Positions 1-50,708 of a DNA stretch of 50,708 bases are shown one piece after another. Within the stretch, counting starts at the first letter, position 1; the number at the start of each line of letters is the position of its first letter. Both the position numbers and the translations under genes were made by a program. The stretch lies in IMG/VR virus record IMGVR_UViG_3300036766_000591, positions 1 to 50,708 of that record; one strand, given 5' to 3'. The notes beneath the pieces were generated by a model that ran no database searches, was not told the DNA's origin, and saw only the letters and a list, made by a program, of their open reading frames with translations. The stretch comes from a virus (lineage: Duplodnaviria > Caudoviricetes).

Positions 1-127
1 ATGTCACGCACGTCAACCGGCCGAAGATTGGCGAAGCGTGGATCGGGAACACGCCCAAGTTCCAGCAACGCCAACGCGAGCCGCATCTTCAACTCAGCCA
101 GCGTCTCCGCGCTGACGGCGGGCCGGG
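1..127. repeat. Exact 127-bp direct repeat, copy 1 (copy 2 at 43807-43933)
   Basis: Identical base by base (ATGTCACGCA...GGCCGGG); the copies diverge at 128 (A) versus 43934 (C). Confidence 0.97.
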
Positions 128-557
128 ACGCCGCGAGGCGCAGGGCGACGATGCGCTCGACGACGGTCACAACGTCCTCAATGGAGGTCGCTAACTCCGG
201 CGCCTGCCAGCCATAGAGCACGGTCAGTAACCTGTCCTGCTCCTCGTCGGTCAGCGTGACCGAGGGCGCGGAGGGGAGTTCGCCGTCCAGGCGAAGCAGA
301 TAACGACCCTCGCGCCAGGAGGTAGGGCCTCGGATTTCCGCCTCCGGCCCTGTGCGTTTTAAGGTCGCGTCCGACCCCTCCTCACGCGCCCCGCTCTCAC
401 CGGGACCGACCCCAGGCTCCGGCACGACCCGCTGGCAGCGAGCGTCGGCGAGTGTACCGTCGTCGTTGTGCGTGTACGGCCACACCGAGGAACCCTTGCC
501 GACGATTTCCTTCGGCTCCCTGCATCGGCTGCACCGAGGCCCCGAAGCGTCGGTCAT
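1..557 (-). CDS. Modular early protein, 5' part (MTDASGPRCSRC...ALRLAASRPAVSAETLAELK); continues into 43806-43701 if the genome is circularised (220 aa)
   Basis: ATG at 557 overlaps the upstream stop (ATGA). The frame is open to the window edge, and 557+106 nt = 663 nt, in frame with the stop at 43701. Not in the supplied ORF track. Confidence 0.75.
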   Translation of the reverse strand, partial: MTDASGPRCSRCREPKEIVGKGSSVWPYTHNDDGTLADARCQRVVPEPGVGPGESGAREEGSDATLKRTGPEAEIRGPTSWREGRYLLRLDGELPSAPSVTLTDEEQDRLLTVLYGWQAPELATSIEDVVTVVERIVALRLAASRPAVSAETLAELKMRLALALLELGRVPDPRFANLRPVDVRD

Positions 558-2233
558 GGCGTGCATGGATCGGTGCCGTCGTCATGATGCATCCAGCCAG
601 CCGGTTGCAGTGTGCCGTGCTCGTCTCCTACGAAACGCACCAAGACCACGCGCCCACACGCACGACAGGTCGGTGGCGCATCGTCTGTCACGGTGTCCGG
701 TCGGGCTTGAACTAGTATTAGCCGTTCACTATTTCCGCTCATCCGGTCCCCTTGCGGCGTGCGACCGCCGCCTTCGCTGCGGCCTTGGCGTCCTTCAGGG
801 TGTGTGACCAGTTGCCCTCGCACACCTGGAGAACGAACCAAACCCAGCCGGGAGCCCAAGTGTCGCGCAGGATGAGCGCGGAGCGAAGCTCGAAGCCATC
901 CACGAGCGCGTACTGCCCCGGGGCGACCCGCACCCAGCGCACGCCGGGCGGGCTCACGGCTCCTCGCTTACGATGAAGCCGAAGGGCGGCGTCCCGTCCG
1001 CGATGCTCTGCCAGTGGACGCGCACGTCAGGATGCACCACGTTGCCGTCAGGATGCTCCGCGAGCTTCTTCGCGGCCTGCTCGCGCACCCATGTCCATGT
1101 CTCAGGGCTGATGCGCTGCGCGAAGCGGTCGTCGTATTGCGGATAGAGCAGATTGGCGAAGGACTGAATCCGCTTCGGTCCTTTCTCGCCGGGGCTACCC
1201 CAACCTTCGAGCAAGTCCCAACCGACGCACCCAGCCTGGAATCCCGTGATGCCGCCGCACGGCGCATGTTCGACTGCCCACGCCGCGCCGAGCGCCGCCG
1301 CAGCGATGGCGCGACAGATCGTGCCGTAGTCGTGCGGGTGCGCCACCAGCTTCTCCAAAAAGGCGGGCAGCGTCACCAGCGTTTGAGTCTTGGCTTCTGT
1401 GAACCATTCGTCACGCAACTTCAGTTCGTCGTTCATCCTTCCCTCGCCTTCCGGTAGGCTCGCACCGCGTCGAGCAACGTGGGGCCGTAGAACGAACGCG
1501 GCGTCAGTTTGCCGTCGAGCGTGATTACCTCGACGCGCATATCGCCGTCGTCCTCGGTTCCCTTGTAGAGGCGGACGATTCCCGTCTCCATGAGGTCGAA
1601 GGCGTCGGCCTTCTCGACCACGTCAGCGAGCAGGGCGCGCAGGCGCAGGTCGCTCGGATTGTCCCAGCCGTCGTTAAACAGCGCGCGCACCTCGCGCACC
1701 AGCGTATCCAACGCGGCGTCAGTCACCCACCACCTCCACCGCCGGTACGCGCATGGCGCCCTCGGCCTGTGCGCGCCGCACCTCGCGATCGCGCTCCCGT
1801 TCGGCCCGCTCCCGGTCCTCGGTCGCGAACCGCGCCGCGCCCCAAGCGTCGCGCACGAGGTAGATCACAGGCCGATCGCCGCCGCGAGTTCGTCTTCGAG
1901 GATGTGCTCGACCCGCATCTCCAGCAGCGTCCGGCCCGGCGCCTTCGCCGATCGCCGCATCAGCATGTAGGCGGTCGCCGCCAGCATAACGTCGTCCCAC
2001 CCCTCGCCGGCCGGAAGCAAGTCAGGATCAACTACAGGGCCGCCACCCGGATGTCCTCGAAGAGTACGCGACTCGAACCGCGCTCGCGCCTGCCTCCGAC
2101 ACTCCTTCGCGGCGTCGGCTACCCGTTCCTTCGGCGGCTCCTTCTCGACCTCCGGCCGGAACACCTCGGCCGGCGCCTTGTCGCCGAAGACGCGCCGGGG
2201 CGCGGCCTCCGGCCGGCCGAGCATGTCGGTCAT
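554..2233 (-). CDS. Cluster of small coupled hypothetical early genes: 554-742, 739-957, 954-1436, 1433-1726, 1719-1868, 1865-2233
   Basis: Chain of mostly ATGA/GTGA start-stop overlaps with protein-like composition; no recognisable families. Confidence 0.7.
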
Positions 2234-2955
2234 TCCTGCGCCGCCTGACGGTCCAGCGCCGCGTCCTCTTCGCTCCGCTCGCCGGCCGGGGCCGCGGTGT
2301 CGTCGCACGTCTCGGCCGCGGCCACCACGTCCTCCAGCTCGTCGGGCGCGTCGAGCCGCCGCCGCTCCATCTCGGCCTCGGCTGCGGCGATGAACCGCGT
2401 CGAGATCTCGGTGAGTTCCTCATCGAGCGGGAAGGCGAGCCGCAGCGCGTCGTAGCGCGCGCGCTTGCGCGCCATCTCCGCGGGGTGCTTGGCGATCGGG
2501 GTGTACTTCGTGCGCTCGCCCGCGCGCGCGGCGTCTACCTCGGCGCGCGTCACCTTGCCCCAACCCCGGAAGGGGTGCGCGGCGCCCTTGCGCCACACGT
2601 CGGCGATCCACACGATGTCGTTGGCCTCGTAGCCGGCGCCGGTGCGATCGAGGCTACTGGCGGGCTTGGCGTGCATACCGTCGAAGAGCCCGTTAGCGTG
2701 CGCGGCGCGGATGCGGCCGAGGATGGTGATGTAAAACCGGCCCTGGTAGATCATCACCTCGCCCAGCTCGGGCCGGAGCCCGGTGTGCTGGCCGAAGGCG
2801 ATGAGCGCGCCGCGCTGCTGCTCGGCGGGGATCTTGTCGAGGTCGGTGCGCGAGGCGACCTCGAGGAACGCCTTGCGCTGGGGGACGGTGAGGGCGCCGC
2901 CTTCGGTCGCTTCGAGCTTGGCGACGGCGCTCCCCGGCTTCACGGTTGCGGTCAT
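2230..2955 (-). CDS. RecT/Redbeta-like single-strand annealing protein
   Basis: Motifs GLRP..GEV, YITILG and HPAEMARKRA..ALRLAFP plus an acidic tail resemble the RecT/Bet family. Confidence 0.7.
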   Translation of the reverse strand: MTATVKPGSAVAKLEATEGGALTVPQRKAFLEVASRTDLDKIPAEQQRGALIAFGQHTGLRPELGEVMIYQGRFYITILGRIRAAHANGLFDGMHAKPASSLDRTGAGYEANDIVWIADVWRKGAAHPFRGWGKVTRAEVDAARAGERTKYTPIAKHPAEMARKRARYDALRLAFPLDEELTEISTRFIAAAEAEMERRRLDAPDELEDVVAAAETCDDTAAPAGERSEEDAALDRQAAQE

Positions 2956-2958
2956 GCG

Positions 2959-3288
2959 TTACACCTCTATGGTGCTGCGGGTGGCGATGAGGGCGATGCC
3001 GAGCTTGGCGCGCAGCCGCGCCGTCTCGGCCGCGGCGAGTTGCAGTTCCTTGGCGTGCTCCGTGCCGCCGATCGTGGCTTGCAGGCTCTGGTAATCCGGG
3101 TCCGTGCGCGCCGCGTCCTCGCTATCCTTTTGCGTCTTGCCGGTGGCGCGGAAGCGATCGTAGATCGCGACCCGGAGGGTGATGCGCTCGGCCTCGAGGT
3201 CCACCAACTTGCGGGCGTAGTCGGCGGCGCAGATGCGGCTCGCCTCCATCTCGCCGATGTACTGTTCGATGTCCTCTTCGGTTCTCAT
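2959..3288 (-). CDS. Helical protein, possibly a UvsY-like recombination mediator
   Basis: Coiled-coil 109 aa with a T.KD.ED.A..DP.Y pattern, adjacent to the annealing protein gene; the function is inferred. Confidence 0.45.
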   Translation of the reverse strand: MRTEEDIEQYIGEMEASRICAADYARKLVDLEAERITLRVAIYDRFRATGKTQKDSEDAARTDPDYQSLQATIGGTEHAKELQLAAAETARLRAKLGIALIATRSTIEV

Positions 3289-3903
3289 GGTTGGCTCTCC
3301 GGTGGCGCGGCCTCGGCGACCGAGACCGCGATGTGCAAGTCGATGCGCGTGATCTCGGCGCAGACAGCGGCCAGCTCCATCACCAGCCTCGCCTTCCGTT
3401 CTTTGGCTTCGATGAGCGCGTCAGGCAGGTTCTTCTCGATCGCTTTCAAGACCGAGCCGATGCCGTTGCCGCCCCGCTCTGAGGTCTCGCGGCGCTCCGC
3501 GTCCCGCACGGTTTTGGGTTCCACGGTGCCGAGGTCGGGCTTGTTCACAGGCCGGCGCCGCGCGCGCGGTCCACCGGCGAGCCCAAGGGGCGCCCGAAGA
3601 GCAGCGCGGCGCCGAGCAGGAGGAGCGTCAAGCCGAGGAGCTTCATTCGGTATCCCACGCGTTGGGGTCGCGCGCCTGCGCGGCGAGCCGGATGCGCTGG
3701 CGGGCGGCAAGGATCGCAAAGTTCTGCGCGAAATGCCGGCCGAACTGGCGGCCAGCCTCGACCAACTCTTGGTGGCGGCGCGCCTTCTCCCACCGCTCGC
3801 GGTGCGCGCGCCAGAAGCCGACGCCCACGGTCCACGCACACACCAGCACGGTCAGCGCGAGATTGACGAGCGCCCAGTCGAGGAGCATCCGGCCGATGGT
3901 CAC
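3285..3903 (-). CDS. Three small genes: 3285-3548, 3545-3646 (hydrophobic peptide), 3643-3903 (membrane protein)
   Basis: Coupled overlaps; hydrophobic segments LLGLTLLLLGAALLF and WALVNLALTVLVCAWTVGVGFW. Confidence 0.6.
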
Positions 3904-5582
3904 GCGGCCTCCAGTCCGAGCGGGATCTGAGCCTCGGCGTCACGGATGCGCCGCTCGGCGATGGCGACATAGGCCGCCTCGCGCTCGATACCCAAGAAGC
4001 GGCGGCCTTCCAGGACGCACGCGACGCCGGTCGTGCCGGAGCCCATGAAGGGGTCGAGGGCGAGGCCCTGCGGCGGGGTGACGAGCCTAACGAGCCAGCG
4101 CATGAGGTCAACCGGCTTCACGGTGGGATGGTGATTGCGACGCGGAATGTCTACCACTTCGCGGCCCGTCATCGGGTTGATTTTGTGGCCTTCGGCGCCT
4201 ATTAGGACCACCATAGCCTCGCCATCCAGCCCCGCCTCGCGTTCGGCGCGGGACGCCTTCGCGCAGTAGAAGAAGCGCGAGGCGCCGCCGGAGTCGCCAG
4301 AGAAGTGACCCGACCTCTCACCCATTCTCTCGCCCATGTCGGTAGCCCGGCCCTGCCGTATTCCTCCGGGCTGCTTTTCGCCGCTCACCAAGTTCCCGCT
4401 CTGCGCGTCGAGCATCGCCGCCGCGTCCCCGTCCAGCACGACGTTCGCGGGCCAGCGGCCACTAAGCGATGCAGATGCAGCTGTCTCGGCTCCAGTGGCA
4501 GACATCCGGTATCCATCATGAGAGTGCTTCGCAGGGTCGAATCGAGTCATTTCTGGCTTCCCCGCAATCCGGCACGCCTCGATGTTCAGCGCCCCCGTGC
4601 CGTGCGCCGCCACGTTCGCCGCCACCGTGCCGATGAGTGGCTTGCGCGCGAGGATGATCGGCAGCCAATCAGGCGAGAGGTTGCTTTCCTCCGGGCCGGT
4701 TGCCTCGTCGGCAAACCTCCCGATAGCAAGCTCGCCCGCAGTAGTGGAGGCGAGTCTTTCGCACTTGGCAACCACGCTTCTGGAAATACCGACCGCAAGC
4801 GACGCATCGGACGCGACGCCACTTGTCGCGCTCAAGTCCGCGGTGGTGAAGGCGTGCGTGATCCGCGATAGGCACGACCGCAAGATTCTCAGGTCGGTTG
4901 TCAGCGCGCTCGCCGTTGCGGTGGTGTACCTGCTCCTGGGGTCCAAGAGGGCGCCCAAGCATCCGTTCAGCGACGACGCGATGCTCAAGAGCCCAGACGT
5001 TAGGAGCAAGTCGGATGAAGGCGTACCCATCTTTGCGGATGAAACGACCGTGCATAGGGCCTCCCTTGTCGTGGGAGCCAATATAGCCAGTTCTTCCTGC
5101 TCTGACAAGGGTTTACGCGCTAGTATCACGGGCTCGTGTGCTGGCTTGAGCGCCGTGCCCCAACCCTTCCACTCGCCGTCGAGGTTCAGCGACTTCGGGA
5201 AGCCGGAGCCGTAGAGCCAGCACAGACAGTCGCGAATCTCCCAGCCCGCATCCTCGATAGCGCAGGTCAGGCGGTGGAAGGTGCGCGTCCCGCCGAAGGC
5301 CAAGAGGTGCGCGCCGGGCTTCGCCACGCGCAGCACCTCAGACCACGTCTCGATGCCAGGGATCTCGGAGTCCCATGACTGGCCCATGAAGCCGCCGCCG
5401 GTGCCGATGCGCGAGCGTCCAGCGGGTGACGCTTCATTGCGCGACGCTTCGCCGCTCCCGCCCTTCTTGTTGGCGGTTAAGGCATACGGTGGGTCACAGC
5501 AAACGGCGTCCACGCTGCCCGGTGCCAGCGTCCGCAGCACGTCCAAGCAATCGCCGTGGATCACCCTCGCACGGTCGCTCAC
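3900..5582 (-). CDS. DNA N6-adenine/N4-cytosine methyltransferase (beta-class motif order) with an in-frame insertion of ~157 aa
   Basis: GDCLDVL, DPPY, GFPKS, GRWPAN, ASRFFYCAKA, HPTVKP, DPFMGSGTTG. GTG start at 5582 overlaps the upstream stop. Confidence 0.92.
   Translation of the reverse strand: MSDRARVIHGDCLDVLRTLAPGSVDAVCCDPPYALTANKKGGSGEASRNEASPAGRSRIGTGGGFMGQSWDSEIPGIETWSEVLRVAKPGAHLLAFGGTRTFHRLTCAIEDAGWEIRDCLCWLYGSGFPKSLNLDGEWKGWGTALKPAHEPVILARKPLSEQEELAILAPTTREALCTVVSSAKMGTPSSDLLLTSGLLSIASSLNGCLGALLDPRSRYTTATASALTTDLRILRSCLSRITHAFTTADLSATSGVASDASLAVGISRSVVAKCERLASTTAGELAIGRFADEATGPEESNLSPDWLPIILARKPLIGTVAANVAAHGTGALNIEACRIAGKPEMTRFDPAKHSHDGYRMSATGAETAASASLSGRWPANVVLDGDAAAMLDAQSGNLVSGEKQPGGIRQGRATDMGERMGERSGHFSGDSGGASRFFYCAKASRAEREAGLDGEAMVVLIGAEGHKINPMTGREVVDIPRRNHHPTVKPVDLMRWLVRLVTPPQGLALDPFMGSGTTGVACVLEGRRFLGIEREAAYVAIAERRIRDAEAQIPLGLEAA
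4669..5055 (-). CDS. HNH endonuclease (HNH_3-like) with a C-terminal zinc finger, nested in another frame of the methyltransferase
   Basis: DGY..., EHRVVAERMLGRPL..EQVHHRNGERADNRPENL, CVAC...YCGRAC; Shine-Dalgarno AAGGGAGG lies 4 nt before the ATG. Confidence 0.85.
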   Translation of the reverse strand: MHGRFIRKDGYAFIRLAPNVWALEHRVVAERMLGRPLGPQEQVHHRNGERADNRPENLAVVPIADHARLHHRGLERDKWRRVRCVACGRYFQKRGCQVRKTRLHYCGRACYREVCRRGNRPGGKQPLA

Positions 5583-6692
5583 GCCACACGCCCTTCGGCC
5601 TTGGCCGCCAGCGCGAGGTACGAATCCGCCAACTCGCGGAGCTGCGCGCGCGCCGAGTCGAAGCTCACGCGGTTCGCCGCGTCCGCCTTCTTGAGCGCGC
5701 GCTCGGCGCGACTGAGCGCGAACGCCGTGACGCTCGGCGTCTCGATGATCGGCAGGCCGCAATGCGCGCAGGGGGGTGGAGGAATCGTCTTCACGCGGGC
5801 GGCCCGTCCGGGGCGGGAGCCGCGAGCAGGGCGCGGGCGTGAAACGCGGCGTCCTCGCACATCGGCGCGAGTTGCCGGTCGCGCTCGTACCCGAGGTCGC
5901 GCATACGCGCGGCGGCGAACGTCAGGGCTTTCTCCGATTCGCGCAGCGCCGCGCGCAGCCGGTCGGCCTCCGCGCGGGCAGCGGCAACAACCTCGGTCAT
6001 ACCTGCCGCGCCTTCTTCGGCGTTGCGAGCGCGCCGCACGGCCTCGTCGTAGAGGTTCCGGCAGGCGGCGCGAGCCGCTTCGAGCGGCATGAAATCAGCC
6101 AGCCGATAGCCCGCCTCGGTGGCGCACTTGGCCTCGGACACGACGGCGGCCAGCGCCTCGCGGAAGGGGTCAGACATTCCGATATACCTCGGCGTTCGGG
6201 TGGCAGTACGGCGCGCGGTCGCTGTAGTGAGCGAAGTCGGTGGGCATGTAGCCGTTAGCGACCAGCCATGCGCGGCGCTGCTCGGGCGTAGCGAACGCCT
6301 TGAATATGCGGTCACGCTTCCCCGCTGGAACCGCGGGCGTCAGGAGCCAGAAGGGGCGTGCGATGGCCAGCGGCCAGTCGGATTGAATGAGCCGCGCAGG
6401 CTTCGGCTTACGCGGCATGGTCGGGCTCCGAGGTGAGGCTCGGTGTCGTGGGCGGCGCGGCCATCCATTCCCTCACGGCCTTCGCGTGGGCGCATTGGTC
6501 GTAGGAACCACAGGGCCCGCAGATCAGCAGCACCCGGTCGTCGCCCTCGTCGATGACGGGCCGCTTGCCGAACACGCGGGACGTGGTGCCGCTCGGGAGG
6601 TAGATGACGAGCCAGGCCGCGGTGGCGCCGATGCCCCGCTCGCGCGTGCTCAAGTCCACGGCGCGGACCGCGTAGGCCGCGAGGTTGGTCAC
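5579..6692 (-). CDS. Small early genes: 5579-5794 (CxxC), 5791-6177, 6170-6418, 6408-6692 (Cys/His, SWIM-like pattern)
   Basis: Overlapping coupled ORFs; CAHC and ICGPC...CAH patterns. Confidence 0.6.
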
Positions 6693-6831
6693 GCGCGCCC
6701 CCGTTGCCGCTTGCGCGCCCGCCGCTGCGCCTTCTCGCGCCGCAGGGCCAGCCGCCAGTCCTTGATGGTCCGGTAGTTGTGACTCGCGAGCCGCGGGGTG
6801 AACCGCTCATGGCCCGGCACGGGGACGCGCT

Positions 6832-7050
6832 TCACGCAGCCCGCCGGAGGGCGTCGGCCGCTCGCTGGCTCGGCTGCGTCCTACCCGCCAGCCAGCGGCG
6901 CACGGTGCTCGGGGCGACGCCCAGGAGCCGCGCGAACGCCTGCTGGCTAATCCCCAGGCCCTCGATGCCCCTGCGGAGGTCCGCGGGGCTCAGGGCGGCG
7001 CGTGGGCCGCGTGGCGTAGAACGGCGGGACAGGGTGCGCGGCGTGGTCAT
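6832..7050 (-). CDS. XRE/Cro-like helix-turn-helix regulator
   Basis: LGISQQAFARLLGVAPSTVRRWLAGRTQP is a classic HTH_3 pattern; it is the first gene of the early operon. Confidence 0.85.
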   Translation of the reverse strand: MTTPRTLSRRSTPRGPRAALSPADLRRGIEGLGISQQAFARLLGVAPSTVRRWLAGRTQPSQRAADALRRAA

Positions 7051-7059
7051 GGGGAGACG

Positions 7060-7120
7060 AGAGTAGCGCACCAACTACCCTAGCGCAATAGCGCATATTG
7101 CCACAGTCTTGTGTGGCAAT
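7060..7120 (-). promoter_or_regulatory. Early promoter/operator region
   Basis: Minus-strand TTGCGC-N17-TACTCT lies 9 nt before the HTH ATG. Three TAGCGCA repeats (7064, 7081, 7089) and the inverted repeat ATTGCCACA-N6-TGTGGCAAT (7097-7120) are present. Confidence 0.65.
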
Positions 7121-7173
7121 TTGCAACGCTCTCCCGATGCCACGCACGGCGCCTGGGCGGCCCCGTGGCGGAC

Positions 7174-7767
7174 TCAGAGCCGGCAGGCCACTCCGACCAG
7201 TAGATCGGGCCCCCTAAGCCCCCAGCCCGCGCCGAGGCCCGGCCCACAGCGCCGTAGCCGCCGCTGCCGGGTCGCGACGTCCAGCTGCGCGACCGCCTCA
7301 TGGAGGTCGGCGCTCACGGAATCGGCCGAGCGGTTCGCCGCGGCCCATCGCCCCTTGAACAGGCTCGCGCGCGCCCTCTCGGCCGCAATCTGCACGTCCT
7401 TCTCGGTCAGCTCGCGGGCATGGAGCGCGCCCAGGGAGTCGAACAGCGCGCGCGCCGACGTGTCGGGGAGCAGGATGCGCACGGTATCCGTGAGGTGGGA
7501 GGCCGCCAAGGCGAGCGCGGCCTGTCGGTGGCGGGAGGCGGCGCTGGCCGCCCGGAGAGAGGCTTCGTGCAACAGGGCGAGCGAGTCGCTGGCGTGCCGG
7601 CGGTCCTCGCCCCGCCGGTGGAGCGCGGCGTGCCGGGCGAGGGCCTGATAGTTGGCGCGGGCTTCGGGGTCCGGCCGGTCGTAGGCGCCGCGGGCGAGCC
7701 AGCCCACGAGCGCGAGGGCGGCGTAGGGCAGCCAACGGGGAACCGTAAGTCGTTGTAATATGGCCAC
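7174..7767 (-). CDS. Spanin-like lysis accessory protein (N-terminal TM, coiled coil, C-terminal beta-hairpin-like tail)
   Basis: Last gene of the lysis module; WLPYAALALVGWLA TM segment, Ala-rich helix, and C-terminus GLGAGWGL...LVGVACRL. Confidence 0.55.
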   Translation of the reverse strand: MAILQRLTVPRWLPYAALALVGWLARGAYDRPDPEARANYQALARHAALHRRGEDRRHASDSLALLHEASLRAASAASRHRQAALALAASHLTDTVRILLPDTSARALFDSLGALHARELTEKDVQIAAERARASLFKGRWAAANRSADSVSADLHEAVAQLDVATRQRRLRRCGPGLGAGWGLRGPDLLVGVACRL

Positions 7768-7778
7768 TTAGCCCCCTA

Positions 7779-7807
7779 TTGACTTCCTAGGGCATATGCC
7801 CTATATT
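7779..7807 (+). promoter_or_regulatory. Sigma70-type promoter with an overlapping 16-bp palindromic operator
   Basis: TTGACT(7779)-N17-TATATT(7802); perfect palindrome TAGGGCATATGCCCTA at 7788-7803. Confidence 0.85.
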
Positions 7808-7855
7808 GGTGGTACGGTCAGGGCAATCCCGCCCGACCAGCACCAGGAGCACCAG

Positions 7856-8098
7856 ATGACCCGCACCCCTAGCCTCTCAGTTGAGCGGACCCCCAACGGC
7901 AAAGTCGCACTCGTAGTCCGTAACGCCACCGCCTCGCTGCGGCCATTACTTGACCGCCTCGGGATCGTGCCAGATTGTACGATTACCAACCGGCGCGCGG
8001 TGCTGTGCTCGACACCGGCAGAGCTTGACGCCGCGAGGGAACCACTGCGACAACTGTTCGACGCGCGCGGCCAATGGGTCGGCGCGAGGGAGGGTTGA
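7856..8098 (+). CDS. Hypothetical protein, gene 1 of an inverted cassette
   Basis: AGGAG RBS before the ATG at 7856; 80 aa. Confidence 0.75.
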   Translation: MTRTPSLSVERTPNGKVALVVRNATASLRPLLDRLGIVPDCTITNRRAVLCSTPAELDAAREPLRQLFDARGQWVGAREG

Positions 8099-8101
8099 GG
8101 G

Positions 8102-8518
8102 ATGGTCCGCGATCTCCCGGCAGCGGCGCGCCTCTGCGCCGACGCCATCGCCGCGATGGACGCGGGCACAGTCGAGGTCGCCCGGGTCGCGGTTGGTTGC
8201 GCCCGTCGCGCCCTCAGTCATTGGGGCACCCCTTGGCCTCAGACTGAGGCGCAAGTGGCGCGCCTGCTCGACGCCCCACTGACCACCGACCCCGTCGTGG
8301 CGGCGGCCGAATGGCTGCAACTGGCCGACGACAAGCTGCGCGGTGACGTCGTGACAGGCGACGAGCCCTACGACGTGCGCGAGTATCTGGGACGGGATTA
8401 CCGCAACGTTGGCGAGCCAGAGGGCGCGGTCCTAGCGTGGCTCCAAACGCACCGCACAGCATACCCCCGCACGGCGCGCGCCTACGTGGCAACCGCGCGA
8501 GCGTTGCTCGCCGAGTGA
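8102..8518 (+). CDS. Hypothetical protein, gene 2 of an inverted cassette
   Basis: GAGGG RBS; 138 aa with protein-like composition. Confidence 0.75.
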   Translation: MVRDLPAAARLCADAIAAMDAGTVEVARVAVGCARRALSHWGTPWPQTEAQVARLLDAPLTTDPVVAAAEWLQLADDKLRGDVVTGDEPYDVREYLGRDYRNVGEPEGAVLAWLQTHRTAYPRTARAYVATARALLAE

Positions 8519-8685
8519 CGCCCGTCACGTTGCTCCGCGCCGCGATTGCCGCGTCGGGTCTGTCGGCGCGGCAGTTCGCCGTCCGCGTCCTGCTCCGCGA
8601 CGAGCGCACGGTGCGCCGCTGGCTCGCGGGCGACTCGCCGATCCCGACGCCCGTCGTCGCGTTCCTCGCACGCGAGGGCGGTTAG
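8515..8685 (+). CDS. Small HTH protein, gene 3 of the cassette (probable autoregulator)
   Basis: GTGA overlap; GLSARQFAVRVLLRDERTVRRWLAGDSPIP. Confidence 0.8.
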   Translation: MTPVTLLRAAIAASGLSARQFAVRVLLRDERTVRRWLAGDSPIPTPVVAFLAREGG

Positions 8686-8703
8686 GCAGCCAGCGGGGCA
8701 CCG

Positions 8704-8883
8704 TCACCCGTCCTGCCGTTCCTCGGTGCGCACCGCGTCGCACGCCGCCTGCCAGTGTGCGTTGAGCGACGCGTAGGGCCAGATGACCGTCGAGAGGCGC
8801 CCGTGGCGCCCGAACTCCACCAGGACGCCGGTGGCGAGCGCCGTGAAGCGGACGGGGATACTCAGCGACTCAAGGGACGGCAT
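8704..8883 (-). CDS. Hypothetical 59-aa protein in the lysis module
   Basis: MPSLESLSIPVRF...EERQDG, read manually; starts 4 nt after the endolysin stop. Confidence 0.55.
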   Translation of the reverse strand: MPSLESLSIPVRFTALATGVLVEFGRHGRLSTVIWPYASLNAHWQAACDAVRTEERQDG

Positions 8884-8887
8884 CGGC

Positions 8888-9349
8888 TCACGTGGGCACG
8901 TAACAGCCGGCGGCCTTGCGCTCGGCCTGCACGCGGTTCTCCCAGCCGTCGAAGTTCCGGCGCAGCTTCACGCTCTCCTCGCCCAGGTCCACGTAGAACC
9001 GTTCCCGCAGGTTCAGGTACTCGCAGGGATCGTTGTTGCAGGTGCCCAGGACGCCGAGGGCGACATGGGGCGAGGTGTTCACGTAGAAGTCGAAGTGGAC
9101 CGCGTCGAGCGGTTCGGTGAGCGCGGCGCAGCCCGCCGGGACCCAGTAGAAGTCGTGATAGAACCGCTCCACTTCCTGCTCGGTGATCATCCGCACCGTC
9201 TGGTGCGGGAGCTTCCACGCCTCGCGGGCGTGATCGTACGCCTTCTGTGTGACGCCCTTCATCGTGGGGTTGGGGTCGCGCGCGTCCCGGCCATCGTACC
9301 AGCCGCCCTCGTGCGCCAGCGTGCGCTTCAAGGCCGCGGCGAAGCTCAT
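8888..9349 (-). CDS. Endolysin, glycoside hydrolase family 108-like
   Basis: TLAHEGG...DP..TMKGVTQ, FY..FYW, FDFYVN, F.GW.NRV. Confidence 0.88.
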   Translation of the reverse strand: MSFAAALKRTLAHEGGWYDGRDARDPNPTMKGVTQKAYDHAREAWKLPHQTVRMITEQEVERFYHDFYWVPAGCAALTEPLDAVHFDFYVNTSPHVALGVLGTCNNDPCEYLNLRERFYVDLGEESVKLRRNFDGWENRVQAERKAAGCYVPT

Positions 9350-9714
9350 GGCGCCGCCGCCTTCTTCCACGACAGCGCAAGCGCCTGGGCGATCTTGAGC
9401 CCCGCCACGGTGCGATCGGGCGCCGCGATGTAGGCGGCCACCACCGCGATCAGCAGCCCCAGCCCGACCCGCACGCAGTCCACCACGCGCAGCGTATCGG
9501 CCTTGAGCATCAGGGCCAGGGCGCCGTCGAAGACGCGATAGGCGATGATGAGCACGCCGCCCCCGACGCCCAGCCGGACCAGCTTCCCGAGCGCATGGCG
9601 CACCGGCGTCTCGACGGCGAGCGCGGCCTGCTGCTTGGTCTGGTAGGCGGTCGCAGCCTCCACGACCCGCGTCCCGATGGCCTGACGGATCCCGCTCGGC
9701 TTCGGTGCGGTCAC
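9346..9714 (-). CDS. Putative holin (2 TM)
   Basis: Two hydrophobic segments; directly upstream of the endolysin. Confidence 0.55.
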   Translation of the reverse strand: MTAPKPSGIRQAIGTRVVEAATAYQTKQQAALAVETPVRHALGKLVRLGVGGGVLIIAYRVFDGALALMLKADTLRVVDCVRVGLGLLIAVVAAYIAAPDRTVAGLKIAQALALSWKKAAAP

Positions 9715-9977
9715 TCGCCCCTCCGTTGTCGGCCCTTCATGTCGGCCAGCAGTTCGCCCACCTGCTCCCGCGCGTGGGACGTGGCGGCTTCGTGCTGCTC
9801 GATGTCCCGCCGCAGCAACGGAATCTCCGAGGTGTGCCGCTCGATGTTCTCCAGCAACACCTCGACGCGCGCCTCGTGGCCGTTCGGCTTCCCGCGGCCG
9901 TTGGTGACGTGCTTCGCCAGCCAGCCCAGGACCACGCCGACGGGGGCCACGATGGCCGTCACCTCCACCCCGGTCAT
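9711..9977 (-). CDS. Single-TM plus coiled-coil protein (holin/antiholin-like)
   Basis: VTAIVAPVGVVLGWL followed by a coiled coil. Confidence 0.5.
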   Translation of the reverse strand: MTGVEVTAIVAPVGVVLGWLAKHVTNGRGKPNGHEARVEVLLENIERHTSEIPLLRRDIEQHEAATSHAREQVGELLADMKGRQRRGE

Positions 9978-10249
9978 GCGAGCCCCCAGAGGAGCAGCGC
10001 GCCGAGCCCGATGCCCACCTCGCGCTCGGCCACGTCCATAAGCGACCACCCGTTGGCGTCCAGCGTCAATTCATACACGAGACTCAAGGCGGTCGCGAGC
10101 ACGAGCACCGAAAGCGGATGCACGCCGAAGGCGGCGAGCCACAGCAGCCCGCAGGCCAGCGCCGTCGTGAGCAGGCCGCTCAGCATCTCGGTCACGAGCG
10201 AGGGAAGCCCCCACGTCCAGCGCGTTAGGCGCAGCCAGAGGCCATTCAT
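9974..10249 (-). CDS. Multi-pass membrane protein (91 aa)
   Basis: About three hydrophobic segments; ATGA-coupled. Confidence 0.6.
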   Translation of the reverse strand: MNGLWLRLTRWTWGLPSLVTEMLSGLLTTALACGLLWLAAFGVHPLSVLVLATALSLVYELTLDANGWSLMDVAEREVGIGLGALLLWGLA

Positions 10250-11553
10250 ATTTCCTCGACCAGCGCGAACGGCACGCCATACCGCGCGACGGGCATCGCT
10301 TCGAGCGGCGAGAGCTCGCGCATTACCGCCAGGAAACTGCGGCGGTGCAGGTGCGTCGTGTCCTCGGGATCGTGGACGTAAAACAACTGCTTGCCGATGC
10401 CGAGCCGCGCCTGCATGTCGAACGGGCCTTCGAGGGCCTCCGTCTCGGGGAGATTGTTCAGCGCGAACGTCACCGTGCGCCGCTTGCTCTTGAGCTGGTA
10501 GACGGCCGCGCCGCCATCGGTCGGCGTGCGGATCGAGTCGTCTTCCCATCCGTGCTTGAGGCCATAGGCGGCGTTTATGGTGGGCTGGAAGCCGCCCGCG
10601 ATGATGAGCCGACCCACCTGCACGTAGCCTGCGCTGTTGCCCGTGTCGGCGACGTTGGTGCGCCAGTAGCGTGCGGACTGCGCGGCCGTGGTGACGTGGA
10701 GCGCGGAGAGGCTGTAGCCCTCGGCCTCTTCGGCGTCGATGCCCGAGGGCCAGCCTGCGACGTAGCCGGTGTCGTAGACGAGTTGCGCCGTGGCGGCGTT
10801 CCACGCTTGGATGTCGCCGATGTAGAACGCGGCGGTATCAGCGGCGCCCCCGTTGGCGGGAAACACAATCACGCGATTAGTATTCGCTGCGATGACGCCG
10901 GCGGCGAGTGCGGTAATACGAAATCCAGTCCCTTCGGCCACCGTCGAGATAACCGAGCCAAGTGTAGCCGTGACGACAGGCGTGGCGGCACTGAAATCAA
11001 TCGTGACGATTATTCGGTCGGTGCCTGTCGTTTGGTCATTAACTTTGACCACGTGCGCGGCGTAAACCGACGAGCGTTTCACAAGGAACGAGAATACCTT
11101 ATCCGCATTGGCCGTGAATATCAGGCTACGGTAGGTATATTCTGTGACCGCTCCGTCATCGTCCCCGATCAAATCCAAAGGGATGCCGTTGGAGGTGGTC
11201 GCCGCCGCGCTCCGTGTTGGCGTGCCGACATTCGTCCAGTCGGCATCGCCTACCGTCGCCCAGTCAATGATCGGCACGCTCGCCCAGCCGCGATGCCGCA
11301 CCGTGGCCGCCGTCGAGAAGTTGTGGCCCGACAGCGCGAGCAGCCTGACGCTGCGCGCGACGCCGAGGTCGGTGTCGAACTGGGTATCGGCCACGGCGGC
11401 GCTGGAGGAGCGCGCCACTTTCTGGATGTATCTGTCCTGCATGTTGCTCAGGGGCAGCGTCGCGCTCCACGGCGTACCGATCGTGGAGATGACAGGCGAA
11501 TAGGTCACGCCGACGTCACTCCACAGAGGCCATCCTAACAAAACGCTACTCAT
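10246..11553 (-). CDS. Tail protein (distal-tail-like) with an internal beta-rich insertion
   Basis: Phage-tail-like N- and C-termini (ARYWR, GY.QVGRL, RRTVTF.L, final EEI); the middle part has lower GC. Confidence 0.7.
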   Translation of the reverse strand: MSSVLLGWPLWSDVGVTYSPVISTIGTPWSATLPLSNMQDRYIQKVARSSSAAVADTQFDTDLGVARSVRLLALSGHNFSTAATVRHRGWASVPIIDWATVGDADWTNVGTPTRSAAATTSNGIPLDLIGDDDGAVTEYTYRSLIFTANADKVFSFLVKRSSVYAAHVVKVNDQTTGTDRIIVTIDFSAATPVVTATLGSVISTVAEGTGFRITALAAGVIAANTNRVIVFPANGGAADTAAFYIGDIQAWNAATAQLVYDTGYVAGWPSGIDAEEAEGYSLSALHVTTAAQSARYWRTNVADTGNSAGYVQVGRLIIAGGFQPTINAAYGLKHGWEDDSIRTPTDGGAAVYQLKSKRRTVTFALNNLPETEALEGPFDMQARLGIGKQLFYVHDPEDTTHLHRRSFLAVMRELSPLEAMPVARYGVPFALVEEI

Positions 11554-12257
11554 GATCTGCTCTGGCCAACCGTTATGAAGTCAACCTGGAGAGTCCCCAC
11601 GCTCGCCGCCGCACTTTCTTTCCCGATGCGGATGACCGGCTGCAAGGCCAAGGCCGCCACTTGGTCCATGCGGAATGTGGTCGCGCTCGCGACCCGTGCG
11701 CCGTCGATGTAGAAGCGGATCGCGGCCGTGTCGTCTATCTCGATTCTCACAACCGTCCATTGATTGGCGACAAGCGTGACGCCGCTTGCGATGAGGCTTT
11801 GCTCATGCACCGTGTCGTCGCTCTCTAGGGTGATAGCCCCAGACCCATCCAACCTCGCCCAGATGCTTTCCGCCACCGTGTTGACGGCCGCGTTGTGGTC
11901 GCCACAGAGGCCGACGACCGCCACGACGGAGCCGGTCGGCAGCACCGTGAAGCGTACCCGCGCCTCGAAGAACAGCTTTTGGTTGAGCGTGAGTGTACGT
12001 TGATTGCCCCAGTCCACGCCCGCGAGCTGTATCTCGTTCGTCGCGTCGAGCGCCAGGGCATATACGCCGCTCGGCGCGTCCCCGATCATGGCCTCGCCGG
12101 CGCCGTTGGTGTCGCGCACGGTCCAGTGATCAGACTCAATGGGATCACCCAAGAAGTCGTCCTTGAACCACACCGGGCACAGCGCGCGGATCGTCTCGTC
12201 GGTGCTGCTGTCGAAATAATGAAGCCACCCGCCGAAATATCTTGTCTTGAGGCTCAT
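11550..12257 (-). CDS. Virion protein with a ConA/lectin-like beta-sandwich
   Basis: FKDDFLG, FFEARVRF, W..VRIEID...FYIDG, LQVDFI; likely start is the ATG at 12257. Confidence 0.65.
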   Translation of the reverse strand: MSLKTRYFGGWLHYFDSSTDETIRALCPVWFKDDFLGDPIESDHWTVRDTNGAGEAMIGDAPSGVYALALDATNEIQLAGVDWGNQRTLTLNQKLFFEARVRFTVLPTGSVVAVVGLCGDHNAAVNTVAESIWARLDGSGAITLESDDTVHEQSLIASGVTLVANQWTVVRIEIDDTAAIRFYIDGARVASATTFRMDQVAALALQPVIRIGKESAAASVGTLQVDFITVGQSRS

Positions 12258-12266
12258 ACCGACCCC

Positions 12267-12295
12267 TTGCTGGTAGCACGCGAGCGCGCTAGATT
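12267..12295 (+). promoter_or_regulatory. Promoter of antisense HNH cassette 1 (leaderless)
   Basis: TTGCTG-N17-TAGATT; the ATG is 7 nt after the -10 box. Confidence 0.6.
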
Positions 12296-12302
12296 TCCAC
12301 CC

Positions 12303-12443
12303 ATGAAAGCCATGTATTGCAAGCGGGGCCACCGCCTCACGAAAGCCAACCGCGCGCCGGACGGGCGCTGCCGCATCTGCCGCCGGAAGTTCGGCACGAT
12401 CCGCATGCGCGCGTACCGCAAACGGAAGCGGGCCGAGCCGTGA
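12303..12443 (+). CDS. 46-aa zinc-finger peptide (CxxGH...CxxC)
   Basis: MKAMYCKRGHRLTKANRAPDGRCRICRRK...; paralog at 15511-15645; GTGA overlap with the HNH gene. Confidence 0.75.
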   Translation: MKAMYCKRGHRLTKANRAPDGRCRICRRKFGTIRMRAYRKRKRAEP

Positions 12444-13021
12444 CGGGCGTGTTCGTGGCGTGGAATCCGAAGAAGCCTAACGGGCCCGGCTGGATCGAGG
12501 ACGGGAGCGGCTGCCACGTCTGGATTGGGGCCAGAGACAGAAAGGGCTACGGCCAAGTTCGCCAAGGACGCGGCAAGGGGAGGCTTCGATATGTGCATCG
12601 CGTCCGTTACGAACGCGAGATTGGGCCGATCCCCGACGGGCTTCCGCTCGATCATTTCGTCTGCAACAATGGCGCGGGAGGATGCTGTAATCCCCATCAT
12701 TGCCGGCCGGTCACGCGCCGCGAGAACGCACTCCGGAGCGAAAGCCGCGCCGCGACGAACGCCGCCAAGACGCATTGTCCGAGAGGCCACGCCCTTGTTG
12801 GCGACAACCTCATTGCGTCCAAACTGAGGCGGGGCCGTGAGTGCCGGACATGCAACACGAAAAGATGTGCCGAGCGTTACGCCGCCAACCGAGACACCGT
12901 GCTCGCACGGCGCAGGGCCTTGATGACACCCGCCAAACGGGAGGCCAAGAGGGCCAGCGACCGCGCCGCCTACCGCGCGAAACGTCCCGAGGTCAAGCGG
13001 CAAACGAGGTACAGTGAGTGA
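12440..13021 (+). CDS. HNH endonuclease with a C-terminal KTHCPxGH...CxxC zinc finger
   Basis: SGCHVWIGA..KGYG, HRVRYE..IGPIP.GL.LDH.VC...CCNPHH..PVT..EN. Confidence 0.9.
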   Translation: MTGVFVAWNPKKPNGPGWIEDGSGCHVWIGARDRKGYGQVRQGRGKGRLRYVHRVRYEREIGPIPDGLPLDHFVCNNGAGGCCNPHHCRPVTRRENALRSESRAATNAAKTHCPRGHALVGDNLIASKLRRGRECRTCNTKRCAERYAANRDTVLARRRALMTPAKREAKRASDRAAYRAKRPEVKRQTRYSE

Positions 13022-13026
13022 CACTC

Positions 13027-15465
13027 TCATCGCCATAACGTTAGGCTCAGTTGGCGTTTCGATGCATCTGGCTCCAGCCCAATTATGCGGAACGACGGCC
13101 CGCCCGCGAGCGCGTACCGGCTGTGCGTGAGGCTCACCACATCGCCGAGGTCCAGCGTCTCCGTCGTCGCGTGGTCCGAGTCCGAAGGCACGACGATGTT
13201 ATAGCGGTCGCGCTGCACGCCCCGGAGCGCCTGGCGTCGCGTCGCCTCCGTCAAGGCATTGGCCGCGAGGTAGATCAGCGAGTCCTCGACGGTCTGGGGG
13301 GCTAAGGGGTGAGCCAGTTGCACCGTCGTGTCCTCGGCCTTGGCCTCGCGCCACTCGGCGGCGAGGAACGCGCGCCGCGCGTCCGTCACGCCTCCGGCCA
13401 CGCCAGCGACTTGGACCGACCAATTTTTCGCATAACGGATCGTGGAGCGCCAGACCGGAAGGCCCTTCGTTTCATCGTTGACCGGCACGCGCTCAAGCGG
13501 CTTGAGGAGGTCATTGGCCGTGAAGTTGACGACGGGCGTCCCGCTCGGCGCGGTGAACTGCTTGATCCGCATGACGCCCGCGCGGTCGGCGCCCCACCAG
13601 GCGCCCACGGACTGCGCGATCCAATCGAGCACGTCGGCCACGGACCACTCGTCGGTCCCCGACCAGAAGCCCAAGACCGAGGCGTTCGCGGTATCGAGCG
13701 CGGCGATGTCCGCGCTGGAGAACTCTTGCAGCGGCGCGCCGAGCGGGTCGGAGAGCAGGCGCGCGAACATCTGGCCCGCCGTGCGGTCGGAGGCGGCGGC
13801 GCCCTCGGTCACGTCCGCGGTGATGAGCCCGGCGGGCGGGGAGCCGAGGCGGATGTAGCCGCCGGGGAGGTACGCCTTCCACAATCCAGCTAGAGGAGCC
13901 TTTGTATCATCGAGGAGGTCGGCGGCGTCCGCATAGGTCTGCGTCACTAGTCCAGTCGCATAGTAAATCTCTTGCACCTGCCCGATGACCGCAAAAGTAC
14001 TTGCCAGGGGAGTCCACGCGGACCCATCAGCAGATACCCCAATAACGCCGTCGTTATGTCCCGAGAGAAATATCTCCGCTGCGAAGGTGACTGTGACCAC
14101 CGTTGCACTCAGGGCCGTGGTACGCTTTGCCCATGTGAGACCATCGGCTGACCCCCAGAGCCCATCATAAGTTGCCTGCACCCATTGTCCTGCCCCATAG
14201 GCGACCCGTCCCGCCAAGGCGGCGCTAGCGGTGCGGGCGGTCCACGATGCCCCGTCGGTCGAGGTTGAGGTCTTGCCGCTTTGCCCCACCGCTACGAAGA
14301 GAGCGCCATTCCAGTTTACGTCGGCAATGTAGGAAGCGCCGAATTGGCTCGTATGGACGGTGAAGGTGATGAAATCGGTTGTTGAATAGAGCTTGCCCGC
14401 ATCACCGACGAATACCCAAAGGCTGTTGCCGTAAGCCGCCCCAAAAATACCGCTTCCCCCAAAGGGGTTCGGGAGAACCCCGAGAGCGTCGGCTACCATG
14501 GCCCACGTAACCCCATCCGACGAGGTGGCGATCTTGCCGCCGTTTCCGACTGCGACAAAGATACTGTTTCCGTAGGTCACGGCTTGGACATCGGCGGCGC
14601 CCCAATTCGTCAGCGTGCGCAAAGTCCAGAGAGTGCCGTCGGGAGACGAGTAGCATACTCCTCCCTGCGCTATCGCGACGATTGTTCCACCGCCGCAGGC
14701 AAAGCGCAGGTAGTTGCTGCTGATACTATTCAGGGGCGTTATCTGCTCCCACGTCTGTCCATCGGGCGAAGTGGCAGACCTCTGGATCAATCCGCCACCG
14801 TTTCCGTTCGCCAGCCAAGTAGACGAGCCCAGCGCGATTCCCTCATCGTAGGCCGCACCCACGCTCGCCACCGGCCCGTCGTTCACCTGATAGATGAGTT
14901 TGCTGGTGTTCGCGCAGGGCACGCTCACGTTGAGCACGGACCCGAACACGCGCGGTATCGGCTTCCCGGCCAGGTCGTCGGGCGTGCCGTCGAGTCCATC
15001 GGGGAGCGAGTTGGTGCCGCCGTACTTACGAGGCTGGAGCGGGACAGCGAGAGCCAGCATGTTGTCGCGGATTTTCAGGACCAGCGACGATTGCGAGGCC
15101 TCGATCTGTTCCGCTGTCCCCTCAAAGACGGTTTCGAATCCCGATGGATAAGCGGCCCCGACCATGCCACGCCTCACGATAACAGAACGCCCATCCCATC
15201 CATACCCGAGCCACGCATCCAAGGCGCCGTCTTCGTTGATTGCGACAAGGTCGCCGAACGACATCCGCGAGCGACCCGACGTAGTACTGCTGGAGAACAA
15301 GTCTCTTTTCAGTAATACGGGCTGGCGCAGTCGGCCATCATAATATGCGTTAGGCGGGACCTCAGTGGGCCGAGTCGCGAACCCGGTCGTCGAGAGACGG
15401 AGCGCGACGATTCCGACCGTGGCCGGGTCCCAGGGGCGCAGCTCCGCCACGTAGAGATCGGTCAC
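13027..15465 (-). CDS. Large tail protein (hub/tip) with an inserted beta-propeller of S.DG.TW repeats
   Basis: Lies after the tape measure; GKPIPRVFG; repeats SPDGQTW, SPDGTLW, SSDGVTW, STDGASW, SADGLTW, SADGSAW. Confidence 0.8.
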   Translation of the reverse strand: MTDLYVAELRPWDPATVGIVALRLSTTGFATRPTEVPPNAYYDGRLRQPVLLKRDLFSSSTTSGRSRMSFGDLVAINEDGALDAWLGYGWDGRSVIVRRGMVGAAYPSGFETVFEGTAEQIEASQSSLVLKIRDNMLALAVPLQPRKYGGTNSLPDGLDGTPDDLAGKPIPRVFGSVLNVSVPCANTSKLIYQVNDGPVASVGAAYDEGIALGSSTWLANGNGGGLIQRSATSPDGQTWEQITPLNSISSNYLRFACGGGTIVAIAQGGVCYSSPDGTLWTLRTLTNWGAADVQAVTYGNSIFVAVGNGGKIATSSDGVTWAMVADALGVLPNPFGGSGIFGAAYGNSLWVFVGDAGKLYSTTDFITFTVHTSQFGASYIADVNWNGALFVAVGQSGKTSTSTDGASWTARTASAALAGRVAYGAGQWVQATYDGLWGSADGLTWAKRTTALSATVVTVTFAAEIFLSGHNDGVIGVSADGSAWTPLASTFAVIGQVQEIYYATGLVTQTYADAADLLDDTKAPLAGLWKAYLPGGYIRLGSPPAGLITADVTEGAAASDRTAGQMFARLLSDPLGAPLQEFSSADIAALDTANASVLGFWSGTDEWSVADVLDWIAQSVGAWWGADRAGVMRIKQFTAPSGTPVVNFTANDLLKPLERVPVNDETKGLPVWRSTIRYAKNWSVQVAGVAGGVTDARRAFLAAEWREAKAEDTTVQLAHPLAPQTVEDSLIYLAANALTEATRRQALRGVQRDRYNIVVPSDSDHATTETLDLGDVVSLTHSRYALAGGPSFRIIGLEPDASKRQLSLTLWR

Positions 15466-15474
15466 GCCGCGCTC

Positions 15475-15503
15475 TTGACACTAGGCCGGTAGTGGCTTAC
15501 ACT
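15475..15503 (+). promoter_or_regulatory. Promoter of antisense HNH cassette 2 (leaderless)
   Basis: TTGACA-N17-TACACT; the ATG is 7 nt after the -10 box. Confidence 0.8.
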
Positions 15504-15510
15504 TCCCGCC

Positions 15511-15645
15511 ATGAGACGCACGCATTGCAACCGAGGCCACCGCCTGACATCCGCCAACCGCCTAGCAGACGGGCGCTGCGCGAAGTGTCGCCGCAAGTCA
15601 GCCGCGCGATACATGCGCGGGTATCGGAAGCGGGCCGCCAAATGA
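15511..15645 (+). CDS. 44-aa zinc-finger peptide (CxxGH...CxxC)
   Basis: MRRTHCNRGHRLTSANRLADGRCAKCRRK...; paralog of 12303-12443; ATGA overlap with the HNH gene. Confidence 0.75.
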   Translation: MRRTHCNRGHRLTSANRLADGRCAKCRRKSAARYMRGYRKRAAK

Positions 15646-16151
15646 CGGGCGTCTTCGTGGCATGGAGCCGTTATCGCAATTCCCCTGGCTGGATCGAGGA
15701 CGGGTCGGGGTGCCATATCTGGATCGGCGCGCGAAGCCAAGACGGCTACGCCCACGGATGGGATGCCGAGAACCACTGCAACGGCGCTATCCATCGCATT
15801 CGCTATCGGCGCGAGGTCGGCCCGATTCCCGTCGGCATGGAACTCGACCACTATGTTTGCAGCAATGGTGCCGGGGGCTGCTGCAACCCGCACCACTGCC
15901 GGCCGGTGACGCCTCGCGAGAACTCGCTCCGTAGTGGGGCGCAATCTTCGCTCAACGCCGCGAAGACGCATTGCCCGCAGGGCCATCCGCTGTCCGGGGA
16001 GAATCTCATCAAGTACTATGTCGAGAGACGCGGAATGCGATGCTGCCGAACCTGCGGCCAGCAAGAACGGCGGCGCTACAAGGCGGCACACCGCGAAGAG
16101 CGCCGCGTCAAGGCTCGGGCATACCGCCTCGCCCGCCGAAAGGCCGCCTAA
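15642..16151 (+). CDS. HNH endonuclease, paralog of 12440-13021
   Basis: MTGVFVAW...PGWIEDGSGCHIWIGAR, LDHYVC.NGAGGCCNPHHCRPVT, KTHCPQGH. Confidence 0.9.
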   Translation: MTGVFVAWSRYRNSPGWIEDGSGCHIWIGARSQDGYAHGWDAENHCNGAIHRIRYRREVGPIPVGMELDHYVCSNGAGGCCNPHHCRPVTPRENSLRSGAQSSLNAAKTHCPQGHPLSGENLIKYYVERRGMRCCRTCGQQERRRYKAAHREERRVKARAYRLARRKAA

Positions 16152-16154
16152 CCT

Positions 16155-16478
16155 ATGCGCTACCTGCTGCTTGTCCTGCTCTTGGCGGGCTGCTATGCGG
16201 ACCCGACCGCGCCGCCCGCCGTCCAGCCTAACGCGGCGCCCGCGATTCTGTTTACGAATGGCTGCGGCTTCACGGCAGGGTTCAGCCTGTTCGTGGATGA
16301 CGCCGCGCCGGAAATGTTCTTGATCGCGGACAGTGGCGCCGTCGAGAAGCGCGTCCTCGCCGGACGACACGCGGTCCAGTACATCGCCTTCGACGGGAAC
16401 GCCAAGCCGCTGGCGGTTCGTCGCGACTCCCTGACCGTTCTCGGCCCGACGCCCTACATCATGCGCTGCGCGCCGTAG
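16155..16478 (+). CDS. Predicted lipoprotein (moron)
   Basis: Signal peptide II with a lipobox: MRYLLLVLLLAG-C. Confidence 0.8.
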   Translation: MRYLLLVLLLAGCYADPTAPPAVQPNAAPAILFTNGCGFTAGFSLFVDDAAPEMFLIADSGAVEKRVLAGRHAVQYIAFDGNAKPLAVRRDSLTVLGPTPYIMRCAP

Positions 16479-16480
16479 GC

Positions 16481-18835
16481 TCATACCTTCAGCCCTTCCA
16501 GCACGAGGGCCAGCTTCCGCGCGTTGTCCTGCGCCTCGGCCCGGAGTGCGACAACCTCCTCCGTCAACTGCGTGAAGCCCGCCAGCAGTAGGGCGCTCTG
16601 CTGCTGCGACTCTAGGACGAGCGGATCGTCCAATGCCGTCTTGGGCGGCTTCCCGTCGAGCGGCGGGGGCGGCGGGAAGCCCGGGGGTGTGCCCCCGTCC
16701 TTGGGCGGCTTGAGGAACACGCTCGTGTTGTCCTGAATCGCGACGAGCGCATCCAACATCTGCTGCTGGATGCTGCGCTGGCCCTCGAAGATCTTGGCGA
16801 TGGCGTCCGTGTCGGCCAGGACGCGCGTGAAGTCCACGGCGTACCGGCCGCCGGAGGCGTTCACCGCCCGCGACGCCGCGAGGAACGCCTGCGCCACCTG
16901 CGGCAAGCGGCCCGCCGCCGTCTGGTCCCCGGTCTGCGCCTGCGCCAAGACGGCTTCGTACTGCCGCCGTGCCTCGGCGAGTTGCTGAATAGGCGAGAGC
17001 GTCGTGAGCGGCCCGGTGCGGAGCGAGGTCTGGAAGTCGCGCAGCGAATCAATCGTGGTCGTCAGGCCCGCGATGGTCGCCTTGATCTTGTCGGCCGCGA
17101 AGCGGATCGCCTCGGCGCGCTGCACTTCCACGAGTGTCGCCCGCTCCTGGGCGTCGGCACCCGCCAGCACGGCATCGGCATACTCGCGCTGCTGCTGGAG
17201 CGCGAAGGCCATCGCGTCGGCTTCGGCGTCATGGCCCTGGGCGCGGAGCATCCGCACGGCGAGGTCTTCGATGCGCTGCTGGCGCAGGATGGCCGCCTCT
17301 TCGCGCAAGTGTATGACGCGGATGGCTTCCAGAAACGCAATCTCGACAAGGCGGCGTTCGTATTCCGCCTGCGCGGCAGCGTTGGCCGCGCGGTTCGTAC
17401 CCTGAAAACCTGGACCGACGCCCGCGCGCACGGCAGCGGCCTCCGCACGCAACCGGGCCGCGTCGTCATGCGCTTGGCGGATAGCCGCCTGGAGGCCGGT
17501 ATCCGTTCCGGCCACGGCGCGGCGGAATGCATCGAGGTCATCGGTGAATTGCTTCAGCGCCTCAGCCTGGAGTCGCCGTGCCTCGCGAACGCGCGCCGCG
17601 CTACCGAACAGGTCACTGACGAATCCGCCGATAGCGTTCCCCACCAGCGCGAGCCCGCCCGCGACCGTGCTGAAGCCGACGAGCGACTGAAGCGCCGAGC
17701 CACCTATCGCGCCACCAATCCCGCTCCCGCCCGGCATGGTCCTGTCGCCTCCAGGAGCACCGCCACGCGATCCGCCCGTCGCGGCCTTGGCTGCCTCCTG
17801 CTCCGCGGCGATGAGCTTCATGGCCGCGACGACGTTCGCGTTCGCCTCCTCACGCCATAGCCGCAGCGCCTTCGCCTGGGCTTCGAGGGAGGCCGTCAGT
17901 TCCGCGTTCGCGCGGAGCTGGAGCGCGGCGGTCGCCGTGGCCGTGTTGCGAAGGCTGGCGTCGAACATCTCCAGCGCCCGACGGTGGGCTTCGATGCCCT
18001 CCTTCGCCTGCTCGTGGGCCGCAGCCGAAGCGTGCTGGGTTCGCGCCTCATGGCCCGCCGCCACGTCGAGCGCGTTGATCGCGGCGGTCAGTCGCGTGTT
18101 GTCTTCGGTCAGTCGAATGACATCCGCGGCATTAGCCAGCGCGCCGACGTTGGCGCCGACGCGGAATCGCGACGGGTCGGTGATGGAGACATCCGTGCGA
18201 GCCTGGGCTTGCGCCAATGCCGCACGATTCACCGCCAACTGTACCGCCAGGAGGGTCCGATTCTTGGCAAGCAACTTCTCGACTTCGTCGTTCGTATCCC
18301 CGATCGCCCCATTGAGGAGTTGCCAGGCGGCGGCAAAGGCCGCGAGGCCCGACAGGATGCCGACAAGCCAGGGATTCCCCAGCGCGAACACCTGAAGCCG
18401 GGCGGCGGCCATCGCGATGCCGCCAATGCCGCGCGAGGTCACCAGGGCCGCCGCCTCGGATGCGACCCCGAACGCCTCAAACCCCTGGGCGCCGCGGCGC
18501 GCATCCATCGTCACCGCGCGCAGGCCCCGGTTCACCTGGTTCCCCACCGCGGCCAGCCGCTCCTGTGTCTTGCTCGTCATCTCGGTTGTGGTCGCCAGCG
18601 AGGCCATGTCGGCCTTGAGGGTGCGGAGCCCGGCCGCGTATTCCACTTCCGTCATCCGGCCGATGCGGTAGGACTGGGTGAGTGTCGTCAGTCGGCTTTG
18701 GAGTGCGGTGACGGCGGCCGAGGCCGCCTCCATCTGCTGCGCGGTGCCCGTGACGGCGCGCTGCGCCCGTTGCATCTCGGTGTGAAATGCCGTGGTCTCC
18801 GCAGCAATCCTCACCATCAGCGTGGCAGCGATCAT
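16481..18835 (-). CDS. Tape measure protein
   Basis: 784 aa, Ala-rich and helical; N-terminus IAATLMVRIAAET..F; follows the tail chaperones. Confidence 0.88.
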   Translation of the reverse strand: MIAATLMVRIAAETTAFHTEMQRAQRAVTGTAQQMEAASAAVTALQSRLTTLTQSYRIGRMTEVEYAAGLRTLKADMASLATTTEMTSKTQERLAAVGNQVNRGLRAVTMDARRGAQGFEAFGVASEAAALVTSRGIGGIAMAAARLQVFALGNPWLVGILSGLAAFAAAWQLLNGAIGDTNDEVEKLLAKNRTLLAVQLAVNRAALAQAQARTDVSITDPSRFRVGANVGALANAADVIRLTEDNTRLTAAINALDVAAGHEARTQHASAAAHEQAKEGIEAHRRALEMFDASLRNTATATAALQLRANAELTASLEAQAKALRLWREEANANVVAAMKLIAAEQEAAKAATGGSRGGAPGGDRTMPGGSGIGGAIGGSALQSLVGFSTVAGGLALVGNAIGGFVSDLFGSAARVREARRLQAEALKQFTDDLDAFRRAVAGTDTGLQAAIRQAHDDAARLRAEAAAVRAGVGPGFQGTNRAANAAAQAEYERRLVEIAFLEAIRVIHLREEAAILRQQRIEDLAVRMLRAQGHDAEADAMAFALQQQREYADAVLAGADAQERATLVEVQRAEAIRFAADKIKATIAGLTTTIDSLRDFQTSLRTGPLTTLSPIQQLAEARRQYEAVLAQAQTGDQTAAGRLPQVAQAFLAASRAVNASGGRYAVDFTRVLADTDAIAKIFEGQRSIQQQMLDALVAIQDNTSVFLKPPKDGGTPPGFPPPPPLDGKPPKTALDDPLVLESQQQSALLLAGFTQLTEEVVALRAEAQDNARKLALVLEGLKV

Positions 18836-19460
18836 CGGGCCTCGTCTAGCTTGGCAACGGCGGAGTGGCGCGCGGCGCGGGCGCGATCCGCCTGGTCGTC
18901 GCGCTCGAGGTCCTTATGTTGGAGCCGGAAGTAGGCAGCCCACACGCCGAGGTCCCGTGCGTCTATCTCGCGCGCCAGCCGACGGAAATGCGGCTCCCCA
19001 CATTCGGCGCACACGCGCAGCAGGAGCAGGAGCGTCGGCTGCCCTAGGAGTTTTTTTCCTGCTCCTCCATCTCCTCGATGTCGCCCCGGCCAATGCGGTT
19101 CAACGCGCAGGCGGCCTCGAAGATCCGCTCCAGTGCCGCGGCCGATTTCCCGCCCAGCGCCAGCACGTCAACCTCCGAGAACAACGGGGCGCCGGTCGCG
19201 TCCACGCAGGCCCGGATCACCAGATTGACGCGGAAATTGACCTTGTCGTTCGGGTCAATCTGGATGACCCCGGAGCGGTCGCGGCGCCGAATCGTGTTCG
19301 ACCGCTCGTAGGCCATTTTCTCATCGGCCTTCAGCACCTTGACCAGCACGGCGCCGCCCCATTCGGGGACCTCCACGCGCTGGGTGATGAGGTCCTCGCG
19401 GGCGAAGATCGCCTCGCGCGTGAGCAGCGACGCCGACTCTTTCGCTTCGCCTGCCGCCAT
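18832..19460 (-). CDS. Tail assembly chaperones G (19044-19460) and G-T, made by a programmed -1 frameshift
   Basis: VEVPEWGG motif. The slippery GAA AAA AAC just before the G stop (~19050-19058) puts the -1 frame (KLLGQPTLLLLLRVCAECG...) into ORF 18832-19014. Confidence 0.85.
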
Positions 19461-19470
19461 GCGGCCCTCC

Positions 19471-19890
19471 TTATGGGGTGACGTCGCGCGTCAGGTCCGT
19501 CGTCGGCGACAGCGTCAGCGAGAACTTTGACGCCTCGCCGATGCGGCCCTGGATGGGCTGGTACTCCGCGACGAACGCGCTGAACTGGTACTCGGGATTC
19601 GAGGTCGAGATGGCGCTCGTCTTGTCGGGCCCCATCGTCACCGCGACGGCCGAGCGCGCGAGCCAGGCCGCGAAGATCGTGGCATCGACCTCGCCCGCGG
19701 CATAGTCTTGGTAGCCTGAGACCGTGCCGCCGAACTTGCGGAGGCCGGCCATGAAGGCCTCGAAGGTGTCGCCGCCCGCCACGTCGGAGACCGGCGTAGT
19801 GCTGACGCTCAGCCCCTCGTCAGTGACGTGGTCGGAGAGGTCCACAGAGTTGAAGACGAACCGCGGGTCGAGGAACACGGCGTGCGCCAT
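19471..19890 (-). CDS. Major tail tube protein
   Basis: Directly upstream of the chaperones; VDLSDHV, GL, QDYAAGEVDA, NPEY. Confidence 0.75.
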   Translation of the reverse strand: MAHAVFLDPRFVFNSVDLSDHVTDEGLSVSTTPVSDVAGGDTFEAFMAGLRKFGGTVSGYQDYAAGEVDATIFAAWLARSAVAVTMGPDKTSAISTSNPEYQFSAFVAEYQPIQGRIGEASKFSLTLSPTTDLTRDVTP

Positions 19891-19899
19891 ACGGCCTCC

Positions 19900-20616
19900 T
19901 TAGACGATGCCCGCCGCAGCGGCGAGCACATAGGGTCCGGCGCCGGTGATCGTGTAGACGATGCGCCACCAATCGTCGGTAATCGAGCCTGCCACGCTGA
20001 GTAGTTCCGAGCTTGTCGTGGTGGTCACGGTCGCGTGCGTGATGCGCGTGGTCGCGCTCGTGAACCCGGAATTGTCGTCCGATTGCACCGTCACGATGAG
20101 GCTGGTGCCCGGCGCGCCGAAAACGTGAATCACGGAATAGAGCGACTTGCCGGCCGTCACCGCGCCGAGCTGGAAGCCGGTGCCGTTGCCCGTAGCCGCG
20201 CGGCTCGCCTTGGTGTGCATCACCGCGCCGCGGACCAGGAGACCGGCCGACGCGCCGCCGAGCGTCCACTTCAGCGCCTCGCCCACTTGGCCGTTGCGCG
20301 CCAGTTCCGCCTGGAATCCGGTGCCGAAGTACGCCACCTCGCCATCGACGCCGGTGGGTTGCACCGAGACGGGCTCGGCGGTGCGGTTCCATTTCCCGTG
20401 CAGCACCTCGTCCGCGGCGTCATCCGCGTAGTTCAGGAGGCCTGCGGCGCCCATCGACCAGTGCCGAAGCCCAGGCAGCTCGCTGTGGTAGGTCTTGCCG
20501 AAGTAGTTGTCCTCGACGCCCTTGGTCCCGACCGCGAGGTCCACGCTGTTGGCGTCGCCCGAGAGGTCGAACGTGCCGAGGTAGATGCGGGCATCGGTGA
20601 TGACGGAATGACTCAT
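19900..20616 (-). CDS. Second tail-tube-like protein with a C-terminal extension
   Basis: The N-terminus aligns by eye with 19471-19890; extra C-terminal domain (VQSDDNSGF, WWRI). Confidence 0.6.
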   Translation of the reverse strand: MSHSVITDARIYLGTFDLSGDANSVDLAVGTKGVEDNYFGKTYHSELPGLRHWSMGAAGLLNYADDAADEVLHGKWNRTAEPVSVQPTGVDGEVAYFGTGFQAELARNGQVGEALKWTLGGASAGLLVRGAVMHTKASRAATGNGTGFQLGAVTAGKSLYSVIHVFGAPGTSLIVTVQSDDNSGFTSATTRITHATVTTTTSSELLSVAGSITDDWWRIVYTITGAGPYVLAAAAGIV

Positions 20617-20843
20617 GCCGCCGCCTCAGCGGGCTTCCCACTCACCAGCGTACGGCAGACCGTGCAGAGGTATTGGCCGGGGTCGCCGCCCACCGGGCAC
20701 GCCTTGCGCTTGGCTTCGGGATGCGCGCAGGCAGTATCGGTCGCCGGCGTGGGCGCGGCTGGCTCCTCAATGAGCGCCAGCGCGGCCTCGGCCTGCGCGA
20801 TGATGGCGAGGAGTTGCGCGCGCACGATCTCGGTGGTGGTCAT
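20613..20843 (-). CDS. Small Cys-rich hypothetical protein
   Basis: ATGA-coupled; CAHP...CTVC. Confidence 0.55.
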   Translation of the reverse strand: MTTTEIVRAQLLAIIAQAEAALALIEEPAAPTPATDTACAHPEAKRKACPVGGDPGQYLCTVCRTLVSGKPAEAAA

Positions 20844-21274
20844 CCTTCGCGCCACCAAAACCGCACGTCCACCTGTCGCGTGTAGAGGCCGCTCGTGTTC
20901 GCCGCGGCGTCGAAGAAATCCCGCTGGTCCAAGAAGAGCGTGGCGAGGATGACGACGTTCCCGGCGGTCGCGGCCACCGTGCCGTGGTAGAACTCCCACA
21001 GCGTCCGCAGCCCTTCGGCTACCGTCACCACTGTGGCGAAGGTCGGGCTCACGACGCCGAACTGCACCCGCGCCGGACTCAGCCCGGCGTTCCCGCCGCC
21101 CGCGTAGGTTCGCGCCTGCGAGATGAGCTGGTAGGTCGCCGCCGGGTAGGTGACGCGCTGCGGGAGCTGGACCGGATAGACGCGCGCGGCGTCGCCGGTC
21201 CCGCCCACCAACGCGGCGAACGTCGCGTCCGTCTCCATGTGGTAGCGGATGGCGTCCGACAGGTCGGCGGCCAC
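20840..21274 (-). CDS. Tail terminator (DUF3168-like)
   Basis: RVYP.QLPQ.VTYPA.TYQLIS, RVQ; gene position. Confidence 0.8.
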   Translation of the reverse strand: MAADLSDAIRYHMETDATFAALVGGTGDAARVYPVQLPQRVTYPAATYQLISQARTYAGGGNAGLSPARVQFGVVSPTFATVVTVAEGLRTLWEFYHGTVAATAGNVVILATLFLDQRDFFDAAANTSGLYTRQVDVRFWWREG

Positions 21275-21700
21275 TCACCGGGCTCTCGCCTCGAGCGCGC
21301 CGCGGATGGCGTCCGCGACCTCGGTCACGACGCGCTCCTCGTTCTCGTCCAAGGCCGGCCGGATGAAGGGGTGTGCGGGCTGCCCCGGGTGGAAGGCGTT
21401 GCCGCGCTTCCGTCCCAACTCGTGCGGCACCACCCCGAACTCCGGGAAGCGCCAGTACCAGGCGCCCACCACGCCGGCCGCGACCGATTCCCCGGGCTCG
21501 ACGTCGCGCTTCTGCGCGTGGATCGAGGCCGCCAGCGCCCCGGTGATGCGGGGCGCCCGCGCCGCCGCGTCGGCCGCCACGATCTCGGCCCCGCGCACGA
21601 GCCCGTCCTGCACCACGTCGCCGCGCACGTCTTCGTCCAGGCCCATCAGCAGCGCCTGGAGGTCGCCCACGCCCTCGACCGTGATGCCGATGGTGGGCAT
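21275..21700 (-). CDS. HK97 gp10-like tail completion protein
   Basis: AP..TG.L..SI, YWRFPEFG, PAHPFIRPALD. Confidence 0.88.
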   Translation of the reverse strand: MPTIGITVEGVGDLQALLMGLDEDVRGDVVQDGLVRGAEIVAADAAARAPRITGALAASIHAQKRDVEPGESVAAGVVGAWYWRFPEFGVVPHELGRKRGNAFHPGQPAHPFIRPALDENEERVVTEVADAIRGALEARAR

Positions 21701-22044
21701 CAGAGCGCCCGCTCGGTCACGACGAGTTCCATCTCCCGGCGCCGGCCGTCGGGATCAAGGGCGGAGCGAATGTCGAAGGTGCGGGTCACGCTCTCGATGA
21801 TCTCCTGCACGCGCATGCGCGGCGTGATGAGCGCGGTCGTGGGGTCGAAGCGCAGCACCAAGGCGTAGTCGGCGTCGGCATACCGCTGGCGCACCATCTC
21901 GCCTTCGCGGCCCTGGAGCGCGCGCCGCGCCGCGGACCGCTCGCAATACGTCGCCCAGCTTTCCGTGGGCTGGCCCTTGCCGTCGACGGCGGTCCCGGTG
22001 TCCTGCTGGATCGTCACCCGGTGGCGCAGCTCGCCGGCGCGCAT
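21700..22044 (-). CDS. Head closure (head-tail joining) protein
   Basis: MRAGELRHRVTIQ...ITPRMRV...FDI. Confidence 0.9.
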   Translation of the reverse strand: MRAGELRHRVTIQQDTGTAVDGKGQPTESWATYCERSAARRALQGREGEMVRQRYADADYALVLRFDPTTALITPRMRVQEIIESVTRTFDIRSALDPDGRRREMELVVTERAL

Positions 22045-23894
22045 TTACCGCTTCCGGGCTGGGGGCTTCGGGGCTTCGGGTTCCGTGGCTGGCTGGGATT
22101 CGACGACGGGCTCGGCGGACGCCCGCATCGCCACGTCAACCGCGGCGATCTCCGCGTCGAACGCGGTCAGGTCGGCGCCAGCCGCCGAGGCGACCATCCG
22201 CTGTTGCAGAAGGTCGTCCCGGCGGGCCTGGAGATCGTCGTTAGGAGCAGTCATCGGACTTACTCGACGGTGATCTGCTCTTCGAACCACGACGCGCCCT
22301 GCGTGAACGTCTGGCCCACAACCGATGCCACCGCGTGCAAGCAGAGCGAGGACTGCGGCGGAACGATCAACCGACCGTTGACTTCGGCGATCGCCACGCC
22401 CATCGGCGTAATCGCTGCGGTGACCGGGCGAGCCATGACCAGATTGGCCCACGGGAACCAGCCGGAATCGACCACCGTGGTTCCGGCGGCGGCAATGACC
22501 GACCCGCCGTAGGGTTTGCCGCTGCTGCCACGAACGGCGAACGAGCCGGAGGTGACGGCCGCTTTGCCGGCGGTAACGGCAGCCCACCCGCTGGCGGCCT
22601 CCGCTAGGGTGATGGATACCAGCTCGAACCAGAACAGCCGGTCGATGACCAACGACTTCCCGCCCAGCGAGTAGCCGTTGAAGATTTCAAAGGCCGCGGT
22701 GGTGGAGGGCCGAACGACCAGGGCCGCGACGGCCGACGTACTCATGGTGGCCCAGCTGATGCCGCGGCGCACGGCCTCGGTGTACGGGGCCATGCCGAAC
22801 GAGACCAGTTGGTCGCCGTTCTGGTTGAGCTGGATCTGGCCCTGCGCCGCGGTCGTCCCGTTGCGAATGGCGCCCATTACCTGGGCAGTCGTGTCAGCCA
22901 TGGGTTGGCTCCTGATTCAGAGTTGCGTTCACGCGGACACGGCCGCCGCGCCCTCATCGAGCGGCAGGTAGTACAGCGTCCACTTCGTGGCGCCGGTGTT
23001 GGTCGCCGACGTGTTGAAGCCGATGACGCCGATGGGAACGACCGCCGGGGTCGCCAGGAACGGTGCGTACCCGGCATTCGCGCCGACGAGCGCGGTGGCC
23101 GGGGTGCCCGTGATGCCGTAGAGGCAGCCGACTTCGTCCGCCGTGATGTCCAGCACGGCACAGAGATCGACGGCGGTGCCGGTGGTGGGCGTGGAGATCA
23201 GCTTGGCATTGCACGCCTGCGTCTGGATCAGTGTGGTGACCTGGCCCAGAATGCCCAACAGGAGGATCCTGCCGCCGGCGATGGTGAAGAGGTTCTGCGT
23301 GACGCTGGCCGGCAGCGTGGCTGACGCCTTGTCCACGCGGAACCCGATGACGAGCGACGCATAGACCTGCGGATCGACCTTCGTGGGATCAAGGAACGGC
23401 ATGTCGCGCTCCCGTTATGAGACGTAGTCGGCGGTGAGGCCGGCCACCGGGTACAGCGGCTCGGCTCGCATGAAGAGGCAGGCGCCCTCGTCGGTCGAGG
23501 TCACGAGGTTCACCAGGACGCCGACGTGGGTCGCCGTGGCCAAGACCTCGTGGATCTGTTCGACGTTGCACTCCAACACGACGAAGTCGCCGACGGCGTC
23601 CGGGTTGCTGCCGAGCGCGTGGGAGACCACGACGGTCGCGCCCGCGCCGGCCGCGGATGTCCCGGCCACGATCTGGAAGGTGGTGATACCGCCCGTGCCG
23701 ACCGTGGTCATGTAGAGCGCCGCGAAGCGCCGGAAGTTGGCGATCGGGAGGAACGGCGCCGTGGGCGTGCCGGCGGCGCCAGCGGCGGGCTCCGCGAGAT
23801 CGACGTAGGCGTCCGCGCCCGTGTCGGGGTCGTTCTCGCGCAGGCGGCACTCGCAACCCGCGAACAGGTGCTGGGCAGTCGTGGTAGCGGCCAT
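22045..23894 (-). CDS. Capsid-adjacent virion/decoration genes: 22045-22254, 22260-22901, 22929-23402, 23415-23894
   Basis: Three of the four are Ala/Gly/Thr-rich beta-type ORFs; all lie between the capsid and head closure genes, with RBSs or close coupling. Confidence 0.65.
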
Positions 23895-23906
23895 CGTCAG
23901 GTCTCC

Positions 23907-25325
23907 TTATGCCCGCGTCGCGAGCGTGATGAACGGCGACAGCGTCGCGCTGGACTGGTTCGGCGTGAGGGCCGTCCTCCACCACGGAGCGCCGGCGTTC
24001 CGCAGCCAGAACTTGAACGCGCGCTCGTGGTTGACGAACCGGACGTGCATGGACTCGGCCGACTGCAACGGCTGGTAGAGTCCTTCGAGGTACTGGCTGA
24101 AGTTGGCCAGGATGAGGTCGCCCACCGTGCCGAGCGCGGCGCAGAACTCGGTGTAGAAGATCGGCCGCCCGAGCAGCATGTCGGGGAACCCGACCCGCGC
24201 CGAGGGCGTGTAGATCAGCGCCCCGCCGGTGCCGACTGCGATGGCGAGCGTCATCAGTTGCGGCCTGGTGTCGTGGTTCGCCAGCCAGATCGCGTTGTCC
24301 AGCCCCCAGCAACGCGCGGCCATCTTGATCGCGTTCGTCGCGTTGATCGTCGCCGCGGCCTGGTTCGTCTCCTTGGTGATGCTGATGGTGCAGGCCGACG
24401 CGGAACTGGTGACGCCGACGAACTGGTCCCCGCCCAGGCCGCGGATCTTCTCGTTCAGCATGTGGGCCGGGAACTGGGTCTCGAACCCGCGCTGGACGAG
24501 CGCCACGACGGTGGCCGGCGAATCCGCCAGCAGCTCCTCGGTGGTGTAGTTGAAGCCGAACAGGCTCGCGGCTTTGAGGGTGATCATCTCCATCTGGCCA
24601 CGGCTCGCTGCCGCTGCCGCCGCTTCGGCGCGCCGGGCGACCGTGAAGCCGCCGGAGACGCTGGACGTGTGGGTCTTGTCGGTGCGCGCCTCGATCTCGA
24701 CGGCGGGCGTCTGCATGGGGATGGCCTGGGTCCGCCCGGCCGTGGGGTCGCCCTCGAAGCCGACCTGAAGCATCCCGGCCAGCCGCGTGGTCTGCATGGC
24801 GAACCCGCCGTAGCGGTCGTCGTACTCGCCCTGCTCGTCGGAGCCAACGGTGGCCTTCAGGCTCCGCGGCGTGTAGGCCAGGGGCAGCATGAAGGCCAGC
24901 TCGCCGCCGGCCGCCTTGTCGTCGCGGTCAAGGACGGCGAGGGACCGGAGCCGCTCATCGGATACGTCGGCCCGGTTGGTGAGGCCGCGGTTGGCCAGCA
25001 CGCCCGCGAGAAACTCTTTGGGCGAGCCGAACCCTCGGGCCTGGGCGTCGTCTTCCGACCGATGCTTCCCGACGGTCACGCGGGCCGCCGCGCTCGAAGC
25101 CGGCACCACCGCGGCCACCGTGCGCTCGGACTCCTGGAGCGCGCTGGCTTCGGTGATCGCCGTCGCGTACTGGCCCAGCGTCGCGTTCAGCGCCTCGTAC
25201 TGCTTGCGCTGCTCGGCGTTCAGGATGCCGGGGCTCTCGGTGTTCGCGTCGGCCGCCGTGTTGATGGCCTGCATGGCCGCCAGCGTCTCGGCGTGCTTCG
25301 CCTTCAGGCTTGCGATCCGGTTCAT
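23907..25325 (-). CDS. Major capsid protein (HK97 fold, N-terminal coiled-coil scaffold domain)
   Basis: GGF, ELLADS, LLGRPIF, GDLILANFSQY, SPFITL. Confidence 0.92.
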   Translation of the reverse strand: MNRIASLKAKHAETLAAMQAINTAADANTESPGILNAEQRKQYEALNATLGQYATAITEASALQESERTVAAVVPASSAAARVTVGKHRSEDDAQARGFGSPKEFLAGVLANRGLTNRADVSDERLRSLAVLDRDDKAAGGELAFMLPLAYTPRSLKATVGSDEQGEYDDRYGGFAMQTTRLAGMLQVGFEGDPTAGRTQAIPMQTPAVEIEARTDKTHTSSVSGGFTVARRAEAAAAAASRGQMEMITLKAASLFGFNYTTEELLADSPATVVALVQRGFETQFPAHMLNEKIRGLGGDQFVGVTSSASACTISITKETNQAAATINATNAIKMAARCWGLDNAIWLANHDTRPQLMTLAIAVGTGGALIYTPSARVGFPDMLLGRPIFYTEFCAALGTVGDLILANFSQYLEGLYQPLQSAESMHVRFVNHERAFKFWLRNAGAPWWRTALTPNQSSATLSPFITLATRA

Positions 25326-25568
25326 GTCCAGCTCCCGTTCGTGGGAGCGGATGAGGGCGGCGAGATGGCGCGAGGATCCGGGGTACGCAAAGACAACGCG
25401 GGCGGGGCTTCGCGCCGGAGCTGTGGCTCCGTTCGCTGCCTCCGTCCGCGTTCCGCGTGATCGGATGACCTAGTCGGTTTTTCTGCTGCCGCCTTCTGGT
25501 GGCCTCCGTCGGAGCGCGTTCCGCGTCACCGATCAGCGCCGCCCATCCGGCGACCTATTGCGACAGTA

Positions 25569-26471
25569 TTATGCCATCCTCGCCGCCTCGGCGTCAAGGG
25601 CCAACCTCCGGCGGTTCGCTTCCGCGCTCGGGCCCTTGCGCGCGTCGGCCCGCGCGGCGAGCCACGCCACGGCGTCATCGAACGTGCCCACCGCGTCGGC
25701 GAGGTTGGCCTTCACGGACTGCGCGGCGCCGAGCACCCGGCCCTCGCCGTAGCCCGCCCGGACGTTCTGCTGCGTGTCCCGGCGGAAGGCGGCCACGTCC
25801 TTCACGAACCAGCCGTAGACCTCCTGGACGCGCTCCTCGAGGGTCGCGAGATATTCCTCGGTCGGGGCGGCCCACGGCGCGCCTTCGAGCTTGTATTTCC
25901 CGGCCGAGACCGGCGTGATCTTCACCCCGTCCTGCTCCAGCGCGGCCGACCAGTCCTCGTGCGCCGTGTAGACGCCGATCGAGCCCGTCTCCCCGGAAGG
26001 CGCGACGAAGACGTGCCCGGTCGCTGCGCCCAGCCAGTAGGCGGCCGAGGCCATCAGGCCATTACTGAGGGCGGCCATCGGCTTCGCGCCGCGCGCCGAC
26101 GCGATCTCGCCGGCCAGTTCGGGGACACCCGAAACTGTCCCGCCGGGCGAGTCGACGTCGAAGAGGATGGCGTCCACGCTCCGACTCGCCAGCAGCGCCC
26201 GGAGCTGCGCGCCGATCCCCTCGGTCGAGGCTCCCATGCTCTGGGGGTGCTGCGCGATGATGCCGCGCACGGTGATGACGCCGATGCGGGGCGCCGCCTC
26301 GCTGGTGCTCACGCCGCCCCGCGCCGCGTGCAGTTCGGCGTGGATCTCGGCGCCGGTGAACGCCTCGCCGCCCAGCTTCCGGGCGAAAAGGTGGACGAGT
26401 TGCCGCCCGACCCGCGGGTCGATCAGCAAGGGCTCCGACAGTGCGCGCAGGAGGCGCGGGATCTGACTCAT
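25569..26471 (-). CDS. Prohead protease, S49 (SppA/ClpP-like) family
   Basis: FDVDSPGG, MASAAYWL, GSIGV, AGKYK. Confidence 0.92.
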   Translation of the reverse strand: MSQIPRLLRALSEPLLIDPRVGRQLVHLFARKLGGEAFTGAEIHAELHAARGGVSTSEAAPRIGVITVRGIIAQHPQSMGASTEGIGAQLRALLASRSVDAILFDVDSPGGTVSGVPELAGEIASARGAKPMAALSNGLMASAAYWLGAATGHVFVAPSGETGSIGVYTAHEDWSAALEQDGVKITPVSAGKYKLEGAPWAAPTEEYLATLEERVQEVYGWFVKDVAAFRRDTQQNVRAGYGEGRVLGAAQSVKANLADAVGTFDDAVAWLAARADARKGPSAEANRRRLALDAEAARMA

Positions 26472-26478
26472 GGTGTCC

Positions 26479-28110
26479 TCACGCGGCCCGCCGCATCGCG
26501 GCTGCCGCTCGGAAGGTTTCCTCGATGATCGCCGCCACCTCGTCCTTGCGCTGCTCCAGCCAGCCTGCGGGCGGCCCGTCGGCGCCGAGCGCCATCACCG
26601 CCGTGCTCTCGATGCGCCGCGTCGCCTCCTCGACTGCCCATGGCTTGATGCCGAACGCCTCGGCGAGCGGCGCCAAGACGCGCGCCGCCTGCGCCTTATG
26701 GTCGGCCGCGAACTGCCGTCCCCAGGCCATGAACTTGAGCCCGTCGTCCTTCGCCTTCGCCTCACGCTTGCCCACTTCGCGCACCTCTTCCCCGGCGATC
26801 CGCCCGGCGGCGTCCGCCACCAGCGCGGGCGGCACGGCGCGCGCGTCGGTCGCATCGTCCGGCGGTGGCACCGGCGGCCTCATGCCTCCGGCCGGCGCGT
26901 TCGGCGCCCCGCCGGTCGGCGTCTCCAGATACTCGTCCCCGCCGGGATCGTCGCGCGGGTTCCGGTTCCGGATGATGCGCCATTCGTTCGGCGAGAGCGC
27001 GCCGTTCGCCCGCTCGACGGCGAGCGCCTGCACCGTCGAGAGGATGTCCCCGCGCAGCAGCCCGTCCAGCAGGAACTCGAAGAAATACTCGTCTTGTTCC
27101 GGCTCCGTCAGGAGGTCGCGCGCGAGCGACTGCTCCCAGCGCACGAGCCAGGGCCGGATCGTGAAGTCCACGAAGCCCTGCTTTTGCTGCTCGATGCCCG
27201 TGCCCCAGCTCGTGGACTTCTCTTCGAGGCCGATCATGAAGAGGGGCACGCGCCAGAACCGCGCGATGTCGGCCACCTGGAACTTCCGCGGGTCGATGAT
27301 GAAGCCCGAGTCGTCGTGCTTGCCCAGCTCCTCGGCCTTCGTGTCGCCGTAGAGGATCATCGCCTTCGAGGCGTTCTGATAGCCGGCGTAGTTCTCCTGG
27401 ACCATCTTCCGGTACTCGGCGCGCTTGGTCTCGTCCGGCACCGCGCCTGGCTTGGTGATGAGCAGCCGGCCCGTGGCGTCGTGGCGGAACCAGCCGCCCA
27501 CCATCGCCTCGCCCGCGGCGGCGACCGAGATGGCCTCGCGGGCCAGCGTGGCGCGCGCGAGGCCCACGATGCCGTCCGTGCTCGTGTCGCGCACGATCAG
27601 GACCTGGTCCTGCGTCAGGATGCGCTCGGCGCCCCCCGCCTTGGGGTCGCGGTGGCGCACGCGGACGCGGCCCGTGCCCAACTGCTCCACGGTCGTGGTG
27701 GCCGGATGGAGCGGCAGTAGCTCAACCGCGCGGCCGTTGTCGCGGATCTCGTTGACGATGATGCCGCGCAGGCCGAGGTGACCTTGCCCGTAGCCGTAGA
27801 AGTCCATCGCCGTCATCCAGGCGTTCGGCTGGTAGCGCACCGTCCGATAGAGCCGGTGCTCTTTCGCCCGTTCCTTGCCGCCATTGTCGAGCCGCCGGTA
27901 CATGATGCAGGGCAGCGAGGCGACGGTCTCGAGGATGAGGCTGTTGCAGGCGAAGACGGCCGACTGCCGCATCGCCGTGTCCGTGGAGACCGGAAAGCCC
28001 GCGAAGGTGCTCCCGCCGCCCGGGCCCTCGCTGTACCAGCGGTCATCGAGCGGCGTCCAGGTGACGCTAGCCTGGAGCCCGCGACCCTCAATGCGGTCCA
28101 TGACGCCCAT
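26479..28110 (-). CDS. Portal protein (HK97 family)
   Basis: SAVFAC, ASLP, IARFWRVP, IEQQ..GF...TIRPW, LLRGD, SPNE.R; ATG at 28110 with an AAGGAG RBS. Confidence 0.93.
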   Translation of the reverse strand: MGVMDRIEGRGLQASVTWTPLDDRWYSEGPGGGSTFAGFPVSTDTAMRQSAVFACNSLILETVASLPCIMYRRLDNGGKERAKEHRLYRTVRYQPNAWMTAMDFYGYGQGHLGLRGIIVNEIRDNGRAVELLPLHPATTTVEQLGTGRVRVRHRDPKAGGAERILTQDQVLIVRDTSTDGIVGLARATLAREAISVAAAGEAMVGGWFRHDATGRLLITKPGAVPDETKRAEYRKMVQENYAGYQNASKAMILYGDTKAEELGKHDDSGFIIDPRKFQVADIARFWRVPLFMIGLEEKSTSWGTGIEQQKQGFVDFTIRPWLVRWEQSLARDLLTEPEQDEYFFEFLLDGLLRGDILSTVQALAVERANGALSPNEWRIIRNRNPRDDPGGDEYLETPTGGAPNAPAGGMRPPVPPPDDATDARAVPPALVADAAGRIAGEEVREVGKREAKAKDDGLKFMAWGRQFAADHKAQAARVLAPLAEAFGIKPWAVEEATRRIESTAVMALGADGPPAGWLEQRKDEVAAIIEETFRAAAAMRRAA

Positions 28111-28114
28111 CGGG

Positions 28115-28330
28115 CTAGGACTCCTTCCGGCGCATGAGCGCCGCCAGCACGGGACCGAGCCAGGCGTGGGCGGCGAGGATGAGGCCCACCGCCGGCCAGC
28201 GGCCGAAGCCCGCGCCATAGAGGGCGAGCCCACCGTAGAACTCCAGCTCGCGCACGCCGAAGCCCACCAGGCCCCAGCCCGCGAGAAGTCCGCGGCCGAC
28301 GGCGCCCAGCGCCGCGCGCAAGCGCCTCAT
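28115..28330 (-). CDS. Small membrane protein between terL and portal
   Basis: Hydrophobic 71 aa; ATGA-coupled. Confidence 0.65.
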   Translation of the reverse strand: MRRLRAALGAVGRGLLAGWGLVGFGVRELEFYGGLALYGAGFGRWPAVGLILAAHAWLGPVLAALMRRKES

Positions 28331-30033
28331 CCCACGCTCTCGATCAGGAAGCCCGCGTCGACCGGGCTCATCGTCTGCGCGCCCTTGAAGGCCAGGATCA
28401 GCGCCACCGCCGGGTCGATCTTGTTCTCCGGCCGGTCCTTGCGCGGGAAGACGTTCTCGTTCGCGTCCGGCCGGACGGTGACGTTGGAGAGAGCCCACGT
28501 CAGCACCGGGTCCGCCGCGTGGTGGACCCGGCCCGCGGCCACCGCGGCCTCGAAGTCCTTCATCGGCGCCGAGAGGTGTTGCACCTGCTGCGGCACCTCG
28601 ATCACCAACTTCTCCTCGATCCCCTCGCGCTTGAGGCGGTCGGTCAAAGCCCGGAGGTTCCAGGGGTCGCCCATGAAGACGCCCATCGCGTGCAGCTTCG
28701 CGTCCGCCAGGATCTCGTCGCCGATCACGTCGTAGTCGATGTCGTTCCCCTCGGTCGCCGTCAGCCAGCCCTCGTGCTCCCACTTCTGGTAATGCCGGTT
28801 CTTCGGGTCATCAACCGCGGCCCGCGGGCAGTAGTGGCGCGCGAAGACGGTGAAATGCGGCTCGCCCTCGACCTCGCGCCGGAAGACGCGCGCCACGCTC
28901 GCCAAGTCAAGGCGGCTCGCGAGGTCGGCCCCGAACGCCGCCGGCTCGCCGATGAAGTCGGCCGCCACAAGCGTCGCATCGCCGCAGCGCGTCCACCACT
29001 CGATGTTCATCCACGGCGAGCGCGCCGAGCACCAGACGTCGAGGTGTTTCGTCTTGAAGATGTTCTGTTGCCGCGCGTCATTCACGGCAGCCCGCTGCTG
29101 CTCCCGCAGGTAATCGCCCTTGACCGACACGTCGAAGTTGGGATTGGCCATCCGCAGCGCGTCCTCGGAGGTCCAATCCGTGCCTTCGTCCACCGCGTAA
29201 ATGATGCCGAAGAGCCGGTCGTCTTCGGCCCCCTCGAGCATCTTCTGGACGCGCTCCCTGAGCGCGTAACAGGGGCCGCCGATGTCCTCGCCCGCCGTCG
29301 TGATGACCTCGGCCAGCGGCTGCCGACGGGCTCCCATGCCCGTCACCATCGTGTCGAACTGCGTCGCGTCCTGGTGCTCGTGGTACTCGTCCGTGATCGA
29401 GAGCGAGGGCGAGGCGCCGTCGCCCGGCTTCCCGATGATGGGCTCCAGCCGCGCACCTGTGGCGAGAATCGTCAGACTCTTCGCGTTCACCTCGACGCCG
29501 TACTGCTCCAGGAACTCCGGCGTCCGCTCCGCCATCTGCTTCGCCGGCCGAAACACCTCCCACGCCTGCTTCTCGCTCGTCGCCCCGCTGTAGACCTCAC
29601 TCCCGAATTCGCCGTCCGCGGCGAAGAAGTAGAGCGCGTCGATCGCGGCGTCCGTGCTCTTGCCGTTCTTCCGCGGCATCTCCTCGTAGGAGACCCGGAA
29701 GCGCCGCATCCCAGTCTCCTTCTCGACCCAGCCGAACTTCATCGACCGCCGGAAGCACTGATGCGGCTGGAGCACGATGCGGTTCGGGACGCCCGGCTTC
29801 GGGATCGCCCATTCGCCCTTGACGTGCGGCAGCAGCTCCGCGAACCGGCAGGCTCGCTCGGCCTTCGCCCGGTCGAATGTGAACGGGTAGCTCTTCCGCC
29901 GCGCCCGCTTGAGGTCGGCGAGGTGCCGCTCGCAGGCGAGCCGCGTCCACTTGCACGCGAGGATGCGGCCCCCTACGACGTCCTTCGCGTAGCGGCTCGC
30001 CGTCTCGACGTGCGGGTACTTCGACTTGCTCAT
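28327..30033 (-). CDS. terL: Terminase large subunit
   Basis: PRKNGKS Walker A, ITDEYHEH, ITTAG, ANPN, DLAS..DL, KIDPAVA. Confidence 0.95.
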   Translation of the reverse strand: MSKSKYPHVETASRYAKDVVGGRILACKWTRLACERHLADLKRARRKSYPFTFDRAKAERACRFAELLPHVKGEWAIPKPGVPNRIVLQPHQCFRRSMKFGWVEKETGMRRFRVSYEEMPRKNGKSTDAAIDALYFFAADGEFGSEVYSGATSEKQAWEVFRPAKQMAERTPEFLEQYGVEVNAKSLTILATGARLEPIIGKPGDGASPSLSITDEYHEHQDATQFDTMVTGMGARRQPLAEVITTAGEDIGGPCYALRERVQKMLEGAEDDRLFGIIYAVDEGTDWTSEDALRMANPNFDVSVKGDYLREQQRAAVNDARQQNIFKTKHLDVWCSARSPWMNIEWWTRCGDATLVAADFIGEPAAFGADLASRLDLASVARVFRREVEGEPHFTVFARHYCPRAAVDDPKNRHYQKWEHEGWLTATEGNDIDYDVIGDEILADAKLHAMGVFMGDPWNLRALTDRLKREGIEEKLVIEVPQQVQHLSAPMKDFEAAVAAGRVHHAADPVLTWALSNVTVRPDANENVFPRKDRPENKIDPAVALILAFKGAQTMSPVDAGFLIESVG

Positions 30034-30419
30034 GCGGTCAGGGCTCCGAACTGGTTGGCCTTCGCCTTGCTCTTGCCACCCGGCACCTTCACCTTCGACC
30101 GGCTCCCGGCCATCCCGCCCAGGTCGGAGAGATAGCCGCGGAAGACGGCCCACTCCGACGCGCTCCCGCCGCTCTTCCGCAGGACGGCGTGCTGCTTCGC
30201 GGCGGCCCAGAGCGCCGTCCGGTCGGCCCGACCAAGCCACGGCATGTCGCCCGCCAGCTCCAGCCACCGCGCCCGCTCGGCCTCGTCGAGGTCGGCCGGC
30301 GGATCGCCGAGCGGCTCGTCGACGACCGGCTCGTCCGCGCGCTCGGCCAAGCGTTCTGGGTGCTTCCGGAAGGAGCCCCGGAGCTTCAGAACGCGCGTTG
30401 GGGTGCGGGGGCGGCCCAT
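30030..30419 (-). CDS. terS: Terminase small subunit (P27-like)
   Basis: MGRPRTPT..LKLRG, PP..L...W, LG....SR; coupled to terL. Confidence 0.8.
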   Translation of the reverse strand: MGRPRTPTRVLKLRGSFRKHPERLAERADEPVVDEPLGDPPADLDEAERARWLELAGDMPWLGRADRTALWAAAKQHAVLRKSGGSASEWAVFRGYLSDLGGMAGSRSKVKVPGGKSKAKANQFGALTA

Positions 30420-30454
30420 TAGTCAGCCCCGAGGCCCGCTTTGGGTAATGGAGG

Positions 30455-30520
30455 CAAGTGAAGGGCGCCCGCGCGCGGTCACACTCCAGTAGCCATGAAG
30501 TTCTTGGCCACCCCTTAACT
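30455..30520 (-). other. Candidate cos region
   Basis: Non-coding gap upstream of terS in an HNH-terS-terL (P27/HK97-type) module, containing GGGGTGG...GACCGCGCGCGGG; inferred from position only. Confidence 0.35.
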
Positions 30521-30541
30521 CCTTGTGCCTGGGCACTTGCC

Positions 30542-31438
30542 TCACATGCAGGCCGAGAACGTGCTGTTGCACAGGCGGCGCTGCTCATCTGAGGGGTGCT
30601 GCTCACATCCGTTAACTGCAACTTCAAGCGGCACGGCCGAGCGGTGCAGGAACGTGTCGGGGAACTGCCGCTGTAGGCTCAACTCCAGCCGCACGGCGCG
30701 CTGAAAGTCGCCGGGAGCCCTTGCGGCCAATCGCCGCCAGTCTCCGGTCGTGCGGTGCGGACACATCCAACAGGACGTGCGCTCCGGGACGGGCCAGCCG
30801 GCGCTAGTGATGAGATCCACGCAAGCGGCGCGATCGAGGCCGCGCTCGATTAGCGGCCATCGCAACCGGACCCACTTGTTCTGGTCGGGTTTCGCGCGTT
30901 GCGTCTCATCGGCGGCAATGCCGATCCATTGCTCACAGGCACGCACTCCCCGCGCGCGCAGCCATCGCTTCGTCACCCTAGCCTTCCATGGGCCCGAGCA
31001 GCGCGTGCCGAGTTTCGCAATCGTGCCGTCTGCCTTGCGCCTGTAGGCGGGTATCACAAGGTGGTCGTTCTTGACTAGCACGTTGTCACCGTGATCCACG
31101 GTCTTGAGGATGGTTATGAGAACTCCAGCCTCGGCCAACTTCGGGGCCAGCACGGTCCTCGCGTAATCCCATGTAGTCTCGGGCTCGTAGCCCACGTCCA
31201 CCATGATGGCGTAGTCCGGCCTTGGCAACAAACCCTGGCAAATGAGCACCGCAACGGCGGTAGAATCGACCCCGCCTCCGCATGACCAAACAATCGTTCG
31301 GTCGCGCGTCCCGTTGCGCGCTTCAATGATCGCGCCTGTCGTTATGTTCGCGCAACCTTGTGAACAGTACCGCCGCCGCCTGTGCGTCGAAGCGAACTCG
31401 GCGCCACATTGCACGCGCTGACATACGAGCGTCATCAC
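30542..31438 (-). CDS. PAPS-reductase-like PP-loop protein with an N-terminal zinc finger
   Basis: VWSCGGGVDS PP-loop, D.GYEP..TW.Y, WIGI..DE..R, WPLI, SCWMCP; N-terminal C..C...YCSQGC. Confidence 0.75.
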   Translation of the reverse strand: MMTLVCQRVQCGAEFASTHRRRRYCSQGCANITTGAIIEARNGTRDRTIVWSCGGGVDSTAVAVLICQGLLPRPDYAIMVDVGYEPETTWDYARTVLAPKLAEAGVLITILKTVDHGDNVLVKNDHLVIPAYRRKADGTIAKLGTRCSGPWKARVTKRWLRARGVRACEQWIGIAADETQRAKPDQNKWVRLRWPLIERGLDRAACVDLITSAGWPVPERTSCWMCPHRTTGDWRRLAARAPGDFQRAVRLELSLQRQFPDTFLHRSAVPLEVAVNGCEQHPSDEQRRLCNSTFSACM

Positions 31439-31839
31439 GTGAGGCTCCGCGCGAGCGGTCCCACGTCCACGAAGCCTGTGCCGGTGACCACGAGGAGCTG
31501 ACGCCCCACCCGCTCGGCGTGGCGCTTCTTGCCATGACAGGAGGCGCAGAGCCCTTGCTGGTTGTCGAGGTCATCGGCCGCGCCGCCCGCCTCGATGGGC
31601 ACGATGTGGTCATCCACGGTCGAGGGCGTCGTGCGACCGACGGCGAGACACGCCACACAGAGCGGGTCGCAGGCCAGGACGATGCTGCGCCTTCTCCGGT
31701 GCTCGCTGCCGTACCCGCGCGAGGCGGCGCTGCCGCGTGCCTGCTCGCGCGCACGTCGGTGGTCAGCACAGCGCCCGCCCGACGTCGTGGTGTAGCGACA
31801 GCCGGGCTCCAGGCAGGGTCTCGCGGGGCGCATCGGCAT
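31435..31839 (-). CDS. Packaging-associated HNH endonuclease (HK97 gp74-like)
   Basis: PC..PGC, RG.AASRGYG, PLCVAC, DHIVP...GG...N.QGLC.SCH. Confidence 0.9.
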   Translation of the reverse strand: MPMRPARPCLEPGCRYTTTSGGRCADHRRAREQARGSAASRGYGSEHRRRRSIVLACDPLCVACLAVGRTTPSTVDDHIVPIEAGGAADDLDNQQGLCASCHGKKRHAERVGRQLLVVTGTGFVDVGPLARSLT

Positions 31840-32459
31840 CAGCCGCAGTCCTCCCCGAACTCATGGACGCAGCGATGGGTGGCGATCAGGTTCTCGATCG
31901 TCGGGATGCGCGCCACGATGGTGCCGACGATCGTCACTTCGCGCTGCTCGTACAGATCCGCGATGGTGAGCAGCATAGCCTGTCGGATGGCCTGCGGGAT
32001 CGCCCCGCGTGTGGCCCAGCCGCAGACGTAGGTGATCGTCACGTTCTCGGGGACCGGCCAGAGCGAGGGCCAGACCTTGAGATAGGCGGGCACGATATGC
32101 CCGAGCGGCGCGCTCAAGTCGGGCGTCGTGCGCGCGCCGACCAGGGTGTACTCGGTCGCGGCGAGCGTCGTGCTGGCGCCCGCCGTCGATTCCAGGTACG
32201 TGATGCTCGTGACCGATTGCACCGGGGGGCGCGGGAGCCAGATGCAGCCGGAGCAGGGCCAGCCGTTGAGCCGCAGCTTCCGCGTCTGCGTGAGGAGTGC
32301 GAGGGAGAGCTCGGCTTCCATCGCCTGACGTGCCGCCACGATCAACGCATCGAGATAGGCGTCCTCGTCGCTGCTGAACTGGGTACGTAGATGATCCTTG
32401 ACCTCTTGGAGCGTGAGCGGCTCCAAGAGCGGCGCGACCGACACCTCGAGGCTCCACAT
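31839..32459 (-). CDS. Head-tail adaptor (gp6/phiE125 gp8-like)
   Basis: EPLTLQEVKDHLR, LIVAARQ..E, LLTQT, LPRPPVQSV, V.ITY.CG, P.AIRQA.LL...LYEQRE. Confidence 0.88.
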   Translation of the reverse strand: MWSLEVSVAPLLEPLTLQEVKDHLRTQFSSDEDAYLDALIVAARQAMEAELSLALLTQTRKLRLNGWPCSGCIWLPRPPVQSVTSITYLESTAGASTTLAATEYTLVGARTTPDLSAPLGHIVPAYLKVWPSLWPVPENVTITYVCGWATRGAIPQAIRQAMLLTIADLYEQREVTIVGTIVARIPTIENLIATHRCVHEFGEDCG

Positions 32460-32761
32460 CAGCGGGTCCCGATCCGCACGGTCCAGGAGCGGTCGTAGCT
32501 CTGGCCCGTGCTGGTCAGCATGCGACAGCGCACCGTGTAGACCTCCCGTAGCGTGCCCGCCTGGACCAGCGCCGAGGCGATGTTCGCCGCGATCCCCGCC
32601 GAGCCCACGGTGAGGGGCGAGGCATCGGAGACGGCGGCGCCCTCGACCGCCCAGGACGGTGTACCGCTGATCGTCTCCCCAACGGCGAGCACGTCGGTCC
32701 AATCCACTGAGAGCGTGAGCTTCTCATCGGCATCCTTCAGGATCGGAGGCTGGTCGCTCAT
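32459..32761 (-). CDS. Fibre adaptor-like virion protein
   Basis: KD.DEKL...VDW...L..GETIS...W, G.....Y.V.C...TS.G...DRS. Confidence 0.65.
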   Translation of the reverse strand: MSDQPPILKDADEKLTLSVDWTDVLAVGETISGTPSWAVEGAAVSDASPLTVGSAGIAANIASALVQAGTLREVYTVRCRMLTSTGQSYDRSWTVRIGTR

Positions 32762-34107
32762 GGCGCCGGATCCAACGTCCCGGGACCCGTCGGCATCAGC
32801 GTCGTCGGACCGGCCGGCTCCAGCATCGTCGGACCGGCCGGGACCAGCGCGTCAGGACGGGCCGGGGTTAGCGCCACCCGAACGCCGGCCGGAATGAGGA
32901 TGCGGACGGGAATGAGGACGACGCCGAGGACCGATGCCGTCGCGGATATGTGGACCGGGAAATCCGGCGGCTGCCAAGAGAGGATTGCCGTCCAGTCCGC
33001 TCGCGACAGGGCGTCGTTTACCGGCGGGGAATCGCCATAGACGAGCACGAGCAGCGCGGCGCTGGCCGGTCGCTGCGGCGCGCCCTGCGCGATGTCCCAG
33101 GCGGCGAGGATCGCACCCCAGGGACAGGACGGGGCGGCGACGAACGGCGTGACGCCCTGTACGAGCGGCCGTGCCGAGGCCGGCAGGATGAACGGCGCCT
33201 GCCATGCCGCAACCAGGCCCGAGGGATCCCGTCGATACGGCGTGGGCGCGTCGATCGAGGGCGGGACAAGTTTGACGAGTGCTGGCGGACCAACGAGCTG
33301 CGGCTGCCACGCGAGTATCGCCGTCAGCTCTTCCGTGGCCAGCGGGCCCGCGATCGGCGGCGCGGCCCCGTAGACGAGCGTCAGCGGCGCAACACGGACC
33401 AAGGGCGGCGGGGCGACGAACGGCGGCTGCCAGGCGGCGAGGATGCCGAGCGCGAGGGCTCCGGTGGGCGGCGGCGCATCCCCGGTCGGGGCGGCCGGTA
33501 CGTTCCACGCGGCCGAGGGCTGGGCACCCTGCGCGGGCCACCAGGCGGCGGGCCACGCGCCGATCGCGAGCAGATCTTCGGGCGCGAGCGGACCCGCCGG
33601 CGGAGGCTGCGAACCATAGACGAGCGCGAGCGGCGCAACATAGGCCGTGCTGGGATGCTGGGGCGCGGGCGCGAAGTTGTCGGGCCACGCCGCGCGAATG
33701 ACCCCGAAGTCCTCGACCGCCAGCGGGCCCGCAGGTGGCGGCTGGCTCCCATACGCGAGCGTGAGCGGCGCGATGAAGCGCCGGGCCGGGAGTTGCGGGG
33801 GTGGCGGCTCCTTGTCTTCGGCCCACGTCCCCCGGATGGCGAGGTAGTCTTCGACCGAGAGCGGCCCCTGCGAGGGGGGCTGCTGGCCATACGTCAGGCT
33901 CAGCGGTGCGAGGTAGCTCCGCTGCGGTGGCGGCTGCGGGAGCGGCGTGTTCTCGGCCGGCCAGGCGAGCACCAGCCCGACGAGGAGTGTGACCAACAGG
34001 GGGCCGCGCGGGACAGGTGGGCGCGGCGAGGAGGCCGGGAGGGTGGCAGCCCGGGGCAGCGCCCGTTGCGGCGCAGGGTCGAACCGGAAGACGCCGCCCT
34101 CAGCCAT
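32758..34107 (-). CDS. Proline-rich repeat protein (putative fibre)
   Basis: Five copies of (A)PL.L.YG..PP..GPL..E....I..W; PAGPT repeats at the C-terminus. Confidence 0.65.
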   Translation of the reverse strand: MAEGGVFRFDPAPQRALPRAATLPASSPRPPVPRGPLLVTLLVGLVLAWPAENTPLPQPPPQRSYLAPLSLTYGQQPPSQGPLSVEDYLAIRGTWAEDKEPPPPQLPARRFIAPLTLAYGSQPPPAGPLAVEDFGVIRAAWPDNFAPAPQHPSTAYVAPLALVYGSQPPPAGPLAPEDLLAIGAWPAAWWPAQGAQPSAAWNVPAAPTGDAPPPTGALALGILAAWQPPFVAPPPLVRVAPLTLVYGAAPPIAGPLATEELTAILAWQPQLVGPPALVKLVPPSIDAPTPYRRDPSGLVAAWQAPFILPASARPLVQGVTPFVAAPSCPWGAILAAWDIAQGAPQRPASAALLVLVYGDSPPVNDALSRADWTAILSWQPPDFPVHISATASVLGVVLIPVRILIPAGVRVALTPARPDALVPAGPTMLEPAGPTTLMPTGPGTLDPAP

Positions 34108-34110
34108 CGG

Positions 34111-35560
34111 CTAGGCGAGCCTCGGGCCGTGCAGTACGCGCCCGCTCTCCGGCGAGACTTCCTTGCGGCCCATGATCGCGTGCCCGGCCATCGCCAGCAT
34201 GCCCATCACCACGAGGTCGCTCCCCTCCGGCTTCGCCAAGCTGAACTCGCCGGTGCCCTGGTTGTAGCGCAGCACCACCTCCAGGGTGACGGGAGACGCA
34301 CCGCCATTCGATGCTGTCATCTGCGATACTCCCTTCTTCGCTTGGGAAGGCGCGGGGGCGAGGACGGAGAACGCCGCCATCGCCGCCGAGCCTTACGTTC
34401 AGACTTCTCGGAAGACCAAGCTGAAGTTCCAGCCGGTGAGCGTCCCCGGGGCCGCCGGGAACTGCACCCCGAAGCCCGAGGCGGCGCTGGCGTTCATCGT
34501 GAACGTCTCCGCCGGGGTCGCCACCCAGAGGTAGCCGTTGAGGACGTTGAAGCTGTCCGACTTCACGATGGTCTCCGTGCCCGCGCCCTGCGCGCTCGCG
34601 TTGATGCCGCAGGTGCCCGCGGCCCCCGCCGTGCCGCCGGTGATGGCCGAGACCGCGTCGATCAGGCTGGTCTTCTTGGGCGTGAAGGCCGTCAGGGTCG
34701 GGAAGGCCGTCACCTTCGTGATGAAGTCAATCCGCTGCTGCGCGCTGGTGGCGTTGGCCGCCTGCGAGCAGTCCACCCGGAGGATCTCGATCGAGACCGT
34801 CGTGCCCGGGTTGATGAACATGATGGTCACGGCCGCGTTGGCGACCGTGATGTTGGAGCCGGTGATGACGTACGTGCCGCGCATGGTCACTCCTCGTTAG
34901 GTGAATTACTACCCGCTCGCGCGGGACGAACGCTCGTTACATCGCCATTAAGGCTTGCATCTGCTCCGTTTTCGCCAGTCCGAAAGGCACGCCCGCACCG
35001 GAGGCATCGGTCGCGGACCAGTCGTCGAGATAGGGTTCAGCGTCCAGCGCAGCGCCGTAGTATGTCGCTAGTCCAGCATACCCTTTCGCTGTGATGCTTG
35101 TATCCGTGACTGAAATGCGCGAAACGGTATCAATTAAAACTGAGATTGTGCTGCCAACCATACGCAGCAGACACACCTTTGCTGTTGTGGGTTCGTCACC
35201 GACATAGGTTCCTATGCTAGTAACAGCGCCCGATTTCTTGTAGAGTGTCCAAGTGCCCGCACTCACACGAACGAAATAACAACTGCCGTCTGACGACGAG
35301 GCAATACGTCCTGCGGGGCCATGACTCGTGCCCCCAGAAGCAACATGCATGGTGCCCTGTACGTCGTAGTCTGCCCCCACTGGTTGAGCGGCGTTCCACA
35401 AATGGGCCTGAAAATCGTCTGCCACTTGAACTTGGATGTGGTTGGTGTTGATAACCATATTTGTGCCAGAGCCGCCCGTGACCTTGGTCCAGTTGGCGGA
35501 GTAGGTTTCGAGCACCGTGCCGTTGGCGCCGGTAAAAGCATCAGGACCAGCAAAAGCCAT
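34111..35560 (-). CDS. Virion accessory genes: 34111-34380, 34399-34890, 34937-35560 (lectin-like, lower GC)
   Basis: Ala/Thr/Gly-rich beta-type ORFs; D.F.G...LDDW motif in 34937-35560. Confidence 0.65.
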
Positions 35561-35719
35561 GTTAGTACGGACTCCCGTTGCCGAGCGGGTTCCAGATGTA
35601 GTGCGTCATCAGGGCACCACGGCAGGCGCGGCGTCCGCGAGGTCCACGAACGACCATACCAGGGCGGTGAGCGTGTTGCCGAGCGACACCAGGTCCATCG
35701 TCCTCCCTGGAACACGGCA

Positions 35720-35748
35720 GGGCCCGCCCCTCACCGAGAGGCGGGCCC
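35720..35748. terminator. GC-rich hairpin at the early/late boundary
   Basis: GGGCCCGCC...GGCGGGCCC inverted repeat; no clear U-tract. Confidence 0.4.
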
Positions 35749-36354
35749 CGGAAGGCCCTCGACTTCGTTGTCCCCGCTAACTTTAGCGCGTTAAGCCGCG
35801 CGGCGCAATATCCGGACGCAGATCTTGAGCCCGCATTCGGGGCAGGGCGCGCAGTCGTCGCCCGGCTCGGTGGCCTCTTCCGGGCCCTCCAGTTGCACGA
35901 TGTGCAGACCCGGTCCGTCCGTGACCGTATGCACCTCGGCGCGGCACCGGGCGCACGCGATCACGACGACGTCGCCCGCCGTCACGGCGTCTCCAGCTTG
36001 AGCACCCGCGCCGTGTCCGCCCCCACCTCGACGTGCCAGCCGCGGCGCAGCCACTCGCCGACGAGGGCCTCGAAGGCGACGGGCTCCCAGCCGACGCGGT
36101 TGCCGCGCTCCATGACGGGCCGGCGGATGCGGAGGCCGCTGGCGCTGAGGGCCGCGACGACGGCGCGCTGATCCGAAGCGTTCACGCGGCCTCGCGCCTC
36201 ACGTAGTCCCGGGCCGCCACCAGCCAGTCGCGGGCGGTCGTTAGGTCACCGGCACATTGTTCGCACTCCATGTGAGTGAGCGCCCGAGTTATCGCTTCGA
36301 CCCCATAGTCCAGCGCCGGCAGCAGCACATTGTCGCGGGTGGCCGTCATGCGGC

Positions 36355-37281
36355 CTACTCCTGTTCGATCTCGGTGATCTTCGCGCGCAGCGCCGCTGCC
36401 TGCTCGGCGTCGCCCGCCCGCTCGGCCTTCTCGGCATTCTGCCGCAGCGGGGCGGTTAGGGCGGCTGTCGCGGCGCTGCGGTCCACCTTCGTCAAGCGTT
36501 TCTCTCCGCTGCGCGAGGCGGCACCCGCGCGGCGATGCTCCTGGTCCTGCTCGAATGCGTCCAGCACGGCGCCCACGAAGTACCGGAGCGCGCGCGGCTG
36601 GGTGTTGCGCCCGTTAGGCCGGTAGGCACGGGCCTTCTCGGCGATGATGCGTTCGGCGAAGGCGATCGGCACGCCCGCCGCGGTGAGGTCGGCGGCAGCG
36701 GCATGCTGCGCGCTCGTCACCAGCTCGTTGAACTGCCCACCGAGGGCGGCAGCGAGCCCGCGGTTGGCGGCGACGGTACACCGCTGCGCGTAGGAAAGGC
36801 TGTCCGGGGATGGCTGTTGCGGTTCAGCGACAGTACCACCCTGCGGCTCGCGCGCGGCTGTTGCTTCTTCTGTCTCTGTCTCTGGCTTTGTTGAGCCGGG
36901 CTTAAGCCGGGCTTGAGCACTCCTCAAGCCCCCCTTGCGGCCGGATTCAGCGCGCCGCCCAGCCTCAAGTTGTTGGGCCTCCGCGATTTGCAGAAGTTTG
37001 GGATTGGCGAGACGCCCCTCGAGGGTCGGGTGCGGTTTGAAGCAGTCCTTGACCACTCCTCGCAAATCAGCCACTTCGACCGTTCCACCGAGTTCGCCGC
37101 TTGAAGCAAGCCTCAAGGAACGCTCAAGCCGGGCTTGACTCGCCGGGATGCTCCCTTCGAGCCACTGAAGACAGAGGAGCCGGAGGTAGACGCCCTGCTC
37201 GGCGAAGGTCATGGCGAGCACCTTCTCGTCGGTCATCCAGTCGCGGACGTAGAAGGGGAACCAGGCCAGCTTCTCGCTCAT
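36355..37281 (-). CDS. Replication initiator, YdaU/DUF1376-like
   Basis: AWFPFYVRDWM.D...M...EQGVY.RLL..QW..GS.P; KGG; ETETE linker. Confidence 0.82.
   Translation of the reverse strand: MSEKLAWFPFYVRDWMTDEKVLAMTFAEQGVYLRLLCLQWLEGSIPASQARLERSLRLASSGELGGTVEVADLRGVVKDCFKPHPTLEGRLANPKLLQIAEAQQLEAGRRAESGRKGGLRSAQARLKPGSTKPETETEEATAAREPQGGTVAEPQQPSPDSLSYAQRCTVAANRGLAAALGGQFNELVTSAQHAAAADLTAAGVPIAFAERIIAEKARAYRPNGRNTQPRALRYFVGAVLDAFEQDQEHRRAGAASRSGEKRLTKVDRSAATAALTAPLRQNAEKAERAGDAEQAAALRAKITEIEQE
36891..37138. repeat. Iteron-like AGCCGGGCT repeats inside the initiator gene (candidate origin)
   Basis: Copies at 36894 and 36905, and within the near-palindrome TCAAGCCGGGCTTGA (37124-37138). Confidence 0.5.
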
Positions 37282-37517
37282 CGCGCGCCCTTCTTGCGGT
37301 TGCAACGCCGACACAGGATGGCCCAATTCGAGGCGTCGTCTGCCCCGCCGCGGGCAAGTGGAACGACGTGATCCACCTCGGGGAAGTTCGGCTCACTCAG
37401 CGCGGAGCGGCCGCTCTCGGCGGTGACCGACAGCGTGACGCCACACGCAGGGCACTTCCAGCCCGCGGCCTCGATGAGCCGGATCCATGTCCTGTGGTCG
37501 ATGTTCTTCCTTCTCAC
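37278..37517 (-). CDS. HNH endonuclease (79 aa)
   Basis: CPACG...EVDHVVPLARGG.D..SN..ILC..CN.KKG. Confidence 0.88.
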   Translation of the reverse strand: MRRKNIDHRTWIRLIEAAGWKCPACGVTLSVTAESGRSALSEPNFPEVDHVVPLARGGADDASNWAILCRRCNRKKGAR

Positions 37518-37804
37518 GCGGCCGTTCTCCTTCGCGTCTCGATCTTCCCGCGGAGCTCCGGGTAGCGGTCGAGCAGCTCGTCGCTGATGCGCGAGCGGTA
37601 GGAGTTGTCACAGTGGATCTTGAGCGCGCCGCGGGTTTGGGCGACGAGCAGGTTGACCTCTACCCGCTTGGCGCCGCTCCGCGCCAGCGCGATCGCGCGG
37701 ACGGCGACCGCCTCGAAGACCCGCTCGCCCTCGTCGCTGGCGCGCCAGCGCGCATAACGTTGCGACAGCGCGTCGCGGAGCGGGAGCGCGAGCTGCGCGG
37801 TCAC
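37514..37804 (-). CDS. Hypothetical early protein
   Basis: GTGA-coupled; KI..NSY...YPEL...ETR. Confidence 0.6.
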   Translation of the reverse strand: MTAQLALPLRDALSQRYARWRASDEGERVFEAVAVRAIALARSGAKRVEVNLLVAQTRGALKIHCDNSYRSRISDELLDRYPELRGKIETRRRTAA

Positions 37805-39255
37805 GCGGCACCTTCGATCTGGTCGATGGCCGCGAAGATGGCCCACGCCACGGCGGGCACGATGGCGTTTCCGACGAGACGGCATCCCGCCGCGCGGTTG
37901 GGCATCCCGCTCACGACGGGCCAGCGATTCTCGCAGCCGCCACCGAACGCAAAGGCTTCCACGATGTTGTCGCTTTCACGCGACCGGGAATAGTCCAACC
38001 AAGCTTCCATTGCCTGTGGTGCCAGCGCATGTGGCAGGGCCCGCACACGACCTGCAAGTTCTGCCGCGCGCTGTTCGCGGGATCGCCATCCATGTGATGG
38101 ACTTGGAGTCCCGCAGTAGCGGCACAGACTTCGCATTTCTCCAGCCTGCCCACCGTCTGTCGCGCGATGGTCTTCCACCGCCCATAACTGCGTACCGGAC
38201 GGGAATTCGCGCACGAAAGCGAGCAGAACCGCCTCCGCCGAAAGACACCGTAGTCCTCCAGTCGGCCACTGATCCGCTTGCGCGTCATCGGCACACCGCA
38301 CCACTGGCAGGGCTTCAAAGGCGCTGGCTTCACTGGCATGGGCACCTAACGCCGTCCTTTCTTCTGGCGGAGATACACGACATTCAACCAGCCAGCGGGA
38401 AAACCCATCAACCAAGCTCCGAAATTGGGATTGTACGCCGCCCGCTGGCCCGTCGGTTTCGCCGTCGCCGCCGCTAAGCTGAGGTTGTGATTGCCCTTGA
38501 TCCCCTCGAACGCCTTCACCTCGCCCGGCTTCGGCGGGGACGAGCCTAACGGTGCCATCCGCCCCTCGGATGGCAACGGCGTCGGCCCAAGGCGCGAGAA
38601 GTTGACCGATTGTCGGCCCAGCAGCGCATTCTCTAGCACGCCTGCCACACTCGCTCCGTCCTTCCCGTCCCGCGTCGTCGGCGTCGCCCAACCCGCTAGC
38701 GCGTCCTCCAGTTTCCGTATCCCGCCGACCAGCGTCTTCCGCTCTGCCTGGCCACCCCCCGTTGGCGTCTTGGGCGTGGGCCACGATCCAGACCCGTTCC
38801 CGGCGGTGGGGGGCACCAACGTCGGCCGCGGCGACACTGTCCCACGTCGCATCGTACCCGAGGCGGGCCAGGTCTGAGAGAACTTCGCCGAACGCACATC
38901 CGTCGTTGACGGAAAGCAGTCCAGGGACATTCTCGAAAAGGCACCAGCGGGGTCGAAGCTCCCCAACGCATCGGGCGACTGCGGGCCAGAGCCATCGGCT
39001 ATCGCTCGTGCCCAACCGTCGGCCAGCGTGGGAAGCGGGCTGGCAGGGGAAGCCGCCAGCGAGGATGTCGGGTCGCTCAACGCTGCTCCAGTCCACCGTA
39101 GTGAGGTCGCCCACGTTCCGCGCCTCGGGGAAATGATGTGCCATGACCCGACACGCCCACGGCTCGATCTCCGAGTACCATGCCGTCGTCCAGCCTAACT
39201 GACGGGCCGCGAGATCGAAGCCTCCTTGGCCTGCACACAGCGAACCCAGCCTCAC
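37801..39255 (-). CDS. DNA C5-cytosine methyltransferase, alpha polypeptide (motifs I-VIII and X)
   Basis: GSLCAG.GG, GGFPCQP, FENVPG, GAPHRRERVW, GNAIVP; GTG start at 39255. Confidence 0.9.
   Translation of the reverse strand: MRLGSLCAGQGGFDLAARQLGWTTAWYSEIEPWACRVMAHHFPEARNVGDLTTVDWSSVERPDILAGGFPCQPASHAGRRLGTSDSRWLWPAVARCVGELRPRWCLFENVPGLLSVNDGCAFGEVLSDLARLGYDATWDSVAAADVGAPHRRERVWIVAHAQDANGGWPGRAEDAGRRDTETGGRASGLGDADDAGREGRSECGRRARECAAGPTIGQLLAPWADAVAIRGADGTVRLVPAEAGRGEGVRGDQGQSQPQLSGGDGETDGPAGGVQSQFRSLVDGFSRWLVECRVSPPEERTALGAHASEASAFEALPVVRCADDAQADQWPTGGLRCLSAEAVLLAFVREFPSGTQLWAVEDHRATDGGQAGEMRSLCRYCGTPSPSHGWRSREQRAAELAGRVRALPHALAPQAMEAWLDYSRSRESDNIVEAFAFGGGCENRWPVVSGMPNRAAGCRLVGNAIVPAVAWAIFAAIDQIEGAA
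37911..38345 (-). CDS. HNH endonuclease with an N-terminal zinc finger, nested in the +1 frame of the C5 methyltransferase
   Basis: CQWCG...FCSLSCAN; CEVC...QVHHMDGDPANS..NLQVVC..CH..WH. Confidence 0.82.
   Translation of the reverse strand: MPMPVKPAPLKPCQWCGVPMTRKRISGRLEDYGVFRRRRFCSLSCANSRPVRSYGRWKTIARQTVGRLEKCEVCAATAGLQVHHMDGDPANSARQNLQVVCGPCHMRWHHRQWKLGWTIPGRVKATTSWKPLRSVAAARIAGPS
38346..39080 (-). CDS. C5 methyltransferase beta-like polypeptide in the +1 frame (WPTP repeats, motif IX)
   Basis: WPTP/WATP and NPNFGAWLMGFPAGW; TTG start with a GGAG RBS; arrangement as in M.EcoHK31I. Confidence 0.7.
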   Translation of the reverse strand: MSDPTSSLAASPASPLPTLADGWARAIADGSGPQSPDALGSFDPAGAFSRMSLDCFPSTTDVRSAKFSQTWPASGTMRRGTVSPRPTLVPPTAGNGSGSWPTPKTPTGGGQAERKTLVGGIRKLEDALAGWATPTTRDGKDGASVAGVLENALLGRQSVNFSRLGPTPLPSEGRMAPLGSSPPKPGEVKAFEGIKGNHNLSLAAATAKPTGQRAAYNPNFGAWLMGFPAGWLNVVYLRQKKGRR

Positions 39256-39720
39256 CGCGCCCCCGCGCTGGGCCGGAGCGGGCGGGTTACGGCGCAAGCA
39301 GCTCCGCGACTTTGTCCAACAACGCGCCGGCTTCCTCCCGCGCGTGGGTCGGCACCGGCACCAATCCGTCCGCAATGAGCCGGAGGAATCCGGCCACTTG
39401 CATGAGCACGGCTCTCGTCTTCTCGTCCACCGATGTCTCCGGGATTGAGGTGTCGCATCATAGTCCCCCTGCGCTGGGCCGGAAGCCCCTGCGCCGCGCG
39501 CGGCAGTCGGCGCACAGCCCGCAGCGGCAGGCGAACGTGAGCGGCGGGGTGACGTGCTCAGTCCAGCGCGCCACGCGGGGTTCGGGCGCCGTGGGCCACG
39601 CGGGGAGCGGCTTCCCCCACCGCACGGCGTTCCCGCGGGCGGCGCGCGTGCGACCGAGGCACGCCTTCGAGCAGAAGCCGTGCCAGCCGGGGAGCGGGGC
39701 GTTGCCGCAGGGGCAGAGGG

Positions 39721-40122
39721 TCACGCGGCCACCCGTAGCGCCTCGCGCCGCTCCTCGCGCACCAGTTCCCGCTCGTAGCGGTCTACGTGCCGCTGCATCC
39801 ACGGCGTGTGCGGAAAGGCGTACTCCTGATACCACGCGACGCGCCCCTGAATCTGGAGGTGGCAGACCTGACAGAGCGCCGCGAGGTTCCAGAGCCGCAC
39901 CTCCGACTTGTCGCCGTCGAGGTGATGGCACGTCAGGACGCGCATCTTCCCGTCGCCGATGCCGGGATGGGTGCAGTGCTCGTCACACGGCAGATTCCAG
40001 TCGGGTGTGTGCGGCTTCGACGGGTGGTGGCACCGCTCGCAGCGGTAGCCGTTCATGCGGCGCACGCGCTCGGCGATCTGCGGCCAGCGGGCCGGGTACG
40101 CGCCGACGTTCTCGTTCCTCAC
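39721..40122 (-). CDS. HNH-domain protein
   Basis: YP..W..I, RCERC, VLTCHHLDGD.....NL.ALCQ.CHL. Confidence 0.8.
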   Translation of the reverse strand: MRNENVGAYPARWPQIAERVRRMNGYRCERCHHPSKPHTPDWNLPCDEHCTHPGIGDGKMRVLTCHHLDGDKSEVRLWNLAALCQVCHLQIQGRVAWYQEYAFPHTPWMQRHVDRYERELVREERREALRVAA

Positions 40123-40433
40123 GTCCCCGGACCCCGAGAGTCCAGCGCGGGCGGGCGCATGTCCCAGTCGGGCTCCGCGCCCTCGGTCCGGTCGCCGGCG
40201 CGCCTTCCCGCGATCATCGGAGCCAGGGCCTCTGCGAGCGCGCGGGTGGTCCCGGTGGCTGGTAGGACGCGCGAGGCGGCGCGCGCGCTCGCCGTGAAGG
40301 ACAGGCTCGGATCGTACACTTCGCGCAGCCGGTCCATCGTGCGCCGCTTCCCGCCCTCCGACAGCGAGGCGAAGGCGGCGAGGATCTTGCCTTGGGCGAC
40401 CAGCTCCTGGTCGCGGGGGATGCGGGTCATGGC

Positions 40434-41129
40434 TCAGTCCTCGCTTTCGGGTGTCTGCTTCCCCGGGCGCCGCATCGGCATCAGTAGTCCGCGCACCTCG
40501 GCCTCGGCGCCCTTCGCGTGAATGACGATCTGGCGCTCGGCGCCGATGAAGGCGCAGTCCACGCCGAGCATTCCCTTGAGCTTCCCGACGGCGGCGAAGA
40601 GCCGCACGGCGAGCGTCATGCCGTCCACCGCCTCGGCCCTGTCGAGCCCGAACCGCAGGCCGCGCCAGTCTGGAAATGACGACTCGTAGAGGCGGCAATG
40701 CAGCTCTTGCCCGAAGGCGCGGAGCGTCAGAATCTCCGGTTGGAACGCTTCGCCTAACGGCGTGTCCCCCTCGGCGGGCTCCACGGCGAGCGAGAGCGTG
40801 GCGAGCTTGCCCGCGTCATCCCCGGCCGCCGCGAGCAACGTCCGCATGAAGGCGAGCGCGAACTTGTCGGTGTCCATGACGACGACGGCGCGCTCGGGGG
40901 CTTCCGCCGCGTCGGGCATCGGCTGACCGTCGCCCGGCACCCAGGCGCGAAAGAGCATCGTCCCATCGCATCCGACGAACTGCGCGCCCGCCTCGAACAA
41001 TTCGACGCTCAGCGTTCGGTAGAGCGCGGGCCTGGCTTCGTCCTGCGAGGTGGCGAGGAAGGCGTTGAGCCACGCGGTCGCCGCGCGGCCCGCGTTGACG
41101 GTGATGCCGACGATAGTCGGTGCGGTCAT
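40434..41129 (-). CDS. DNA polymerase III beta-clamp-like protein (two-domain)
   Basis: DEARPAL, V.CDG..L, FPDWR, GLLMPMR. Confidence 0.65.
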   Translation of the reverse strand: MTAPTIVGITVNAGRAATAWLNAFLATSQDEARPALYRTLSVELFEAGAQFVGCDGTMLFRAWVPGDGQPMPDAAEAPERAVVVMDTDKFALAFMRTLLAAAGDDAGKLATLSLAVEPAEGDTPLGEAFQPEILTLRAFGQELHCRLYESSFPDWRGLRFGLDRAEAVDGMTLAVRLFAAVGKLKGMLGVDCAFIGAERQIVIHAKGAEAEVRGLLMPMRRPGKQTPESED

Positions 41130-41205
41130 GGGGTCTCCGGGGTGGAATAGACGTTAGGAACTTCGGCCGCCTGCTCGCGGGTGAGGAGTTTCGCCGTGCG
41201 TGCGC

Positions 41206-43704
41206 TCACCGGGAGGCCGGGGCCCGCGCGGGTCGGGGTGCCGACCCGCGCGCTTCAAGATGGCGCGCGTTCTGGTATGACTCACTGACCATGAGTTGCG
41301 CGCCATGACGGGAAGCCACCTCGTCACGGATCGTCGCGACCCGGTCGTGCGGTATCCGGGTTGTCGCCCGCTTGACTTGCAGCGGCCCCGCACCCCACGG
41401 CACGCCGGGCGTCTGCTCCTGCAAGAACAGCGCAGCCTCGTAGGCCGCGCGACGCGACGCACACCCCACGATGACACAACCACCGCTGCCATGCGAGACG
41501 TTCCATGTACCCGGCCGGTTGAGTATGGCAGGATGGATGAACAGGTCGTCAACCGGGAAAGCGCACACTTCGACGGTTCCCGTATCGTGATGAATCGGCA
41601 AGATCACGATATCGCCCATCGCTTCACTCACTGTGCGCCCCTCCCGGTGGCCCGCTGCCGCGCCGGGGTCACGAGCATCCCTTGAGTTCCTGGTAGGACC
41701 GGAGCACGGCGACCACGTCGCCGCTGATGGCCGCATGGTCGGCGCGGGCTAGTGTCTGTTCGAGCATCATTGCGCCGAACGCTCCGGCGGGTCCGAGCTG
41801 CTTGTATACGCCGAGTAGTTCGCGCACACGCGCCTGCTCCTTCGGAAACTCGTCGCCGACTGTCGTCACTTCGTCCTCGCCTTCTGCTTGAGCCGCGCGT
41901 TGACTAACGTTTGAATCTTGCGCTTCTGTTCGGGCCAGTCGTGATAGTGATAGGCTCTGCCGAACGGCTCGGACCACTCGCCGAACGCCGTCCAGATGGC
42001 CGCCCAGTCCCGCGCGGTCAGCACCGGAGCCTTAGCCTTTGCGGACCTCCGTCCCATCGGCTCGATCCACTCGTTCGTCGCGCCGCAACGCAGGCACTTG
42101 TTCATCGCGTCAGCACCGGAGGGCGGGTCACGGCAGCCGCCGCACCGCGTATCGGCTCGTCACGACCTGCATGCCGTCGGCGAACTCCACCAGGATGCTG
42201 TTCAGCCGCCCGCGCGCGAGCACGCGGCAGGGCTGGCCGTGGCGTGCGGGCAGCCGCTTGCGCCAGTACCAGACGTGGGTCACGGCGTCTGCTCCAGAGC
42301 CGCCAGAACCCGAGCGGCCTCGGCGCGATGGGAGTTAATCTCGTTCTCTCGGGTTCCAGGGCCGAGTAGAGACCAGCGTGCGGCATCGGGGTGTTCCGGC
42401 CTGAAGTGGTGAGCCATTGCCAGCGCCGTGGCCATCCGCTCGACGGACGGCCGCGCCTGCTCTTCCAGTCCTTCCATCGCCATGCACAGCGCCGCGAGAT
42501 TCAGGTTCGTCAGGCGTGACGTTGGCTTCAAACCCGCCAATTCGGCCAACTTCGCAGCCGTGATCTCGCCCTTGAGAAACAGCGTCGTTGCCGGGAGCCA
42601 CGGGTCGCCATCCTCCGCGCCACCGTAGCGCGCGTCAATGCGGTAGGCCGCCCGGAGTTTGTTCCGCACCAGCGAATGAGTTTGGGCCACAGTCGGTATC
42701 CCGCCGATTGCCACGGCACCATCGAAGTCTCGACACGCGATCGCCACCGTGACCGCCTCATCGCTCGGCTCCAAGGGCAGGGTCGGCCGCGCCTGCTCGG
42801 CCTCACGGGCTAGCGCGAGCGCGGCGGCATCCGTCTTCATGTCCGCGCATGTACTAGGAACCTTGCTCCAGATACCGAGCGCCCGCGCACTCAACAGGCA
42901 TGTCGGGCACGGTCGCGTCGAGTAGTTGTGCAGATCGGCGCGATGCGCTATCAACGCCTCCCGCGCCTGCTCAGCCTCGCGGACCAGCGCCTCGATGGCG
43001 GCGCGGAGCTTCGCCCGTATTGATGCACAAGCGTCGGCGTTTTCGTCGCCGTCCCGAACTGCACGGTGATGCTCGAACGAAAGTTCCGCTGCCAGCCGCA
43101 TGATCTCCTCGCCCCGCGCGCTCATCGCTTCCCTTCCAATCTCTTGATCTTCGCACGCGCCTCGTTGAGTTCCTTGAGCATCGTCATGCTGAGACCCATG
43201 CACATTTCGTCCCGCACATAACGGTCGTGCAGGTAGTTCGAGAGGCGTTCGATGGCCTGCTTGTCCAAGCCTTCTACCGCATGGGCCAGCAACATCAGGG
43301 CGCGAGCCTCGATGTCTATGCCATCACGCTTAGGCTTCGCGCTCATCGCTCGGCTCCCTCGATCACCGCCACCACATGCTCGCCGCGCGCCATGTTCGCC
43401 TCATCCCGTGTCCCGAAATCTGTTGCCGACCACCCGCAAGTGCAGAAAGCACGCCAGCCCTTTCGTGGCGGGAGTCGTTCCGCCGTGTACGTCTCGTGTT
43501 CGGCCAGCCGCCGCACGGCCTCGGCGTGGCTCACCGGGACCGCCTGCCATTCCAGAGCAGCAGCGCCGCGAGCCCGATGAACACCGCGCCGAAGCCGACA
43601 TAGATGAACCGCTCGGTGTCGCCGAAGCCGGGCACGGTGATCGCCGCTACGACGATGGTGGCGCCTACCAGCGCCGGGGCCCAGGCACCTTCATTTGCGT
43701 TCAT
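41206..43704 (-). CDS. Cluster of small early genes, including 41669-41869, 41866-42105, 42128-42283, 42280-43125, 43122-43346, 43343-43534 and 43531-43704 (TM)
   Basis: Chain of coupled overlaps with protein-like composition. Confidence 0.65.
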
Positions 43705-44567
43705 GCTCCCTCCCCGTTCAGGATGGCGGCCACGATCTGCTCCACTTCGGCCTCGGTCAGTTGTTGGCGAGCCCGCGATGCATCGAATGGAGTGGCCACG
43801 CTGGCAATGTCACGCACGTCAACCGGCCGAAGATTGGCGAAGCGTGGATCGGGAACACGCCCAAGTTCCAGCAACGCCAACGCGAGCCGCATCTTCAACT
43901 CAGCCAGCGTCTCCGCGCTGACGGCGGGCCGGGCCTCAGCGTTCAGGGCCGCCGCGATGGCCCCGCACTCGACGTTGTCATCCGCGATGTGCTCGTAGCC
44001 GACAAAGCGCAGGGCCGCGCTCACCGACGCCATGCTCACGACGGCGGGCCGAGACGCCGCGAGGCGCAGGGCGCAAGTGACCGTGCGGAACTCCCGCTCC
44101 TGACTAGGATCGTCGGCGACGAGCGCGTACTGCTCATAGAGGTCCGCGAGCCGCGAATACTCCGTCCGCTCGCTGTCGGTCAGTGGGGCCGAGGGCGCGG
44201 GATTGGAAGGGTCGGCAGTCGCGGAGCCACCGCTGGTCACATCTCCAATCTGGCTACTGCGAGGAGAAGGCTTGCCTGTGCTGCTCCCTTCCAACCCACG
44301 CGCCCCGCTCTCGCCGGGCCCGACCTCGGCCCGCCGATGCTTGATACCGAGCATGCCCGGTTCCCCCTTCGGATCGGCGATATACTCGCTGATGACCCAC
44401 AACGCGGGGACGCCTTCCTTGAAAACGTTCAGGTTGCACTTCCACCGTTTCCCGATAGTGGTGCCAGTCGGATCAGTCATAGAGTATTCGGGAAGTGCAT
44501 CGAGCGCGCCCTGTGTTATCGGCTCACCGGACAGGTGGGCAACCCGCGCGTCAACGGCGGCCCTCAC
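43701..44567 (-). CDS. Modular early protein, variant B (shares its C-terminus and linkers with 1-557)
   Basis: GTGA-coupled; contains VGPGESGAR, PSAP.LTD.E and ALRLAASRPAV. Confidence 0.7.
   Translation of the reverse strand: MRAAVDARVAHLSGEPITQGALDALPEYSMTDPTGTTIGKRWKCNLNVFKEGVPALWVISEYIADPKGEPGMLGIKHRRAEVGPGESGARGLEGSSTGKPSPRSSQIGDVTSGGSATADPSNPAPSAPLTDSERTEYSRLADLYEQYALVADDPSQEREFRTVTCALRLAASRPAVVSMASVSAALRFVGYEHIADDNVECGAIAAALNAEARPAVSAETLAELKMRLALALLELGRVPDPRFANLRPVDVRDIASVATPFDASRARQQLTEAEVEQIVAAILNGEGA
43807..43933. repeat. Exact 127-bp direct repeat, copy 2
   Basis: Identical to 1-127. Confidence 0.97.
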
Positions 44568-44705
44568 CGGGAACCGACCCCAGGCTCCGGCACGACCCGC
44601 TGGCAGCGAGCGTCACCAGGAGTGCCGTCGCCGTGGAACCACCGCTCACCGCGCACGCCAGTGCCCCAATACATCAACTCTCCGCACCGGATGCACCGAG
44701 GGCCG

Positions 44706-45218
44706 TCAGTCATGGGCTGCTCCGATCCGTTCCTGCCGGTTGATCCGCACGCCGCCCGCCCACAGCGCCCACTCGCCCGTCCGCGTGCGTCTCGCGAGCC
44801 CCACGGCCTCGAGGAACGCCTTGACTTCTGGCAGGCCCCCCAGCACGTACCGATGGCCGCTCGCGGTCCAGCGACGCTCGAACACCGCCTGCTCGGCGCT
44901 CTGGCGTCCTGCGCTCTGGCGTCCGGCGCCAGGCGCCTTCGTCTCGATCTCGAAGGTGACGTACACCCAGCCCCGCCCATCTGCCTCGCATAGCGTCAGC
45001 GCAGTCACCAGCACGCCCGGCCACGTCGCTTGCGGCACCCAAGCGAAGCAGCGGAGGTCCGGGCAGCCTGGCGTGATGAATGCCTGGAAGGGTTGGCTGG
45101 TGTCGTAGACTTCGATCGCGGCCCGCTCCAGCAGAAGCTTGATCTTCTGTTGCTCGTCGTGCTCGGGGCGCTGGCGCTTGGCGGTCTGCGCGAACCGGGG
45201 ATGGCCTCGCGGCTTCAC
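44706..45218 (-). CDS. VRR-NUC-like (PD-(D/E)xK) nuclease
   Basis: E...Q..I, TPGCPDL, IETKAP..GRQS.EQ..F; a 15-bp tandem duplication gives GRQSA twice. Confidence 0.7.
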   Translation of the reverse strand: MKPRGHPRFAQTAKRQRPEHDEQQKIKLLLERAAIEVYDTSQPFQAFITPGCPDLRCFAWVPQATWPGVLVTALTLCEADGRGWVYVTFEIETKAPGAGRQSAGRQSAEQAVFERRWTASGHRYVLGGLPEVKAFLEAVGLARRTRTGEWALWAGGVRINRQERIGAAHD

Positions 45219-47715
45219 GGCCTGCGCCTCCATCCCTCGGGCGCCTCGGCCGCGATCCCCTCGTACTGCGCGCGCGCCTTCCGTCGCTCGGCCATCACGC
45301 TGACGCACTCTGGACGCAGCACCAGCAACGCAAGTGAATCGCTCGCCGAGACGCCGAACGTGCGAAAGGCGCGAGCGCACCACCGCGCAGGCTCTAGGTC
45401 CGGCAGCGGTGACGTCGGCTCCTGGCGAGGAAAGAGTACGTGGATCGTCAGCACGATCGCTACGCCACCAAGCGCCCACACGCGCAGCCAGCCGCCCGCG
45501 GTCATAGGATGGAACGTGATCATTGCTCCCCCTTCCGTTTCCATTGCGTCCAGTGCCGGCCCTCTGCGGTGTAGAGCCGCATGGCGGCCGGCAGCGATGC
45601 ACCACAGACGAAACGCCCAAGCCATGAGCAGCGAAGCCGGAGCAGCCAGAGGGTGAGTCTCGATGTCATAGGTCCGTCTTGGTTAGGCATCGTGCGGGGC
45701 CGCGCTGCGCTGGGTGATGGCCGGTCCTGGTTCCACCGGTGATGGCCGGCGCAGCAACGTCCCGCAACTCGTCATGGCGATGGCATCCGTTCGGTTGACG
45801 GCCCGCCCGTGACTGGCGCCGGCGCGTGGCGCTCGCCTGAGAAGCGCAGCGGCTGGATCCAGTCCGCGTCCAGCACTTCAAGCCGCTGCTCGTCGAACCA
45901 CTCGGCTTCGCGCTTCTTGCCGTCCTTGTCCACAGGCGGCAGCACGCAGAACTGCGTGCAGCCGGTCAGGTACTCGCACCGGCCGTAGGTGACGCCTTCG
46001 AAGCCGGTAATGACGTCCCGCACCTTCACGCCTAACGCGATCACGTAACCCCCTGCTGTAAGGGTTCGATCGTTCGTCCGCTCGCCGCATGCAACAACCA
46101 CGCTCCCCACGTCCCGCACTCCTGGCATTCACCTTCCCGGCGCCTGGCGCCGCTCATGTGGTACTCGACTTCGATGTCCCGCACCCTGAGATGTGGACAC
46201 GGCGGGCGCCCCACCAGCTTGATCCGCTCGACCGTTAGGCCATTGAATGGATTCGCGCTCCGGTCGAGGTAGTCGCGGCTCATGCCGCGAGTGCTCCCCA
46301 CGCGCCGCCATGCGCGCAACGCGAGTCTCTTCGCTTCGTCTACCGCCCGCGCACGGACGAACAAGACGTCTCGCTCGTCCGAGCTGGGACCGGTGCCGTC
46401 GTCGAGCATCCTGTCTACGTAAACGTAGGTCGGAGAGCAGACCACCCATACGCGCGGGCGGCGGCTCCCCCGCCACGCCATTGCTATCCGCTTGGCGAGG
46501 ATCACGGAAGCCGCGTCAGGCGGACGGCGACGGCGCCGAGTACGACGGCTAGGACGCCCAGGACCAGCAGTCGAGCTCGCACCCGCTCGTGCGTCGGCTG
46601 AATGAGCCGCGGGGTCGCGGCCGGCGTCAGCACGATACACGCCAGCGTTAGGCCGAGCGCGGCGCCCGCCAACAGCACGCCCACTTCGCGGCCGGTCATT
46701 GCAGCTCCCCGGCTGCTTGCGCCTCTGCATCCTTCAAGCTACCGCCATTGCACGCCCACAGCGTCCGCGCGCGGATGCCTACTCGCCGCTGCTCTCGTGG
46801 ATGCGCCAGCGTCGCCGTGCCGCCATATGCCTGGACGATCAGCGCGTGGCGGGTCGCCAGCTCCATTACTTCGGTCCATGCCTGGTCCTCAGTCACATAG
46901 ACCGCCGCTCGCAAGTTCGGCGGAGCAGGCGGTGGCGCCGGCCTAACCGTTCCTGCGGGTAGCGGCGTCGGTTGCTTTCGCTGGCCCATGTTAGTCCTCC
47001 TGTGTCCGTCGTGGCGGCTCGAGGTCGAGCGCCAGCGCTGCATCGTCCGCGTGCCGCCGCTCTGCGTTCTCCTTCGCCGAGCGCTCGGCATCCGTAGCGT
47101 CGAGGCACGGCTCACACCAGCCAGCGCTCTCTACCTCTCCCGGCTTTAACGGCCTGAATGCCAGTCCGACGAACGCCTCACCGCAGTTCACGCAGCGCTT
47201 GCGGACTTGCGCCAGTCCGTGACCGATCGTCACCGCGAGCACGTCGCTGATGGGCGCCGGTCGATGGCGCGCGCACCAAGGACATGGGTCCGCGCCCTCC
47301 CACCGGTGGCCGCACTTGCCGCAGCGATTCACTTCTTCGGCTTCCTCGTCCGCTTGGGCTTGCTGCCCGCCTTGAGGTGCCTGCTCTGCGGAATAAGCTC
47401 AGCATCCTCGGCGTGCTGGCCAGGCTTCCCGGTGCGCACGATCGTCATTTGCGTGCCGGCCTTCGTCGGCTCCGCGGCGGTCGCCGTTTCGTCCACTTCG
47501 AGCTGCATCTCAAGCTGATCATCGAACTGCGGCCGGACCTTCTTGTCCACGTAGGCCGCCTGCACTTCCAGGTCGTCCGCGACCTTGGTTACGCCCATCT
47601 TGCGGAGCGCCTTTGCCTGACGCCTTAGTGCGTCGGTGTAGAACACGAGCGACGCCTTGATGATCTCGCGCGCCGCCTTCGTGGGTGTTGGCATCTTCGT
47701 GGGTTCATCGGTCAC
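45215..47715 (-). CDS. Cluster of small early genes in branch B: 45215-45625, 45772-46044, 46041-46505, 46502-46699, 46696-46989, 46991-47332, 47329-47715
   Basis: Coupled overlaps; several contain CxxC motifs or TM segments. Confidence 0.6.
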
Positions 47716-48710
47716 TGTGACGCGTCTCCCTGTGGGGGTTTGGTTAGGCCATGCTGCGTGAGCATCCTGTGAACCTTCCCGGGCCGATAGCCGCCGAGCC
47801 GCGCTAGGCGCTCAACCTGCTCGCGATCCCGGTAGACGGTCTGTACTTGGAGCCAGCCGCCCTTGCGCGCCTTGTCGTCCTGGCCTGAGATCATCCGGTC
47901 CTTGAGCGCGCCGTCCGCAGCGTACAGCAGCTCGGAGCCTGACGCCAGCACGTCGCCATTCTCCCGCAGCCGCGACCGCATCTGCTTCTCGCGCTTCTCG
48001 TCCAGCAACACTCCTTCATGCCCCCAGCGCTTCATCGCATACGCGAAGGCGAGCGCGATCACCGCCGTATGTAGATTGTCGCGCGCGCGTCGGTTGTGGG
48101 TGTCTGCTTCGACCGCTGTGAGCGCAGCGACCAGCGCCGAGTCAACCCAGGGAACGATCTCGGCCACCCGGCGCCGGAGAGTGAATGCGTCACGCGCGAG
48201 CGTGACAAAGGCAGGTCCTTGCCCTTGCTCTAGTACTGGTTTACCGGAGACAGATGCTTCTGTATCTGACTCTGCTTCTGATTGGGCTAACGGCGGCTTA
48301 CGCGGTTTACTAATTTGTTTACGCGGTCCTAAGCTGTTGTCCGCGTTCGTCTTGGCCGCACCTCTGTAAGCTTTCATGTACTTCCGCATGTACTCACGGC
48401 GGTCATCCTCGTCCCGGATGCCCTGGTAGTGCTGGTGGCTCGGAACTGCATAACCATACTCGCTCTCCCGCACTAACCGGCGACCTTCAAGATTCCTATT
48501 TCTGCTGCGCGGGTCAGGAGCGGACAAGAAAGTGACCGCGCTTACCACATCATCCTCGGAACACCCAAGCAGGTGACCAACGAGAGCAGGGTTGAGCTCA
48601 ACCTGGCCGTTGCGAGCATGCGCGATCACATAACCCCATACGGCGAACACCACCGGCCCAGACCCGATCATTGAGCCGGTGTACATGGACTCAAAGTGCT
48701 TACCGAACAC
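47712..48710 (-). CDS. Second replication initiator-like protein
   Basis: FGK.F.SMY.GSM, PDP.SR....GRRL, Y.....DRREYMR..M..YR, AEAES.T-type linker; internal AT-rich stretch with TTACGCGGT twice (~48298-48328). Confidence 0.7.
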   Translation of the reverse strand: MFGKHFESMYTGSMIGSGPVVFAVWGYVIAHARNGQVELNPALVGHLLGCSEDDVVSAVTFLSAPDPRSRNRNLEGRRLVRESEYGYAVPSHQHYQGIRDEDDRREYMRKYMKAYRGAAKTNADNSLGPRKQISKPRKPPLAQSEAESDTEASVSGKPVLEQGQGPAFVTLARDAFTLRRRVAEIVPWVDSALVAALTAVEADTHNRRARDNLHTAVIALAFAYAMKRWGHEGVLLDEKREKQMRSRLRENGDVLASGSELLYAADGALKDRMISGQDDKARKGGWLQVQTVYRDREQVERLARLGGYRPGKVHRMLTQHGLTKPPQGDASQ

Positions 48711-49145
48711 TTAGGATGCCTCCATCGGCGCATGCTCGAAGAGAGCGTTGCAGGCCCTACAGCTGATAGCTTGAGGCATGAAGTTGTTAGGCGGAACGTG
48801 CCCAGGCGGGTCGAAAAACAGACGAAGACCAACTGCTGCGATTATTAGACAGCCGGGACTGCCTAGCGGTACGAATGCTTCGACACCGCAGCGACTACAG
48901 GCCAGCTCATAGTCGGTCGTCTGGATGGGACGATCCGGCCATGCAATGATCTTCCACGTCCTGCGTCGCTTCATGGTGCGACAATCCGTGAGTCGTCCCC
49001 GACAACCCCGATGGCTACCCCCGCCCCGCCGCGAGGCGGGAGCGGGCATCGGAGCGCCGGGGACGAAATGAAGACCCGAACGCGGGCGCGGCAGGCAGCG
49101 TGCCGCACTTCCAACCCTAACAGCACCAGCATGGAAAGGCTACCC

Positions 49146-50432
49146 CTACGCCTTGCGCGCGGCCGGCGGACCCGCCTTCTCCAGCGCGAGCAGGATCTTC
49201 CGCAGGTCGTCCAGCGACAGGTCGTTGAACCCCGCGCCGTACATCTCGCTGTAGATGATCCGCGTCTTCTTCGGCACGTCCTCGTCGGCGAGCAGCCGCT
49301 CGATCTCGGTGCACAGCTCGGCGCGCTCCCGCATGATCTTCTCCTCGCCGCTCTCCTGCGCCGTCGCTGCGTTCGCCTCGCGTGCCTTGGTCACGGCGAC
49401 CGGCTCACTGGGGAAGTTGTCGCGGTTCTTCAGCTCCTCGCGGGCTAGCGCCTGCCAGACCGCGGTGTGCCCACCGAAGCTCCGCTCACCCTCAAGCATC
49501 CACTCCAGTTGATTGCGCGCCAGGTCGCGCACGCGCTTGCCCTTCCACCCTGCGGGGCCGAACGATACCGGCGTGTCGACCGTGGGGGCTGGCGTTGCCG
49601 GCGCCGCGGCGCGCGCCGTAACCGCCTCGGCGGCCGAGGCATCATCGCCGCCCGCCATGTCCTCGACGTCCTGGGTGAACAGGTCGGACGTCGCGGTGGC
49701 GCGGATCGTCGCGTCCACTACCGCCCGCTTCTCGGCCATCTTGAGCAGCGTGTTCAGCAGGTCCAGCGCGTCGGGGTTCGCCGTGCGGCCCGTCACCTGC
49801 TCCGTGATCGCCGGGTCGTTGGGGCCGAACTCCTCGCCGCAGCCGCCGACCTTGGCGAAGCAGTACCACGGCTTCTCACCCTTGAAGGCTCCGCCCTTCG
49901 ACTCGAACTTCGACTTGTTGATCGTCTCCTTGTGGCACTTCGGACACGTCCGCGATGCTGTCCGGTAGCGGTACTTCGTCTCCCAGGATGACGCCGCGCC
50001 GTAGCCGACGCCGATCACCGGGCCTGCCAGGTTGCCCGCGTGCATCTCGCAGCGGACGATGATCCGCACCGCCGGGCTCTCCACGTTGGTCAGGTCACCG
50101 TACACGATCTGGAGCCTATCGTTCGGGCAGTCGGGTACGTAGTTGTAGAGGCTGTACAGCACCTCGGCGCCGGGCTTGCGGAGACCGAACTGCGCGTCCT
50201 TGTCGTTCTCTCTCCCCGGCACTTTGCCGTAGTGGACGCCCTCGACCATCATGGCCCGCTGGATACGCTGCACGCGCTCCCGGCCCTTCTTCATCGCCTC
50301 GAGTCGCCGGTCGAACTCCTCGTCGCTCATCGTGGCGAGGGCATAGACGCCGGTCGCGGGCCCGAGGGTTGCAACCTCGGCACCTTCCTCCTCAACTACG
50401 ATGAGGCTGGTCCCTTCCTTCTCTGTTGCCAT
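49146..50432 (-). CDS. Putative ssDNA-annealing/recombination protein with a zinc-ribbon insertion
   Basis: HYG.VPG, L.KPGAE, E.KY, CPKC...WYC..K.GGCG, NTLLKMAEKRA.VDA, SDLFTQD.ED. Confidence 0.6.
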   Translation of the reverse strand: MATEKEGTSLIVVEEEGAEVATLGPATGVYALATMSDEEFDRRLEAMKKGRERVQRIQRAMMVEGVHYGKVPGRENDKDAQFGLRKPGAEVLYSLYNYVPDCPNDRLQIVYGDLTNVESPAVRIIVRCEMHAGNLAGPVIGVGYGAASSWETKYRYRTASRTCPKCHKETINKSKFESKGGAFKGEKPWYCFAKVGGCGEEFGPNDPAITEQVTGRTANPDALDLLNTLLKMAEKRAVVDATIRATATSDLFTQDVEDMAGGDDASAAEAVTARAAAPATPAPTVDTPVSFGPAGWKGKRVRDLARNQLEWMLEGERSFGGHTAVWQALAREELKNRDNFPSEPVAVTKAREANAATAQESGEEKIMRERAELCTEIERLLADEDVPKKTRIIYSEMYGAGFNDLSLDDLRKILLALEKAGPPAARKA

Positions 50433-50637
50433 CGGACTTCTCCTTGTTGGATTGCGTCGCCCGTTGCTTGGCGCGCGCCCTGGCGCGAGCGACGATGCGC
50501 TTGCGGCGTGCGATGCGGTTCACTTCGCCAATCAACGCGACCCGCGCCAGCTCTGCCGGTGAGGCATAGCCAGCGATGCGGGTGGCGCGTCTCACCGTTT
50601 CATCCAGCGAATCCGGCAACCTAACCACGATCAACAT
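50392..50637 (-). CDS. Small ribbon-helix-helix-like DNA-binding protein
   Basis: LIVVRLPDSL...V...G..S.AEL.R.AL. Confidence 0.45.
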   Translation of the reverse strand: MLIVVRLPDSLDETVRRATRIAGYASPAELARVALIGEVNRIARRKRIVARARARAKQRATQSNKEKSDGNREGRDQPHRS

Positions 50638-50708
50638 TCAGCCCCCCCTGACCCCTAAACGCTACGGTGACCAGCCGCCTGGCTCAAGGGGCACGTCTTT
50701 AGGCGCCG

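Follow-up and report, generated by a model that had tools for sequence, protein, structure and literature searches.

A hidden HNH gene of the ShiLan type was reportedly the subject of an earlier report by Gosselin et al. in 2023. In the accessible text of Arsenault, Gosselin & Gogarten (2025, PMC11855218), the ShiLan domain is described as a hidden, out-of-frame HNH gene in the DNA methylase gp65 of a mycobacteriophage, for which no ribosome-binding site was found by the authors and leaderless initiation was proposed. Section 3.6 of the same paper, as far as available, describes a second hidden HNH-like ORF in an insertion of gp60 of Pacc40, a different methylase. The idea of an HNH gene hidden in a methylase gene is therefore not new, having already been published, first in 2025, in that source. 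A different use of overlapping frames is given in the available part of PMC2836561 for M.EcoHK31I, a two-chain C5 methyltransferase whose alpha gene also encodes the beta chain in a different frame; in enzymes of this type the alpha chain carries motifs I-VIII and X, the beta chain carries motif IX, and activity needs both chains. Among the free-standing homing endonuclease genes of the T4 type (seg and mob), coupling by stop/start overlap is discussed for mobE, and segD is said to run antisense to the genes beside it (PMC2988022, accessible text).

The stretch of DNA analysed here (50,708 nucleotides, hereafter the window) is a record of the siphophage type, obtained from the metagenome of a sediment (IMGVR_UViG_3300036766_000591) and belonging to a phage with 68% GC. 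An earlier note, made from the letters alone, had counted seven HNH-type genes in it, and all seven are matched by PHROG HNH families (Table 1). They quite probably fall into two classes, namely methylase insertions hidden in a frame overlap and backward, free-standing tail cassettes. The 43.8-kb circle of the earlier note was not borne out: the ends are linked only by a 135-nt direct repeat (1-135 and 43807-43941, 98% identity) and a few short diverged pieces, no copy of the window start was found when the region from 43.9 to 50.7 kb was compared with it, and the record is classified as linear in IMG/VR.

Table 1. Positions of the methylase genes, their inserts, the tail cassettes and the HNH domain matches in the window
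Feature	Position	Strand	Evidence or remark
N6/N4 (beta-class) DNA methyltransferase ORF, stop-free through the insert	3900-5762	-	PF01555, E 1.8e-26, two stretches
ShiLan-type insert, 471 nt = 157 codons	4662-5132	-	Alignment with uninterrupted and filled homologs
Hidden HNH endonuclease gene, 128 aa	4669-5055	-	PF13392, E 2.6e-12; 14 PHROG HNH families
PF13392 match	4852-4983	-	Pfam
Bridging ORF 1, codon-aligned mirror frame of the cassette-1 HNH gene (HNH 2)	12254-13036	-	ORF list
Tail cassette 1: small zinc-ribbon-like ORF (12303-12443) and HNH gene (GTG at 12440, to 13021)	12258-13026	+	phrog_826, E 4.3e-35
PF13392 match	12587-12730	+	Pfam
Bridging ORF 2, 340 codons	15462-16484	-	From tape-measure stop (ATGA) to start of gene 13027-15465 (GTGA)
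Tail cassette 2	15466-16480	+	phrog_826, E 1.2e-31
Cassette 2, promoter-like site	15475-15503	+	
Cassette 2, small ORF	15511-15645	+	
Cassette 2, HNH gene	15642-16151	+	
PF13392 match	15789-15926	+	Pfam
Cassette 2, lipoprotein-like gene	16155-16478	+	
PF01844 match	within 31435-31839	-	Pfam
PF01844 match	within 37278-37517	-	Pfam
Alpha chain, two-frame C5 DNA methyltransferase	37801-39375	-	PF00145, E 4e-41
Second hidden HNH gene, 144 aa, beta frame	37911-38345	-	phrog_1271, E 4.3e-9; PF13392, E 2e-3, below cut-off
PF13392 match	38046-38114	-	Pfam
Beta chain ORF, +1 frame, overlaps alpha	38346-39080	-	phrog_1008, E 2.6e-22, whole ORF
PF13392 match, weak	39877-39927	-	Pfam

The ShiLan-type insert of the N6/N4 methylase gene

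In the N6/N4 methylase gene, whose true start is probably near 5580, the insert lies directly after the TALKP motif, as judged by alignment with the uninterrupted homolog gp60 of Petp2012. The overprinting of the HNH gene in the methyltransferase ORF, as the earlier note had it, was confirmed: the nuclease is written in another frame of the same strand, the methylase codon beginning at HNH codon position 2, and the host ORF is open throughout. A Shine-Dalgarno-like AGGGAGG (5066-5060) is located 4 nt 5' of the HNH ATG. The recoded duplicate of the target motif, also claimed, is likewise present, with one copy (5132-5106, with A/T-ending codons) opening the insert and the other (4661-4635) following it; of their 10 residues 8 are identical, as are 17 of the 27 bases.

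By comparison of the sequences, this insert is a homolog of the ShiLan domain at the same site. Searched by tblastn, the window HNH matched ShiLan gp65, Mantra gp64, Starcevich gp66 and Filuzino gp74, and the N and C parts of the window methylase, searched against ShiLan gp65, placed TALKP and then the insert in both genes, the site and the relative frames being equal. The published GTG start, 195-aa product and TAAC end could be reproduced in the ShiLan gp65 sequence, in which a GGAGG lies 4 nt before a second GTG. Filuzino gp74 and Cr-LKS3 g59 also carry the insert at the window's site with the HNH gene out of frame. The two systems have in common the methylase family, the site after TALKP, a homologous HNH, its relative frame and a stop-free host frame, and, going by the available text on ShiLan, an insert that opens with a copy of the residues following it and the lack of intron or intein signals. 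The main differences are that the window insert is the shortest of 59 measured, that its HNH lacks the N-terminal zinc finger and has a clear Shine-Dalgarno site and an ATG, and that its host is an uncultured sediment phage of high GC content and not a mycobacteriophage.

A profile search of IMG/VR with the HNH gave 129 relatives, the best 80 of which were kept; among these 80, both the N and C parts of the methylase were found beside the HNH gene in 59, the C part only in 5 and neither in 16. Together with the window, Filuzino and Cr-LKS3, the 59 loci made up 62 filled loci, in all of which the N and C parts of the methylase are in one frame, and the relative frame of the HNH gene is identical in 61. 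Within the HNH ORF, 60 of the 62 loci are free of stops in the methylase frame, the number expected from synonymous shuffling within the ORFs being 9.6, and the third frame of these ORFs contains 2-28 stops; in two loci of only 38% GC (L020 and L052) there are 0 host-frame stops versus 16 and 28, respectively. Since the loci of this census and of that described below were gathered with the HNH as query and are mutually related, they were also clustered, which corrects for kinship only partly: 41 of 42 clusters at 90% identity (6.9 expected) and 27 of 28 at 70% identity (4.0 expected) are stop-free. The entire insert is stop-free in 58 of the 62 loci. Host-frame stops were seen in L025 (4, upstream of the HNH gene) and L034 (1), and further exceptions are L009, whose N part has 1 stop at its beginning, and L056, with 41 stops and a different frame. 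A Shine-Dalgarno-like motif precedes an in-frame HNH start in 47 of 61 loci, to be read against a control rate of 0.11 per position and 3.1 candidate starts per locus. The start of the insert resembles the residues after the site in at least 5 of 10 positions in 19 of 59 loci, many of the remaining loci having their site beyond the search range. Moreover, in 108 locus pairs with 75-98% identical HNH, third-position divergence is 0.24 for the HNH gene versus 0.52 and 0.60 for the flanking methylase parts, which fits horizontal movement of the HNH gene.

The insert in the two-frame C5 methylase gene

The second element is a lineage separate from the first and resides in a C5 methylase gene, both frames of which match methyltransferase families. 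The alpha chain matches phrog_363 (E 2e-62 for its N part and 6e-4 for its C piece); its N part aligns to PF00145 positions 2-166, the catalytic motifs are found at about 39252-38763, and the frame then reads through the beta overlap and the HNH gene to motif X (37914-37804), with a motif X-like GNAIVP at the C end. Motif IX was not attributable to a single frame. The beta ORF matches phrog_1008 in both its first 105 residues, which are overlapped by alpha (E 2.5e-12), and its remainder (E 2.4e-6), contains WPTP-type repeats and ends with a TAG directly before the HNH gene. This HNH gene, too, had been described as overprinted in a methyltransferase ORF, and indeed it occupies another frame of the alpha ORF, which is open throughout. 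The insert is 471 nt long and is bounded by a repeated heptamer (38397-38391 and 37926-37920). As in M.EcoHK31I, within what the available part of PMC2836561 tells, an alpha chain with the catalytic motifs and motif X is accompanied by a second methyltransferase-matching ORF in another frame; the differences are that the window beta product is long with WPTP-type repeats and that the gene also hosts an HNH insert. With Pacc40 gp60, to which it can be likened by description only, the C5 element would have in common that the design is not restricted to one methylase family or one site; what sets it apart, as far as the accessible section on Pacc40 allows comparison, is its place in the beta frame of a two-frame alpha/beta methylase, immediately after the beta stop.

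Relatives were likewise collected from IMG/VR, where 108 relatives of the C5-insert HNH were found and 83 loci entered the census. The frame of motif X is stop-free through the HNH gene in 79 of the 83 loci versus 0.5 expected, and the other frame in 1 of 83; after clustering, 49 of 53 clusters at 90% identity (0.3 expected) and 24 of 27 at 70% (0.2 expected) are stop-free. The exceptions (L139, L140, L148 and L160) have one host-frame stop each, and 19 loci have a different upstream layout (type B). One could also take the ORF at 37801-39375 for pieces of a gene that is frameshifted (e.g. at the G6 run, 38762-38757) or broken and was split by the HNH gene, and its long frame for an accident of high GC. 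The beta frame is dominant in GC3 at 38760-37980, GC3 and homology together put the dominant coding frame at +1 (38790-37911), and the stop-free alpha frame across the HNH gene has P 0.39 under the genome codon usage, all of which speaks for this reading. However, within-ORF shuffles in the window give P 0.015 for that frame, and relatives with a GC content as low as 42-45% show the two-frame layout with an open alpha frame again. A phage methyltransferase family is matched by the frame-1 product even over the overlap with the catalytic domain, and M.EcoHK31I, in the available part of PMC2836561, provides a documented case of two chains with beta in another frame of alpha. In the relatives L093 and L094, the alpha N part is in one frame, beta and the HNH gene are in the next, and motif X is again in the alpha frame, which in L094 (45% GC) is open for 448 codons. 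The broken-gene reading is contradicted by the layout of these two relatives and by the census of 83 loci, and we consider it extremely improbable.

Open host frames, splicing and a possible mode of action

In the window alone, the open host frames are no more than chance: from the codon usage of the phage itself, a stop-free host frame has P 0.39-0.65 per element, and 0.60-0.65 in the case of the N6/N4 gene. It is the two family censuses, carried out on relatives from viral metagenomes and against synonymous shuffles as the earlier note had proposed, that strongly support selection for an open host frame in both methylase inserts. As read from the alignments and censuses, both methylase inserts exhibit this layout, its conservation, a depletion of host-frame stops and an age much younger than that of the host genes.

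The inserts might instead be removed before the enzyme acts, as unrecognised introns or inteins or by ribosomal bypass, in which case the open frame would be irrelevant. The copy of the following residues with which the insert opens was called reminiscent of group I intron guide pairing by the ShiLan authors (PMC11855218, accessible text), and the RNA search covered known families only. Nevertheless, no Rfam family, including those of the group I intron core, reached its gathering threshold anywhere in the window, and in the Pfam scan of the host ORFs, again limited to known families, no Hint or intein family was detected and the N6/N4 host ORF had methylase domains only, in agreement with the lack of intron and intein hallmarks stated by the earlier note. 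No such signals were found by the ShiLan authors either, in the text available to us (PMC11855218). An intein domain would share the frame of the host, which the HNH does not, so that it cannot be one. Furthermore, a spliced insert needs neither whole codons nor openness, yet 60/62 and 79/83 loci keep both, far above expectation. Removal is thus very unlikely. Like inteins and group I introns with homing endonucleases, the methylase inserts place a selfish nuclease at a conserved motif of a conserved gene that is not destroyed; they differ in having no detected splicing apparatus, a nuclease that is not written in the frame of its host, and a host frame held open by selection, a constraint from which spliced elements are free.

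Each methylase element is a 471-nt insert of whole codons at a conserved motif, with the HNH nuclease in one frame and the host frame stop-free, so that translation would most probably run on through it and give a single methylase chain enlarged by a loop of roughly 157 residues. Synthesis of the nuclease would begin at an internal start, in the N6/N4 element presumably by use of its Shine-Dalgarno site and ATG, and the element might home by cleavage and repair while the methylase activity is retained.

The tail cassettes and their bridging ORFs

The two tail cassettes are antisense to the tail operon and paralogous to each other (77% mean column identity). Cassette 2 has a promoter-like site (10/12 match) and a lipoprotein-like gene with a lipobox signal peptide read from its sequence. 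The earlier note had described the tail HNH genes as lying under stop-free ORFs joined to both neighbouring genes, and this arrangement was found, with 4-nt overlaps at all four junctions (ATGA at 13030-13027, 12257-12254 and 16484-16481, GTGA at 15465-15462): the stop of gene 13027-15465 is overlapped by an in-frame ATG of bridging ORF 1, which at its other end has a stop codon overlapping the ATG (12257) of the following gene. However, an open mirror frame occurs in 35-50% of windows of 235-340 codons inside real genes of this phage, and 7 of 8 tested HNH and cargo ORFs lack all three codons that read as mirror-strand stops. Since an open mirror frame is the norm set by base composition in a 68% GC phage, the openness of the tail frames is no evidence, and the idea of a stop-free host frame as a strategy without intron or intein holds, through the censuses, for the methylase inserts and is only suggestive for the cassettes. 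The cassettes are probably free-standing backward HNH genes and ordinary inserts, and their stop-free opposite strands are mostly a mirror-frame effect of high GC3. They resemble the T4 seg and mob genes as endonuclease genes between host genes; no host-strand bridging ORF is described in the accessible text on T4, whose elements belong to other nuclease families (PMC2988022).

An alternative along the lines of the earlier note is that the bridges are translated and kept open by selection, the ribosome restarting at the overlapping ATG, reading across the cassette and handing over at ATGA or GTGA, by which translational coupling would be preserved and Rho-type polarity avoided. At all four junctions, the stop/start overlap is in phase with a frame that is open over its whole length, and each bridge stays open also over the roughly 60 codons that have no mirror protection (P about 0.25 for cassette 1). 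The chance of one cassette's arrangement is about 0.002 by a rough estimate, or about 0.01 once the tetranucleotides of the overlaps are presupposed; four in-phase junctions are poorly explained by chance, so that calling the bridges a by-product may be too dismissive. No clear Shine-Dalgarno site precedes the 812-aa gene, whose start may therefore depend on coupling. Against this, mirror-frame openness is the default in the phage, ATGA-type ends are common in it (13 of 34 stops and 16 of 34 starts), the two cassettes are paralogous and thus not independent cases, and the case was selected post hoc from a very large scan. In addition, neither bridging ORF matched a family in Pfam, PHROGs or NCBIfam, and the search for filled or empty relatives with the tail-cassette layout returned none of the same layout and no close empty allele. 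Translation of the bridges is possible, with a real but minority chance in our view, and a translational role of the bridging frames is suggestive. Two observations on relatives are in line with such a role: sense-oriented homologs of the tail HNH are coupled by 4-nt overlaps to both neighbours (L175, AluminumJesus and CN1A), and in the distant relative L090 the tape-measure gene directly adjoins a homolog of the 812-aa gene with nothing between them.

The N6/N4 methylase insert and the ShiLan family

The earlier note had counted seven HNH genes in this phage, and both their number and the coordinates given were right by Pfam, with PHROG HNH families matching all seven (see the table). Off-frame and antisense long ORFs occur everywhere in the window at 68% GC. 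When the synonymous codons of each HNH ORF were shuffled and the stops in the host frame were counted, the probability of a stop-free host frame under the codon usage of the phage was 0.65 for the N6/N4 methylase element, 0.39 for the C5 methylase element, and 0.56 and 0.48 for the two tail cassettes; with within-ORF shuffles it was 0.60, 0.015, and 1.0 and 1.0, respectively. At 68% GC the window alone cannot show selection, and therefore the evidence must come from relatives.

Features of the phage record discussed in the text
Feature	Coordinates	Strand	Source
N6/N4 methylase ORF	3900-5762	-	
N6/N4 insert	4662-5132	-	
Hidden HNH ORF, N6/N4 insert	4669-5055	-	
HNH_3 (PF13392) match	4852-4983	-	Pfam
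Bridging ORF 1	12254-13036	-	
Tail cassette 1	12258-13026	+	
Zinc-ribbon-like ORF, cassette 1 (46 aa)	12303-12443	+	
HNH_3 (PF13392) match	12587-12730	+	Pfam
812-aa tail gene	13027-15465	-	
Bridging ORF 2	15462-16484	-	
Tail cassette 2	15466-16480	+	
Sigma-70-like site, cassette 2	15475-15503	+	
Zinc-ribbon-like ORF, cassette 2 (44 aa)	15511-15645	+	
HNH_3 (PF13392) match	15789-15926	+	Pfam
Lipoprotein-like ORF, cassette 2 (107 aa)	16155-16478	+	
Tape measure	16481-18835		Pfam/PHROGs
Capsid	23907-25325		Pfam/PHROGs
Protease	25569-26471		Pfam/PHROGs
Portal	26479-28233		Pfam/PHROGs
Large terminase	28327-30627	-	Pfam/PHROGs
HNH (PF01844) match in	31435-31839	-	Pfam
HNH (PF01844) match in	37278-37517	-	Pfam
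C5 alpha ORF	37801-39375	-	
Hidden HNH ORF, C5 insert	37911-38345	-	
HNH_3 (PF13392) match	38046-38114	-	Pfam
C5 beta ORF	38346-39080	-	
HNH_3 (PF13392) match, weak	39877-39927	-	Pfam
Tail tube and chaperone genes, RecT, HTH regulator, lysin			Pfam/PHROGs

The N6/N4 methylase ORF is matched by PF01555 in two stretches, and alignment with the uninterrupted gene Petp2012 gp60 places the insert of 471 nt (157 codons) directly behind the TALKP motif. Filuzino gp74 and Cr-LKS3 g59 carry inserts at the same place, each of which holds an out-of-frame HNH ORF absent from their annotation. The duplicated, recoded motif proposed earlier was confirmed: at its start the insert repeats the motif found behind it, with 8 of 10 residues and 17 of 27 bases matching, and the upstream copy has A/T-ending codons. 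The sequence AGGGAGG lies 4 nt ahead of the HNH ATG (5055, the predicted start), and the HNH TGA stands just before the native motif resumes.

Arsenault, Gosselin and Gogarten described in 2025 a "ShiLan domain" in the mycobacteriophage methylase gp65 (PMC11855218). In its account of the domain, that paper reports a methylase frame without stops, an HNH in another frame with a GTG start 18 bp into the insert and a TAAC end, first 11 residues resembling those behind the insertion site, a predicted loop and no intron or intein signals; no ribosome-binding site was detectable for the HNH there, so the authors propose leaderless initiation (PMC11855218). Using the N6/N4 HNH of the window, tblastn matched ShiLan gp65, Mantra gp64, Starcevich gp66 and Filuzino gp74, and in the re-examined ShiLan sequence the site, the frames and the published start and stop agree with that account (PMC11855218). 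Since its HNH matches ShiLan gp65 and its site and frames are as described, the N6/N4 element is, judged by sequence, a new member of the published ShiLan family. Mycobacterium phages Daenerys (gp61-gp63, L001 580-2485) and ShiLan (gp67, L183 3271-3522) have a further break towards the C end of this N6/N4 methylase, and the last conserved motifs are found there in a small gene of their own.

A three-sequence HNH profile run against IMG/VR gave 129 relatives, of which the best 80 were used: methylase N and C parts lay on both sides of the HNH in 59 of these 80, the C part only in 5 and neither in 16. Together with the window, Filuzino and Cr-LKS3, this made 62 filled loci, all of them with the N and C parts in one frame (62/62) and 61 with the same relative frame of the HNH. 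Host-frame stops, which the earlier note had set against its own proposal if frequent among homologous inserts, are rare in this family: inside the HNH ORF the methylase frame is stop-free in 60 of 62 loci, against 9.6 expected from synonymous shuffles, with 2-28 stops in the third frame. Taken over its full length (468-1857 nt), the insert has no stop in 58/62 loci; L009, L025, L034 and L056 are the exceptions. The pattern persists at loci of 38-44% GC, and also after clustering, with 41 of 42 clusters stop-free at 90% identity (6.9 expected) and 27 of 28 at 70% (4.0 expected).

In 108 pairs of N6/N4 loci with HNHs 75-98% identical, which are non-independent and were picked by HNH identity, the divergence per site at codon positions 1, 2 and 3 was 0.12, 0.06 and 0.24 in the HNH, 0.20, 0.14 and 0.52 in the methylase N part, and 0.32, 0.30 and 0.60 in the C part. 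By these distances, the N6/N4 element is much younger than the host genes, as horizontal spread predicts. The share of differences at third positions was 0.57 in the HNH against 0.49-0.61 in the flanking exons, and these shares in the 108 pairs gave no sign of constraint on the methylase-frame peptide beyond stop avoidance.

As to how the hidden HNH is translated, a Shine-Dalgarno-like motif precedes an in-frame HNH start in 47 of 61 loci (loci have 3.1 candidate starts each, and the control rate per position is 0.11), and even ShiLan has a second in-frame GTG with GGAGG 4 nt before it (L183 2057). An ordinary internal start thus seems likelier than leaderless initiation, which need not be invoked since internal Shine-Dalgarno starts are common, and the nuclease would be made in a simpler way.

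In two sediment runs, of which one is probably from the source sample, contigs join position 3909 to 5597, and 5 other letters stand at the joint. Variants that lack the N6/N4 methylase gene altogether are therefore present as well, as fits a host gene that can be dispensed with. A further contig joint, 4603 to 5227, was of low confidence and was left out of the analysis. Three DNA sediment runs were found, and in the contigs aligned to the window there was no joint cleanly removing a tail cassette or a methylase insert.

A hidden HNH in a two-frame C5 methylase

Frame 0 of the C5 alpha ORF holds the catalytic motifs at the N end (PF00145) and a piece with motif X at the C end; for the stretch in between, frame +1 is the one favoured by GC3 and homology. 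We considered whether this gene is a frameshifted composite split by the HNH; this was ruled out, as relatives keep the two-frame layout. A beta chain in another frame of alpha, with motifs I-VIII and X in alpha, is described for M.EcoHK31I (PMC2836561). In the relatives L093 (58% GC) and L094 (45% GC), one frame holds the alpha N part, the next frame holds beta followed by the HNH, and motif X is again in the alpha frame; the alpha frame of L094 is open for 448 codons, where the third frame has about 30 stops.

In the window, the C5 insert of 471 nt is bounded by a repeated heptamer. It gives beta a new short tail and a TAG, and it gives alpha 157 more residues before motif X. The HNH comes directly after this TAG in the frame of beta, and its own end is the former stop of beta; its predicted start is GTG 38345 or ATG 38339. 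A wider scan gave 108 relatives, and the best 80 of them with L093, L094 and the window made 83 loci, including two repeat contigs of L093 and L094. The frame of the downstream motif X runs stop-free through the HNH in 79 of the 83 (0.5 expected), the other frame in one; as clusters, 49 of 53 at 90% identity (0.3 expected) and 24 of 27 at 70% (0.2 expected) are stop-free. The claim that an HNH is overprinted in the C5 methylase ORF with the host frame kept open holds, and its layout recurs in relatives. The alpha N part is in the motif X frame at 60/83 loci, the window included; the upstream layout is different at 19, and an alpha hit is absent at 4. At those 19 loci (e.g. L100-L103 and L105-L108), the catalytic N part ends before the HNH, and the beta-like match lies in the frame that runs on through the HNH and reaches motif X.

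From these comparisons, the C5 element is a variant of the hidden-HNH design in a two-frame C5 methylase, with which the design coexists. The candidate system put forward earlier is thus real for the two methylase genes and of a known kind, and its tail-gene part is an unproven extension. The 2025 publication of the design drew on a handful of mycobacteriophages and was descriptive (PMC11855218). Our comparison adds quantitative evidence of selection, with the host frame open in two unrelated element families, in dozens of lineages and at 27-70% GC, as well as signs of mobility in the young age of the N6/N4 elements. It also matters for gene callers, by which such loci are annotated as one long methylase and the nuclease is missed.

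Another C5 methylase, gp64 of Mycobacterium phage DotProduct (L085 1003-2994), differs from Filuzino gp68 by about 170 residues inserted in frame. Hidden in this insert is an out-of-frame ORF (1388-1843) whose motif is LAGLIDADG-like (PF00961, E 0.002, below cut-off), so that the hidden design may occur here with another nuclease family.

Antisense tail cassettes and their bridging frames

The two tail cassettes are paralogs. Both HNH genes match phrog_826 (E 4e-35 and 1e-31), and the bridging ORFs on the opposite strand matched nothing in Pfam, PHROGs or NCBIfam. Small zinc-ribbon-like ORFs lie ahead of the HNHs, their stops overlapping the HNH starts (GTGA in cassette 1, ATGA in cassette 2), and could encode either a DNA-binding chain of their own or an N-terminal domain that has been frame-shifted. 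The sigma-70-like site of cassette 2 (TTGACA-17-TACACT, 10/12) stands 7 nt before the first ORF and points in the direction opposite to the tail operon; cassette 1 has a weaker site at the aligned position. Directly behind the HNH of cassette 2 lies an ORF of GC3 0.86 whose product has a lipobox signal peptide; it matches no family and may be cargo or a gene of superinfection-exclusion type.

The stop-free ORFs opposite these cassettes and their joins to both neighbouring genes were correctly seen in the earlier note. The openness is no evidence. The bridging ORFs are codon-aligned mirror frames, which stay open as long as TTA, CTA and TCA are missing from the sense gene; these make up only 60 of 9891 codons in the real genes of the phage and are absent from 7 of the 8 HNH or cargo ORFs tested, and a mirror frame is open in 35-50% of windows of 235-340 codons within real genes. 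The mirror effect does not cover some 60 codons of each bridge, and these are still open (P about 0.25, approximate).

The junctions are another matter, since all four are 4-nt overlaps in the bridge frame, three ATGA and one GTGA, and this phasing is poorly explained by chance. ATGA-type ends are frequent in the phage (13/34 stops and 16/34 starts), and the chance of one cassette is roughly 0.002, or about 0.01 with the tetranucleotides taken as given; the two cassettes are not independent, and the case was chosen after the fact. It is possible, if on balance doubtful, that the antisense tail cassettes persist by means of an opposite strand kept as a translated, otherwise meaningless bridge. 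Such a bridge would run from the upstream gene's stop to the downstream gene's start, overlapping both, and would preserve ribosome flow and coupling on the late mRNA across a foreign insert of 0.8-1 kb. If true, it would be the intergenic, opposite-strand counterpart of the hidden-HNH design, extending the principle from within genes to between coupled genes.

In L090, a distant relative, the tape-measure gene abuts the homolog of the 812-aa gene. Elsewhere, homologs of the tail HNH lie in sense orientation, with 4-nt overlaps that couple them to their neighbours. Two profile scans of IMG/VR found only L092/L176 and L175, sense-oriented and in unrelated contexts, and tblastn in named phages gave 121 records, in which both loci examined were sense-oriented. 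Relatives of the 812-aa gene in viral, genome and metagenome collections are only 25-31% identical proteins, so that neither an empty nor a filled form of the tail sites is to be had from them, and neither a relative with the antisense layout nor an empty allele was found in any collection searched. Our literature search for antisense endonuclease genes overlaid by a bridging ORF found nothing relevant; a review of T4 homing endonucleases has segD antisense and, in its passage on that gene, does not mention a bridge (PMC2988022).

The phage record

The minus strand holds nearly all genes of the record (GC about 68%), and matches in Pfam and PHROGs name the parts of a siphophage. The window takes in the complete record of 50,708 bases, which IMG/VR classes as linear. 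A 43.8-kb circle, as assumed before, is not borne out, because the ends are linked only by a 135-nt direct repeat (98%, 1-135 and 43807-43941, spaced 43,806 nt apart) and short diverged bits; instead of the overlap of a circle, the repeat could mark attachment sites or the two ends of an element. The terminase ORF encodes 766 aa, and its family matches start only near residue 200. Upstream of it, ORF 30542-31438(-) matches a PAPS-reductase-like PHROG.

Follow-up and report, generated by a model that had tools for sequence, protein, structure and literature searches.

In a 50,708-nucleotide stretch of DNA from an uncultured sediment phage (hereafter the window), we found a DNA methyltransferase gene that contains, in another frame of the same strand, a gene for a small HNH endonuclease. 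This insert is probably a homing cassette of the ShiLan type, which occupies a methylase motif and makes no use of splicing. Comparison with related loci indicates that a free-standing-type HNH_3 gene was inserted in the DNA for the almost invariant strand motif KPxxEPIxLARKPL, and that a recoded surrogate of this motif sits at the 5' end of the cassette.

The methyltransferase gene and its host phage

The N6/N4 (beta-class) DNA methyltransferase ORF (3900..5582, minus strand; 560 aa) remained open across the insert, and its GTG start overlapped the stop codon of the ORF upstream. The 560-aa protein matched the Pfam family N6_N4_Mtase (PF01555) with 93.9 bits, the cut-off being 26.7, and the ORF matched PHROG 67 with an E-value of 1.8e-71. 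Catalytic motif IV, DPPY (residues 30-33; 5484..5495, minus strand), was read from the sequence, and the SAM-binding motif I, FMGSGTTG (residues 512-519; 4026..4049, minus strand), from the translation. The DPPY columns were invariant in alignments A1 and A3, and those of FMGSGTTG were invariant or nearly so. The order DPPY before FxGxG is the circular permutation of the beta class, with which both the profile match and the fold agree. By structure search, the core of the methylase model matched M.BceJIV and CcrM with Z scores of 19.6-20.4; TTHA0409, MboIIA, RsrI and PvuII were matched as well, and the range for the whole set, M.BceJIV and CcrM included, was 16.6-20.4. The preliminary description of this DNA had held that the HNH gene is overprinted in an otherwise intact methylase, and the readable DPPY and FxGSGTTG motifs, together with the clear Pfam match, bear this out. 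The genome has a GC content of 0.68. A TerL search did not find a close cultured relative of the phage, the best matches being Vibrio phages at 50% identity.

The nested HNH gene

The nested ORF (4669..5055, minus strand) encodes an HNH_3 endonuclease with a C-terminal Cys4 zinc finger. It matched Pfam HNH_3 (PF13392) with 46.6 bits (cut-off 24.8) and contained the zinc-finger residues CxxC...C...C, in agreement with the earlier claim of a 128-aa HNH protein with a zinc finger. Methylase codons begin at HNH codon position 2, i.e., the two frames are one base out of phase (+1). The ribosome-binding site that the gene had been said to possess was also found: a Shine-Dalgarno-like AAGGGAGG (5060..5067, minus strand) lies 4 nt 5' of the ATG. 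The ORF ends in a TGA that reaches into the native copy of the methylase motif.

Our survey of related elements covered the best 80 of 481 confirmed stretches, obtained from at least 590 pattern matches. Residues H44, H45, N53, N57 and H66 were kept in all 41 nested relatives, with no change in the catalytic His, Asn and His. Catalytic and zinc residues taken together were kept in 41/41 and were likewise conserved in alignment A2; the catalytic residues, whose integrity across homologues the preliminary description had put at issue, showed no degeneration. The window HNH and that of one relative (L014) begin just before the conserved GRF.R.DGY and are without the N-terminal CxxC...CSxxC. By this comparison, the window HNH is a short variant in which only the C-terminal Cys4 finger is present.

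Of 43 distinct elements, 36 had a Shine-Dalgarno-like site ahead of the HNH start, and in 25 this site was strong; the control rates per start-like triplet were 12.5% and 3.9%, respectively. In Mantra and Filuzino, GGAGG was found 4 nt before a GTG. Judged by these sites, the HNH start looks ordinary, usually with a normal ribosome-binding site, a reading that competes with the published proposal of leaderless initiation.

Divergence at HNH codon positions 1, 2 and 3 was 0.36, 0.33 and 0.54, respectively. Amino-acid identity was 0.55 in the HNH frame compared with 0.35 in the methylase frame, where variation was highest at codon position 2. This pattern has the signature of purifying selection and points to the HNH frame as the conserved one. 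Four-fold wobble sites were conserved at 0.41 in nested HNH genes versus 0.30 in free-standing ones, with approximately 0.28 expected in both; the excess could reflect selection on the methylase frame or, equally, a relaxed constraint on the HNH.

These data bear on the view that the HNH gene is carried along silently or in decay, and that the insert persists as a tolerated or domesticated domain of the methylase. Such a history would fit a window copy that has no N-terminal zinc finger of the kind seen in the longer forms and no near-identical relative, and the wobble conservation would agree with selection acting on the peptide of the methylase frame. The HNH ORF is intact, however, with its catalytic and zinc residues kept throughout the nested relatives, with a Shine-Dalgarno site and ATG in place, and with purifying selection evident in its frame, and we regard a mere passenger as unlikely.

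A protein-database search with the HNH returned 28 proteins, the best of them at 57% identity, while a PDB sequence search with an HNH profile gave 0 matches at E-values up to 0.01. The window's own HNH was not found in a collection of 5.8 billion proteins. Since gene callers never report such nested nucleases, censuses of phage homing endonucleases undercount them.

The insert and the two copies of the motif

The motif KPxxEPxxLARKPL was present in two copies, one at each end of the insert (5106-5147 and 4635-4676). The methylase frame runs from KPAHEPVILARKPL through 143 residues to SPDWLPIILARKPL and then into normal methylase sequence. The former is the upstream copy (residues 146-159; 5106..5147, minus strand), written in rare codons, and the latter the downstream copy (residues 303-316; 4635..4676, minus strand), written in genome-typical codons; the first 8 nt of the downstream copy overlap the 3' end and stop codon of the HNH gene. 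The stretch between the copies had been described as off-frame in appearance and rich in Ser, Thr, Ala and Leu, and these four residues indeed made up 49% of the methylase-frame insert peptide when the inserts of 41 related elements were pooled. The cassette itself extends approximately from 4671 to 5141 (4671..5141, minus strand; 471 nt, 157 codons), with inferred boundaries that may be off by about 9 nt. The net insertion of 429 + 42 nt is a multiple of three.

Several observations set the upstream copy apart. Its codons ATA, CTA, CGT, AAA and TTG each account for 3-10% of their codon family in this genome, and the geometric mean of relative codon use was 0.19 for the upstream versus 0.37 for the downstream copy. 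The GC content of the insert was 0.55-0.65, compared with 0.67-0.73 in the flanks, and GC3 across 42 elements fell from about the fourth codon of the upstream copy onward, to recover from about the fourth codon of the downstream copy. When the invaded gene of Filuzino was compared with the uninvaded gene of Shauna1, the downstream copy matched the empty gene from GAG CCC (Glu-Pro) to the end of the motif with one base different, whereas the Filuzino upstream copy had no such match. The junction in this pair lies 3' of the Lys-Pro codons and 5' of the Glu-Pro codons, and the Shauna1/Filuzino comparison, the GC3 profile and the GC dip agree on the boundaries of the cassette. By homology, the upstream copy is element-borne from about codon 3 on, and the same comparisons identify the downstream copy as the native one.

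The rare codons, the GC3 profile and the Filuzino/Shauna1 comparison thus uphold the earlier proposal that the upstream copy was brought by the element in recoded form. That proposal had gone further and called the copy a recoded replacement of the target. The word replacement is too strong: R, K, P and L remain conserved in the downstream copy, which is also the core strand in the better AlphaFold model.

In the window, 9 of the 14 residues were common to the two copies; over 45 distinct elements the mean was 7.0/14. The upstream copy kept K, P and E in 44/45 elements each; the downstream copy kept R in 40/45 and L in 36/45, with K (42/45) and P (44/45) in common with the upstream copy. On these counts, the two copies conserve partly complementary residues. 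As had been anticipated, insert-free homologues carried a single motif, both in alignment A1 (five homologues) and at 73 distinct insert-free viral loci. The downstream copy of the window has a Leu where all 73 of 73 insert-free genes have a Glu, and given this substitution the methylase may be impaired if the downstream copy is the working strand. A ribosomal hop between the motif copies was considered as well and rejected: at the identical residues only 1 of 9 codons is shared, and the copies lie 471 nt apart.

Evidence for read-through of the methylase frame

Among the matches listed, loci with both methylase flanks had a shared frame, the +1 phase and zero stops in 49/49 cases. Likewise among the matches listed, none of the 42 distinct nested elements had a stop in the +1 frame, whereas the +2 frame was never open (0/42); the GC content of the nested elements ranged from 0.38 to 0.66. 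By comparison, the +1 frame was open in 12/74 free-standing relatives, and in only 1/22 of those with at least 80 codons. At the level of codon pairs, an xTG codon followed by an A-starting codon occurred 0 times in 212 in nested elements (36.5 expected) versus 102/436 in free-standing ones, and xTA followed by A or G occurred in 0/26 versus 73/119. HNH codon choice in the nested elements thus avoids every dicodon that makes a stop in the methylase frame. Synonymous permutation over the relatives gave 14.2 open frames expected against 41 observed. These results point to selection on read-through across the relatives, far beyond chance, and the 42/42 open frames together with the avoided dicodons argue for synthesis of the methylase with its insert included. 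Read-through is not universal, since two of the 14 loci with one flank (L094 and L145) were broken or re-phased.

The window taken alone is less telling, its P(open) by within-ORF synonymous permutation being 0.63, which is not significant. This value, the genome GC of 0.68 and the loss of the invariant Glu from the downstream copy would all be expected if the methylase were dead in the window phage and the open frame a chance effect of high GC. Against this, DPPY, FxGSGTTG and HPTVKP are intact, the ORF is of full length, and the frame is open in 42/42 relatives, some of which have a GC content of only 0.38-0.50. Moreover, in the nine free-standing relatives that exceed a GC of 0.6 and have a length of 80 codons or more, we counted 24 stops in 853 codons, from which approximately 3.6 would be expected per 128 codons. 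We therefore consider a dead methylase with a chance frame improbable.

The open frame would be irrelevant if a self-splicing intron, of group I or derived from it, carried the HNH and were removed from the mRNA. HNH_3 nucleases are often intron-encoded, and resemblance between the 5' end of an insert and the 3' exon may mark an intron (PMC11855218). Splicing, however, would abolish selection for an open frame, in conflict with the 42/42 open frames and the avoidance of stop-making dicodons. Rfam covariance models gave 0 matches in the window (3500-6500, E up to 1) and 0 matches in 20 related loci at the gathering threshold, searches that a highly derived ribozyme could escape, and published RNAweasel/MFannot searches were also negative (PMC11855218). 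In addition, only about 90 of the 471 nt lie outside the HNH ORF, nearly all of them 5' of the ATG. An intron is in our view highly improbable.

Removal of the insert by protein splicing, as an atypical intein, seems to us more far-fetched still. It is true that the insert keeps the frame of its host and lies within a conserved motif, and that Ser or Thr occupies the C-side junction in many invaded genes (PMC11855218). Nonetheless, all Pfam matches of the 560-aa protein were to methylase families, with neither a Hint nor an intein family among them; the methylase-frame peptide is the less conserved of the two (0.35 vs 0.55), with its variation peaking at its own codon position 2; and the insert was modelled as a helical bundle, not as a Hint fold.

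Predicted structure of the insert

With a deep alignment, AlphaFold modelled the insert as four long helices with pLDDT values of 73-92. The idea that the insert forms a disordered loop is thus contradicted by the prediction of a four-helix bundle, and the off-frame peptide may fold as such a bundle, which was predicted with good confidence. A structure search with a first, low-confidence model matched the insert to generic four-helix bundles only, at Z scores of 11-13 that are within helical noise.

The two AlphaFold models disagreed over which motif copy makes the core strand. In the deep-alignment model it was the downstream copy (core strand 305-313; block pLDDT of 69 for residues 301-310 and 96 for 311-320), whereas with a shallow alignment it was the upstream copy, at a pLDDT of approximately 71. 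The deep alignment is biased in this respect because insert-free motifs were aligned to the downstream copy.

Distribution and mobility of the cassette

In ShiLan, Mantra, Filuzino and eight further phages, tblastn located HNH relatives in DNA annotated as methylase CDSs, with identities of 39-46% and E-values of 5e-22 to 5e-15. Compared directly with ShiLan, Mantra and others, the HNH was 38.7-41.4% identical over 87% of the query (E 3e-19 to 5e-15). Mantra, Filuzino and Cr-LKS3 have an identical architecture and phase. A viral scan with the single HNH protein yielded 8 distant loci, and at other methylase sites out-of-frame nuclease ORFs were present in L045, L062 and L080.

HNH identity was almost uncorrelated with flank identity (r2 0.05). 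In some pairs of elements the HNH genes were 0.94-0.97 identical while the flanks were 0.47-0.56 identical, and the tracts of high identity comprised both motif copies and about 40-60 nt more. For the family, these comparisons indicate that the cassette moves between divergent methylases. The nearest relative of the window element among the matches listed was L014, with 67% identity in the HNH and 61% in the flanks, so the evidence for mobility applies to the family and not to a recent move of the window copy. Contigs of two sediment runs aligned with the window in short pieces of 85-95% likeness that skipped the insert region; these probably stem from other, insert-free methylase genes and were left out of the evidence.

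The same data speak to whether nuclease and methylase could form a pair resembling a restriction-modification system, in which the nuclease attacks unmethylated competitor DNA and the methylase protects that of the phage. Physical nesting and obligatory co-transcription are all that favor this arrangement. Movement of the HNH is independent of that of the methylase (r2 0.05; 95% vs 47% identity), and the HNH always occupies one conserved coding motif, as homing genes do, and 77 of 79 related viral methylase loci for which both flanks were found had no insert at the motif site. We regard such a pair as very unlikely.

Proposed mechanism and significance

In the homing cassette that we favor, the methylase would be translated through the insert as one 560-aa protein, in which the 143 off-frame residues protrude as a module (the predicted four-helix bundle) that separates the catalytic core from the target-recognition region. 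Ordinary internal initiation, from the Shine-Dalgarno site and ATG of the nested gene, would yield the HNH as a second protein. This protein would cut or nick the conserved motif in alleles that lack the insert, during co-infection or on contact with a prophage. Recombinational repair would then copy the cassette, with short flanking tracts, into the cut allele. An allele once invaded would escape further cutting, since its target is interrupted and the surrogate copy is written in other codons.

More tentatively, and at somewhat less than an even chance, we suggest that approximately 390 nt constitute a two-product overprint, encoding an active HNH and a selected, foldable four-helix spacer whose ends are adjacent, that the motif copies divide the work between them, and that this is a third way, one free of splicing, in which a homing endonuclease can reside in an invariant enzyme motif, spread over phages of actinobacteria, cyanobacteria and proteobacteria.

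The novelty of the arrangement had been overestimated in the preliminary description, since the open frame and the repeated residues were already reported (PMC9957025; PMC11855218). With the general phenomenon published, the window itself contributes no more than one further member, of short form, from an uncultured phage of high GC. What the survey adds is the evidence for open-frame selection, Shine-Dalgarno-led starts, a recoded element-borne copy, complementary copies and cassette transfer. The partly complementary copies offer a testable model for how an enzyme may tolerate an insertion in a core strand, and the possible folding of the off-frame peptide hints at the birth of a domain by overprinting.

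Comparison with known systems

The element known as the "ShiLan domain" or "hidden out-of-frame HNH" has been described in mycobacteriophage methylases (Gosselin 2023, PMC9957025; Arsenault 2025, PMC11855218). Like the window insert, it is found in the same methylase family and at the same site inside KP..EP..ARKPL, leaves the methylase frame without stops and begins by repeating residues that lie C-terminal of the insertion site. The phase is also the same, the HNH being placed in the "third frame" of the methylase, which corresponds to +1 in the window and in 49/49 loci. The two HNH proteins are homologous (38.7% identity, E 5e-15), and for ShiLan, too, there is no intron or intein signal and a helical insert is predicted. 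There are also differences. The window HNH has 128 aa, compared with 195 aa for ShiLan as given in the paper, or approximately 170 aa from a Shine-Dalgarno-led start. In the ShiLan type, two zinc fingers surround the central HNH (PMC11855218), whereas the N-terminal one is absent from the window. The start of the window HNH is an ATG behind a clear Shine-Dalgarno site, in contrast to the leaderless GTG initiation proposed in the ShiLan paper, and the TGA stop of the window HNH extends into the native motif copy, unlike that of the ShiLan element. The hosts differ as well, i.e., an uncultured sediment phage of 68% GC as opposed to mycobacteriophages.

The insertion in Pacc40 gp60 involves a different hidden HNH, located elsewhere in a divergent methylase (PMC11855218, section 3.6). 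Like the comparable cases in L045, L062 and L080, it resembles the window insert in being an out-of-frame nuclease ORF inside an open methylase frame, and differs from it in insertion site and HNH lineage; the phase differs too in L045 and L062, and no duplicated motif was noted for insertions of this type.

I-HmuI is named among the HNH homing endonucleases (PMC11855218). With intron-encoded and free-standing HNH_3 genes, such as that of I-HmuI, the window insert shares the catalytic core, a conserved coding motif as target and a patchy, homing-like distribution. In the window, the insert is apparently not removed by a ribozyme, and the host frame reads through it instead. Inteins with a homing endonuclease similarly combine in-frame insertion in an invariant motif of a conserved enzyme with horizontal spread. 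In the window, by contrast, the nuclease has a frame of its own and would be a separate protein; Pfam identified no Hint domain, and the host protein apparently retains the insert.

Free-standing HNH-family homing genes within coding sequence are also known from the mobA / gene 60 bypass cassette of T4 and from the mobE-split nrd genes of Aeromonas phage Aeh1. Both cassettes carry a device that preserves the function of the host gene and blocks re-cleavage. In T4 gene 60 and Aeh1 nrd, this is achieved by ribosomal bypassing or by a split into two polypeptides, whereas in the window a single uninterrupted frame appears to be kept by dual coding.

An HNH gene is nested out of frame within an intact methylase

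The 560-aa methylase ORF of the window (3900-5582, minus strand) has a GTG start, overlapping the stop of the upstream ORF, and matches Pfam N6_N4_Mtase at 93.9 bits (cut-off 26.7); in its translation, both DPPY and FxGSGTTG are intact. Inside it lies a 128-aa HNH ORF (4669-5055, minus strand) that matches Pfam HNH_3 at 46.6 bits (cut-off 24.8), ends in a C-terminal Cys4 zinc finger and is preceded by AAGGGAGG 4 nt upstream of its ATG, with methylase codons beginning at position 2 of HNH codons. Two copies of the methylase motif KPxxEPxxLARKPL bound the 471-nt insert. The upstream copy (KPAHEPVILARKPL, 5106-5147, minus strand, methylase residues 146-159) is separated by 143 residues in the methylase frame from the downstream copy (SPDWLPIILARKPL, 4635-4676, minus strand), after which ordinary methylase sequence follows. 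The codons of the upstream copy are rare, making up 3-10% of their families in the window genome, and GC drops to 0.55-0.65 within the insert. The preliminary description, which had proposed an HNH gene with a zinc finger and its own ribosome-binding site, overprinted in an intact methylase between two motif copies of which the upstream one uses atypical codons, was right in every particular. The rare pair CGT AAA in the upstream copy produces a TAA in the HNH frame (5113-5115, minus strand). Lying 19 codons ahead of the ATG, this stop closes the frame and makes a long N-terminal HNH extension impossible.

The window record is a complete virus (50,708 bp, GC 0.68) with a siphovirus-type gene set comprising large terminase, portal, protease, major head and tail proteins, tape measure, endolysin and a Bet-like annealing protein. 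A second HNH endonuclease, unrelated to the nested one (31435-31839, minus strand; PHROG 144, E 8.9e-29), is encoded roughly 800 bp upstream of the large terminase ORF with respect to transcription and, given this linkage, resembles the packaging-associated HNH type. Family and phage matches to the 766-aa terminase ORF (28327-30627, minus strand) begin only at about residue 200, which points either to a true start inside the ORF or to a fused N-terminal part of unknown kind. A 144-aa open frame also contains a weak HNH-like match (38007-38105, minus strand; E 8.9e-4, 45% identity over 33 residues).

The methylase frame is kept open across the family

A protein-database search did not find the window HNH in the protein collection. 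Since nested ORFs are never called, protein searches based on gene calls are biased, and related loci were therefore gathered at the DNA level, using a methylase alignment to scan viral contigs (80 loci) and an HNH alignment to scan both metagenome contigs (the best 80 of 481 confirmed stretches) and species genomes (59 loci). HNH matches were present in 151 of the 153 loci examined; methylase flanks were found on both sides in 49 and on one side in 14, a methylase match lay elsewhere in six, and 82 had none. All 49 both-flank loci had their N- and C-terminal flanks in one frame, an identical HNH phase and an insert free of stops in the methylase frame. The exceptions were two of the 14 one-flank loci, namely L094, which has a frameshift near the 3' junction, and L145. 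In the latter (L145:3-943, on a contig truncated 5'), the methylase frame closes within the HNH region, and the methylase C-terminus follows in another phase with its own Met; this locus may be a split or decaying allele.

After removal of identical sequences, the +1 (methylase) frame was open in 42/42 nested elements (GC 0.38-0.66) and the +2 frame in 0/42, with 0 and 5.9 stops per 100 codons, respectively. For free-standing relatives the counts were 12/74 and 11/74 (3.3 and 4.1 stops per 100 codons), falling to 1/22 and 2/22 among those of at least 80 codons. The mechanism that keeps the methylase frame open is visible at the dicodon level. Nested HNH genes never place an A-starting codon after xTG (0/212; 36.5 expected) or A or G after xTA (0/26), and the free-standing relatives do so at 102/436 (99.8 expected) and 73/119. 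Permutation of synonymous codons within the ORFs of 41 elements predicted 14.2 open frames, and 41 were observed. For the window alone, this conservative test gave a probability of 0.63 for an open frame, which is not significant.

Selection on the two frames and initiation of HNH translation

Pairwise comparison of 41 nested elements gave nucleotide divergences of 0.36, 0.33 and 0.54 at the first, second and third HNH codon positions, and amino-acid identity was 0.55 in the HNH frame versus 0.35 in the methylase frame. Degenerate catalytic residues had been named beforehand as evidence against the overprinted gene; the catalytic and zinc residues were kept in all 41. These data indicate that the HNH is the conserved protein of the two, the methylase frame being mainly just kept open. 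At equal protein divergence, identity at four-fold wobble sites was 0.41 in the nested HNH regions of 42 loci and 0.30 in free-standing HNH genes, with approximately 0.28 expected in both. Either selection on the methylase-frame peptide or a relaxed HNH clock could explain this excess, and the comparison does not tell them apart; the off-frame peptide may itself be under selection.

A leaderless route has been proposed for HNH initiation (PMC11855218). Of 43 distinct elements, however, 36 have a Shine-Dalgarno-like site ahead of the HNH start codon and 25 have a strong one, such as GGAGG or AGGAG, with one to five candidate starts per element; among 1,851 start-like triplets in flanking methylase DNA, the corresponding values were 12.5% and 3.9%. 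Mycobacteriophage-type members carry GGAGG 4 nt upstream of a GTG. Because such sites precede HNH starts, leaderless initiation seems less likely than an ordinary internal start.

The upstream motif copy is borne by the element

The motif residues K, P, E, K and P are each invariant across 73 distinct insert-free genes, with R in 70 and L in 62. Across 45 distinct invaded genes (two rows mis-anchored), the copies agree on average at 7.0 of 14 residues and at just 51% of bases, using the same codon at 94 of 316 identical residues. In 38 elements the upstream copy has the lower GC3 of the two, and in three the higher; along the methylase frame, GC3 starts to fall near codon 4 of the upstream copy and to recover near codon 4 of the downstream one. 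When uninvaded Shauna1 was compared with invaded Filuzino, identity on the left extended up to and including the Lys-Pro codons, and on the right it resumed 2 bases before GAG CCC (Glu-Pro) of the downstream copy. This identifies the downstream copy as native and the upstream copy as element-borne, in agreement with the earlier proposal that the element brought a recoded motif.

Conservation of the two copies is partly complementary. The upstream copy holds K, P, E, A, K and P (42-44/45) and is relaxed at P5 (23/45), R (21/45) and L (7/45); the downstream copy has the first K in 0/45 and E in only 31/45, and holds R (40/45), K (42/45), P (44/45) and L (36/45). At three loci (L136:1642-2148, L164:83-499 and L094), a ShiLan-type HNH is inserted just upstream of the motif without duplication, and the single motif copy has the full consensus.

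The AlphaFold model built from 16 sequences was poor (mean pLDDT 50.4) and has the upstream copy as the core strand (pLDDT ~71); its core matched beta-class methyltransferases (Z 16.6-20.4) and its insert only generic helical bundles (Z 11-13). With 120 sequences the model was better (mean pLDDT 75.6, pTM 0.63), the downstream copy forming strand 305-313 (block pLDDT 69 and 96) and the upstream copy a low-confidence loop. This choice of strand is not independent, since the deep alignment puts most of the insert-free motif on the downstream copy. The insert, for which a disordered loop had been considered beforehand, was instead modeled as four long helices (pLDDT 73-92). The wobble-site excess is seen alongside a confident four-helix-bundle model of the off-frame peptide.

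Mobility and other insertion sites

Identity in the HNH was nearly uncorrelated with that in the methylase flanks (r2 0.05, Spearman 0.20; 595 pairs, 35 loci), some pairs being 0.94-0.97 identical in the HNH and 0.47-0.56 in the flanks. In such pairs, a DNA tract of at least 90% identity spans both motif copies plus ~40-60 nt, beyond which identity drops to 0.2-0.5, a co-conversion signature of the kind that homing would leave. The window's nearest relative, L014, is only 67% identical in the HNH and 61% in the flanks, which gives no sign of recent movement of the window copy. The element likely combines methylase read-through, separate Shine-Dalgarno-led HNH synthesis and homing.

Two viral contigs (L045:1916-2563 and L062:1814-2548) carry a different, larger nested HNH ORF of 216-245 aa within the variable loop that separates GFPKSLNV from GxALKP in homologous methylases; the ORF lies in the other phase (offset 2), with the methylase frame again open (622 and 588 aa). 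At L080:2388-2798, a 137-aa out-of-frame HNH ORF (offset 1) is located near the C-terminal HxTVKP of a homologous methylase that is open through it (503 aa), which is a third insertion site within the same methylase family.

The window element belongs to the published ShiLan-type cassettes

By tblastn, the window HNH matched 106 of 50,697 phage records, and 17 of 30 hits among the matches listed lay under an annotated DNA methylase CDS. Among these 17 are hits in cyanophage Cr-LKS3 and mycobacteriophages Mantra, Totinger, Starcevich, Filuzino, Pollywog, MISSy, Murica, Bipolar, OwlsT2W, ShiLan and MKC-IRE-02. The same methylase in Mantra (gp64, L011:1281-3605) also has an in-frame LAGLIDADG-type insertion near its N-terminus, which is already in print (PMC9957025).

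The in-frame methylase insert was named the "ShiLan domain" by Gosselin et al. (2023), who showed its disjunct distribution (PMC9957025). Arsenault et al. (2025) described an out-of-frame HNH hidden in an insert that, by their account, adds no stops, has no intron or intein signature and begins with 11 residues similar to the 11 following the insertion site (PMC11855218). Such a methylase/HNH pair was also annotated in the 2025 genome announcement of phage Applejack (PMC12613952). Like the window, Mantra, Cr-LKS3 and Filuzino have two motif copies, an open methylase frame and the same HNH phase. The window element is therefore a short-form member, without the N-terminal zinc finger of longer members, of the published ShiLan-type hidden-HNH cassette.

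Follow-up and report, generated by a model that had tools for sequence, protein, structure and literature searches.

Stop-free antisense ORFs as candidate ribosome bridges across backward HNH endonuclease cassettes in a phage tail operon

We identified two minus-strand ORFs in a phage tail operon that run without a stop codon through two backward-inserted HNH endonuclease cassettes, and we consider it probable that both are selected pass-through (bridge) ORFs that keep the tail messenger translated across these cassettes. The start and stop codons of both ORFs overlap those of the flanking tail genes, the cassette genes in register with them avoid the codons TTA, CTA, and TCA, and open frames of this kind are enriched among related HNH loci embedded in the same backward manner. 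From these patterns we infer both that the bridges are translated and which benefit is selected.

The window is the whole 50,708-nt stretch of viral DNA analyzed here (Duplodnaviria; Caudoviricetes; positions 1 to 50,708 of IMG/VR record IMGVR_UViG_3300036766_000591). The relevant features are as follows.

10246..11553, minus strand: 435-aa gene, the last link of the chain, starting at an ATG that overlaps the 235-aa gene's stop
11550..12257, minus strand: 235-aa LamG/concanavalin-like tail-region gene (Pfam Laminin_G_3), downstream of cassette 1
12254..13030, minus strand: bridge (relay) ORF 1, 258 codons plus stop, 777 nt; ATG 13030, TGA 12254-12256
12267..12295, plus strand: putative promoter of cassette 1 (TTGCTG, 17 nt, TAGATT), aligned to the better promoter of cassette 2
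12303..12443, plus strand: zinc-ribbon-like ORF 1, 46 aa; its stop overlaps the GTG start of HNH gene 1 (GTGA)
12440..13021, plus strand: HNH endonuclease gene 1, 193 aa (Pfam HNH_3, E = 1.7e-6; phrog_826, E = 4.9e-35)
13027..15465, minus strand: 812-aa tail gene (phrog_8917, E = 6.7e-92), between the two cassettes
15462..16484, minus strand: bridge ORF 2, 340 codons; ATGA with the tape-measure stop, GTGA with the GTG start of the 812-aa gene
15475..15503, plus strand: promoter-like site of cassette 2 (TTGACA, 17 nt, TACACT), ending 7 nt before ATG 15511
15511..15645, plus strand: zinc-ribbon-like ORF 2, 44 aa; its stop overlaps the ATG of HNH gene 2 (ATGA)
15642..16151, plus strand: HNH endonuclease gene 2, 169 aa (phrog_826, E = 3.3e-31), 56% identical to HNH gene 1
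16155..16478, plus strand: putative lipoprotein passenger gene, 107 aa, with a signal peptide ending LLAGC; same frame as HNH gene 2
16481..18835, minus strand: tape-measure gene, 784 aa (phrog_973), upstream of cassette 2

Two cassettes in a chain of overlapping tail genes

An earlier note on this DNA had described a 258-codon minus-strand ORF with ATGA at either end, and both the ORF and the junction sequences bear this out: ATG 13030-13028 shares ATGA with the TGA stop (13029-13027) of the 812-aa gene, and TGA 12256-12254 shares ATGA with ATG 12257-12255 of the 235-aa gene (a second in-frame ATG lies at 13036, two codons upstream of ATG 13030). Bridge ORF 1 and HNH gene 1 occupy one codon register (both coordinates 2 mod 3), and the bridge also spans the 46-codon zinc-ribbon-like ORF, which lies in a different frame from HNH gene 1, as well as the 45-nt promoter spacer. 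The product had looked like junk in the earlier note, and it has no family match in Pfam or PHROG and is rich in A, R, G, V, and P; GC1 exceeds GC3, the pattern expected for the antisense of a gene. HNH gene 1 scores 28 bits against HNH_3 (cut-off 24.8). The cassette 1 promoter scores under the threshold of the consensus scan and is thus putative; it ends 7 nt short of ATG 12303, which suggests that the cassette 1 transcript may be leaderless.

Cassette 2 (15511-16478) is a paralogue of cassette 1 with 68% nucleotide identity and is bridged in the same way, by an ORF that crosses three plus-strand genes and their promoter and whose product has no family match in Pfam or PHROG. Its promoter-like site is a consensus match only, at 10 of 12 positions. 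Zinc-ribbon-like ORF 2, the homologue of the one in cassette 1, matches phrog_826 weakly (E = 7.6e-4), HNH gene 2 scores 24.2 bits against HNH_3, slightly below the cut-off, and the passenger gene (GC3 0.86), whose lipobox was read from the sequence, matches no family in Pfam or PHROG. Synonymous sites of the two HNH genes are nearly saturated (identity at 22 of 51 four-fold sites, or 43% versus 37% expected), and the stop-freeness that these genes share therefore does not derive from recent common descent.

Five successive 4-nt overlaps connect the tape-measure gene, bridge 2, the 812-aa gene, bridge 1, the 235-aa gene, and the 435-aa gene, with the 812-aa gene overlapping the stop of bridge 2 through its GTG start and the start of bridge 1 through its TGA stop. 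The -4 overlap occurs at all four bridge junctions versus 7 of 48 other adjacent minus-strand pairs, and these junctions (ATGA, GTGA, ATGA, and ATGA) have the geometry of termination-reinitiation coupled pairs. The convergent stop codons in the window are separated by just 5 and 2 nt, and a scan of the minus strand found no terminator-like sites inside either bridge. In the window, each of the two downstream tail genes is preceded by a Shine-Dalgarno-like motif of its own (for the 235-aa gene, AAGGGG 5 nt ahead of ATG 12257), so coupling may not be essential. ATG 12257 is the true start of the 235-aa gene: among the matches listed, full-length homologues are mostly 231 to 253 aa long and cover about 90% of the 260-aa longest-ORF version.

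Four syntenic, cassette-free relatives (L188 to L191), which have no HNH match at E ≤ 1e-5, encode homologues of the tape-measure, 812-aa, 235-aa, and 435-aa genes in that order. Their tape-measure/812 junctions read GTGA, ATGA, TGAcATG, and TGATG, and the 812/235 spacers measure 1 to 8 nt in three of the four and 223 nt in L188; these sequences show that the flanking tail genes normally abut where there is no cassette. The 812-aa gene ends in CGC TGA, GGC TGA, or AAG TAG in these relatives, with no overlapping ATG, and in CGA TGA in the window. The cassettes thus appear to be free-standing HNH inserts between conserved genes, absent at these positions in relatives, and their homing activity is predicted.

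Stop depletion in backward-embedded relatives

The earlier note had proposed codon shuffling as a check on how often such a frame arises by chance. Synonymous resampling gave bridge 1 a probability of being open of 0.24 (genome codon usage), 0.13 (GC3-matched), or 0.39 (within-gene permutation), with corresponding values of 0.032, 0.009, and 0.28 for bridge 2; correct phase at both ends of bridge 1 contributes a further factor of about 1/9, by an arithmetic estimate. The caution in the same note that antisense frames are frequently open in GC-rich genes proved justified for a single GC-rich cassette: of 21 co-oriented relatives whose HNH GC3 is 0.7 to 0.8, 5 have a fully open aligned frame. 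Within this genome, the aligned frame is open in 5 of 18 ordinary genes of 150 to 300 codons, and the co-oriented HNH genes have 0/134, 0/144, and 3/325 antisense stops. TTA, CTA, and TCA account for 84 of 13,838 codons genome-wide; they are absent from the 47 Leu and Ser codons of the three genes aligned with the bridges (0/15 in HNH gene 1, 0/16 in HNH gene 2, and 0/16 in the passenger gene) and make up 2 of 5 in the pair of zinc-ribbon ORFs, whose frame is a different one. Taken alone, bridge ORF 1 exceeds chance expectation only weakly.

A survey of 157 non-redundant related HNH loci included 17 that are backward-embedded (the HNH gene is placed backwards between two opposite-strand genes), 120 that are co-oriented, and 10 with one opposite-strand flank; flank orientation was taken from an in-house codon-model gene caller, with Wc2 reassigned by hand. 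Across the backward-embedded class the aligned frame is open beyond chance, with zero antisense stops in 12 of the 17 members of this small class versus 23 of 120 co-oriented loci (Fisher p = 3.6e-5), and in 10 of 15 when the window's two loci are left out (p = 2.8e-4). According to the earlier note, commonly broken antisense frames in homologous cassettes would refute a relay; frames are broken in 97 of 120 co-oriented loci and in 5 of 17 backward-embedded ones.

The depletion is specific to codon and frame. TTA, CTA, and TCA make up 17 of 267 Leu and Ser codons in backward-embedded loci versus 307 of 1782 in co-oriented loci (p = 9.5e-7), whereas control A-ending Val, Pro, Thr, Ala, Gly, and Arg codons do not differ (222/1176 versus 1465/7529; p = 0.66). 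Where one flank of the HNH gene lies on the opposite strand and the other on the same strand (25/154 in 10 loci), the gene resembles the co-oriented class and shows no depletion. A GC3-stratified permutation gave p = 1e-5 (8e-5 without the window's loci), the other two antisense frames showed no difference between classes (ratios of 1.07 and 1.12), and in matched nearest-relative pairs the backward member was lower in 11, higher in 2, and tied in 4 (p = 0.022). TCA alone is not depleted in the pooled counts (13/127 backward versus 64/544 co-oriented), because the exceptions carry all the stops. Stop-freeness beyond composition is limited to backward-embedded members, which are scattered by at least 15 class changes on the HNH tree, itself poorly supported.

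PHROG matches to baseplate, major head, major tail, Neck1, endolysin, and tail fibre proteins show that the genes flanking the backward loci are genuine and lie on the opposite strand. Start/stop overlaps at the junctions recur in several independent loci, down to 51 to 56% GC. In L076, L107, L122, and L129, and also in L109 provided that the PHROG-supported ORF is taken, the start codon of the bridge shares NTGA with the upstream stop; the upstream junction is a 1-nt overlap in L169 and adjacent in L009, and both bridge ends are tight in L122, L107, L008, and L109. Loci with these recurring junctions include phages of 51 to 58% GC, where the open frames are 170 to 230 codons long, and at 7 of 8 tight convergent junctions the spacer is 2 mod 3, the coupling phase (binomial p = 0.003). 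A Neck1 gene lies upstream of both L107 and L109, which may go back to a single ancient insertion. Among the five broken loci, L108 has 10 stops, L019, L085, and L008 have 2 each, and L026 has 1; both stops in L008 lie beneath the overlapping end of the upstream gene. The first start codon falls 56 to 139 nt past the upstream stop in L022, L100, and L168, and an extended upstream gene takes the place of the bridge in L026 and L008, as do chains of short ORFs in L168. The orientation-dependent, codon-specific depletion and the recurring junction overlaps support the relay reading of the earlier note, in which the passage of ribosomes is predicted.

A predicted route for ribosomes and competing readings

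Under the proposed mechanism, minus-strand transcription of the tail operon would pass through the two backward-inserted HNH homing-endonuclease cassettes, and ribosomes that finish an upstream tail gene would restart at the start codon overlapping its stop, read the stop-free antisense of the cassette into a probably functionless product, terminate at the stop overlapping the start of the next tail gene, and restart there. The operon messenger would stay continuously translated, retaining the termination-reinitiation coupling of genes that normally abut and leaving no long naked RNA open to Rho-dependent termination or nucleases. Synonymous codon choice would hold the frame open, with the HNH and passenger genes avoiding TTA, CTA, and TCA; without the codon register shared by the two frames, this would not be possible. 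More tentatively, backward-inserting homing-endonuclease cassettes in general might be translationally transparent mobile elements under selection to be ambigrammatic, perhaps pre-adapted, with frame-splicing end modules: convergent stops spaced 2 mod 3, and a promoter/Shine-Dalgarno spacer of fixed length (45 nt) whose end is the start codon of the neighbour. These modules would link the stop-free frame to the coupled genes of the host operon. If so, an essential late operon could harbour a selfish gene in antisense orientation almost free of cost, and such a design, if general, would amount to a new rule for the coexistence of mobile genes and operons and a DNA-phage counterpart of narnavirus ambigrams whose function is testable.

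The ORFs could instead be chance shadow ORFs, by-products of GC3-rich genes in which nothing is selected or translated and the ATGA overlaps are relics of insertion junctions. Such a reading fits the frame alignment with the HNH gene, GC1 above GC3, the genome-wide scarcity of the three codons, the 0.13 to 0.39 obtained for cassette 1, and the fully open frames of co-oriented relatives of like GC3, and PMC13262655 is reported to attribute pseudo-ambigrammatic features to extreme GC3 bias; bridge 2 may also have inherited its upstream ATGA, as ATGA or GTGA is present at the tape-measure junction in cassette-free relatives. Chance would, however, be needed twice in one genome, in the right phase at four junctions and across an in-frame passenger gene, with a probability of 0.009 to 0.03 for cassette 2, and the endings of the 812-aa gene in cassette-free relatives offer no such overlap downstream. 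It also leaves unexplained the dependence on orientation, the long open frames at 51 to 58% GC, and the convergent spacers in coupling phase, and we consider it unlikely.

Two further readings would have the open frame serve the cassette itself or a protein of its own. Ribosomes on the late messenger might unwind or mask a sense-antisense duplex and so set the timing of HNH expression; each cassette has its own promoter-like site facing the operon, and with convergent stops that leave no space for terminators, sense and antisense RNAs should coexist. We regard such control as very improbable, since it predicts neither the exact stop/start overlaps with both flanking genes nor the lack of depletion where one flank is on the opposite strand. 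True overlapping genes, encoding for example an endonuclease regulator or immunity factor, seem very improbable to us, even though the ORFs have the start codons, operon position, and coupling of real genes, two database proteins resemble bridge 1 across 83 to 97% of its length, and passages of PMC8850804 report translated, purifying-selected long antisense genes in Pseudomonas aeruginosa. The products belong to no Pfam or PHROG family and have the composition of antisense translation, and because the four-fold sites of the HNH genes, which are first codon positions of the bridges, are near saturation, the bridge amino acid sequence is not conserved beyond the constraint on HNH. Bridge 2 moreover runs over an unrelated lipoprotein gene and a promoter, and relatives that swap the bridge for an extended upstream gene or short-ORF chains keep openness rather than a protein.

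Comparison with known systems

Our search of the literature on phages found no description of a stop-free bridge across a backward HNH gene. Shadow ORFs and pseudo-ambigrammatic frames that result from GC3 bias are the subject of PMC3454372 and PMC13262655, and GC3-rich genes frequently have an open aligned antisense frame through composition alone, which applies to any single cassette here; orientation dependence, three-codon specificity, and junction phase are not predicted by composition. Free-standing seg and mob homing endonuclease genes of T4-type phages, including the antisense segD, are likewise inserted between conserved phage genes, and passages of a review (PMC2988022) state that an invading endonuclease must suit the host transcription programme to persist, that some of these genes overlap the stop codons of neighbours, and that segD is probably poorly expressed. 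The coupling described there is of the endonuclease itself to the upstream gene, unlike that of the cassettes here, and those passages describe no stop-free frame on the opposite strand.

[quoted passage not shown] (2019, PMC6728339; 2023, PMC10666635), and overlaps of the same -4 and -1 type lie at every junction of the chain here, between co-directional genes of one operon. Both partners are functional in those pairs, whereas one partner here appears only to hand ribosomes on.

The closest published analogue is the ambigrammatic narnaviruses, in which, according to passages of DeRisi et al. (2019, PMC6884476) and Retallack et al. (2021, PMC8316113), a reverse ORF lies over the RdRp gene, always in codon register, and the act of translation rather than the protein is suggested to matter. 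Those are eukaryotic RNA viruses with a reverse ORF over a whole genome segment, whereas the bridges cross a mobile DNA cassette in a double-stranded DNA phage, lie on the strand of the host operon, and are start/stop-coupled to unrelated flanking genes, with operon continuity as the proposed benefit. Common to both are a long stop-free reverse-complement ORF in codon register, the sole register that can be cleared of stops synonymously, stop-freeness conserved among relatives, and a product without homologues; in the window, this register is shared with 0 stops in 258 and 340 codons.

Two backward cassettes and the frames that bridge them

The window is a complete uncultured virus record (50,708 bp, ~67% GC) whose minus strand carries nearly all genes, including those for terminase, portal, protease, capsid, connectors, tail tube, chaperone, tape measure, endolysin, and replication. 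The row of tail genes is broken by two plus-strand cassettes, each carrying an HNH homing-endonuclease gene.

Tail-module genes, in minus-strand order, and cassette ORFs
16481-18835, minus: tape measure, first in the tail module
13027-15465, minus: 812-aa tail protein, second
11550-12257, minus: 235-aa LamG-like protein, third
10246-11553, minus: 435-aa protein, fourth
12303-12443, plus: cassette 1 zinc-ribbon-like ORF (CxxC...CxxC), 46 codons, stop overlapping the HNH1 GTG start (GTGA)
12440-13021, plus: HNH1 endonuclease gene (Pfam HNH_3, E = 1.7e-6; phrog_826, 4.9e-35)
15511-15645, plus: cassette 2 zinc-ribbon-like ORF (CxxC...CxxC), 44 codons, stop overlapping the HNH2 start (ATGA)
15642-16151, plus: HNH2 gene, the cassette 2 counterpart of HNH1
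16155-16478, plus: putative lipoprotein gene, cassette 2 only, signal peptide ending LLAGC

The earlier note had described a stop-free minus-strand ORF at 12254-13030 running across cassette 1 and coupled by ATGA at either end; this ORF (bridge ORF 1) is present exactly as claimed, with 258 sense codons. Its ATG at 13030 overlaps the TGA of the 812-aa gene, and its TGA at 12254-12256 overlaps the 235-aa gene at ATG 12257, which is the real start of that gene, since the listed full-length homologues are mostly 231 to 253 aa; among the matches listed, homologues cover ~90% of the 260-aa longest-ORF version. The bridge shares codon register with HNH1 and has GC1 > GC3, as expected of an antisense frame. 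Cassette 2 is crossed by bridge ORF 2 (15462-16484, minus, 340 codons), which meets the tape-measure stop as ATGA and the 812-aa gene start as GTGA. The 235-aa and 435-aa genes also overlap as ATGA, so that five 4-nt overlaps follow in succession; such overlaps occur at all four bridge junctions and at 7 of the remaining 48 pairs of minus-strand neighbours.

The two cassettes share 68% DNA identity, and their HNH proteins share 56%. In both, a 45-nt spacer lies between the zinc-ribbon ATG and the start codon of the adjoining tail gene, and the two spacers align without gaps, tail-gene start codon included. The cassette 2 spacer holds a sigma-70-like promoter candidate (TTGACA, 17 nt, TACACT) ending 7 nt before the zinc-ribbon ATG, and cassette 1 appears from the alignment to have a weaker counterpart at the same distance; promoter-like sites so placed suggest leaderless transcripts. 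The zinc-ribbon-like ORFs lie in the +1 frame ahead of each HNH gene and could be either coupled small genes or part of a programmed frameshift; in relatives such as L022 and L008, a comparable zinc ribbon forms the N terminus of the HNH protein in one continuous frame. The lipoprotein passenger gene (GC3 0.86) lies in the HNH2 frame, 3 nt past the HNH2 stop, has no family match, and may be a moron, e.g., for superinfection exclusion. An identical 11-base string, AGGCTCATACC (plus strand), is found at the downstream edge of cassette 1 (12250-12260) and the upstream edge of cassette 2 (16477-16487), so that bridge ORF 2 and the 235-aa gene both start Met-Ser-Leu; a shared target site and chance are both possible origins of the repeat.

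Four syntenic relatives (L188 to L191) encode homologues of the tape-measure, 812-aa, 235-aa, and 435-aa proteins and have no HNH match. Their tape-measure/812 junctions read GTGA, ATGA, TGAcATG, and TGATG, and their 812/235 spacers are 1, 1, and 8 nt, with 223 nt in L188. Because these junctions overlap or nearly abut, the cassettes can be said to sit at normally coupled junctions. The 812-aa gene ends in CGC TGA, GGC TGA, AAG TAG, and CGC TAG in the relatives and in CGA TGA in the window, which creates the ATG of bridge ORF 1. A 4-bp target duplication at ATGA could yield the coupling signals but cannot explain the open frame. The L188 spacer (L188:3778-4000) is traversed by a same-strand ORF (3459-4004) whose end forms ATGA with the next start, and the spacer may have been left behind by an insert since lost. 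No close relatives of the cassettes were found in genome contigs; viral-contig scans with single proteins returned nothing for the 435-aa and 235-aa genes and, for the 812-aa gene, only 4 distant loci that were left out of comparisons. A tblastn search of HNH1 against annotated phage records matched 123 records. A look for RNA data sets covering 11550-16484 turned up none.

Chance and coding potential within this genome

Stops in an aligned antisense frame, that is, one in codon register with the HNH gene, arise only from the sense codons TTA, CTA, and TCA. These account for 84 of 13,838 codons in the 60 called ORFs of the window, and 5 of 18 ordinary minus-strand genes of 150 to 300 codons lack them altogether. 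We estimated the probability of an open frame by resampling synonymous codons with the protein sequences fixed.

P(open) under three resampling schemes
Genome-wide codon usage: bridge 1, 0.24; bridge 2, 0.032
GC3-matched gene usage: bridge 1, 0.13; bridge 2, 0.009
Within-gene codon permutation: bridge 1, 0.39; bridge 2, 0.28

Given these values (0.13 to 0.39 for bridge 1) and the ordinary genes that also lack the three codons, bridge 1 alone may be due to chance, which bears out the caveat of the earlier note that such antisense frames are frequently open in GC-rich genes. The phase requirement at each bridge end carries a further chance of ~1/3 apiece by simple arithmetic, and on this post hoc reading of one genome it is unlikely that both bridges are open by chance together. 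The three codons make up 0 of 47 Leu and Ser codons in the three bridge-aligned genes and 2 of 5 in the zinc-ribbon ORFs, whose frame differs from that of the bridges running over them.

An alternative source of selection for an open frame would be a protein product. Bridge ORF 1 has no Pfam or PHROG family match, and only two database proteins resemble it. At four-fold sites, which correspond to first codon positions of the bridges, HNH1 and HNH2 are 43% identical (22/51) versus 37% expected at saturation, bridge 2 also runs over the unrelated lipoprotein gene and a promoter, and some relatives fill this role with a lengthened upstream gene or with several short ORFs in a chain. On these grounds the bridge is probably not a protein-coding gene in its own right.

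Orientation-dependent codon avoidance among HNH relatives

HNH relatives and the DNA on either side of them were drawn from public viral and metagenome contigs in four scans (12, 8, 80, and 80 loci, the last two being the best 80 of >570 relatives). Dropping L025, a 63-residue contig-end fragment, and adding the two window cassettes gave 181 entries, which formed 157 clusters at 85% protein identity after 24 near-duplicates were merged. Flank orientation was assigned with a gene caller whose codon model was trained on these same loci, ignoring ORFs that overlap the HNH gene; a classifier based on GC3 thresholds was discarded because it misjudged high-GC loci such as L014. The classes comprised 120 co-oriented genes, 17 backward genes between two opposite-strand genes (cassette 2 of the window being placed here by hand), 10 with one opposite and one same-strand flank, and 10 other or unknown. 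PHROG matches confirmed that most backward loci have true opposite-strand neighbours (baseplate, major head, major tail, Neck1, endolysin, tail fibre, and glycosyltransferase). Counts cover HNH coding sequence from tblastn match start to stop, and the test was kept to HNH genes because, without homology, a miscalled shadow ORF has an open antisense frame by construction.

Antisense stops and codon use by orientation (backward; co-oriented)
No aligned antisense stop: 12/17; 23/120; p = 3.6e-5
The same, window cassettes left out: 10/15; 23/120; p = 2.8e-4
TTA/CTA/TCA among Leu and Ser codons: 17/267; 307/1782; p = 9.5e-7
Control, A-ending Val/Pro/Thr/Ala/Gly/Arg codons: 222/1176; 1465/7529; p = 0.66
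Fully open, GC3 0.5-0.6: 3/5; 2/27
Fully open, GC3 0.6-0.7: 4/5; 4/26
Fully open, GC3 0.7-0.8: 4/6; 5/21
Fully open, GC3 0.8-1.0: 1/1; 11/24

The avoidance of stop-generating codons depends on orientation. The earlier note had held that commonly broken antisense frames in homologous cassettes would refute its reading; when examined, the frame is open in 12 of 17 backward loci versus 23 of 120 co-oriented ones. Permutation stratified by the GC3 of the HNH genes gave p = 1e-5 (8e-5 with the window left out), and among nearest-relative matched pairs the backward member was lower in 11, higher in 2, and tied in 4 (p = 0.022). Genes with one opposite and one same-strand flank resemble co-oriented ones (TTA/CTA/TCA, 25/154). 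Strand-specific mutation bias was rejected as the cause because A-ending codons are unchanged in six other families; eleven other A-ending codons (ratios of 0.88 to 1.56) and the two other antisense frames (1.07 and 1.12) likewise gave null results.

Five of the 17 backward loci are broken: L108 with 10 antisense stops; L019, a loose fit between replication genes, and L085 with 2 each; L026 with 1; and L008 with 2, both beneath the overlapping end of the upstream gene. Since these five hold all the stops, pooled TCA shows no depletion (13/127 backward versus 64/544 co-oriented). The tree, although poorly supported, suggests at least 15 orientation-class changes among the 17 backward loci, and an independent-pairs test retained only 1 pair on supported branches; L107 and L109, each of which follows a Neck1 gene, may go back to a single old insertion.

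Junction geometry recurs in the relatives. In L076, L107, L122, and L129, the start codon of the bridge shares bases with the stop of the preceding gene (NTGA), as it does in L109 when the PHROG-supported Neck1 ORF 1712-2596 counts as that preceding gene; the two overlap by 1 nt in L169, abut in L009, and stand 4 nt apart in L008. Overlap of the bridge stop with the next start is 4 nt in both L122 and L109 and 1 nt in L107, and in L008 the two are separated by 1 nt. L122 (66.7% GC) has exactly the design of the window (ATGA, 5 nt, HNH-stop complement, and ATGA at the far end). L008, L076, L107, and L129 have just 51 to 58% GC, at which open frames of 170 to 300 codons are not expected from composition. 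Among eight tight convergent junctions, the stop-to-stop spacer is 2 mod 3 in seven (5, 5, 5, 8, 8, 2, and 2; L009 has 9) versus 1/3 expected (binomial estimate, 0.003), and this phase brings the aligned frame into register for -4/-1 coupling. In the looser cases L022, L100, and L168, the first start lies 56 to 139 nt past the upstream stop. The bridge at L168:2124-2929 seems to be a chain, with a 206-codon aligned ORF that has its own Shine-Dalgarno-like motif and a 60-codon ORF that overlaps its stop and whose own stop overlaps the next gene's start.

A possible ribosome relay and its implications

We propose that the late transcript reads on through the cassettes; the minus strand holds no terminator-like site inside either bridge and convergent stops in the window are 2 to 5 nt apart. 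Ribosomes would restart at every overlapping stop and start, translate the bridge, and then move on to the tail gene that follows. Two benefits are likely: termination-reinitiation coupling would be kept, and Rho-dependent polarity or RNA decay would be avoided on an otherwise untranslated stretch of 0.8 to 1.0 kb; this role of Rho is established in enterobacteria. What the sequences show is the geometry and a codon avoidance that depends on orientation; translation of the bridges, and the benefit under selection, are inferred. The earlier idea that the ORF carries ribosomes across the insertion is supported for the class of backward HNH genes and is plausible for ORF 12254-13030 itself.

The closest published analogue is found in the ambigrammatic narnaviruses, whose reverse ORFs are stop-free, conserved, and in codon register with the forward gene; translation of the reverse ORF is described as required for persistence (PMC6884476, PMC8316113). 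The bridge coupling signals are those described for termination-reinitiation gene pairs (PMC6728339, PMC10666635). Passages of a review of T4 mobile elements state that invading endonucleases must suit the host expression programme and mention the antisense segD, but these passages describe no stop-free opposite frame of the kind seen here (PMC2988022). Full-text searches of literature outside subscription journals turned up no description of a stop-free bridge design in phages.

If correct, the relay would explain how selfish endonuclease genes persist in essential, tightly coupled phage operons, with selection acting on a reading frame for openness alone and not for its product, and would assign to codon-aligned ambigrams a definite function that can be tested. 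The annotation of phage genomes would have to be revised, as such loci tend to have the HNH gene or the bridge called but not both, and nonpolar inserts could be designed for engineered phages or operons.

Other loci in the window also carry inserts or plus-strand ORFs. The C5 DNA-methylase ORF 37801-39375 (minus) is matched by its Pfam model in the first half only; a different reading frame on that strand holds ORF 38346-39080, which hits a methylase PHROG, and a co-oriented HNH ORF (37911-38345, minus) begins right past the stop of ORF 38346-39080, so the region resembles a methylase gene that was frameshifted or split and took up an HNH gene. Relative to its profile, the N6/N4 methylase at 3900-5762 likewise contains a long insert. 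A third plus-strand ORF among minus-strand genes (34538-34900, 120 aa, GC3 0.97) has no family match and is nearly spanned, out of codon register, by a 163-codon minus-strand ORF (34399-34890) that starts 47 nt past the upstream stop and ends 18 nt short of the next start.

Follow-up and report, generated by a model that had tools for sequence, protein, structure and literature searches.

A stop-free frame opposite a reversed HNH cassette joins the tape measure and tail genes of a tailed virus through stop/start overlaps

A cassette carrying an HNH endonuclease gene lies backwards between the tape measure and large tail genes of a virus of the Caudoviricetes (Duplodnaviria), and the operon strand opposite it is open for 340 codons, from the stop codon of the one gene to the start codon of the other. 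We propose, at what we judge to be even chances, that this open frame (bridge ORF 2) is a translated pass-through ORF across the cassette, and we infer its translation, the re-initiation at its ends and the selection acting on it. The window, meaning the whole stretch of DNA analysed, comprises the 50,708 nucleotides of IMG/VR record IMGVR_UViG_3300036766_000591. The features of the region are:

13027..15465, minus strand: tail gene, 812 aa, GTG start (phrog_8917, E 6.7e-92)
15462..16484, minus strand: bridge ('relay') ORF 2, 340 codons, 340 aa, ATG start, stop-free
15475-15503, plus strand: putative sigma-70-like promoter, TTGACA-17-TACACT (10 of 12 consensus positions)
15511..15645, plus strand: Cys/His (zinc-ribbon-like) peptide gene, 44 aa (weak phrog_826 match, positions 165-210, E 7.6e-4)
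15642..16151, plus strand: HNH endonuclease gene, 169 aa (phrog_826, E 3.3e-31)
16155..16478, plus strand: lipoprotein-like gene, 107 aa, N-terminus MRYLLLVLLLAGC (codon score +33.3, GC3 0.86)
16481..18835, minus strand: tape measure protein gene, 784 aa, ending ...aag gtA TGA (phrog_973 tail length tape measure, E 1.6e-6)

Both ends of bridge ORF 2 are stop/start overlaps with the flanking genes on the operon strand. At the 5' end its ATG (16484-16482) and the tape measure stop TGA (16483-16481) together form ATGA (16484-16481), and at the 3' end its own TGA (15464-15462) and the GTG of the tail gene (15465-15463) form GTGA (15465-15462). An earlier note on this DNA had described a 340-codon minus-strand ORF at 15462-16484; it is present exactly, both ends were confirmed in the minus-strand sequence, and the lipoprotein, HNH, Cys/His peptide and promoter-like site that it was said to cross were all found on the plus strand within it. 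The note's caveat about codon alignment was also correct. The HNH and lipoprotein-like genes share one plus-strand frame, the same triplets are read antisense by bridge ORF 2 (278 of its 340 codons, by arithmetic from the coordinates), and over the peptide region the two readings are offset. Within cassette 2 the bridge frame is free of stops, whereas the two remaining minus frames contain 11 and 14.

The genes opposite the bridge are independently supported, the HNH gene by phrog_826, the lipoprotein-like gene by its codon score and the peptide by its conservation in a paralogous cassette (cassette 1, below). The Pfam HNH_3 score of the HNH protein, 23.5 bits, is slightly below the 24.8-bit cut-off. 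Its ATG at 15642 is overlapped by the peptide stop (ATGA), the same arrangement as in cassette 1, and a longer GTG ORF (15492..16151) was for that reason rejected as the HNH gene. The stop of the lipoprotein-like gene is 2 nt from the tape measure stop; a putative lipobox was read by eye, no relative of the gene was found in viral contigs, and by analogy the lipoprotein cargo may be called moron-like. A promoter scan by consensus matching gave 2 sites in 4.6 kb, versus 0.8 +/- 0.9 in shuffles, and the cassette 2 site aligns with its cassette 1 counterpart. Its −10 element ends 7 nt before the peptide ATG, so the message from this putative promoter would be leaderless. A consensus scan found no terminator-like site after the lipoprotein-like gene.

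Comparison with relatives shows that cassette 2 is an insertion into a coupled tape measure/tail junction. The tape measure protein is 52% identical to that of locus L061 across 185 aa, and the tail protein is 39-46% identical, over its full length, to those of L064-L067, with a repeat insert of ~300 residues that is absent from shorter relatives. The cassette was absent in all eight relatives with a readable junction; there the tape measure gene joins the tail gene directly, as the earlier note had predicted, through an RTGA 4-nt overlap in four, a 1-nt overlap in three and a 1-nt gap in one. The junction of L061, the closest relative, reads caGTGAcgg, and the GTG start of our tail gene is backed by an alignment in which homologue N-termini read MTD or MAITD. 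The GTGA at the tail gene start is an ancestral relic and not a new feature. HNH, zinc-finger or lipoprotein genes were found in none of 80 related tail-gene loci. A nucleotide search of phage records with 13027-18835 gave no match, and no carrier of the cassette was found through the tail gene in viral, genome and metagenome contigs, through the tape measure gene, or among the relatives recovered with alignments of the tail gene or of the 235-aa gene downstream of cassette 1, which as a single-sequence query found no relatives.

The same geometry recurs on the other side of the tail gene, where a zf-HNH cassette paralogous to cassette 2 (cassette 1, 12258-13026) is located:

11550..12257, minus strand: LamG/ConA-like gene, 235 aa, downstream of cassette 1 (Pfam Laminin_G_3, E 4.2e-8)
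12254..13036, minus strand: bridge ORF 1; an in-frame ATG at 13030 shares bases with the stop of the tail gene, as does the terminal TGA with the ATG of the following gene
12303..13021, plus strand: cassette 1 cargo, zinc-ribbon peptide gene (12303..12443) and HNH gene (12440..13021, GTG start), joined by a GTGA overlap

Bridge ORF 1 runs from an ATGA at the tail gene stop (13030-13027) to an ATGA at the start of the next gene (12257-12254), the other two minus frames of the cassette contain 8 and 4 stops, and no PHROG family matched it. The HNH protein of cassette 1 (phrog_826, E 4.9e-35; Pfam HNH_3, 28 bits, above the cut-off) is 55% identical to that of cassette 2, and the two peptides have 26 of 44 residues in common, with synonymous changes at conserved residues (manual count). 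The earlier note had the geometry repeated despite different cargo: the overlaps at both ends stood, whereas the difference in cargo was overstated, both cassettes carrying paralogous zf-HNH pairs, and the cargo of cassette 1 is not independent of that of cassette 2. For the LamG/ConA-like gene a GTG start at 12332 (11550..12332) was rejected in favour of the ATG at 12257, as most homologues among the matches listed are ~235 aa long and align from residue 26 of the longer ORF. An 11-bp repeat, GGTATGAGCCT, occurs in direct orientation at both limits of the tail-gene block (16487-16477 and 12260-12250). At the junction corresponding to cassette 1, L064 has a 223-nt gap with a decayed antisense HNH-like ORF (phrog_59, E 7.8e-4); this gap, too, is covered by a same-strand ORF, which ends gcATGA on the start of the next gene, and we count it in favour of the bridge.

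How readily such frames arise by chance was estimated from the plus strand of the window, used as an empirical null as it is antisense to almost all genes, and from synonymous resampling of the cargo. A 340-codon stop-free stretch in one given frame occurs at 3.7% of plus-strand positions (11% for any of the three frames), and the frame-specific rate for 259 codons in the window is 6.5%. With resampling, the frame came out open with a probability of 0.005-0.029 (cassette 2) or 0.056-0.258 (cassette 1), and a further factor of 1/3 per cassette covers register at the far end. Under these null models (resampling, empirical rates) the joint chance that both frames are open and in register at both ends is ~3e-4, for a pattern that was defined after being seen, in one genome. 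Taken alone, the length of the bridge is ordinary; what chance would rarely produce is two open frames, both in register. The cargo genes codon-aligned to the bridge contain no CTA, TCA or TTA, with 9.2% of their other four-fold codons A-ending (joint P 0.046), and the offset peptide gene contains one CTA and one TCA. The peptide region is open only because both of its Tyr codons are preceded by codons with a purine at the third position (CGA-TAC, GGG-TAT); across 30 window genes, C or T precedes 67% of Tyr codons.

The cassette (promoter, zinc-ribbon peptide, HNH and lipoprotein genes) was inserted backwards into the 4-nt stop/start overlap by which the tape measure and tail genes are joined in relatives. 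This divided the overlap, the tape measure side keeping its stop together with an orphaned start codon (ATGA) and the tail side keeping its GTG with the old stop (GTGA). In the mechanism that we propose, the cassette 2 frame between the two halves is kept stop-free and in register. Ribosomes finishing the tape measure protein would restart at the overlapping AUG of bridge ORF 2, read 340 codons of meaningless Arg/Ala-rich sequence through the cassette, stop inside GUGA and restart on the tail gene. The act of translation, and not its product, would matter, as it would keep the late messenger covered with ribosomes and preserve the translational coupling of the operon; cassette 1 would act likewise.

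The Shine-Dalgarno (SD) matches of the tail gene and of the bridge favour this mechanism. That of the tail gene itself is weak, −3.7 kcal/mol versus a window median of −6.25, and among the weakest in the window; at the ATG of bridge ORF 2 the match is average (−6.0), and at the LamG/ConA-like gene it is −7.1 kcal/mol. Against it, each downstream gene has some SD-like sequence itself, AAGAG 6 nt before the GTG of the tail gene and AAGGGG at the gene downstream of cassette 1; the AAGAG is the opposite strand of the −35 region of the putative cassette 2 promoter. GC skew also counts against it, being about zero over cassette 2, so that the transcript is not obviously a C-rich Rho entry site. Taken together, the relay that the earlier note proposed is partly borne out: the exact geometry, the direct junctions of relatives, the weak SD match of the tail gene and the low joint chance speak for it, while the composition of the bridge, that of antisense sequence, and the lack of a significant excess among HNH relatives speak against it.

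The principal alternative, which we consider quite possible if a little short of an even prospect, is that bridge ORF 2 is an ordinary shadow ORF of GC-rich coding DNA, in which TTA, CTA and TCA are rare and the antisense frame is open by default. Its ends would then be relics, as no insertion into a 4-nt overlap is viable unless a stop remains on one side and a start on the other; translation of the tail gene would use the cassette-supplied AAGAG, and late transcription would cross the insert unaided. The antisense composition of bridge ORF 2 and its lack of homologues fit this explanation, as do the openness of 11% of 1020-nt antisense stretches in some frame and the rarity of antisense-stop codons in the window (49 of 8446 codons in 26 genes, with none in 9 of the 26). 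Open antisense runs of at least 300 codons occur in 8 of these 26 genes, and L005 has a 1254-aa shadow ORF over its tape measure gene. Likewise, the last codon before the stop ends in A in 12 of 30 window genes. ATGA-type overlaps therefore seem to be frequent, and such an overlap could have left behind the A of the left ATGA; the GTGA, as noted, is ancestral. Moreover, as the cassettes are paralogous, part of their shared register is inherited.

A by-product nevertheless needs separate coincidences, namely that two cassettes are open (~0.002-0.02 jointly), that each is in register at both ends and that the lipoprotein gene is in frame with the HNH gene, and it has to accommodate a tail gene whose SD match is so weak. 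At ~70% DNA identity the synonymous sites of the paralogues have probably turned over, which would make their openness nearly independent. The HNH relatives, on the other hand, lend no significant support to a translated bridge. In contigs with GC of at least 0.60, 20 of 45 forward copies likewise have no stop on the aligned opposite strand, and backward copies are bridged in 4 of 6 cases by inspection or 3 of 5 by an automatic rule, which is no significant excess (Fisher p 0.13-0.42). Two backward copies, L032 (= L162) and L048, are unbridged, so a bridge is not obligatory. Among isolated phages, HNH homologues occurred in 91 records, and the two minus-strand matches that were opened (WIVsmall and CMP1) are co-oriented with their neighbours. 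An automatic search of 55 high-GC loci for antisense islands returned only 3 candidates; the sole solid case, in L029, has no bridge and probably represents a regulatory module.

That bridge ORF 2 encodes a functional 340-aa protein opposite the cassette is very improbable. The open frame and the gene-like coupling at both ends are all that suggest it. No Pfam or PHROG family matched, GC1/2/3 is 0.76/0.55/0.67 (GC1 above GC3), the codon score is −34.8, and the product (pI 11.4, 17% Ala, 16% Arg) is as expected for the antisense of GC-rich genes. Furthermore, the cargo genes on the opposite strand dictate every residue, and no relative of the operon has the ORF. Rather than resembling a gene with a functional product, bridge ORF 2 is the antisense 'shadow' of three plus-strand genes, and its composition is that of an untranslated antisense strand.

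A chimeric assembly joining a cassette into the tail operon is conceivable for a record from a sediment metagenome and is scarcely credible here, as contigs of sequencing run X1 (possibly the source sample, and so not independent of the record) cover 9000-16307 and 16409-16733 without mismatch, crossing both cassette borders, and neither of the two separate insertions has cost its flanking genes a single base. Three runs, all of sediment DNA and none of RNA, contained window sequence, X2 and X3 as short pieces of relatives only; no cassette-less join in the run contigs was trustworthy, the joints listed having sides of 20-28 nt or lying elsewhere.

Shadow (antisense) ORFs are a known feature of GC-rich coding DNA. 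Bridge ORF 2 resembles them in its codon alignment to the reverse strand of real genes, in the rarity of TTA, CTA and TCA, in its GC1 above GC3 and in having no homologues. It differs in extending over a promoter-like site and three genes, of which one is in an offset frame, and in beginning and ending exactly in the stop and start codons of flanking genes, an arrangement that the operon shows twice. Termination-reinitiation at ATGA/TGATG overlaps is a described route to translational coupling (PMC6728339), with examples in T4 (PMC2988022). Like coupled cistrons, the bridge has the same 4-nt overlaps at both ends that occur in the direct tape measure/tail junctions of relatives; unlike them, its middle cistron would be meaningless sequence on the back of a mobile element and not a gene.

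A phage moron is a unit with its own promoter and its own terminator. Free-standing HNH homing endonuclease genes are known in phages (PMC2988022). Cassette 2 resembles both kinds of element: it is self-contained, with an HNH motif and its own promoter-like site, and is inserted precisely between genes that abut in relatives, so that presence and absence are polymorphic at an exact intergenic site. It departs from them in opposing the operon, in having no terminator that we could find and in the separate zinc-ribbon peptide gene that precedes the HNH gene; two paralogous copies flank one tail gene.

A published precedent for an HNH insertion that leaves the host frame stop-free is, by its abstract, the ShiLan domain, an HNH endonuclease hidden out of frame within the DNA methylase gene of an actinophage (PMC11855218). 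In both cases the host-strand frame has no stops across the insertion, and translation can pass without splicing. The ShiLan insertion is inside a gene and in that gene's frame, with the HNH, by the abstract's wording, on the same strand. In cassette 2, by contrast, the HNH gene runs opposite to the operon, in the interval from the tape measure stop to the tail start, and the pass-through is an ORF of its own, read in another frame and linked to its neighbours by stop/start overlaps. In the openly accessible literature covered, we found no account of a backward endonuclease gene bridged by a translated ORF.

More broadly, backward endonuclease cassettes might be 'two-way readable' elements, in which the whole cassette, cargo gene and promoter included, is selected for an operon strand that is stop-free and in register with a split stop/start overlap, so that the element could invade tightly coupled phage operons and do no polar damage; we regard this extension as unlikely on present evidence. 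Within it, the bracketing of the tail gene by two cassettes and the 11-bp repeat suggests that they may move the tail gene between phages as a unit.

Should the bridge go unused, the locus would still illustrate cleanly how a coupled gene can be mimicked by GC-rich codon usage together with a divided stop/start overlap. If it is used, a selfish gene can sit backwards in an essential coupled operon without breaking it, the meaningless but translatable frame of the insert handing ribosomes from one host gene to the next. The evolution of mobile elements would then gain a further selective layer, stop avoidance on the non-coding strand, which would explain the exactness of some 'shadow ORFs' and would caution annotators against treating such ORFs either as genes or as noise.

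The 340-codon minus-strand ORF that an earlier note had placed at 15462–16484 (here the bridge ORF, or bridge 2) was recovered as stated, both in the ORF listing and in the minus-strand text. In a window of ~68% G+C, with nearly all genes on the minus strand, it runs between the tape measure gene (16481–18835) and the gene for an 812-aa tail protein (13027–15465). On the minus-strand text the tape measure gene closes with aag gtA TGA, its stop being at 16483–16481 and the bridge ATG at 16484–16482. At the far end, which reads gcggcGTGAccgat on the minus strand, the tail gene GTG occupies 15465–15463 and the bridge TGA 15464–15462; this GTG start is backed by homologue N-termini beginning MTD... 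or MAITD.... The bridge was also said to cross a lipoprotein gene, an HNH gene, a zinc-finger peptide and a promoter, and all four were located on the plus strand (cassette 2). A paralogous cassette 1, with its own minus-strand ORF (bridge 1), lies on the other side of the tail gene.

Plus-strand contents of the two cassettes
15475–15503, plus strand: promoter-like site TTGACA-17-TACACT, 10 of 12 consensus positions; the first ATG lies 7 nt past the end of the −10
15511–15645, plus strand: 44-aa Cys/His peptide gene
15642–16151, plus strand: HNH endonuclease gene (phrog_826, E 3.3e-31), its ATG overlapping the peptide stop
16155–16478, plus strand: lipoprotein-like gene with a strong coding signature (GC3 0.86, codon score +33.3), product starting MRYLLLVLLLAGC, an N-terminus read as a lipoprotein signal
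~12258–13026: cassette 1, between the tail gene stop and the next gene, comprising a promoter-like stretch, peptide and HNH genes
12303–12443, plus strand: 46-aa zinc-ribbon peptide gene
12440–13021, plus strand: cassette 1 HNH gene, protein 55% identical to the cassette 2 HNH

Shine-Dalgarno (SD) strengths were taken as the match to a generic anti-Shine-Dalgarno motif (kcal/mol; window median −6.25). The zinc-ribbon peptide genes of both cassettes have no SD match (−1.5 at 15503–15511 and +0.4 at 12295–12303), and the cassette 2 peptide ATG begins 7 nt past the −10-like hexamer, a similar layout being read in cassette 1 from the alignment. The messages of both cassettes may thus be leaderless.

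The HNH and lipoprotein-like genes share one plus-strand frame and the bridge reads identical triplets, so that 278 of its 340 codons are codon-aligned antisense to these two genes, with the peptide region in an offset frame; the codon-alignment caveat attached to the original observation therefore holds. The composition of the bridge (GC1/2/3 of 0.76/0.55/0.67, codon score −34.8) is that of an antisense strand, the predicted product has a pI of 11.4 with 17% Ala and 16% Arg, and no match was found among Pfam and PHROG families. The antisense composition together with the lack of a family indicates that the bridge is certainly a shadow ORF by origin (an open frame opposite real genes) rather than a functional protein-coding gene.

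The cassette is missing at all eight readable tape measure/tail junctions of operon relatives.

Tape measure/tail junctions without the cassette
L061, L064: GTGA
L065, L005: ATGA
L067, L003: TGATG
L001: TAATG
L066: TGAcATG

The direct 4-nt overlap expected of such relatives (RTGA) is thus present in four of the eight. L061 is the closest relative by its tape measure gene (52% identity over 185 aa; tail N-terminus 45% identical), and the full-length 812-aa tail gene type occurs in L064–L067 at 39–46% identity. Across 80 tail-gene loci (tblastn, E ≤ 1e-4) none matched the HNH, peptide or lipoprotein; in the 39 distinct high-GC loci among them a codon-score gene caller found no credible antisense gene within the tail operon, and none of the relatives examined was a close relative carrying the cassette. 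Cassette 2 is thus an insertion into a coupled tape measure/tail junction, and the GTGA at 15465–15462 is ancestral, the former tape measure stop on the tail gene GTG. Any insertion into a 4-nt overlap that spares both genes necessarily parts the two codons, the stop ending up at one border and the start at the other. An A-ending codon precedes the stop in 12 of 30 window genes, which suggests that ATGA-type overlaps are common in this phage; hence the border motifs need no special explanation, and the bridge end motifs are relics of the split overlap.

Three further features were observed in the window. The tail protein carries at residues ~213–509 a ~300-residue repeat-rich insert (weak Pfam DUF6242 match), present in L064–L067 and missing in ~500–560-aa relatives, which may be a receptor-binding or glycan-binding propeller. 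Before the tape measure gene, a tail assembly chaperone gene (phrog_344; 19044–19460) is followed by a 60-codon ORF (18832–19014) whose end overlaps the tape measure start by 4 nt, the usual place of a frameshifted G-T chaperone extension. The sole other plus-strand island, 7796–8685 (e.g. 8102–8518, codon score +29.8), lies between minus-strand genes, no single minus-strand ORF bridging it, and could be a regulatory module located where an operon begins or ends.

The geometry of cassette 2 was said to repeat that of cassette 1 despite different cargo. The geometry is indeed repeated, but the cargo is a paralogous zinc-ribbon/HNH pair, the differences being confined to the lipoprotein gene and the far ends. 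The cassette DNAs align from the border to where the C-terminal tails of the HNH genes begin, and the downstream start codon lies 46 nt from the peptide ATG in both. Bridge 1 (12254–13036, minus strand) has an in-frame ATG at 13030 on the tail gene stop (cgATGAgag), and its TGA shares bases with the start codon (ATG at 12257) of the next, LamG/ConA-like gene (ggtATGAgcc). This ATG is the true start, since most listed homologues are ~235 aa long and their alignment to the long ORF begins at its residue 26. As the cassettes are paralogous, their common geometry is partly inherited.

Overlapping stop and start codons are a classic setting of termination-reinitiation, as described in the cited parts of PMC6728339 and PMC2988022, and the sequence therefore predicts a ribosome hand-over via the bridge. 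Ribosomes finishing the tape measure gene would enter at the overlapping ATG, cross the cassette along the bridge frame and arrive at the tail gene GTG. The bridge 2 ATG, on the tape measure stop, has GGAAGGG 8 nt upstream (SD match −6.0, near the median); the tail gene SD match is among the weakest in the window (−3.7), and in relatives this gene relies on overlapping the tape measure stop directly. At cassette 1 the following gene has a good match (−7.1) and the bridge 1 ATG is without one (−1.9). We put the chance that the bridge is such a translated pass-through ORF at about even.

A pure by-product, in which the bridge is an ordinary shadow ORF, is a serious possibility that falls a little short of an even chance. 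TTA, CTA and TCA, the stops on the aligned opposite strand, make up only 49 of 8446 codons in 26 confident genes; nine of these genes have none, and in eight the antisense strand stays open for 300 codons or more. On the window plus strand a 340-codon stop-free stretch occurs at 3.7% of positions per frame (11% in any of three) and a 259-codon stretch 6.5% (19%), and the L005 tape measure gene is covered by a 1254-aa shadow ORF. However, when the cargo proteins were fixed and synonymous codons resampled from three usage tables (3000 trials), the frame stayed open in only 0.5–2.9% of trials for cassette 2 and 5.6–25.8% for cassette 1. The biggest single penalty (0.12–0.14) came from the peptide region, where the offset frame escapes stops only because a purine directly precedes each of the two Tyr codons (CGA-TAC, GGG-TAT); 67% of Tyr codons in 30 window genes are preceded by C or T. 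Moreover, the aligned cargo (HNH2, the lipoprotein and HNH1) contains no CTA, TCA or TTA (probabilities of zero 0.225, 0.51 and 0.40; joint 0.046), even though A is the last base of 9.2% of the remaining four-fold codons across the five cargo genes; the offset peptide gene contains one CTA and one TCA. In cassette 2 the remaining two minus frames are interrupted by 11 and 14 stops, in cassette 1 by 8 and 4. If far-end register is charged at another 1/3 for each cassette, the joint chance of both frames being open and in register is (0.037/3) x (0.065/3) = ~3e-4, a post hoc, model-dependent figure with order-of-magnitude uncertainty either way. That the bridge is a real protein-coding gene is highly improbable given its antisense composition, and that the cassette is an assembly artefact is scarcely credible.

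HNH relatives were taken from viral contigs of G+C ≥ 0.60. Of the 45 forward copies, 20 have no stop on the aligned opposite strand (match start to stop). Six copies lie backward, against the surrounding operon, between minus-strand genes (most flanks PHROG-supported; those of L162 gave no family and those of L048 were unscanned). One operon-strand ORF covers four of them (L134 = L023, L171 = L036, L145 and L151); L162 (= L032), with four stops, and L048, with one, are unbridged, so a bridge is not obligatory. An automatic rule scored three of five as open, counting an L151 codon that coincides with the upstream gene stop and classing L032 as mixed. Backward and forward openness gave a one-sided Fisher p of 0.13–0.42, and the family hence lends no significant support to a habit special to backward copies. 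In L048 the lone stop is followed at once by a start codon (4192–4195), giving two abutting ORFs across the insert (4193–4501 and 3851–4192). Within the same operon family, L064 (8774–9118, minus, and 8783–9004, plus) points the opposite way, toward bridging: the 223-nt gap between its tail and LamG genes, the cassette 1 junction, contains a degraded antisense HNH-like ORF (phrog_59, E 7.8e-4). A same-strand ORF whose composition is non-coding (GC3 0.51) spans this gap, starting 5 nt past the tail stop codon and terminating in gcATGA at the start of the following gene.

The cassette is similar to free-standing HNH homing endonuclease genes and to morons; it differs in being backward, in its separate zinc-ribbon peptide gene and in having no terminator-like site; zinc ribbons adjoining HNH domains are described in the cited part of PMC3592412. 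The nearest published idea, as presented in the cited part of PMC11855218, is the ShiLan domain, in which an HNH endonuclease is concealed, out of frame, within a methylase gene that remains stop-free in its own frame. Unlike that arrangement as presented there, the cassette HNH lies on the opposite strand and between genes, and the pass-through would be a separate coupled ORF. Our literature search found no paper on a separate coupled ORF passing a backward, intergenic endonuclease gene.

The LamG/ConA-like gene (11550–12257) is accessory: most of the 80 loci (L179–L258) have the tail gene and then a homologue of 10246–11553, and only four (L179, L184, L185 and L189) have LamG between them. 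LamG has homologues in records of Mesorhizobium, Methylocystis and Acetobacteraceae as well, a hint of an alphaproteobacterial host.

A translated bridge could plausibly bring two benefits: stoichiometric coupling would be kept, and ~1 kb of otherwise naked late messenger would be shielded from Rho and nucleases. A C-rich Rho entry site is not suggested by the GC skew. The block of cassette 2, tail gene and cassette 1 is itself bracketed by a direct repeat, the 11-mer GGTATGAGCCT, at the tape measure stop (16487–16477) and the LamG gene start (12260–12250) on the minus strand. The 8-mer ATGAGCCT occurs in the window at those two places only (1.05 expected for count alone), and seven matched bases past the ATGA are unlikely by chance (estimate ~1e-4). 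Recombination between these repeats would place the LamG gene immediately after the tape measure gene.

Follow-up and report, generated by a model that had tools for sequence, protein, structure and literature searches.

A probable viral DNA cytosine methylase coded in two overlapping reading frames, with an HNH endonuclease reading frame nested inside

Two-subunit C5 methyltransferases exist, and fragments of monomeric enzymes of this type complement each other (PMC3404938; PMC2836561). In M.EcoHK31I (E. coli HK31; YGGCCR), the beta chain is encoded wholly within another frame of the alpha gene, and both chains are needed for activity (PMC2836561; PMC3404938). As the available parts of these sources describe it, its alpha chain carries motifs I-VIII, the recognition domain and motif X, and its beta chain contributes only motif IX. 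M.AquI (CYCGRG) is instead split in the variable region, and its second subunit holds the distal recognition part together with motif IX (PMC3404938). Another oddity of methylase genes is the ShiLan domain, an HNH endonuclease concealed out of frame within DNA methylase genes of mycobacteriophages (Arsenault, Gosselin and Gogarten 2025, PMC11855218; Gosselin et al. 2023, PMC9957025). In the accessible portion of the 2025 account, this zinc-finger HNH is read in a shifted frame across which the host frame is stop-free, and neither intron nor intein signals are present; the insert begins with sequence similar to that which follows the site, and a disjunct distribution suggests homing. Its authors propose leaderless initiation for translation of the HNH (PMC11855218).

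The window, by which we mean the whole analysed stretch of 50,708 nucleotides from a Caudoviricetes virus, contains on its minus strand a 1.5-kb stretch in which a DNA cytosine methylase is coded in two overlapping reading frames with an HNH ORF nested inside. Three protein-coding readings share about 1.3 kb: alpha over its full length and, in the shifted frame, beta followed by the HNH. The features are as follows.

37801-39255, minus strand: alpha ORF, 484 aa from GTG 39255; motifs I-VIII, a low-confidence linker of about 300 residues, then the pre-X segment and motif X
38782-39240, minus strand: catalytic core of alpha, motifs I to VIII; the selected frame here is alpha
38346-39080, minus strand: beta ORF in the alpha+1 frame, 244 aa counted from a TTG and ending in TAG
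38388-38432, minus strand: motif IX, NPNFGAWLMGFPAGW, in the beta frame
37911-38345, minus strand: HNH endonuclease ORF, 144 aa, in the beta frame
37855-37935, minus strand: live pre-X segment and motif X, CENRWPVVSGMPNRAAGCRLVGNAIVP, in the alpha frame; overlaps the last codons of the HNH ORF
37801-37914, minus strand: candidate separate motif X ORF of 37 codons, whose GTG overlaps the HNH stop (GTGA)

A first-pass annotation, made from the letters of the DNA, had outlined this arrangement, and its gene models stand. The coordinates and motifs of the 484-aa alpha frame, with I-VIII, X and a long nonsense-like middle, are as it gave them, as are the +1-frame ORF with WPTP repeats and motif IX and the zinc-finger HNH directly behind it. 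It had also held that alpha stays open across beta and the HNH to reach GNAIVP; within 37801-39255 the alpha frame indeed contains only its own stop, and the +1 and +2 frames contain 4 and 13. Long open frames are common at the GC content of the window, 68%. Under a synonymous-recoding null, the probability that alpha is open is 0.02 across beta's recognition part and 0.03 across the HNH, and the joint chance is about 6e-4 if the two are independent; the openness of beta over alpha is not significant in the window (P 0.24). The open alpha frame in the window exceeds chance, but modestly at 68% GC. A separate motif X mini-ORF, starting at GTG 37914 or at an ATG near 38010, is not favoured: no convincing ribosome-binding site was seen by eye, and the 37-codon ORF showed no Shine-Dalgarno-like motif by the same inspection and no match in a family search.

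The alpha frame is open over 37801-39375, up to a TTG at 39375. It carries motifs I (LCAGQGG, 39240-39220), IV (GFPCQ, 39054-39040), VI (ENV, 38937-38920), VIII (HRRERVWIV, 38808-38782) and X (VGNAIVP, 37875-37855), and motifs I-VIII, including PCQ and ENV, place it by sequence among the DNA (cytosine-5) methyltransferases. The Pfam profile DNA_methylase (PF00145) matches the I-VIII part only (142 bits, cutoff 22; E 4e-41) and stops short of IX/X in alpha, in beta-type proteins and in the single-frame protein Daenerys gp70. NCBIfam TIGR00675 scores 123.5 bits against a cutoff of 100.65, and phrog_363 aligns with alpha from I to X, through alpha's end (E 3.5e-69). What we take to be motifs IX and X are labelled from our knowledge of C5-methyltransferase motifs, together with the PHROG 363 match; the strings GNAIVP and MGFPxGW are conserved among relatives. 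In an AlphaFold model of alpha, pLDDT is mostly above 90 for residues 1-163, below 50 for most of 164-459 and 79-93 for 460-484. Foldseek pairs the model with M.HhaI (2uz4_A; 33% identity and rmsd 1.4 over 164 columns, E 1.2e-15) as well as with 1dct_A, and the catalytic domain is predicted to fold like M.HhaI or M.HaeIII. Alpha residues 300-450 gave no homolog at E<=0.001 among 1,151 candidates, and we do not take them for a real domain; the alpha-frame reading over the HNH is likewise without detectable homologs.

The N-terminal part of beta overlaps alpha motifs IV-VIII and is followed by a recognition region with WPTP/WATPT modules and then by motif IX. Beta matches phrog_1008 (E 2.6e-22) and has 49 homologous proteins; a beta profile gathers 50,688 representative proteins at E<=0.001 and 0 PDB sequences at E<=1, and Pfam yields no match for beta or beta-type proteins. 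The recognition region lies in beta, and the middle of alpha is a predicted low-confidence linker. A GGAG stands 5 nt upstream of the beta TTG. Among relatives, variation over beta's N-terminal 100 residues is greatest at the third alpha position, the second of beta, and these residues are under no selection of their own. This leaves the start of beta uncertain, and ribosomes might instead pass from alpha into beta by a +1 frameshift. Annotations routinely get loci of this kind wrong, giving hypothetical pieces, a single long methylase or a pair of methylases.

Like M.EcoHK31I, the window has a beta chain in another frame inside the alpha gene, with both frames open. The chains share out their tasks differently: the recognition domain, which belongs to alpha in M.EcoHK31I as published, lies in beta in the window. 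The parallel with M.EcoHK31I that the first-pass annotation drew therefore holds for the alternative-frame beta and fails for the placement of the recognition region. The window beta, unlike that of M.EcoHK31I, is 244 aa long and overlaps catalytic motifs too, and the sources at hand on M.EcoHK31I describe no nested nuclease. M.AquI differs in that its beta also holds motif X, which in the window is back in the alpha frame, and the accessible text of PMC3404938 describes no long nested overlap for it. Among relatives of the window, Twister gp79/gp78 looks like the M.AquI type.

The HNH ORF opens with a GTG immediately after the beta TAG, with an ATG two codons further. Its product has a zinc finger at the N-terminus (CQWCG ... 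GRLEDYGVF ... CSLSCANS), followed by the HNH core (CEVC ... HH ... N ... CGPCH ... WHH) with flanking CxxC zinc ligands. It matches phrog_1271 (E 4.3e-9) and 15 further PHROGs, 14 of them named HNH endonuclease; the Pfam HNH models all fall under their cutoffs (HNH_3, 18.1 bits against 24.8; HNH, 14.8 against 21.4). The family spans at least 414 protein clusters. Fourteen Cys/His/Arg/Glu columns are invariant across 18 of its sequences, and all are intact in the window. A predicted HNH model (pLDDT 78.7) found no Foldseek match at E<=0.001. With VIA-align the top rows are mostly HNH domains, led by the Cas5-HNH domain 8yha_A (Z 8.6, 86 aligned, rmsd 4.8), a Z near 8 being only moderate by the tool's own note, and GVE2 HNH 5h0m (Z 6.0) and 4h9d (Z 5.8) appear lower. 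In the window an AGGA precedes the GTG by 9 nt. Of 18 loci, 14 have a Shine-Dalgarno-like motif 4-10 nt upstream of the HNH start, and the beta stop abuts that start in nine of the 18 and lies 3-9 nt from it in another seven. A group I or II intron is improbable: Rfam gave no intron or other RNA family at E<=1 over 37500-39500, and the insert, with only about 30 nt outside the HNH ORF, has nearly no non-coding room.

The window resembles the ShiLan case in that its host methylase frame is stop-free across an out-of-frame HNH and in the disjunct distribution of the HNH among related methylases. The window core is closest to a methylase of a cluster F1 mycobacteriophage, Daenerys gp70 (55% identity), which probably belongs to the same family as the host methylase of ShiLan. 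ShiLan itself is absent among the best 60 of 577 phage records matching Daenerys gp70. The HNH appears to be of a lineage different from ShiLan's, as judged by a tblastn search of GenBank phages with the window HNH, which returned no mycobacteriophage match at E<=1e-3. The window host gene further differs from that of ShiLan by being read in two frames, with its HNH placed directly after the beta stop in the beta frame; the available portion of PMC11855218 makes no mention of an overlapping beta frame.

The same layout recurs in relatives. Motif IX in the +1 frame with motif X in the catalytic frame is found in 21 of 26 distinct relatives that lack the HNH (13/17 distinct beta-related viral loci and 8/9 alpha-related loci), the homologs that the first-pass annotation had proposed as a check, and the overlapping gene of the M.EcoHK31I kind that it suggested is supported by open frames and frame-specific substitutions in these relatives. 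Both frames are open even in low-GC loci (L017, 46%; L023, 57%). The same design is carried by a phage isolate, Komagataeibacter phage phiKX1 (L067). Of 20 loci without the HNH, 19 have an alpha frame free of stops over the recognition part of beta (P 0.0005-0.16 per locus under synonymous recoding), and in 32 of 34 loci no stop interrupts the beta frame over motifs IV-VIII. Relatives of the HNH were searched with the HNH alone as query, and its matches lie inside such methylase genes in both of two viral matches, in 9 distinct metagenome loci and in 10 of 12 genome matches. Across the HNH, the host methylase frame has no stop in any of 22 loci with GC from 33-35% up to 64% (P 0.0005-0.07 each), among them a Staphylococcus phage at 33% GC; because the loci are related, the per-locus probabilities are not independent. 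The motif X frame spans the HNH in all 20 loci in which X was located. Given this recurrence, we reject the idea that the G6 run following motif VIII holds a sequencing error or a phase-variable frameshift, since the same frame switch is present in dozens of independent contigs.

Substitutions among relatives follow the layout. In the catalytic part, differences between 11 close pairs at alpha positions 1-3 are 0.185, 0.140 and 0.378. In the recognition part, between VIII and IX, beta position 3 is highest in 11 close pairs (0.373 against 0.282 and 0.284); in the HNH stretch, HNH position 3 is highest in seven pairs (0.413 against 0.245 and 0.250); and in the pre-X/X segment the differences at alpha positions 1-3 are again 0.197, 0.170 and 0.408. 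The selected frame switches along the locus from alpha to beta, to the HNH and back to alpha. The extra nested HNH of the first-pass annotation is under selection in its own frame, with alpha reading through in 22 of 22 loci, and the lack of conservation that had been named as a possible objection is not seen: the HNH frame has its position-3 peak and its 14 invariant columns across 18 sequences.

Read in the alpha frame, the motif IX DNA gives SQFRSLVDGFSRWLVE at 38430-38383, which is the first, and degenerate, of two copies of the pre-X segment. The earlier claim that the segment before motif X occurs twice holds at the protein level, where the doubling is visible in alignments of alpha with the relatives L043 and L055; it does not extend to the DNA of the window, in which the two copies show no significant similarity (score 23 against 20 +/- 3.5 for shuffles; z -0.3). 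Of 16 loci, 3 show a duplication flanking the HNH that is significant in the DNA, and 5 show a borderline one. Cutting out the 464 nt between two GTCGTG hexamers rejoins GWLNVV and SGMPNR and brings IX and X into one frame. A third GTCGTG lies within the HNH, so the repeat is probably due to chance, and alpha-frame conservation reaches upstream of the second hexamer border; on both grounds we do not take the hexamers to be insertion borders.

On a tree of 37 catalytic cores, presence of the HNH is scattered, with 10 changes of which at least 3 are forced by well-supported branches, in a sample biased by the retrieval of HNH-bearing loci through the HNH. The correlation between HNH and core identities is weak (r 0.38, 78 pairs), and some pairs disagree in either direction. 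One copy of the HNH is decayed (L063) and another is free-standing (L064). In L048, L053 and L068 the HNH lies before motif IX, and a single homing site thus fails to explain every copy, since its place varies between methylases. Two of 24 loci (L059 and L061), both in prophages, have the HNH fused to beta with no stop between, as a 505-aa ORF in L061. A single clade, comprising Twister, Daenerys, L048 and the window, carries IX and X in either frame, and the cores closest to that of the window, Daenerys gp70 and Twister, both keep IX and X in one frame.

Taken from sequence and its conservation, the locus is probably a two-subunit C5 methyltransferase of the M.EcoHK31I kind, with a homing-type HNH nested in the disordered linker of alpha. 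Alpha and beta would assemble as M.EcoHK31I and M.AquI do into an active methylase, beta supplying the target-recognition region and motif IX from the +1 frame. The HNH would be translated by way of its own Shine-Dalgarno-like site together with termination-reinitiation from beta. It would leave the methylase unbroken because it lies beyond the end of beta and within the linker of alpha, which must merely stay stop-free across it, and the overlapped IX/pre-X segment would have been doubled, one copy being kept per frame. In co-infection, the nuclease may cut HNH-less alleles of such methylase genes and thereby copy itself in.

Phages often pair methylases with nucleases, and the HNH could instead be a working partner of the methylase, forming a compact modification-nuclease pair rather than a selfish element; it might cut host or competing phage DNA without the cognate 5-methylcytosine, or find its targets via the recognition region of beta. 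Purifying selection on the HNH frame, the position of the HNH directly behind the recognition region and motif IX with apparent translational coupling, the in-frame fusions with beta in L061 and L059 and the breadth of the family (at least 414 protein clusters) all suit such a role. We nevertheless regard it as rather unlikely. The HNH is absent from most methylases of the family; it is scattered on the methylase tree, with a history partly decoupled from that of the methylase; it occurs in decayed and free-standing copies and at varied positions in different methylases; and a duplicated target sequence flanks it in several loci. Together these features form the pattern of a mobile insertion. 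Where the first-pass annotation had left open a homing element or a modification-nuclease pair, the patchy distribution, the partly decoupled histories, the flanking duplications and the decayed copy thus favour homing, and a dedicated nuclease partner is disfavoured. A different reading would have the insertion disable the methylase, leaving a decaying gene with an alpha frame open by chance and motif X unused. The single-frame IX and X of the closest cores, the restoration of one frame by the 464-nt excision between the hexamers, and the ease with which long frames stay open at 68% GC (P 0.02-0.03 in the window taken singly) are what this account would predict or allow. It is quite improbable, given that the catalytic motifs, IX, X and the 14 invariant HNH residues are all intact, that the joint openness of alpha over both stretches has the low chance stated above, that every one of the 22 loci shows the read-through, even at 33% GC, and that selection in the alpha frame persists at pre-X/X in HNH-bearing relatives.

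The locus might also yield one polypeptide, either by recoding, with a +1 shift after motif VIII, for example at the G6 near 38757, or by removal of an intron or intein. The selected frame does pass from alpha to beta just after motif VIII, where the G6 run lies, and the upstream part of beta is not selected as protein. Relatives show no conserved slippery site at the switch, as judged by eye in three-frame prints; in 32 of 34 loci the beta frame stays open over the 97-391 codons that lead up to the end of motif VIII, an openness for which a frameshift has no use; and a second, return shift would be required to reach X. The Rfam result and the roughly 30 nt outside the HNH ORF count against an intron or intein, signals of which were likewise not found in the element of PMC11855218, as far as the accessible account goes. 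We hold a single polypeptide to be highly improbable. A further view, which we also think unlikely, is that the family with two open frames is a permissive landing pad for inserts and that the HNH is perhaps undergoing domestication, coupled or fused to beta. Alpha and beta would then assemble anyway, so that a frame-preserving indel or insert would pass the downstream motifs between the chains. Such a fusion of beta and HNH would place the nuclease on the recognition subunit and make a one-locus, restriction-modification-like module from a selfish element.

A nested homing-type HNH in a two-subunit methylase, the reading that we prefer, joins two oddities that are each already published, the two-frame methylase known from M.EcoHK31I and the ShiLan domain with its hidden HNH; the locus combines both. 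The first-pass annotation had set the nested nuclease outside the M.EcoHK31I model, and since a hidden out-of-frame methylase HNH has been published as the ShiLan domain (in the parts of PMC11855218 available), it is less new than that annotation held. Beyond M.EcoHK31I and M.AquI, we found no description of the widespread overlapping alpha/beta phage family in the freely accessible literature covered.

The locus suggests what may draw such nucleases to methylase genes: where a linker need only be free of stops there is room for an entire gene, and a segment that is coded in two frames and highly conserved may serve well as a homing target. Coupling of the HNH to the stop of an overlapping beta would offer an answer to the question, left open in the available text of the 2025 paper, of how the hidden HNH is translated. 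For the phages that carry these genes, the specificity of methylation would sit in an ORF that most pipelines miss or misname, within a large beta family that has no Pfam model.

Three nested open-reading frames (ORFs) lie at 37801-39375 on the minus strand of the window, which is a complete virus record of 50,708 bases and 68% GC. The first-pass annotation had placed three overlapping ORFs in this locus, and frame-by-frame reading bears out its coordinates, motifs and open alpha frame.

Features of the methylase locus in the window
39375-37801, minus strand: alpha; frame open from 39375, 484 aa from the GTG at 39255, ending at 37801
39240-39220, minus strand: alpha C5-methyltransferase motif I
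39054-39040, minus strand: alpha C5-methyltransferase motif IV
38937-38920, minus strand: alpha C5-methyltransferase motif VI
38808-38782, minus strand: alpha C5-methyltransferase motif VIII
37875-37855, minus strand: alpha motif X, ~300 residues beyond motif VIII
38346-39080, minus strand: beta, 244-aa ORF in the +1 frame with WPTP and WATPT modules
38432-38388, minus strand: motif IX, in the beta frame
37911-38345, minus strand: HNH, 144-aa ORF in the frame of beta, with a zinc finger and HNH signature

Between 37801 and 39255, no stop but its own occurs in the alpha frame, against four in the +1 frame and 13 in the +2 frame. Two GTGA stop-start overlaps occur on this strand: at 37911-37914 the stop of the HNH shares bases with an alpha-frame GTG, and at 37801-37804 the alpha stop overlaps a candidate start GTG of the downstream gene, within an ORF at 37514-37885.

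Alpha scores above the cutoff of NCBIfam dcm and aligns with phrog_363 from motif I to its C-terminus (PHROGs, E 3.5e-69); its Pfam DNA_methylase match (E 4e-41) is limited to the part carrying motifs I-VIII. The alpha model is confident at residues 1-163 and 460-484, with pLDDT below 50 over most of 164-459, and its catalytic domain aligns structurally with M.HhaI (E 1.2e-15, rmsd 1.4, 164 columns). Beta matches phrog_1008 (PHROGs, E 2.6e-22), a 'DNA methyltransferase' family distinct from that of alpha. The third ORF matches HNH endonuclease families in PHROGs (best phrog_1271, E 4.3e-9); Pfam HNH models score under their cutoffs. Foldseek returned no match at E<=0.001 for its AlphaFold model (pLDDT 78.7), and the top rows of a second structural comparison are mostly HNH domains (Cas5-HNH, Z 8.6; phage GVE2 HNH, Z 6.0; Gme HNH, Z 5.8).

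The overlap of alpha and beta is a trait of the whole family. Of the 17 distinct loci in viral contigs retrieved with beta, 13 carry motifs I-VIII in one frame, IX in +1 and X back in the first; of the others, one (L008) has IX and X together and three gave no match to the motif IX pattern used. The same arrangement is present in 8/9 distinct loci retrieved with the alpha N-terminus, the ninth contig ending too early. Alpha/beta homologs without the HNH, a search for which the annotation had proposed, were found, most with IX in the +1 frame and X in the alpha frame. A word-indexed protein search returned 49 beta homologs, none with a Pfam domain and most stopping shortly past motif IX. The 50,688 representative proteins found by a beta profile search at E<=0.001 should be read as a maximum, since the profile in part reflects catalytic motifs of the methylase read in a different frame.

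Both frames are open even in relatives of 46% and 57% GC. Against a null of synonymous recoding of the selected frame, alpha is open over the beta recognition part in 19/20 HNH-less loci (per-locus P 0.0005-0.16) and in the window (P 0.02). The beta frame is open over motifs IV-VIII in 32/34 loci; for the window alone this is not significant (P 0.24). DNA similarity of window 37600-39500 (minus strand) to GenBank phages comprises 75 records, 63 of them Mycobacterium phages, at 60-80% identity; it is concentrated on ~100 nt at motifs VII-VIII (query 617-728, about window 38773-38884), which is the alpha/beta overlap zone.

Codon-position differences among 11 pairs of closely related loci (7 pairs for the HNH) indicate the frame under selection in each part. 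The maximum falls at alpha position 3 in the catalytic part (0.185, 0.140 and 0.378 at positions 1, 2 and 3), at beta position 3 in the recognition part (0.373 vs 0.282 and 0.284), at HNH position 3 in the HNH part (0.413 vs 0.245 and 0.250) and again at alpha position 3 in the pre-X/X segment, that just before motif X together with the motif (0.408). The meaningful frame order is therefore alpha, beta, HNH, alpha. The HNH peak indicates that the HNH frame is selected in homologs, against the unconserved frame that the annotation had named as refuting its reading. By the same peaks, the N-terminal part of beta is no domain selected in its own right, and its conserved-looking strings (SPASP, TWPxSGTMRxG) are shadows of alpha motifs IV and VII. 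The recurring frame pattern and the switching of the selected frame support the earlier reading of an M.EcoHK31I-like pair.

Individual relatives vary in frame content. At 450-700 of a low-GC locus (L017), the alpha frame before motif IV is filler-like, with no motif I found, and the beta frame has recognition-like modules (WRTPQANEAG). Mycobacterium phage Daenerys gp70 is annotated as a single chain of 543 aa whose motifs all share a frame; at about 1530-2080 of its locus, a filler-like stretch of this annotated frame coincides with a 150-aa ORF in the +1 frame that has recognition modules resembling those of beta (LPTPRAS, LLPTPRGSAERTSKG).

Queries with the HNH alone retrieved 2 viral loci, 11 metagenome loci (9 distinct) and 12 genome loci, the last being prophages or MAGs from Burkholderiales, Gemmatimonadaceae, Ralstonia, Nitratireductor, Tianweitania, Acetobacter and others; one genome locus (L066) was rejected as a spurious match. 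GenBank phage matches are Komagataeibacter phiKX1 and phiKX2 and Staphylococcus phage CUB-EPI_14. Apart from a Rhizobiaceae locus (L064, 2486-2944), where an intact HNH of the same family has no methylase around it and stops in its -1 frame, all lie inside a C5-methyltransferase gene. The motif-X ORF runs across the HNH in all 20 loci where the motif X pattern matched. The host frame is stop-free over the HNH core in 22/22 non-redundant loci (P 0.0005-0.07 each; window 0.03), as claimed earlier for alpha in the window; 0-9 stops interrupt the third frame. Most loci have the HNH between IX and X, but in L048, L053 and the CUB-EPI_14 locus it comes before IX. At 33% GC, CUB-EPI_14 gp45 is a 601-aa DNA-cytosine methyltransferase of the conventional single-frame type, so nesting is independent of the alpha/beta design.

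Annotation of these phage loci is sparse. The CUB-EPI_14 HNH ORF (2001-2480 of the locus, +1 frame, host frame open) is unannotated inside the methyltransferase. At 1100-2510 of its locus, phiKX1 has an alpha/beta and HNH design like that of the window, and GenBank gives two 'hypothetical protein' pieces only, with neither methylase nor HNH annotated; being an isolated phage, it is a possible test system.

A Shine-Dalgarno-like motif precedes the HNH start by 4-10 nt in 14/18 loci. The beta stop abuts this start in 9 of the 18; the gap is 3-9 nt in 7 loci and 27 nt in another, and in the remaining locus no beta stop was found. In the window, AGGA is followed by 9 nt and the GTG of the HNH, with the beta TAG immediately before the GTG. 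This adjacency suggests that the HNH may be translated by coupling to beta. As far as can be seen, the insert is not an intron: Rfam gave no match at E<=1 over window 37500-39500, and only about 30 nt of the insert lie outside the HNH ORF.

The annotation had proposed either a homing element or a modification-nuclease pair. We consider the HNH to be probably a homing-type element, because its presence is scattered, its identity tracks that of the catalytic core weakly, repeats flank it and one copy has decayed. On a tree of 37 cores, which omits nine duplicates and any locus lacking a detectable core and is biased in sampling, 10 changes are required to explain HNH presence, which is no improvement on shuffled labels (mean 11.5); well-supported branches of this core tree force at least 3 of them. 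HNH and core identities correlate weakly (r 0.38, 78 pairs), with discordant pairs in both directions (L049-L058, core 0.80 and HNH 0.43; L043-L046, core 0.29 and HNH 0.54). The motif IX/pre-X segment is directly repeated around the HNH, significantly in 3/16 loci (in L042, 37 nt, z 7.9) and weakly in 5; the repeat is absent in 8/16, including the window. The doubled pre-X segment noted earlier holds at the protein level, where alpha in the window, as in L043 and L055, has a degenerate copy ahead of the HNH and a good copy behind it, but not as a direct DNA repeat. In an Acetobacter MAG (L063, 601-918), a truncated HNH with HH changed to HQ is still in the methylase gene.

The HNH could instead be a dedicated nuclease partner of the methylase. 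Beta and HNH form one uninterrupted ORF, with no stop or Met between them, in L059 and in a Nitratireductor soli prophage (L061, 1483-2998; 505 aa), which counts against pure selfishness. The scattered presence, the weak identity correlation, the flanking repeats in several loci and the decayed copy make such a partnership unlikely.

Other nucleases occur nearby and in relatives. A free-standing 79-aa HNH lies at 37278-37517 (minus strand; phrog_1035 and phrog_338, E about 1e-14), and a 325-aa ORF at 39721-40698 (minus strand) has a C-terminal HNH domain (phrog_1571, E 4e-11), giving three HNH nucleases within 3.5 kb of a replication module; 36355-37326 is primosomal or DnaD-like by appearance. 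In Mycobacterium phage DotProduct gp64, the +1 frame beyond motif VI holds a LAGLIDADG-type ORF (LAYVAGLIDGEG...; about 690-1140 of the locus), over which the annotated methylase frame has no stop, and a beta-like nested ORF comes next in that +1 frame. The hidden out-of-frame homing genes of this methylase family therefore include a second nuclease class.

Both designs have precedents. In M.EcoHK31I, beta lies wholly in another frame of alpha and supplies IX, and alpha has motifs I-VIII and X together with the recognition domain; M.AquI is split inside the variable region, its beta carrying IX-X (PMC2836561; PMC3404938). In the window, by contrast, the recognition modules are in beta and motif X is in the alpha frame. 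The ShiLan domain, a stop-free insertion in mycobacteriophage methylase genes, hides an out-of-frame HNH; its start is repeat-like, its distribution is disjunct, and it shows no signals of an intron or intein, and translation of its HNH is discussed as an open question (Arsenault, Gosselin and Gogarten 2025; PMC11855218). The window core is nearest mycobacteriophage methylases (Daenerys gp70, 55%); its HNH belongs to another lineage. In the portions of the literature covered by our search, an overlapping alpha/beta methylase family in phages is not described beyond these works.

The locus combines two known kinds, a two-frame methylase and a hidden HNH. On these sequence comparisons, the original observation is confirmed and its interpretation supported. 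Its interest is moderate and rests mainly on the clean frame-by-frame evidence, the large unannotated beta family and the idea that HNH translation may be coupled to that of beta.
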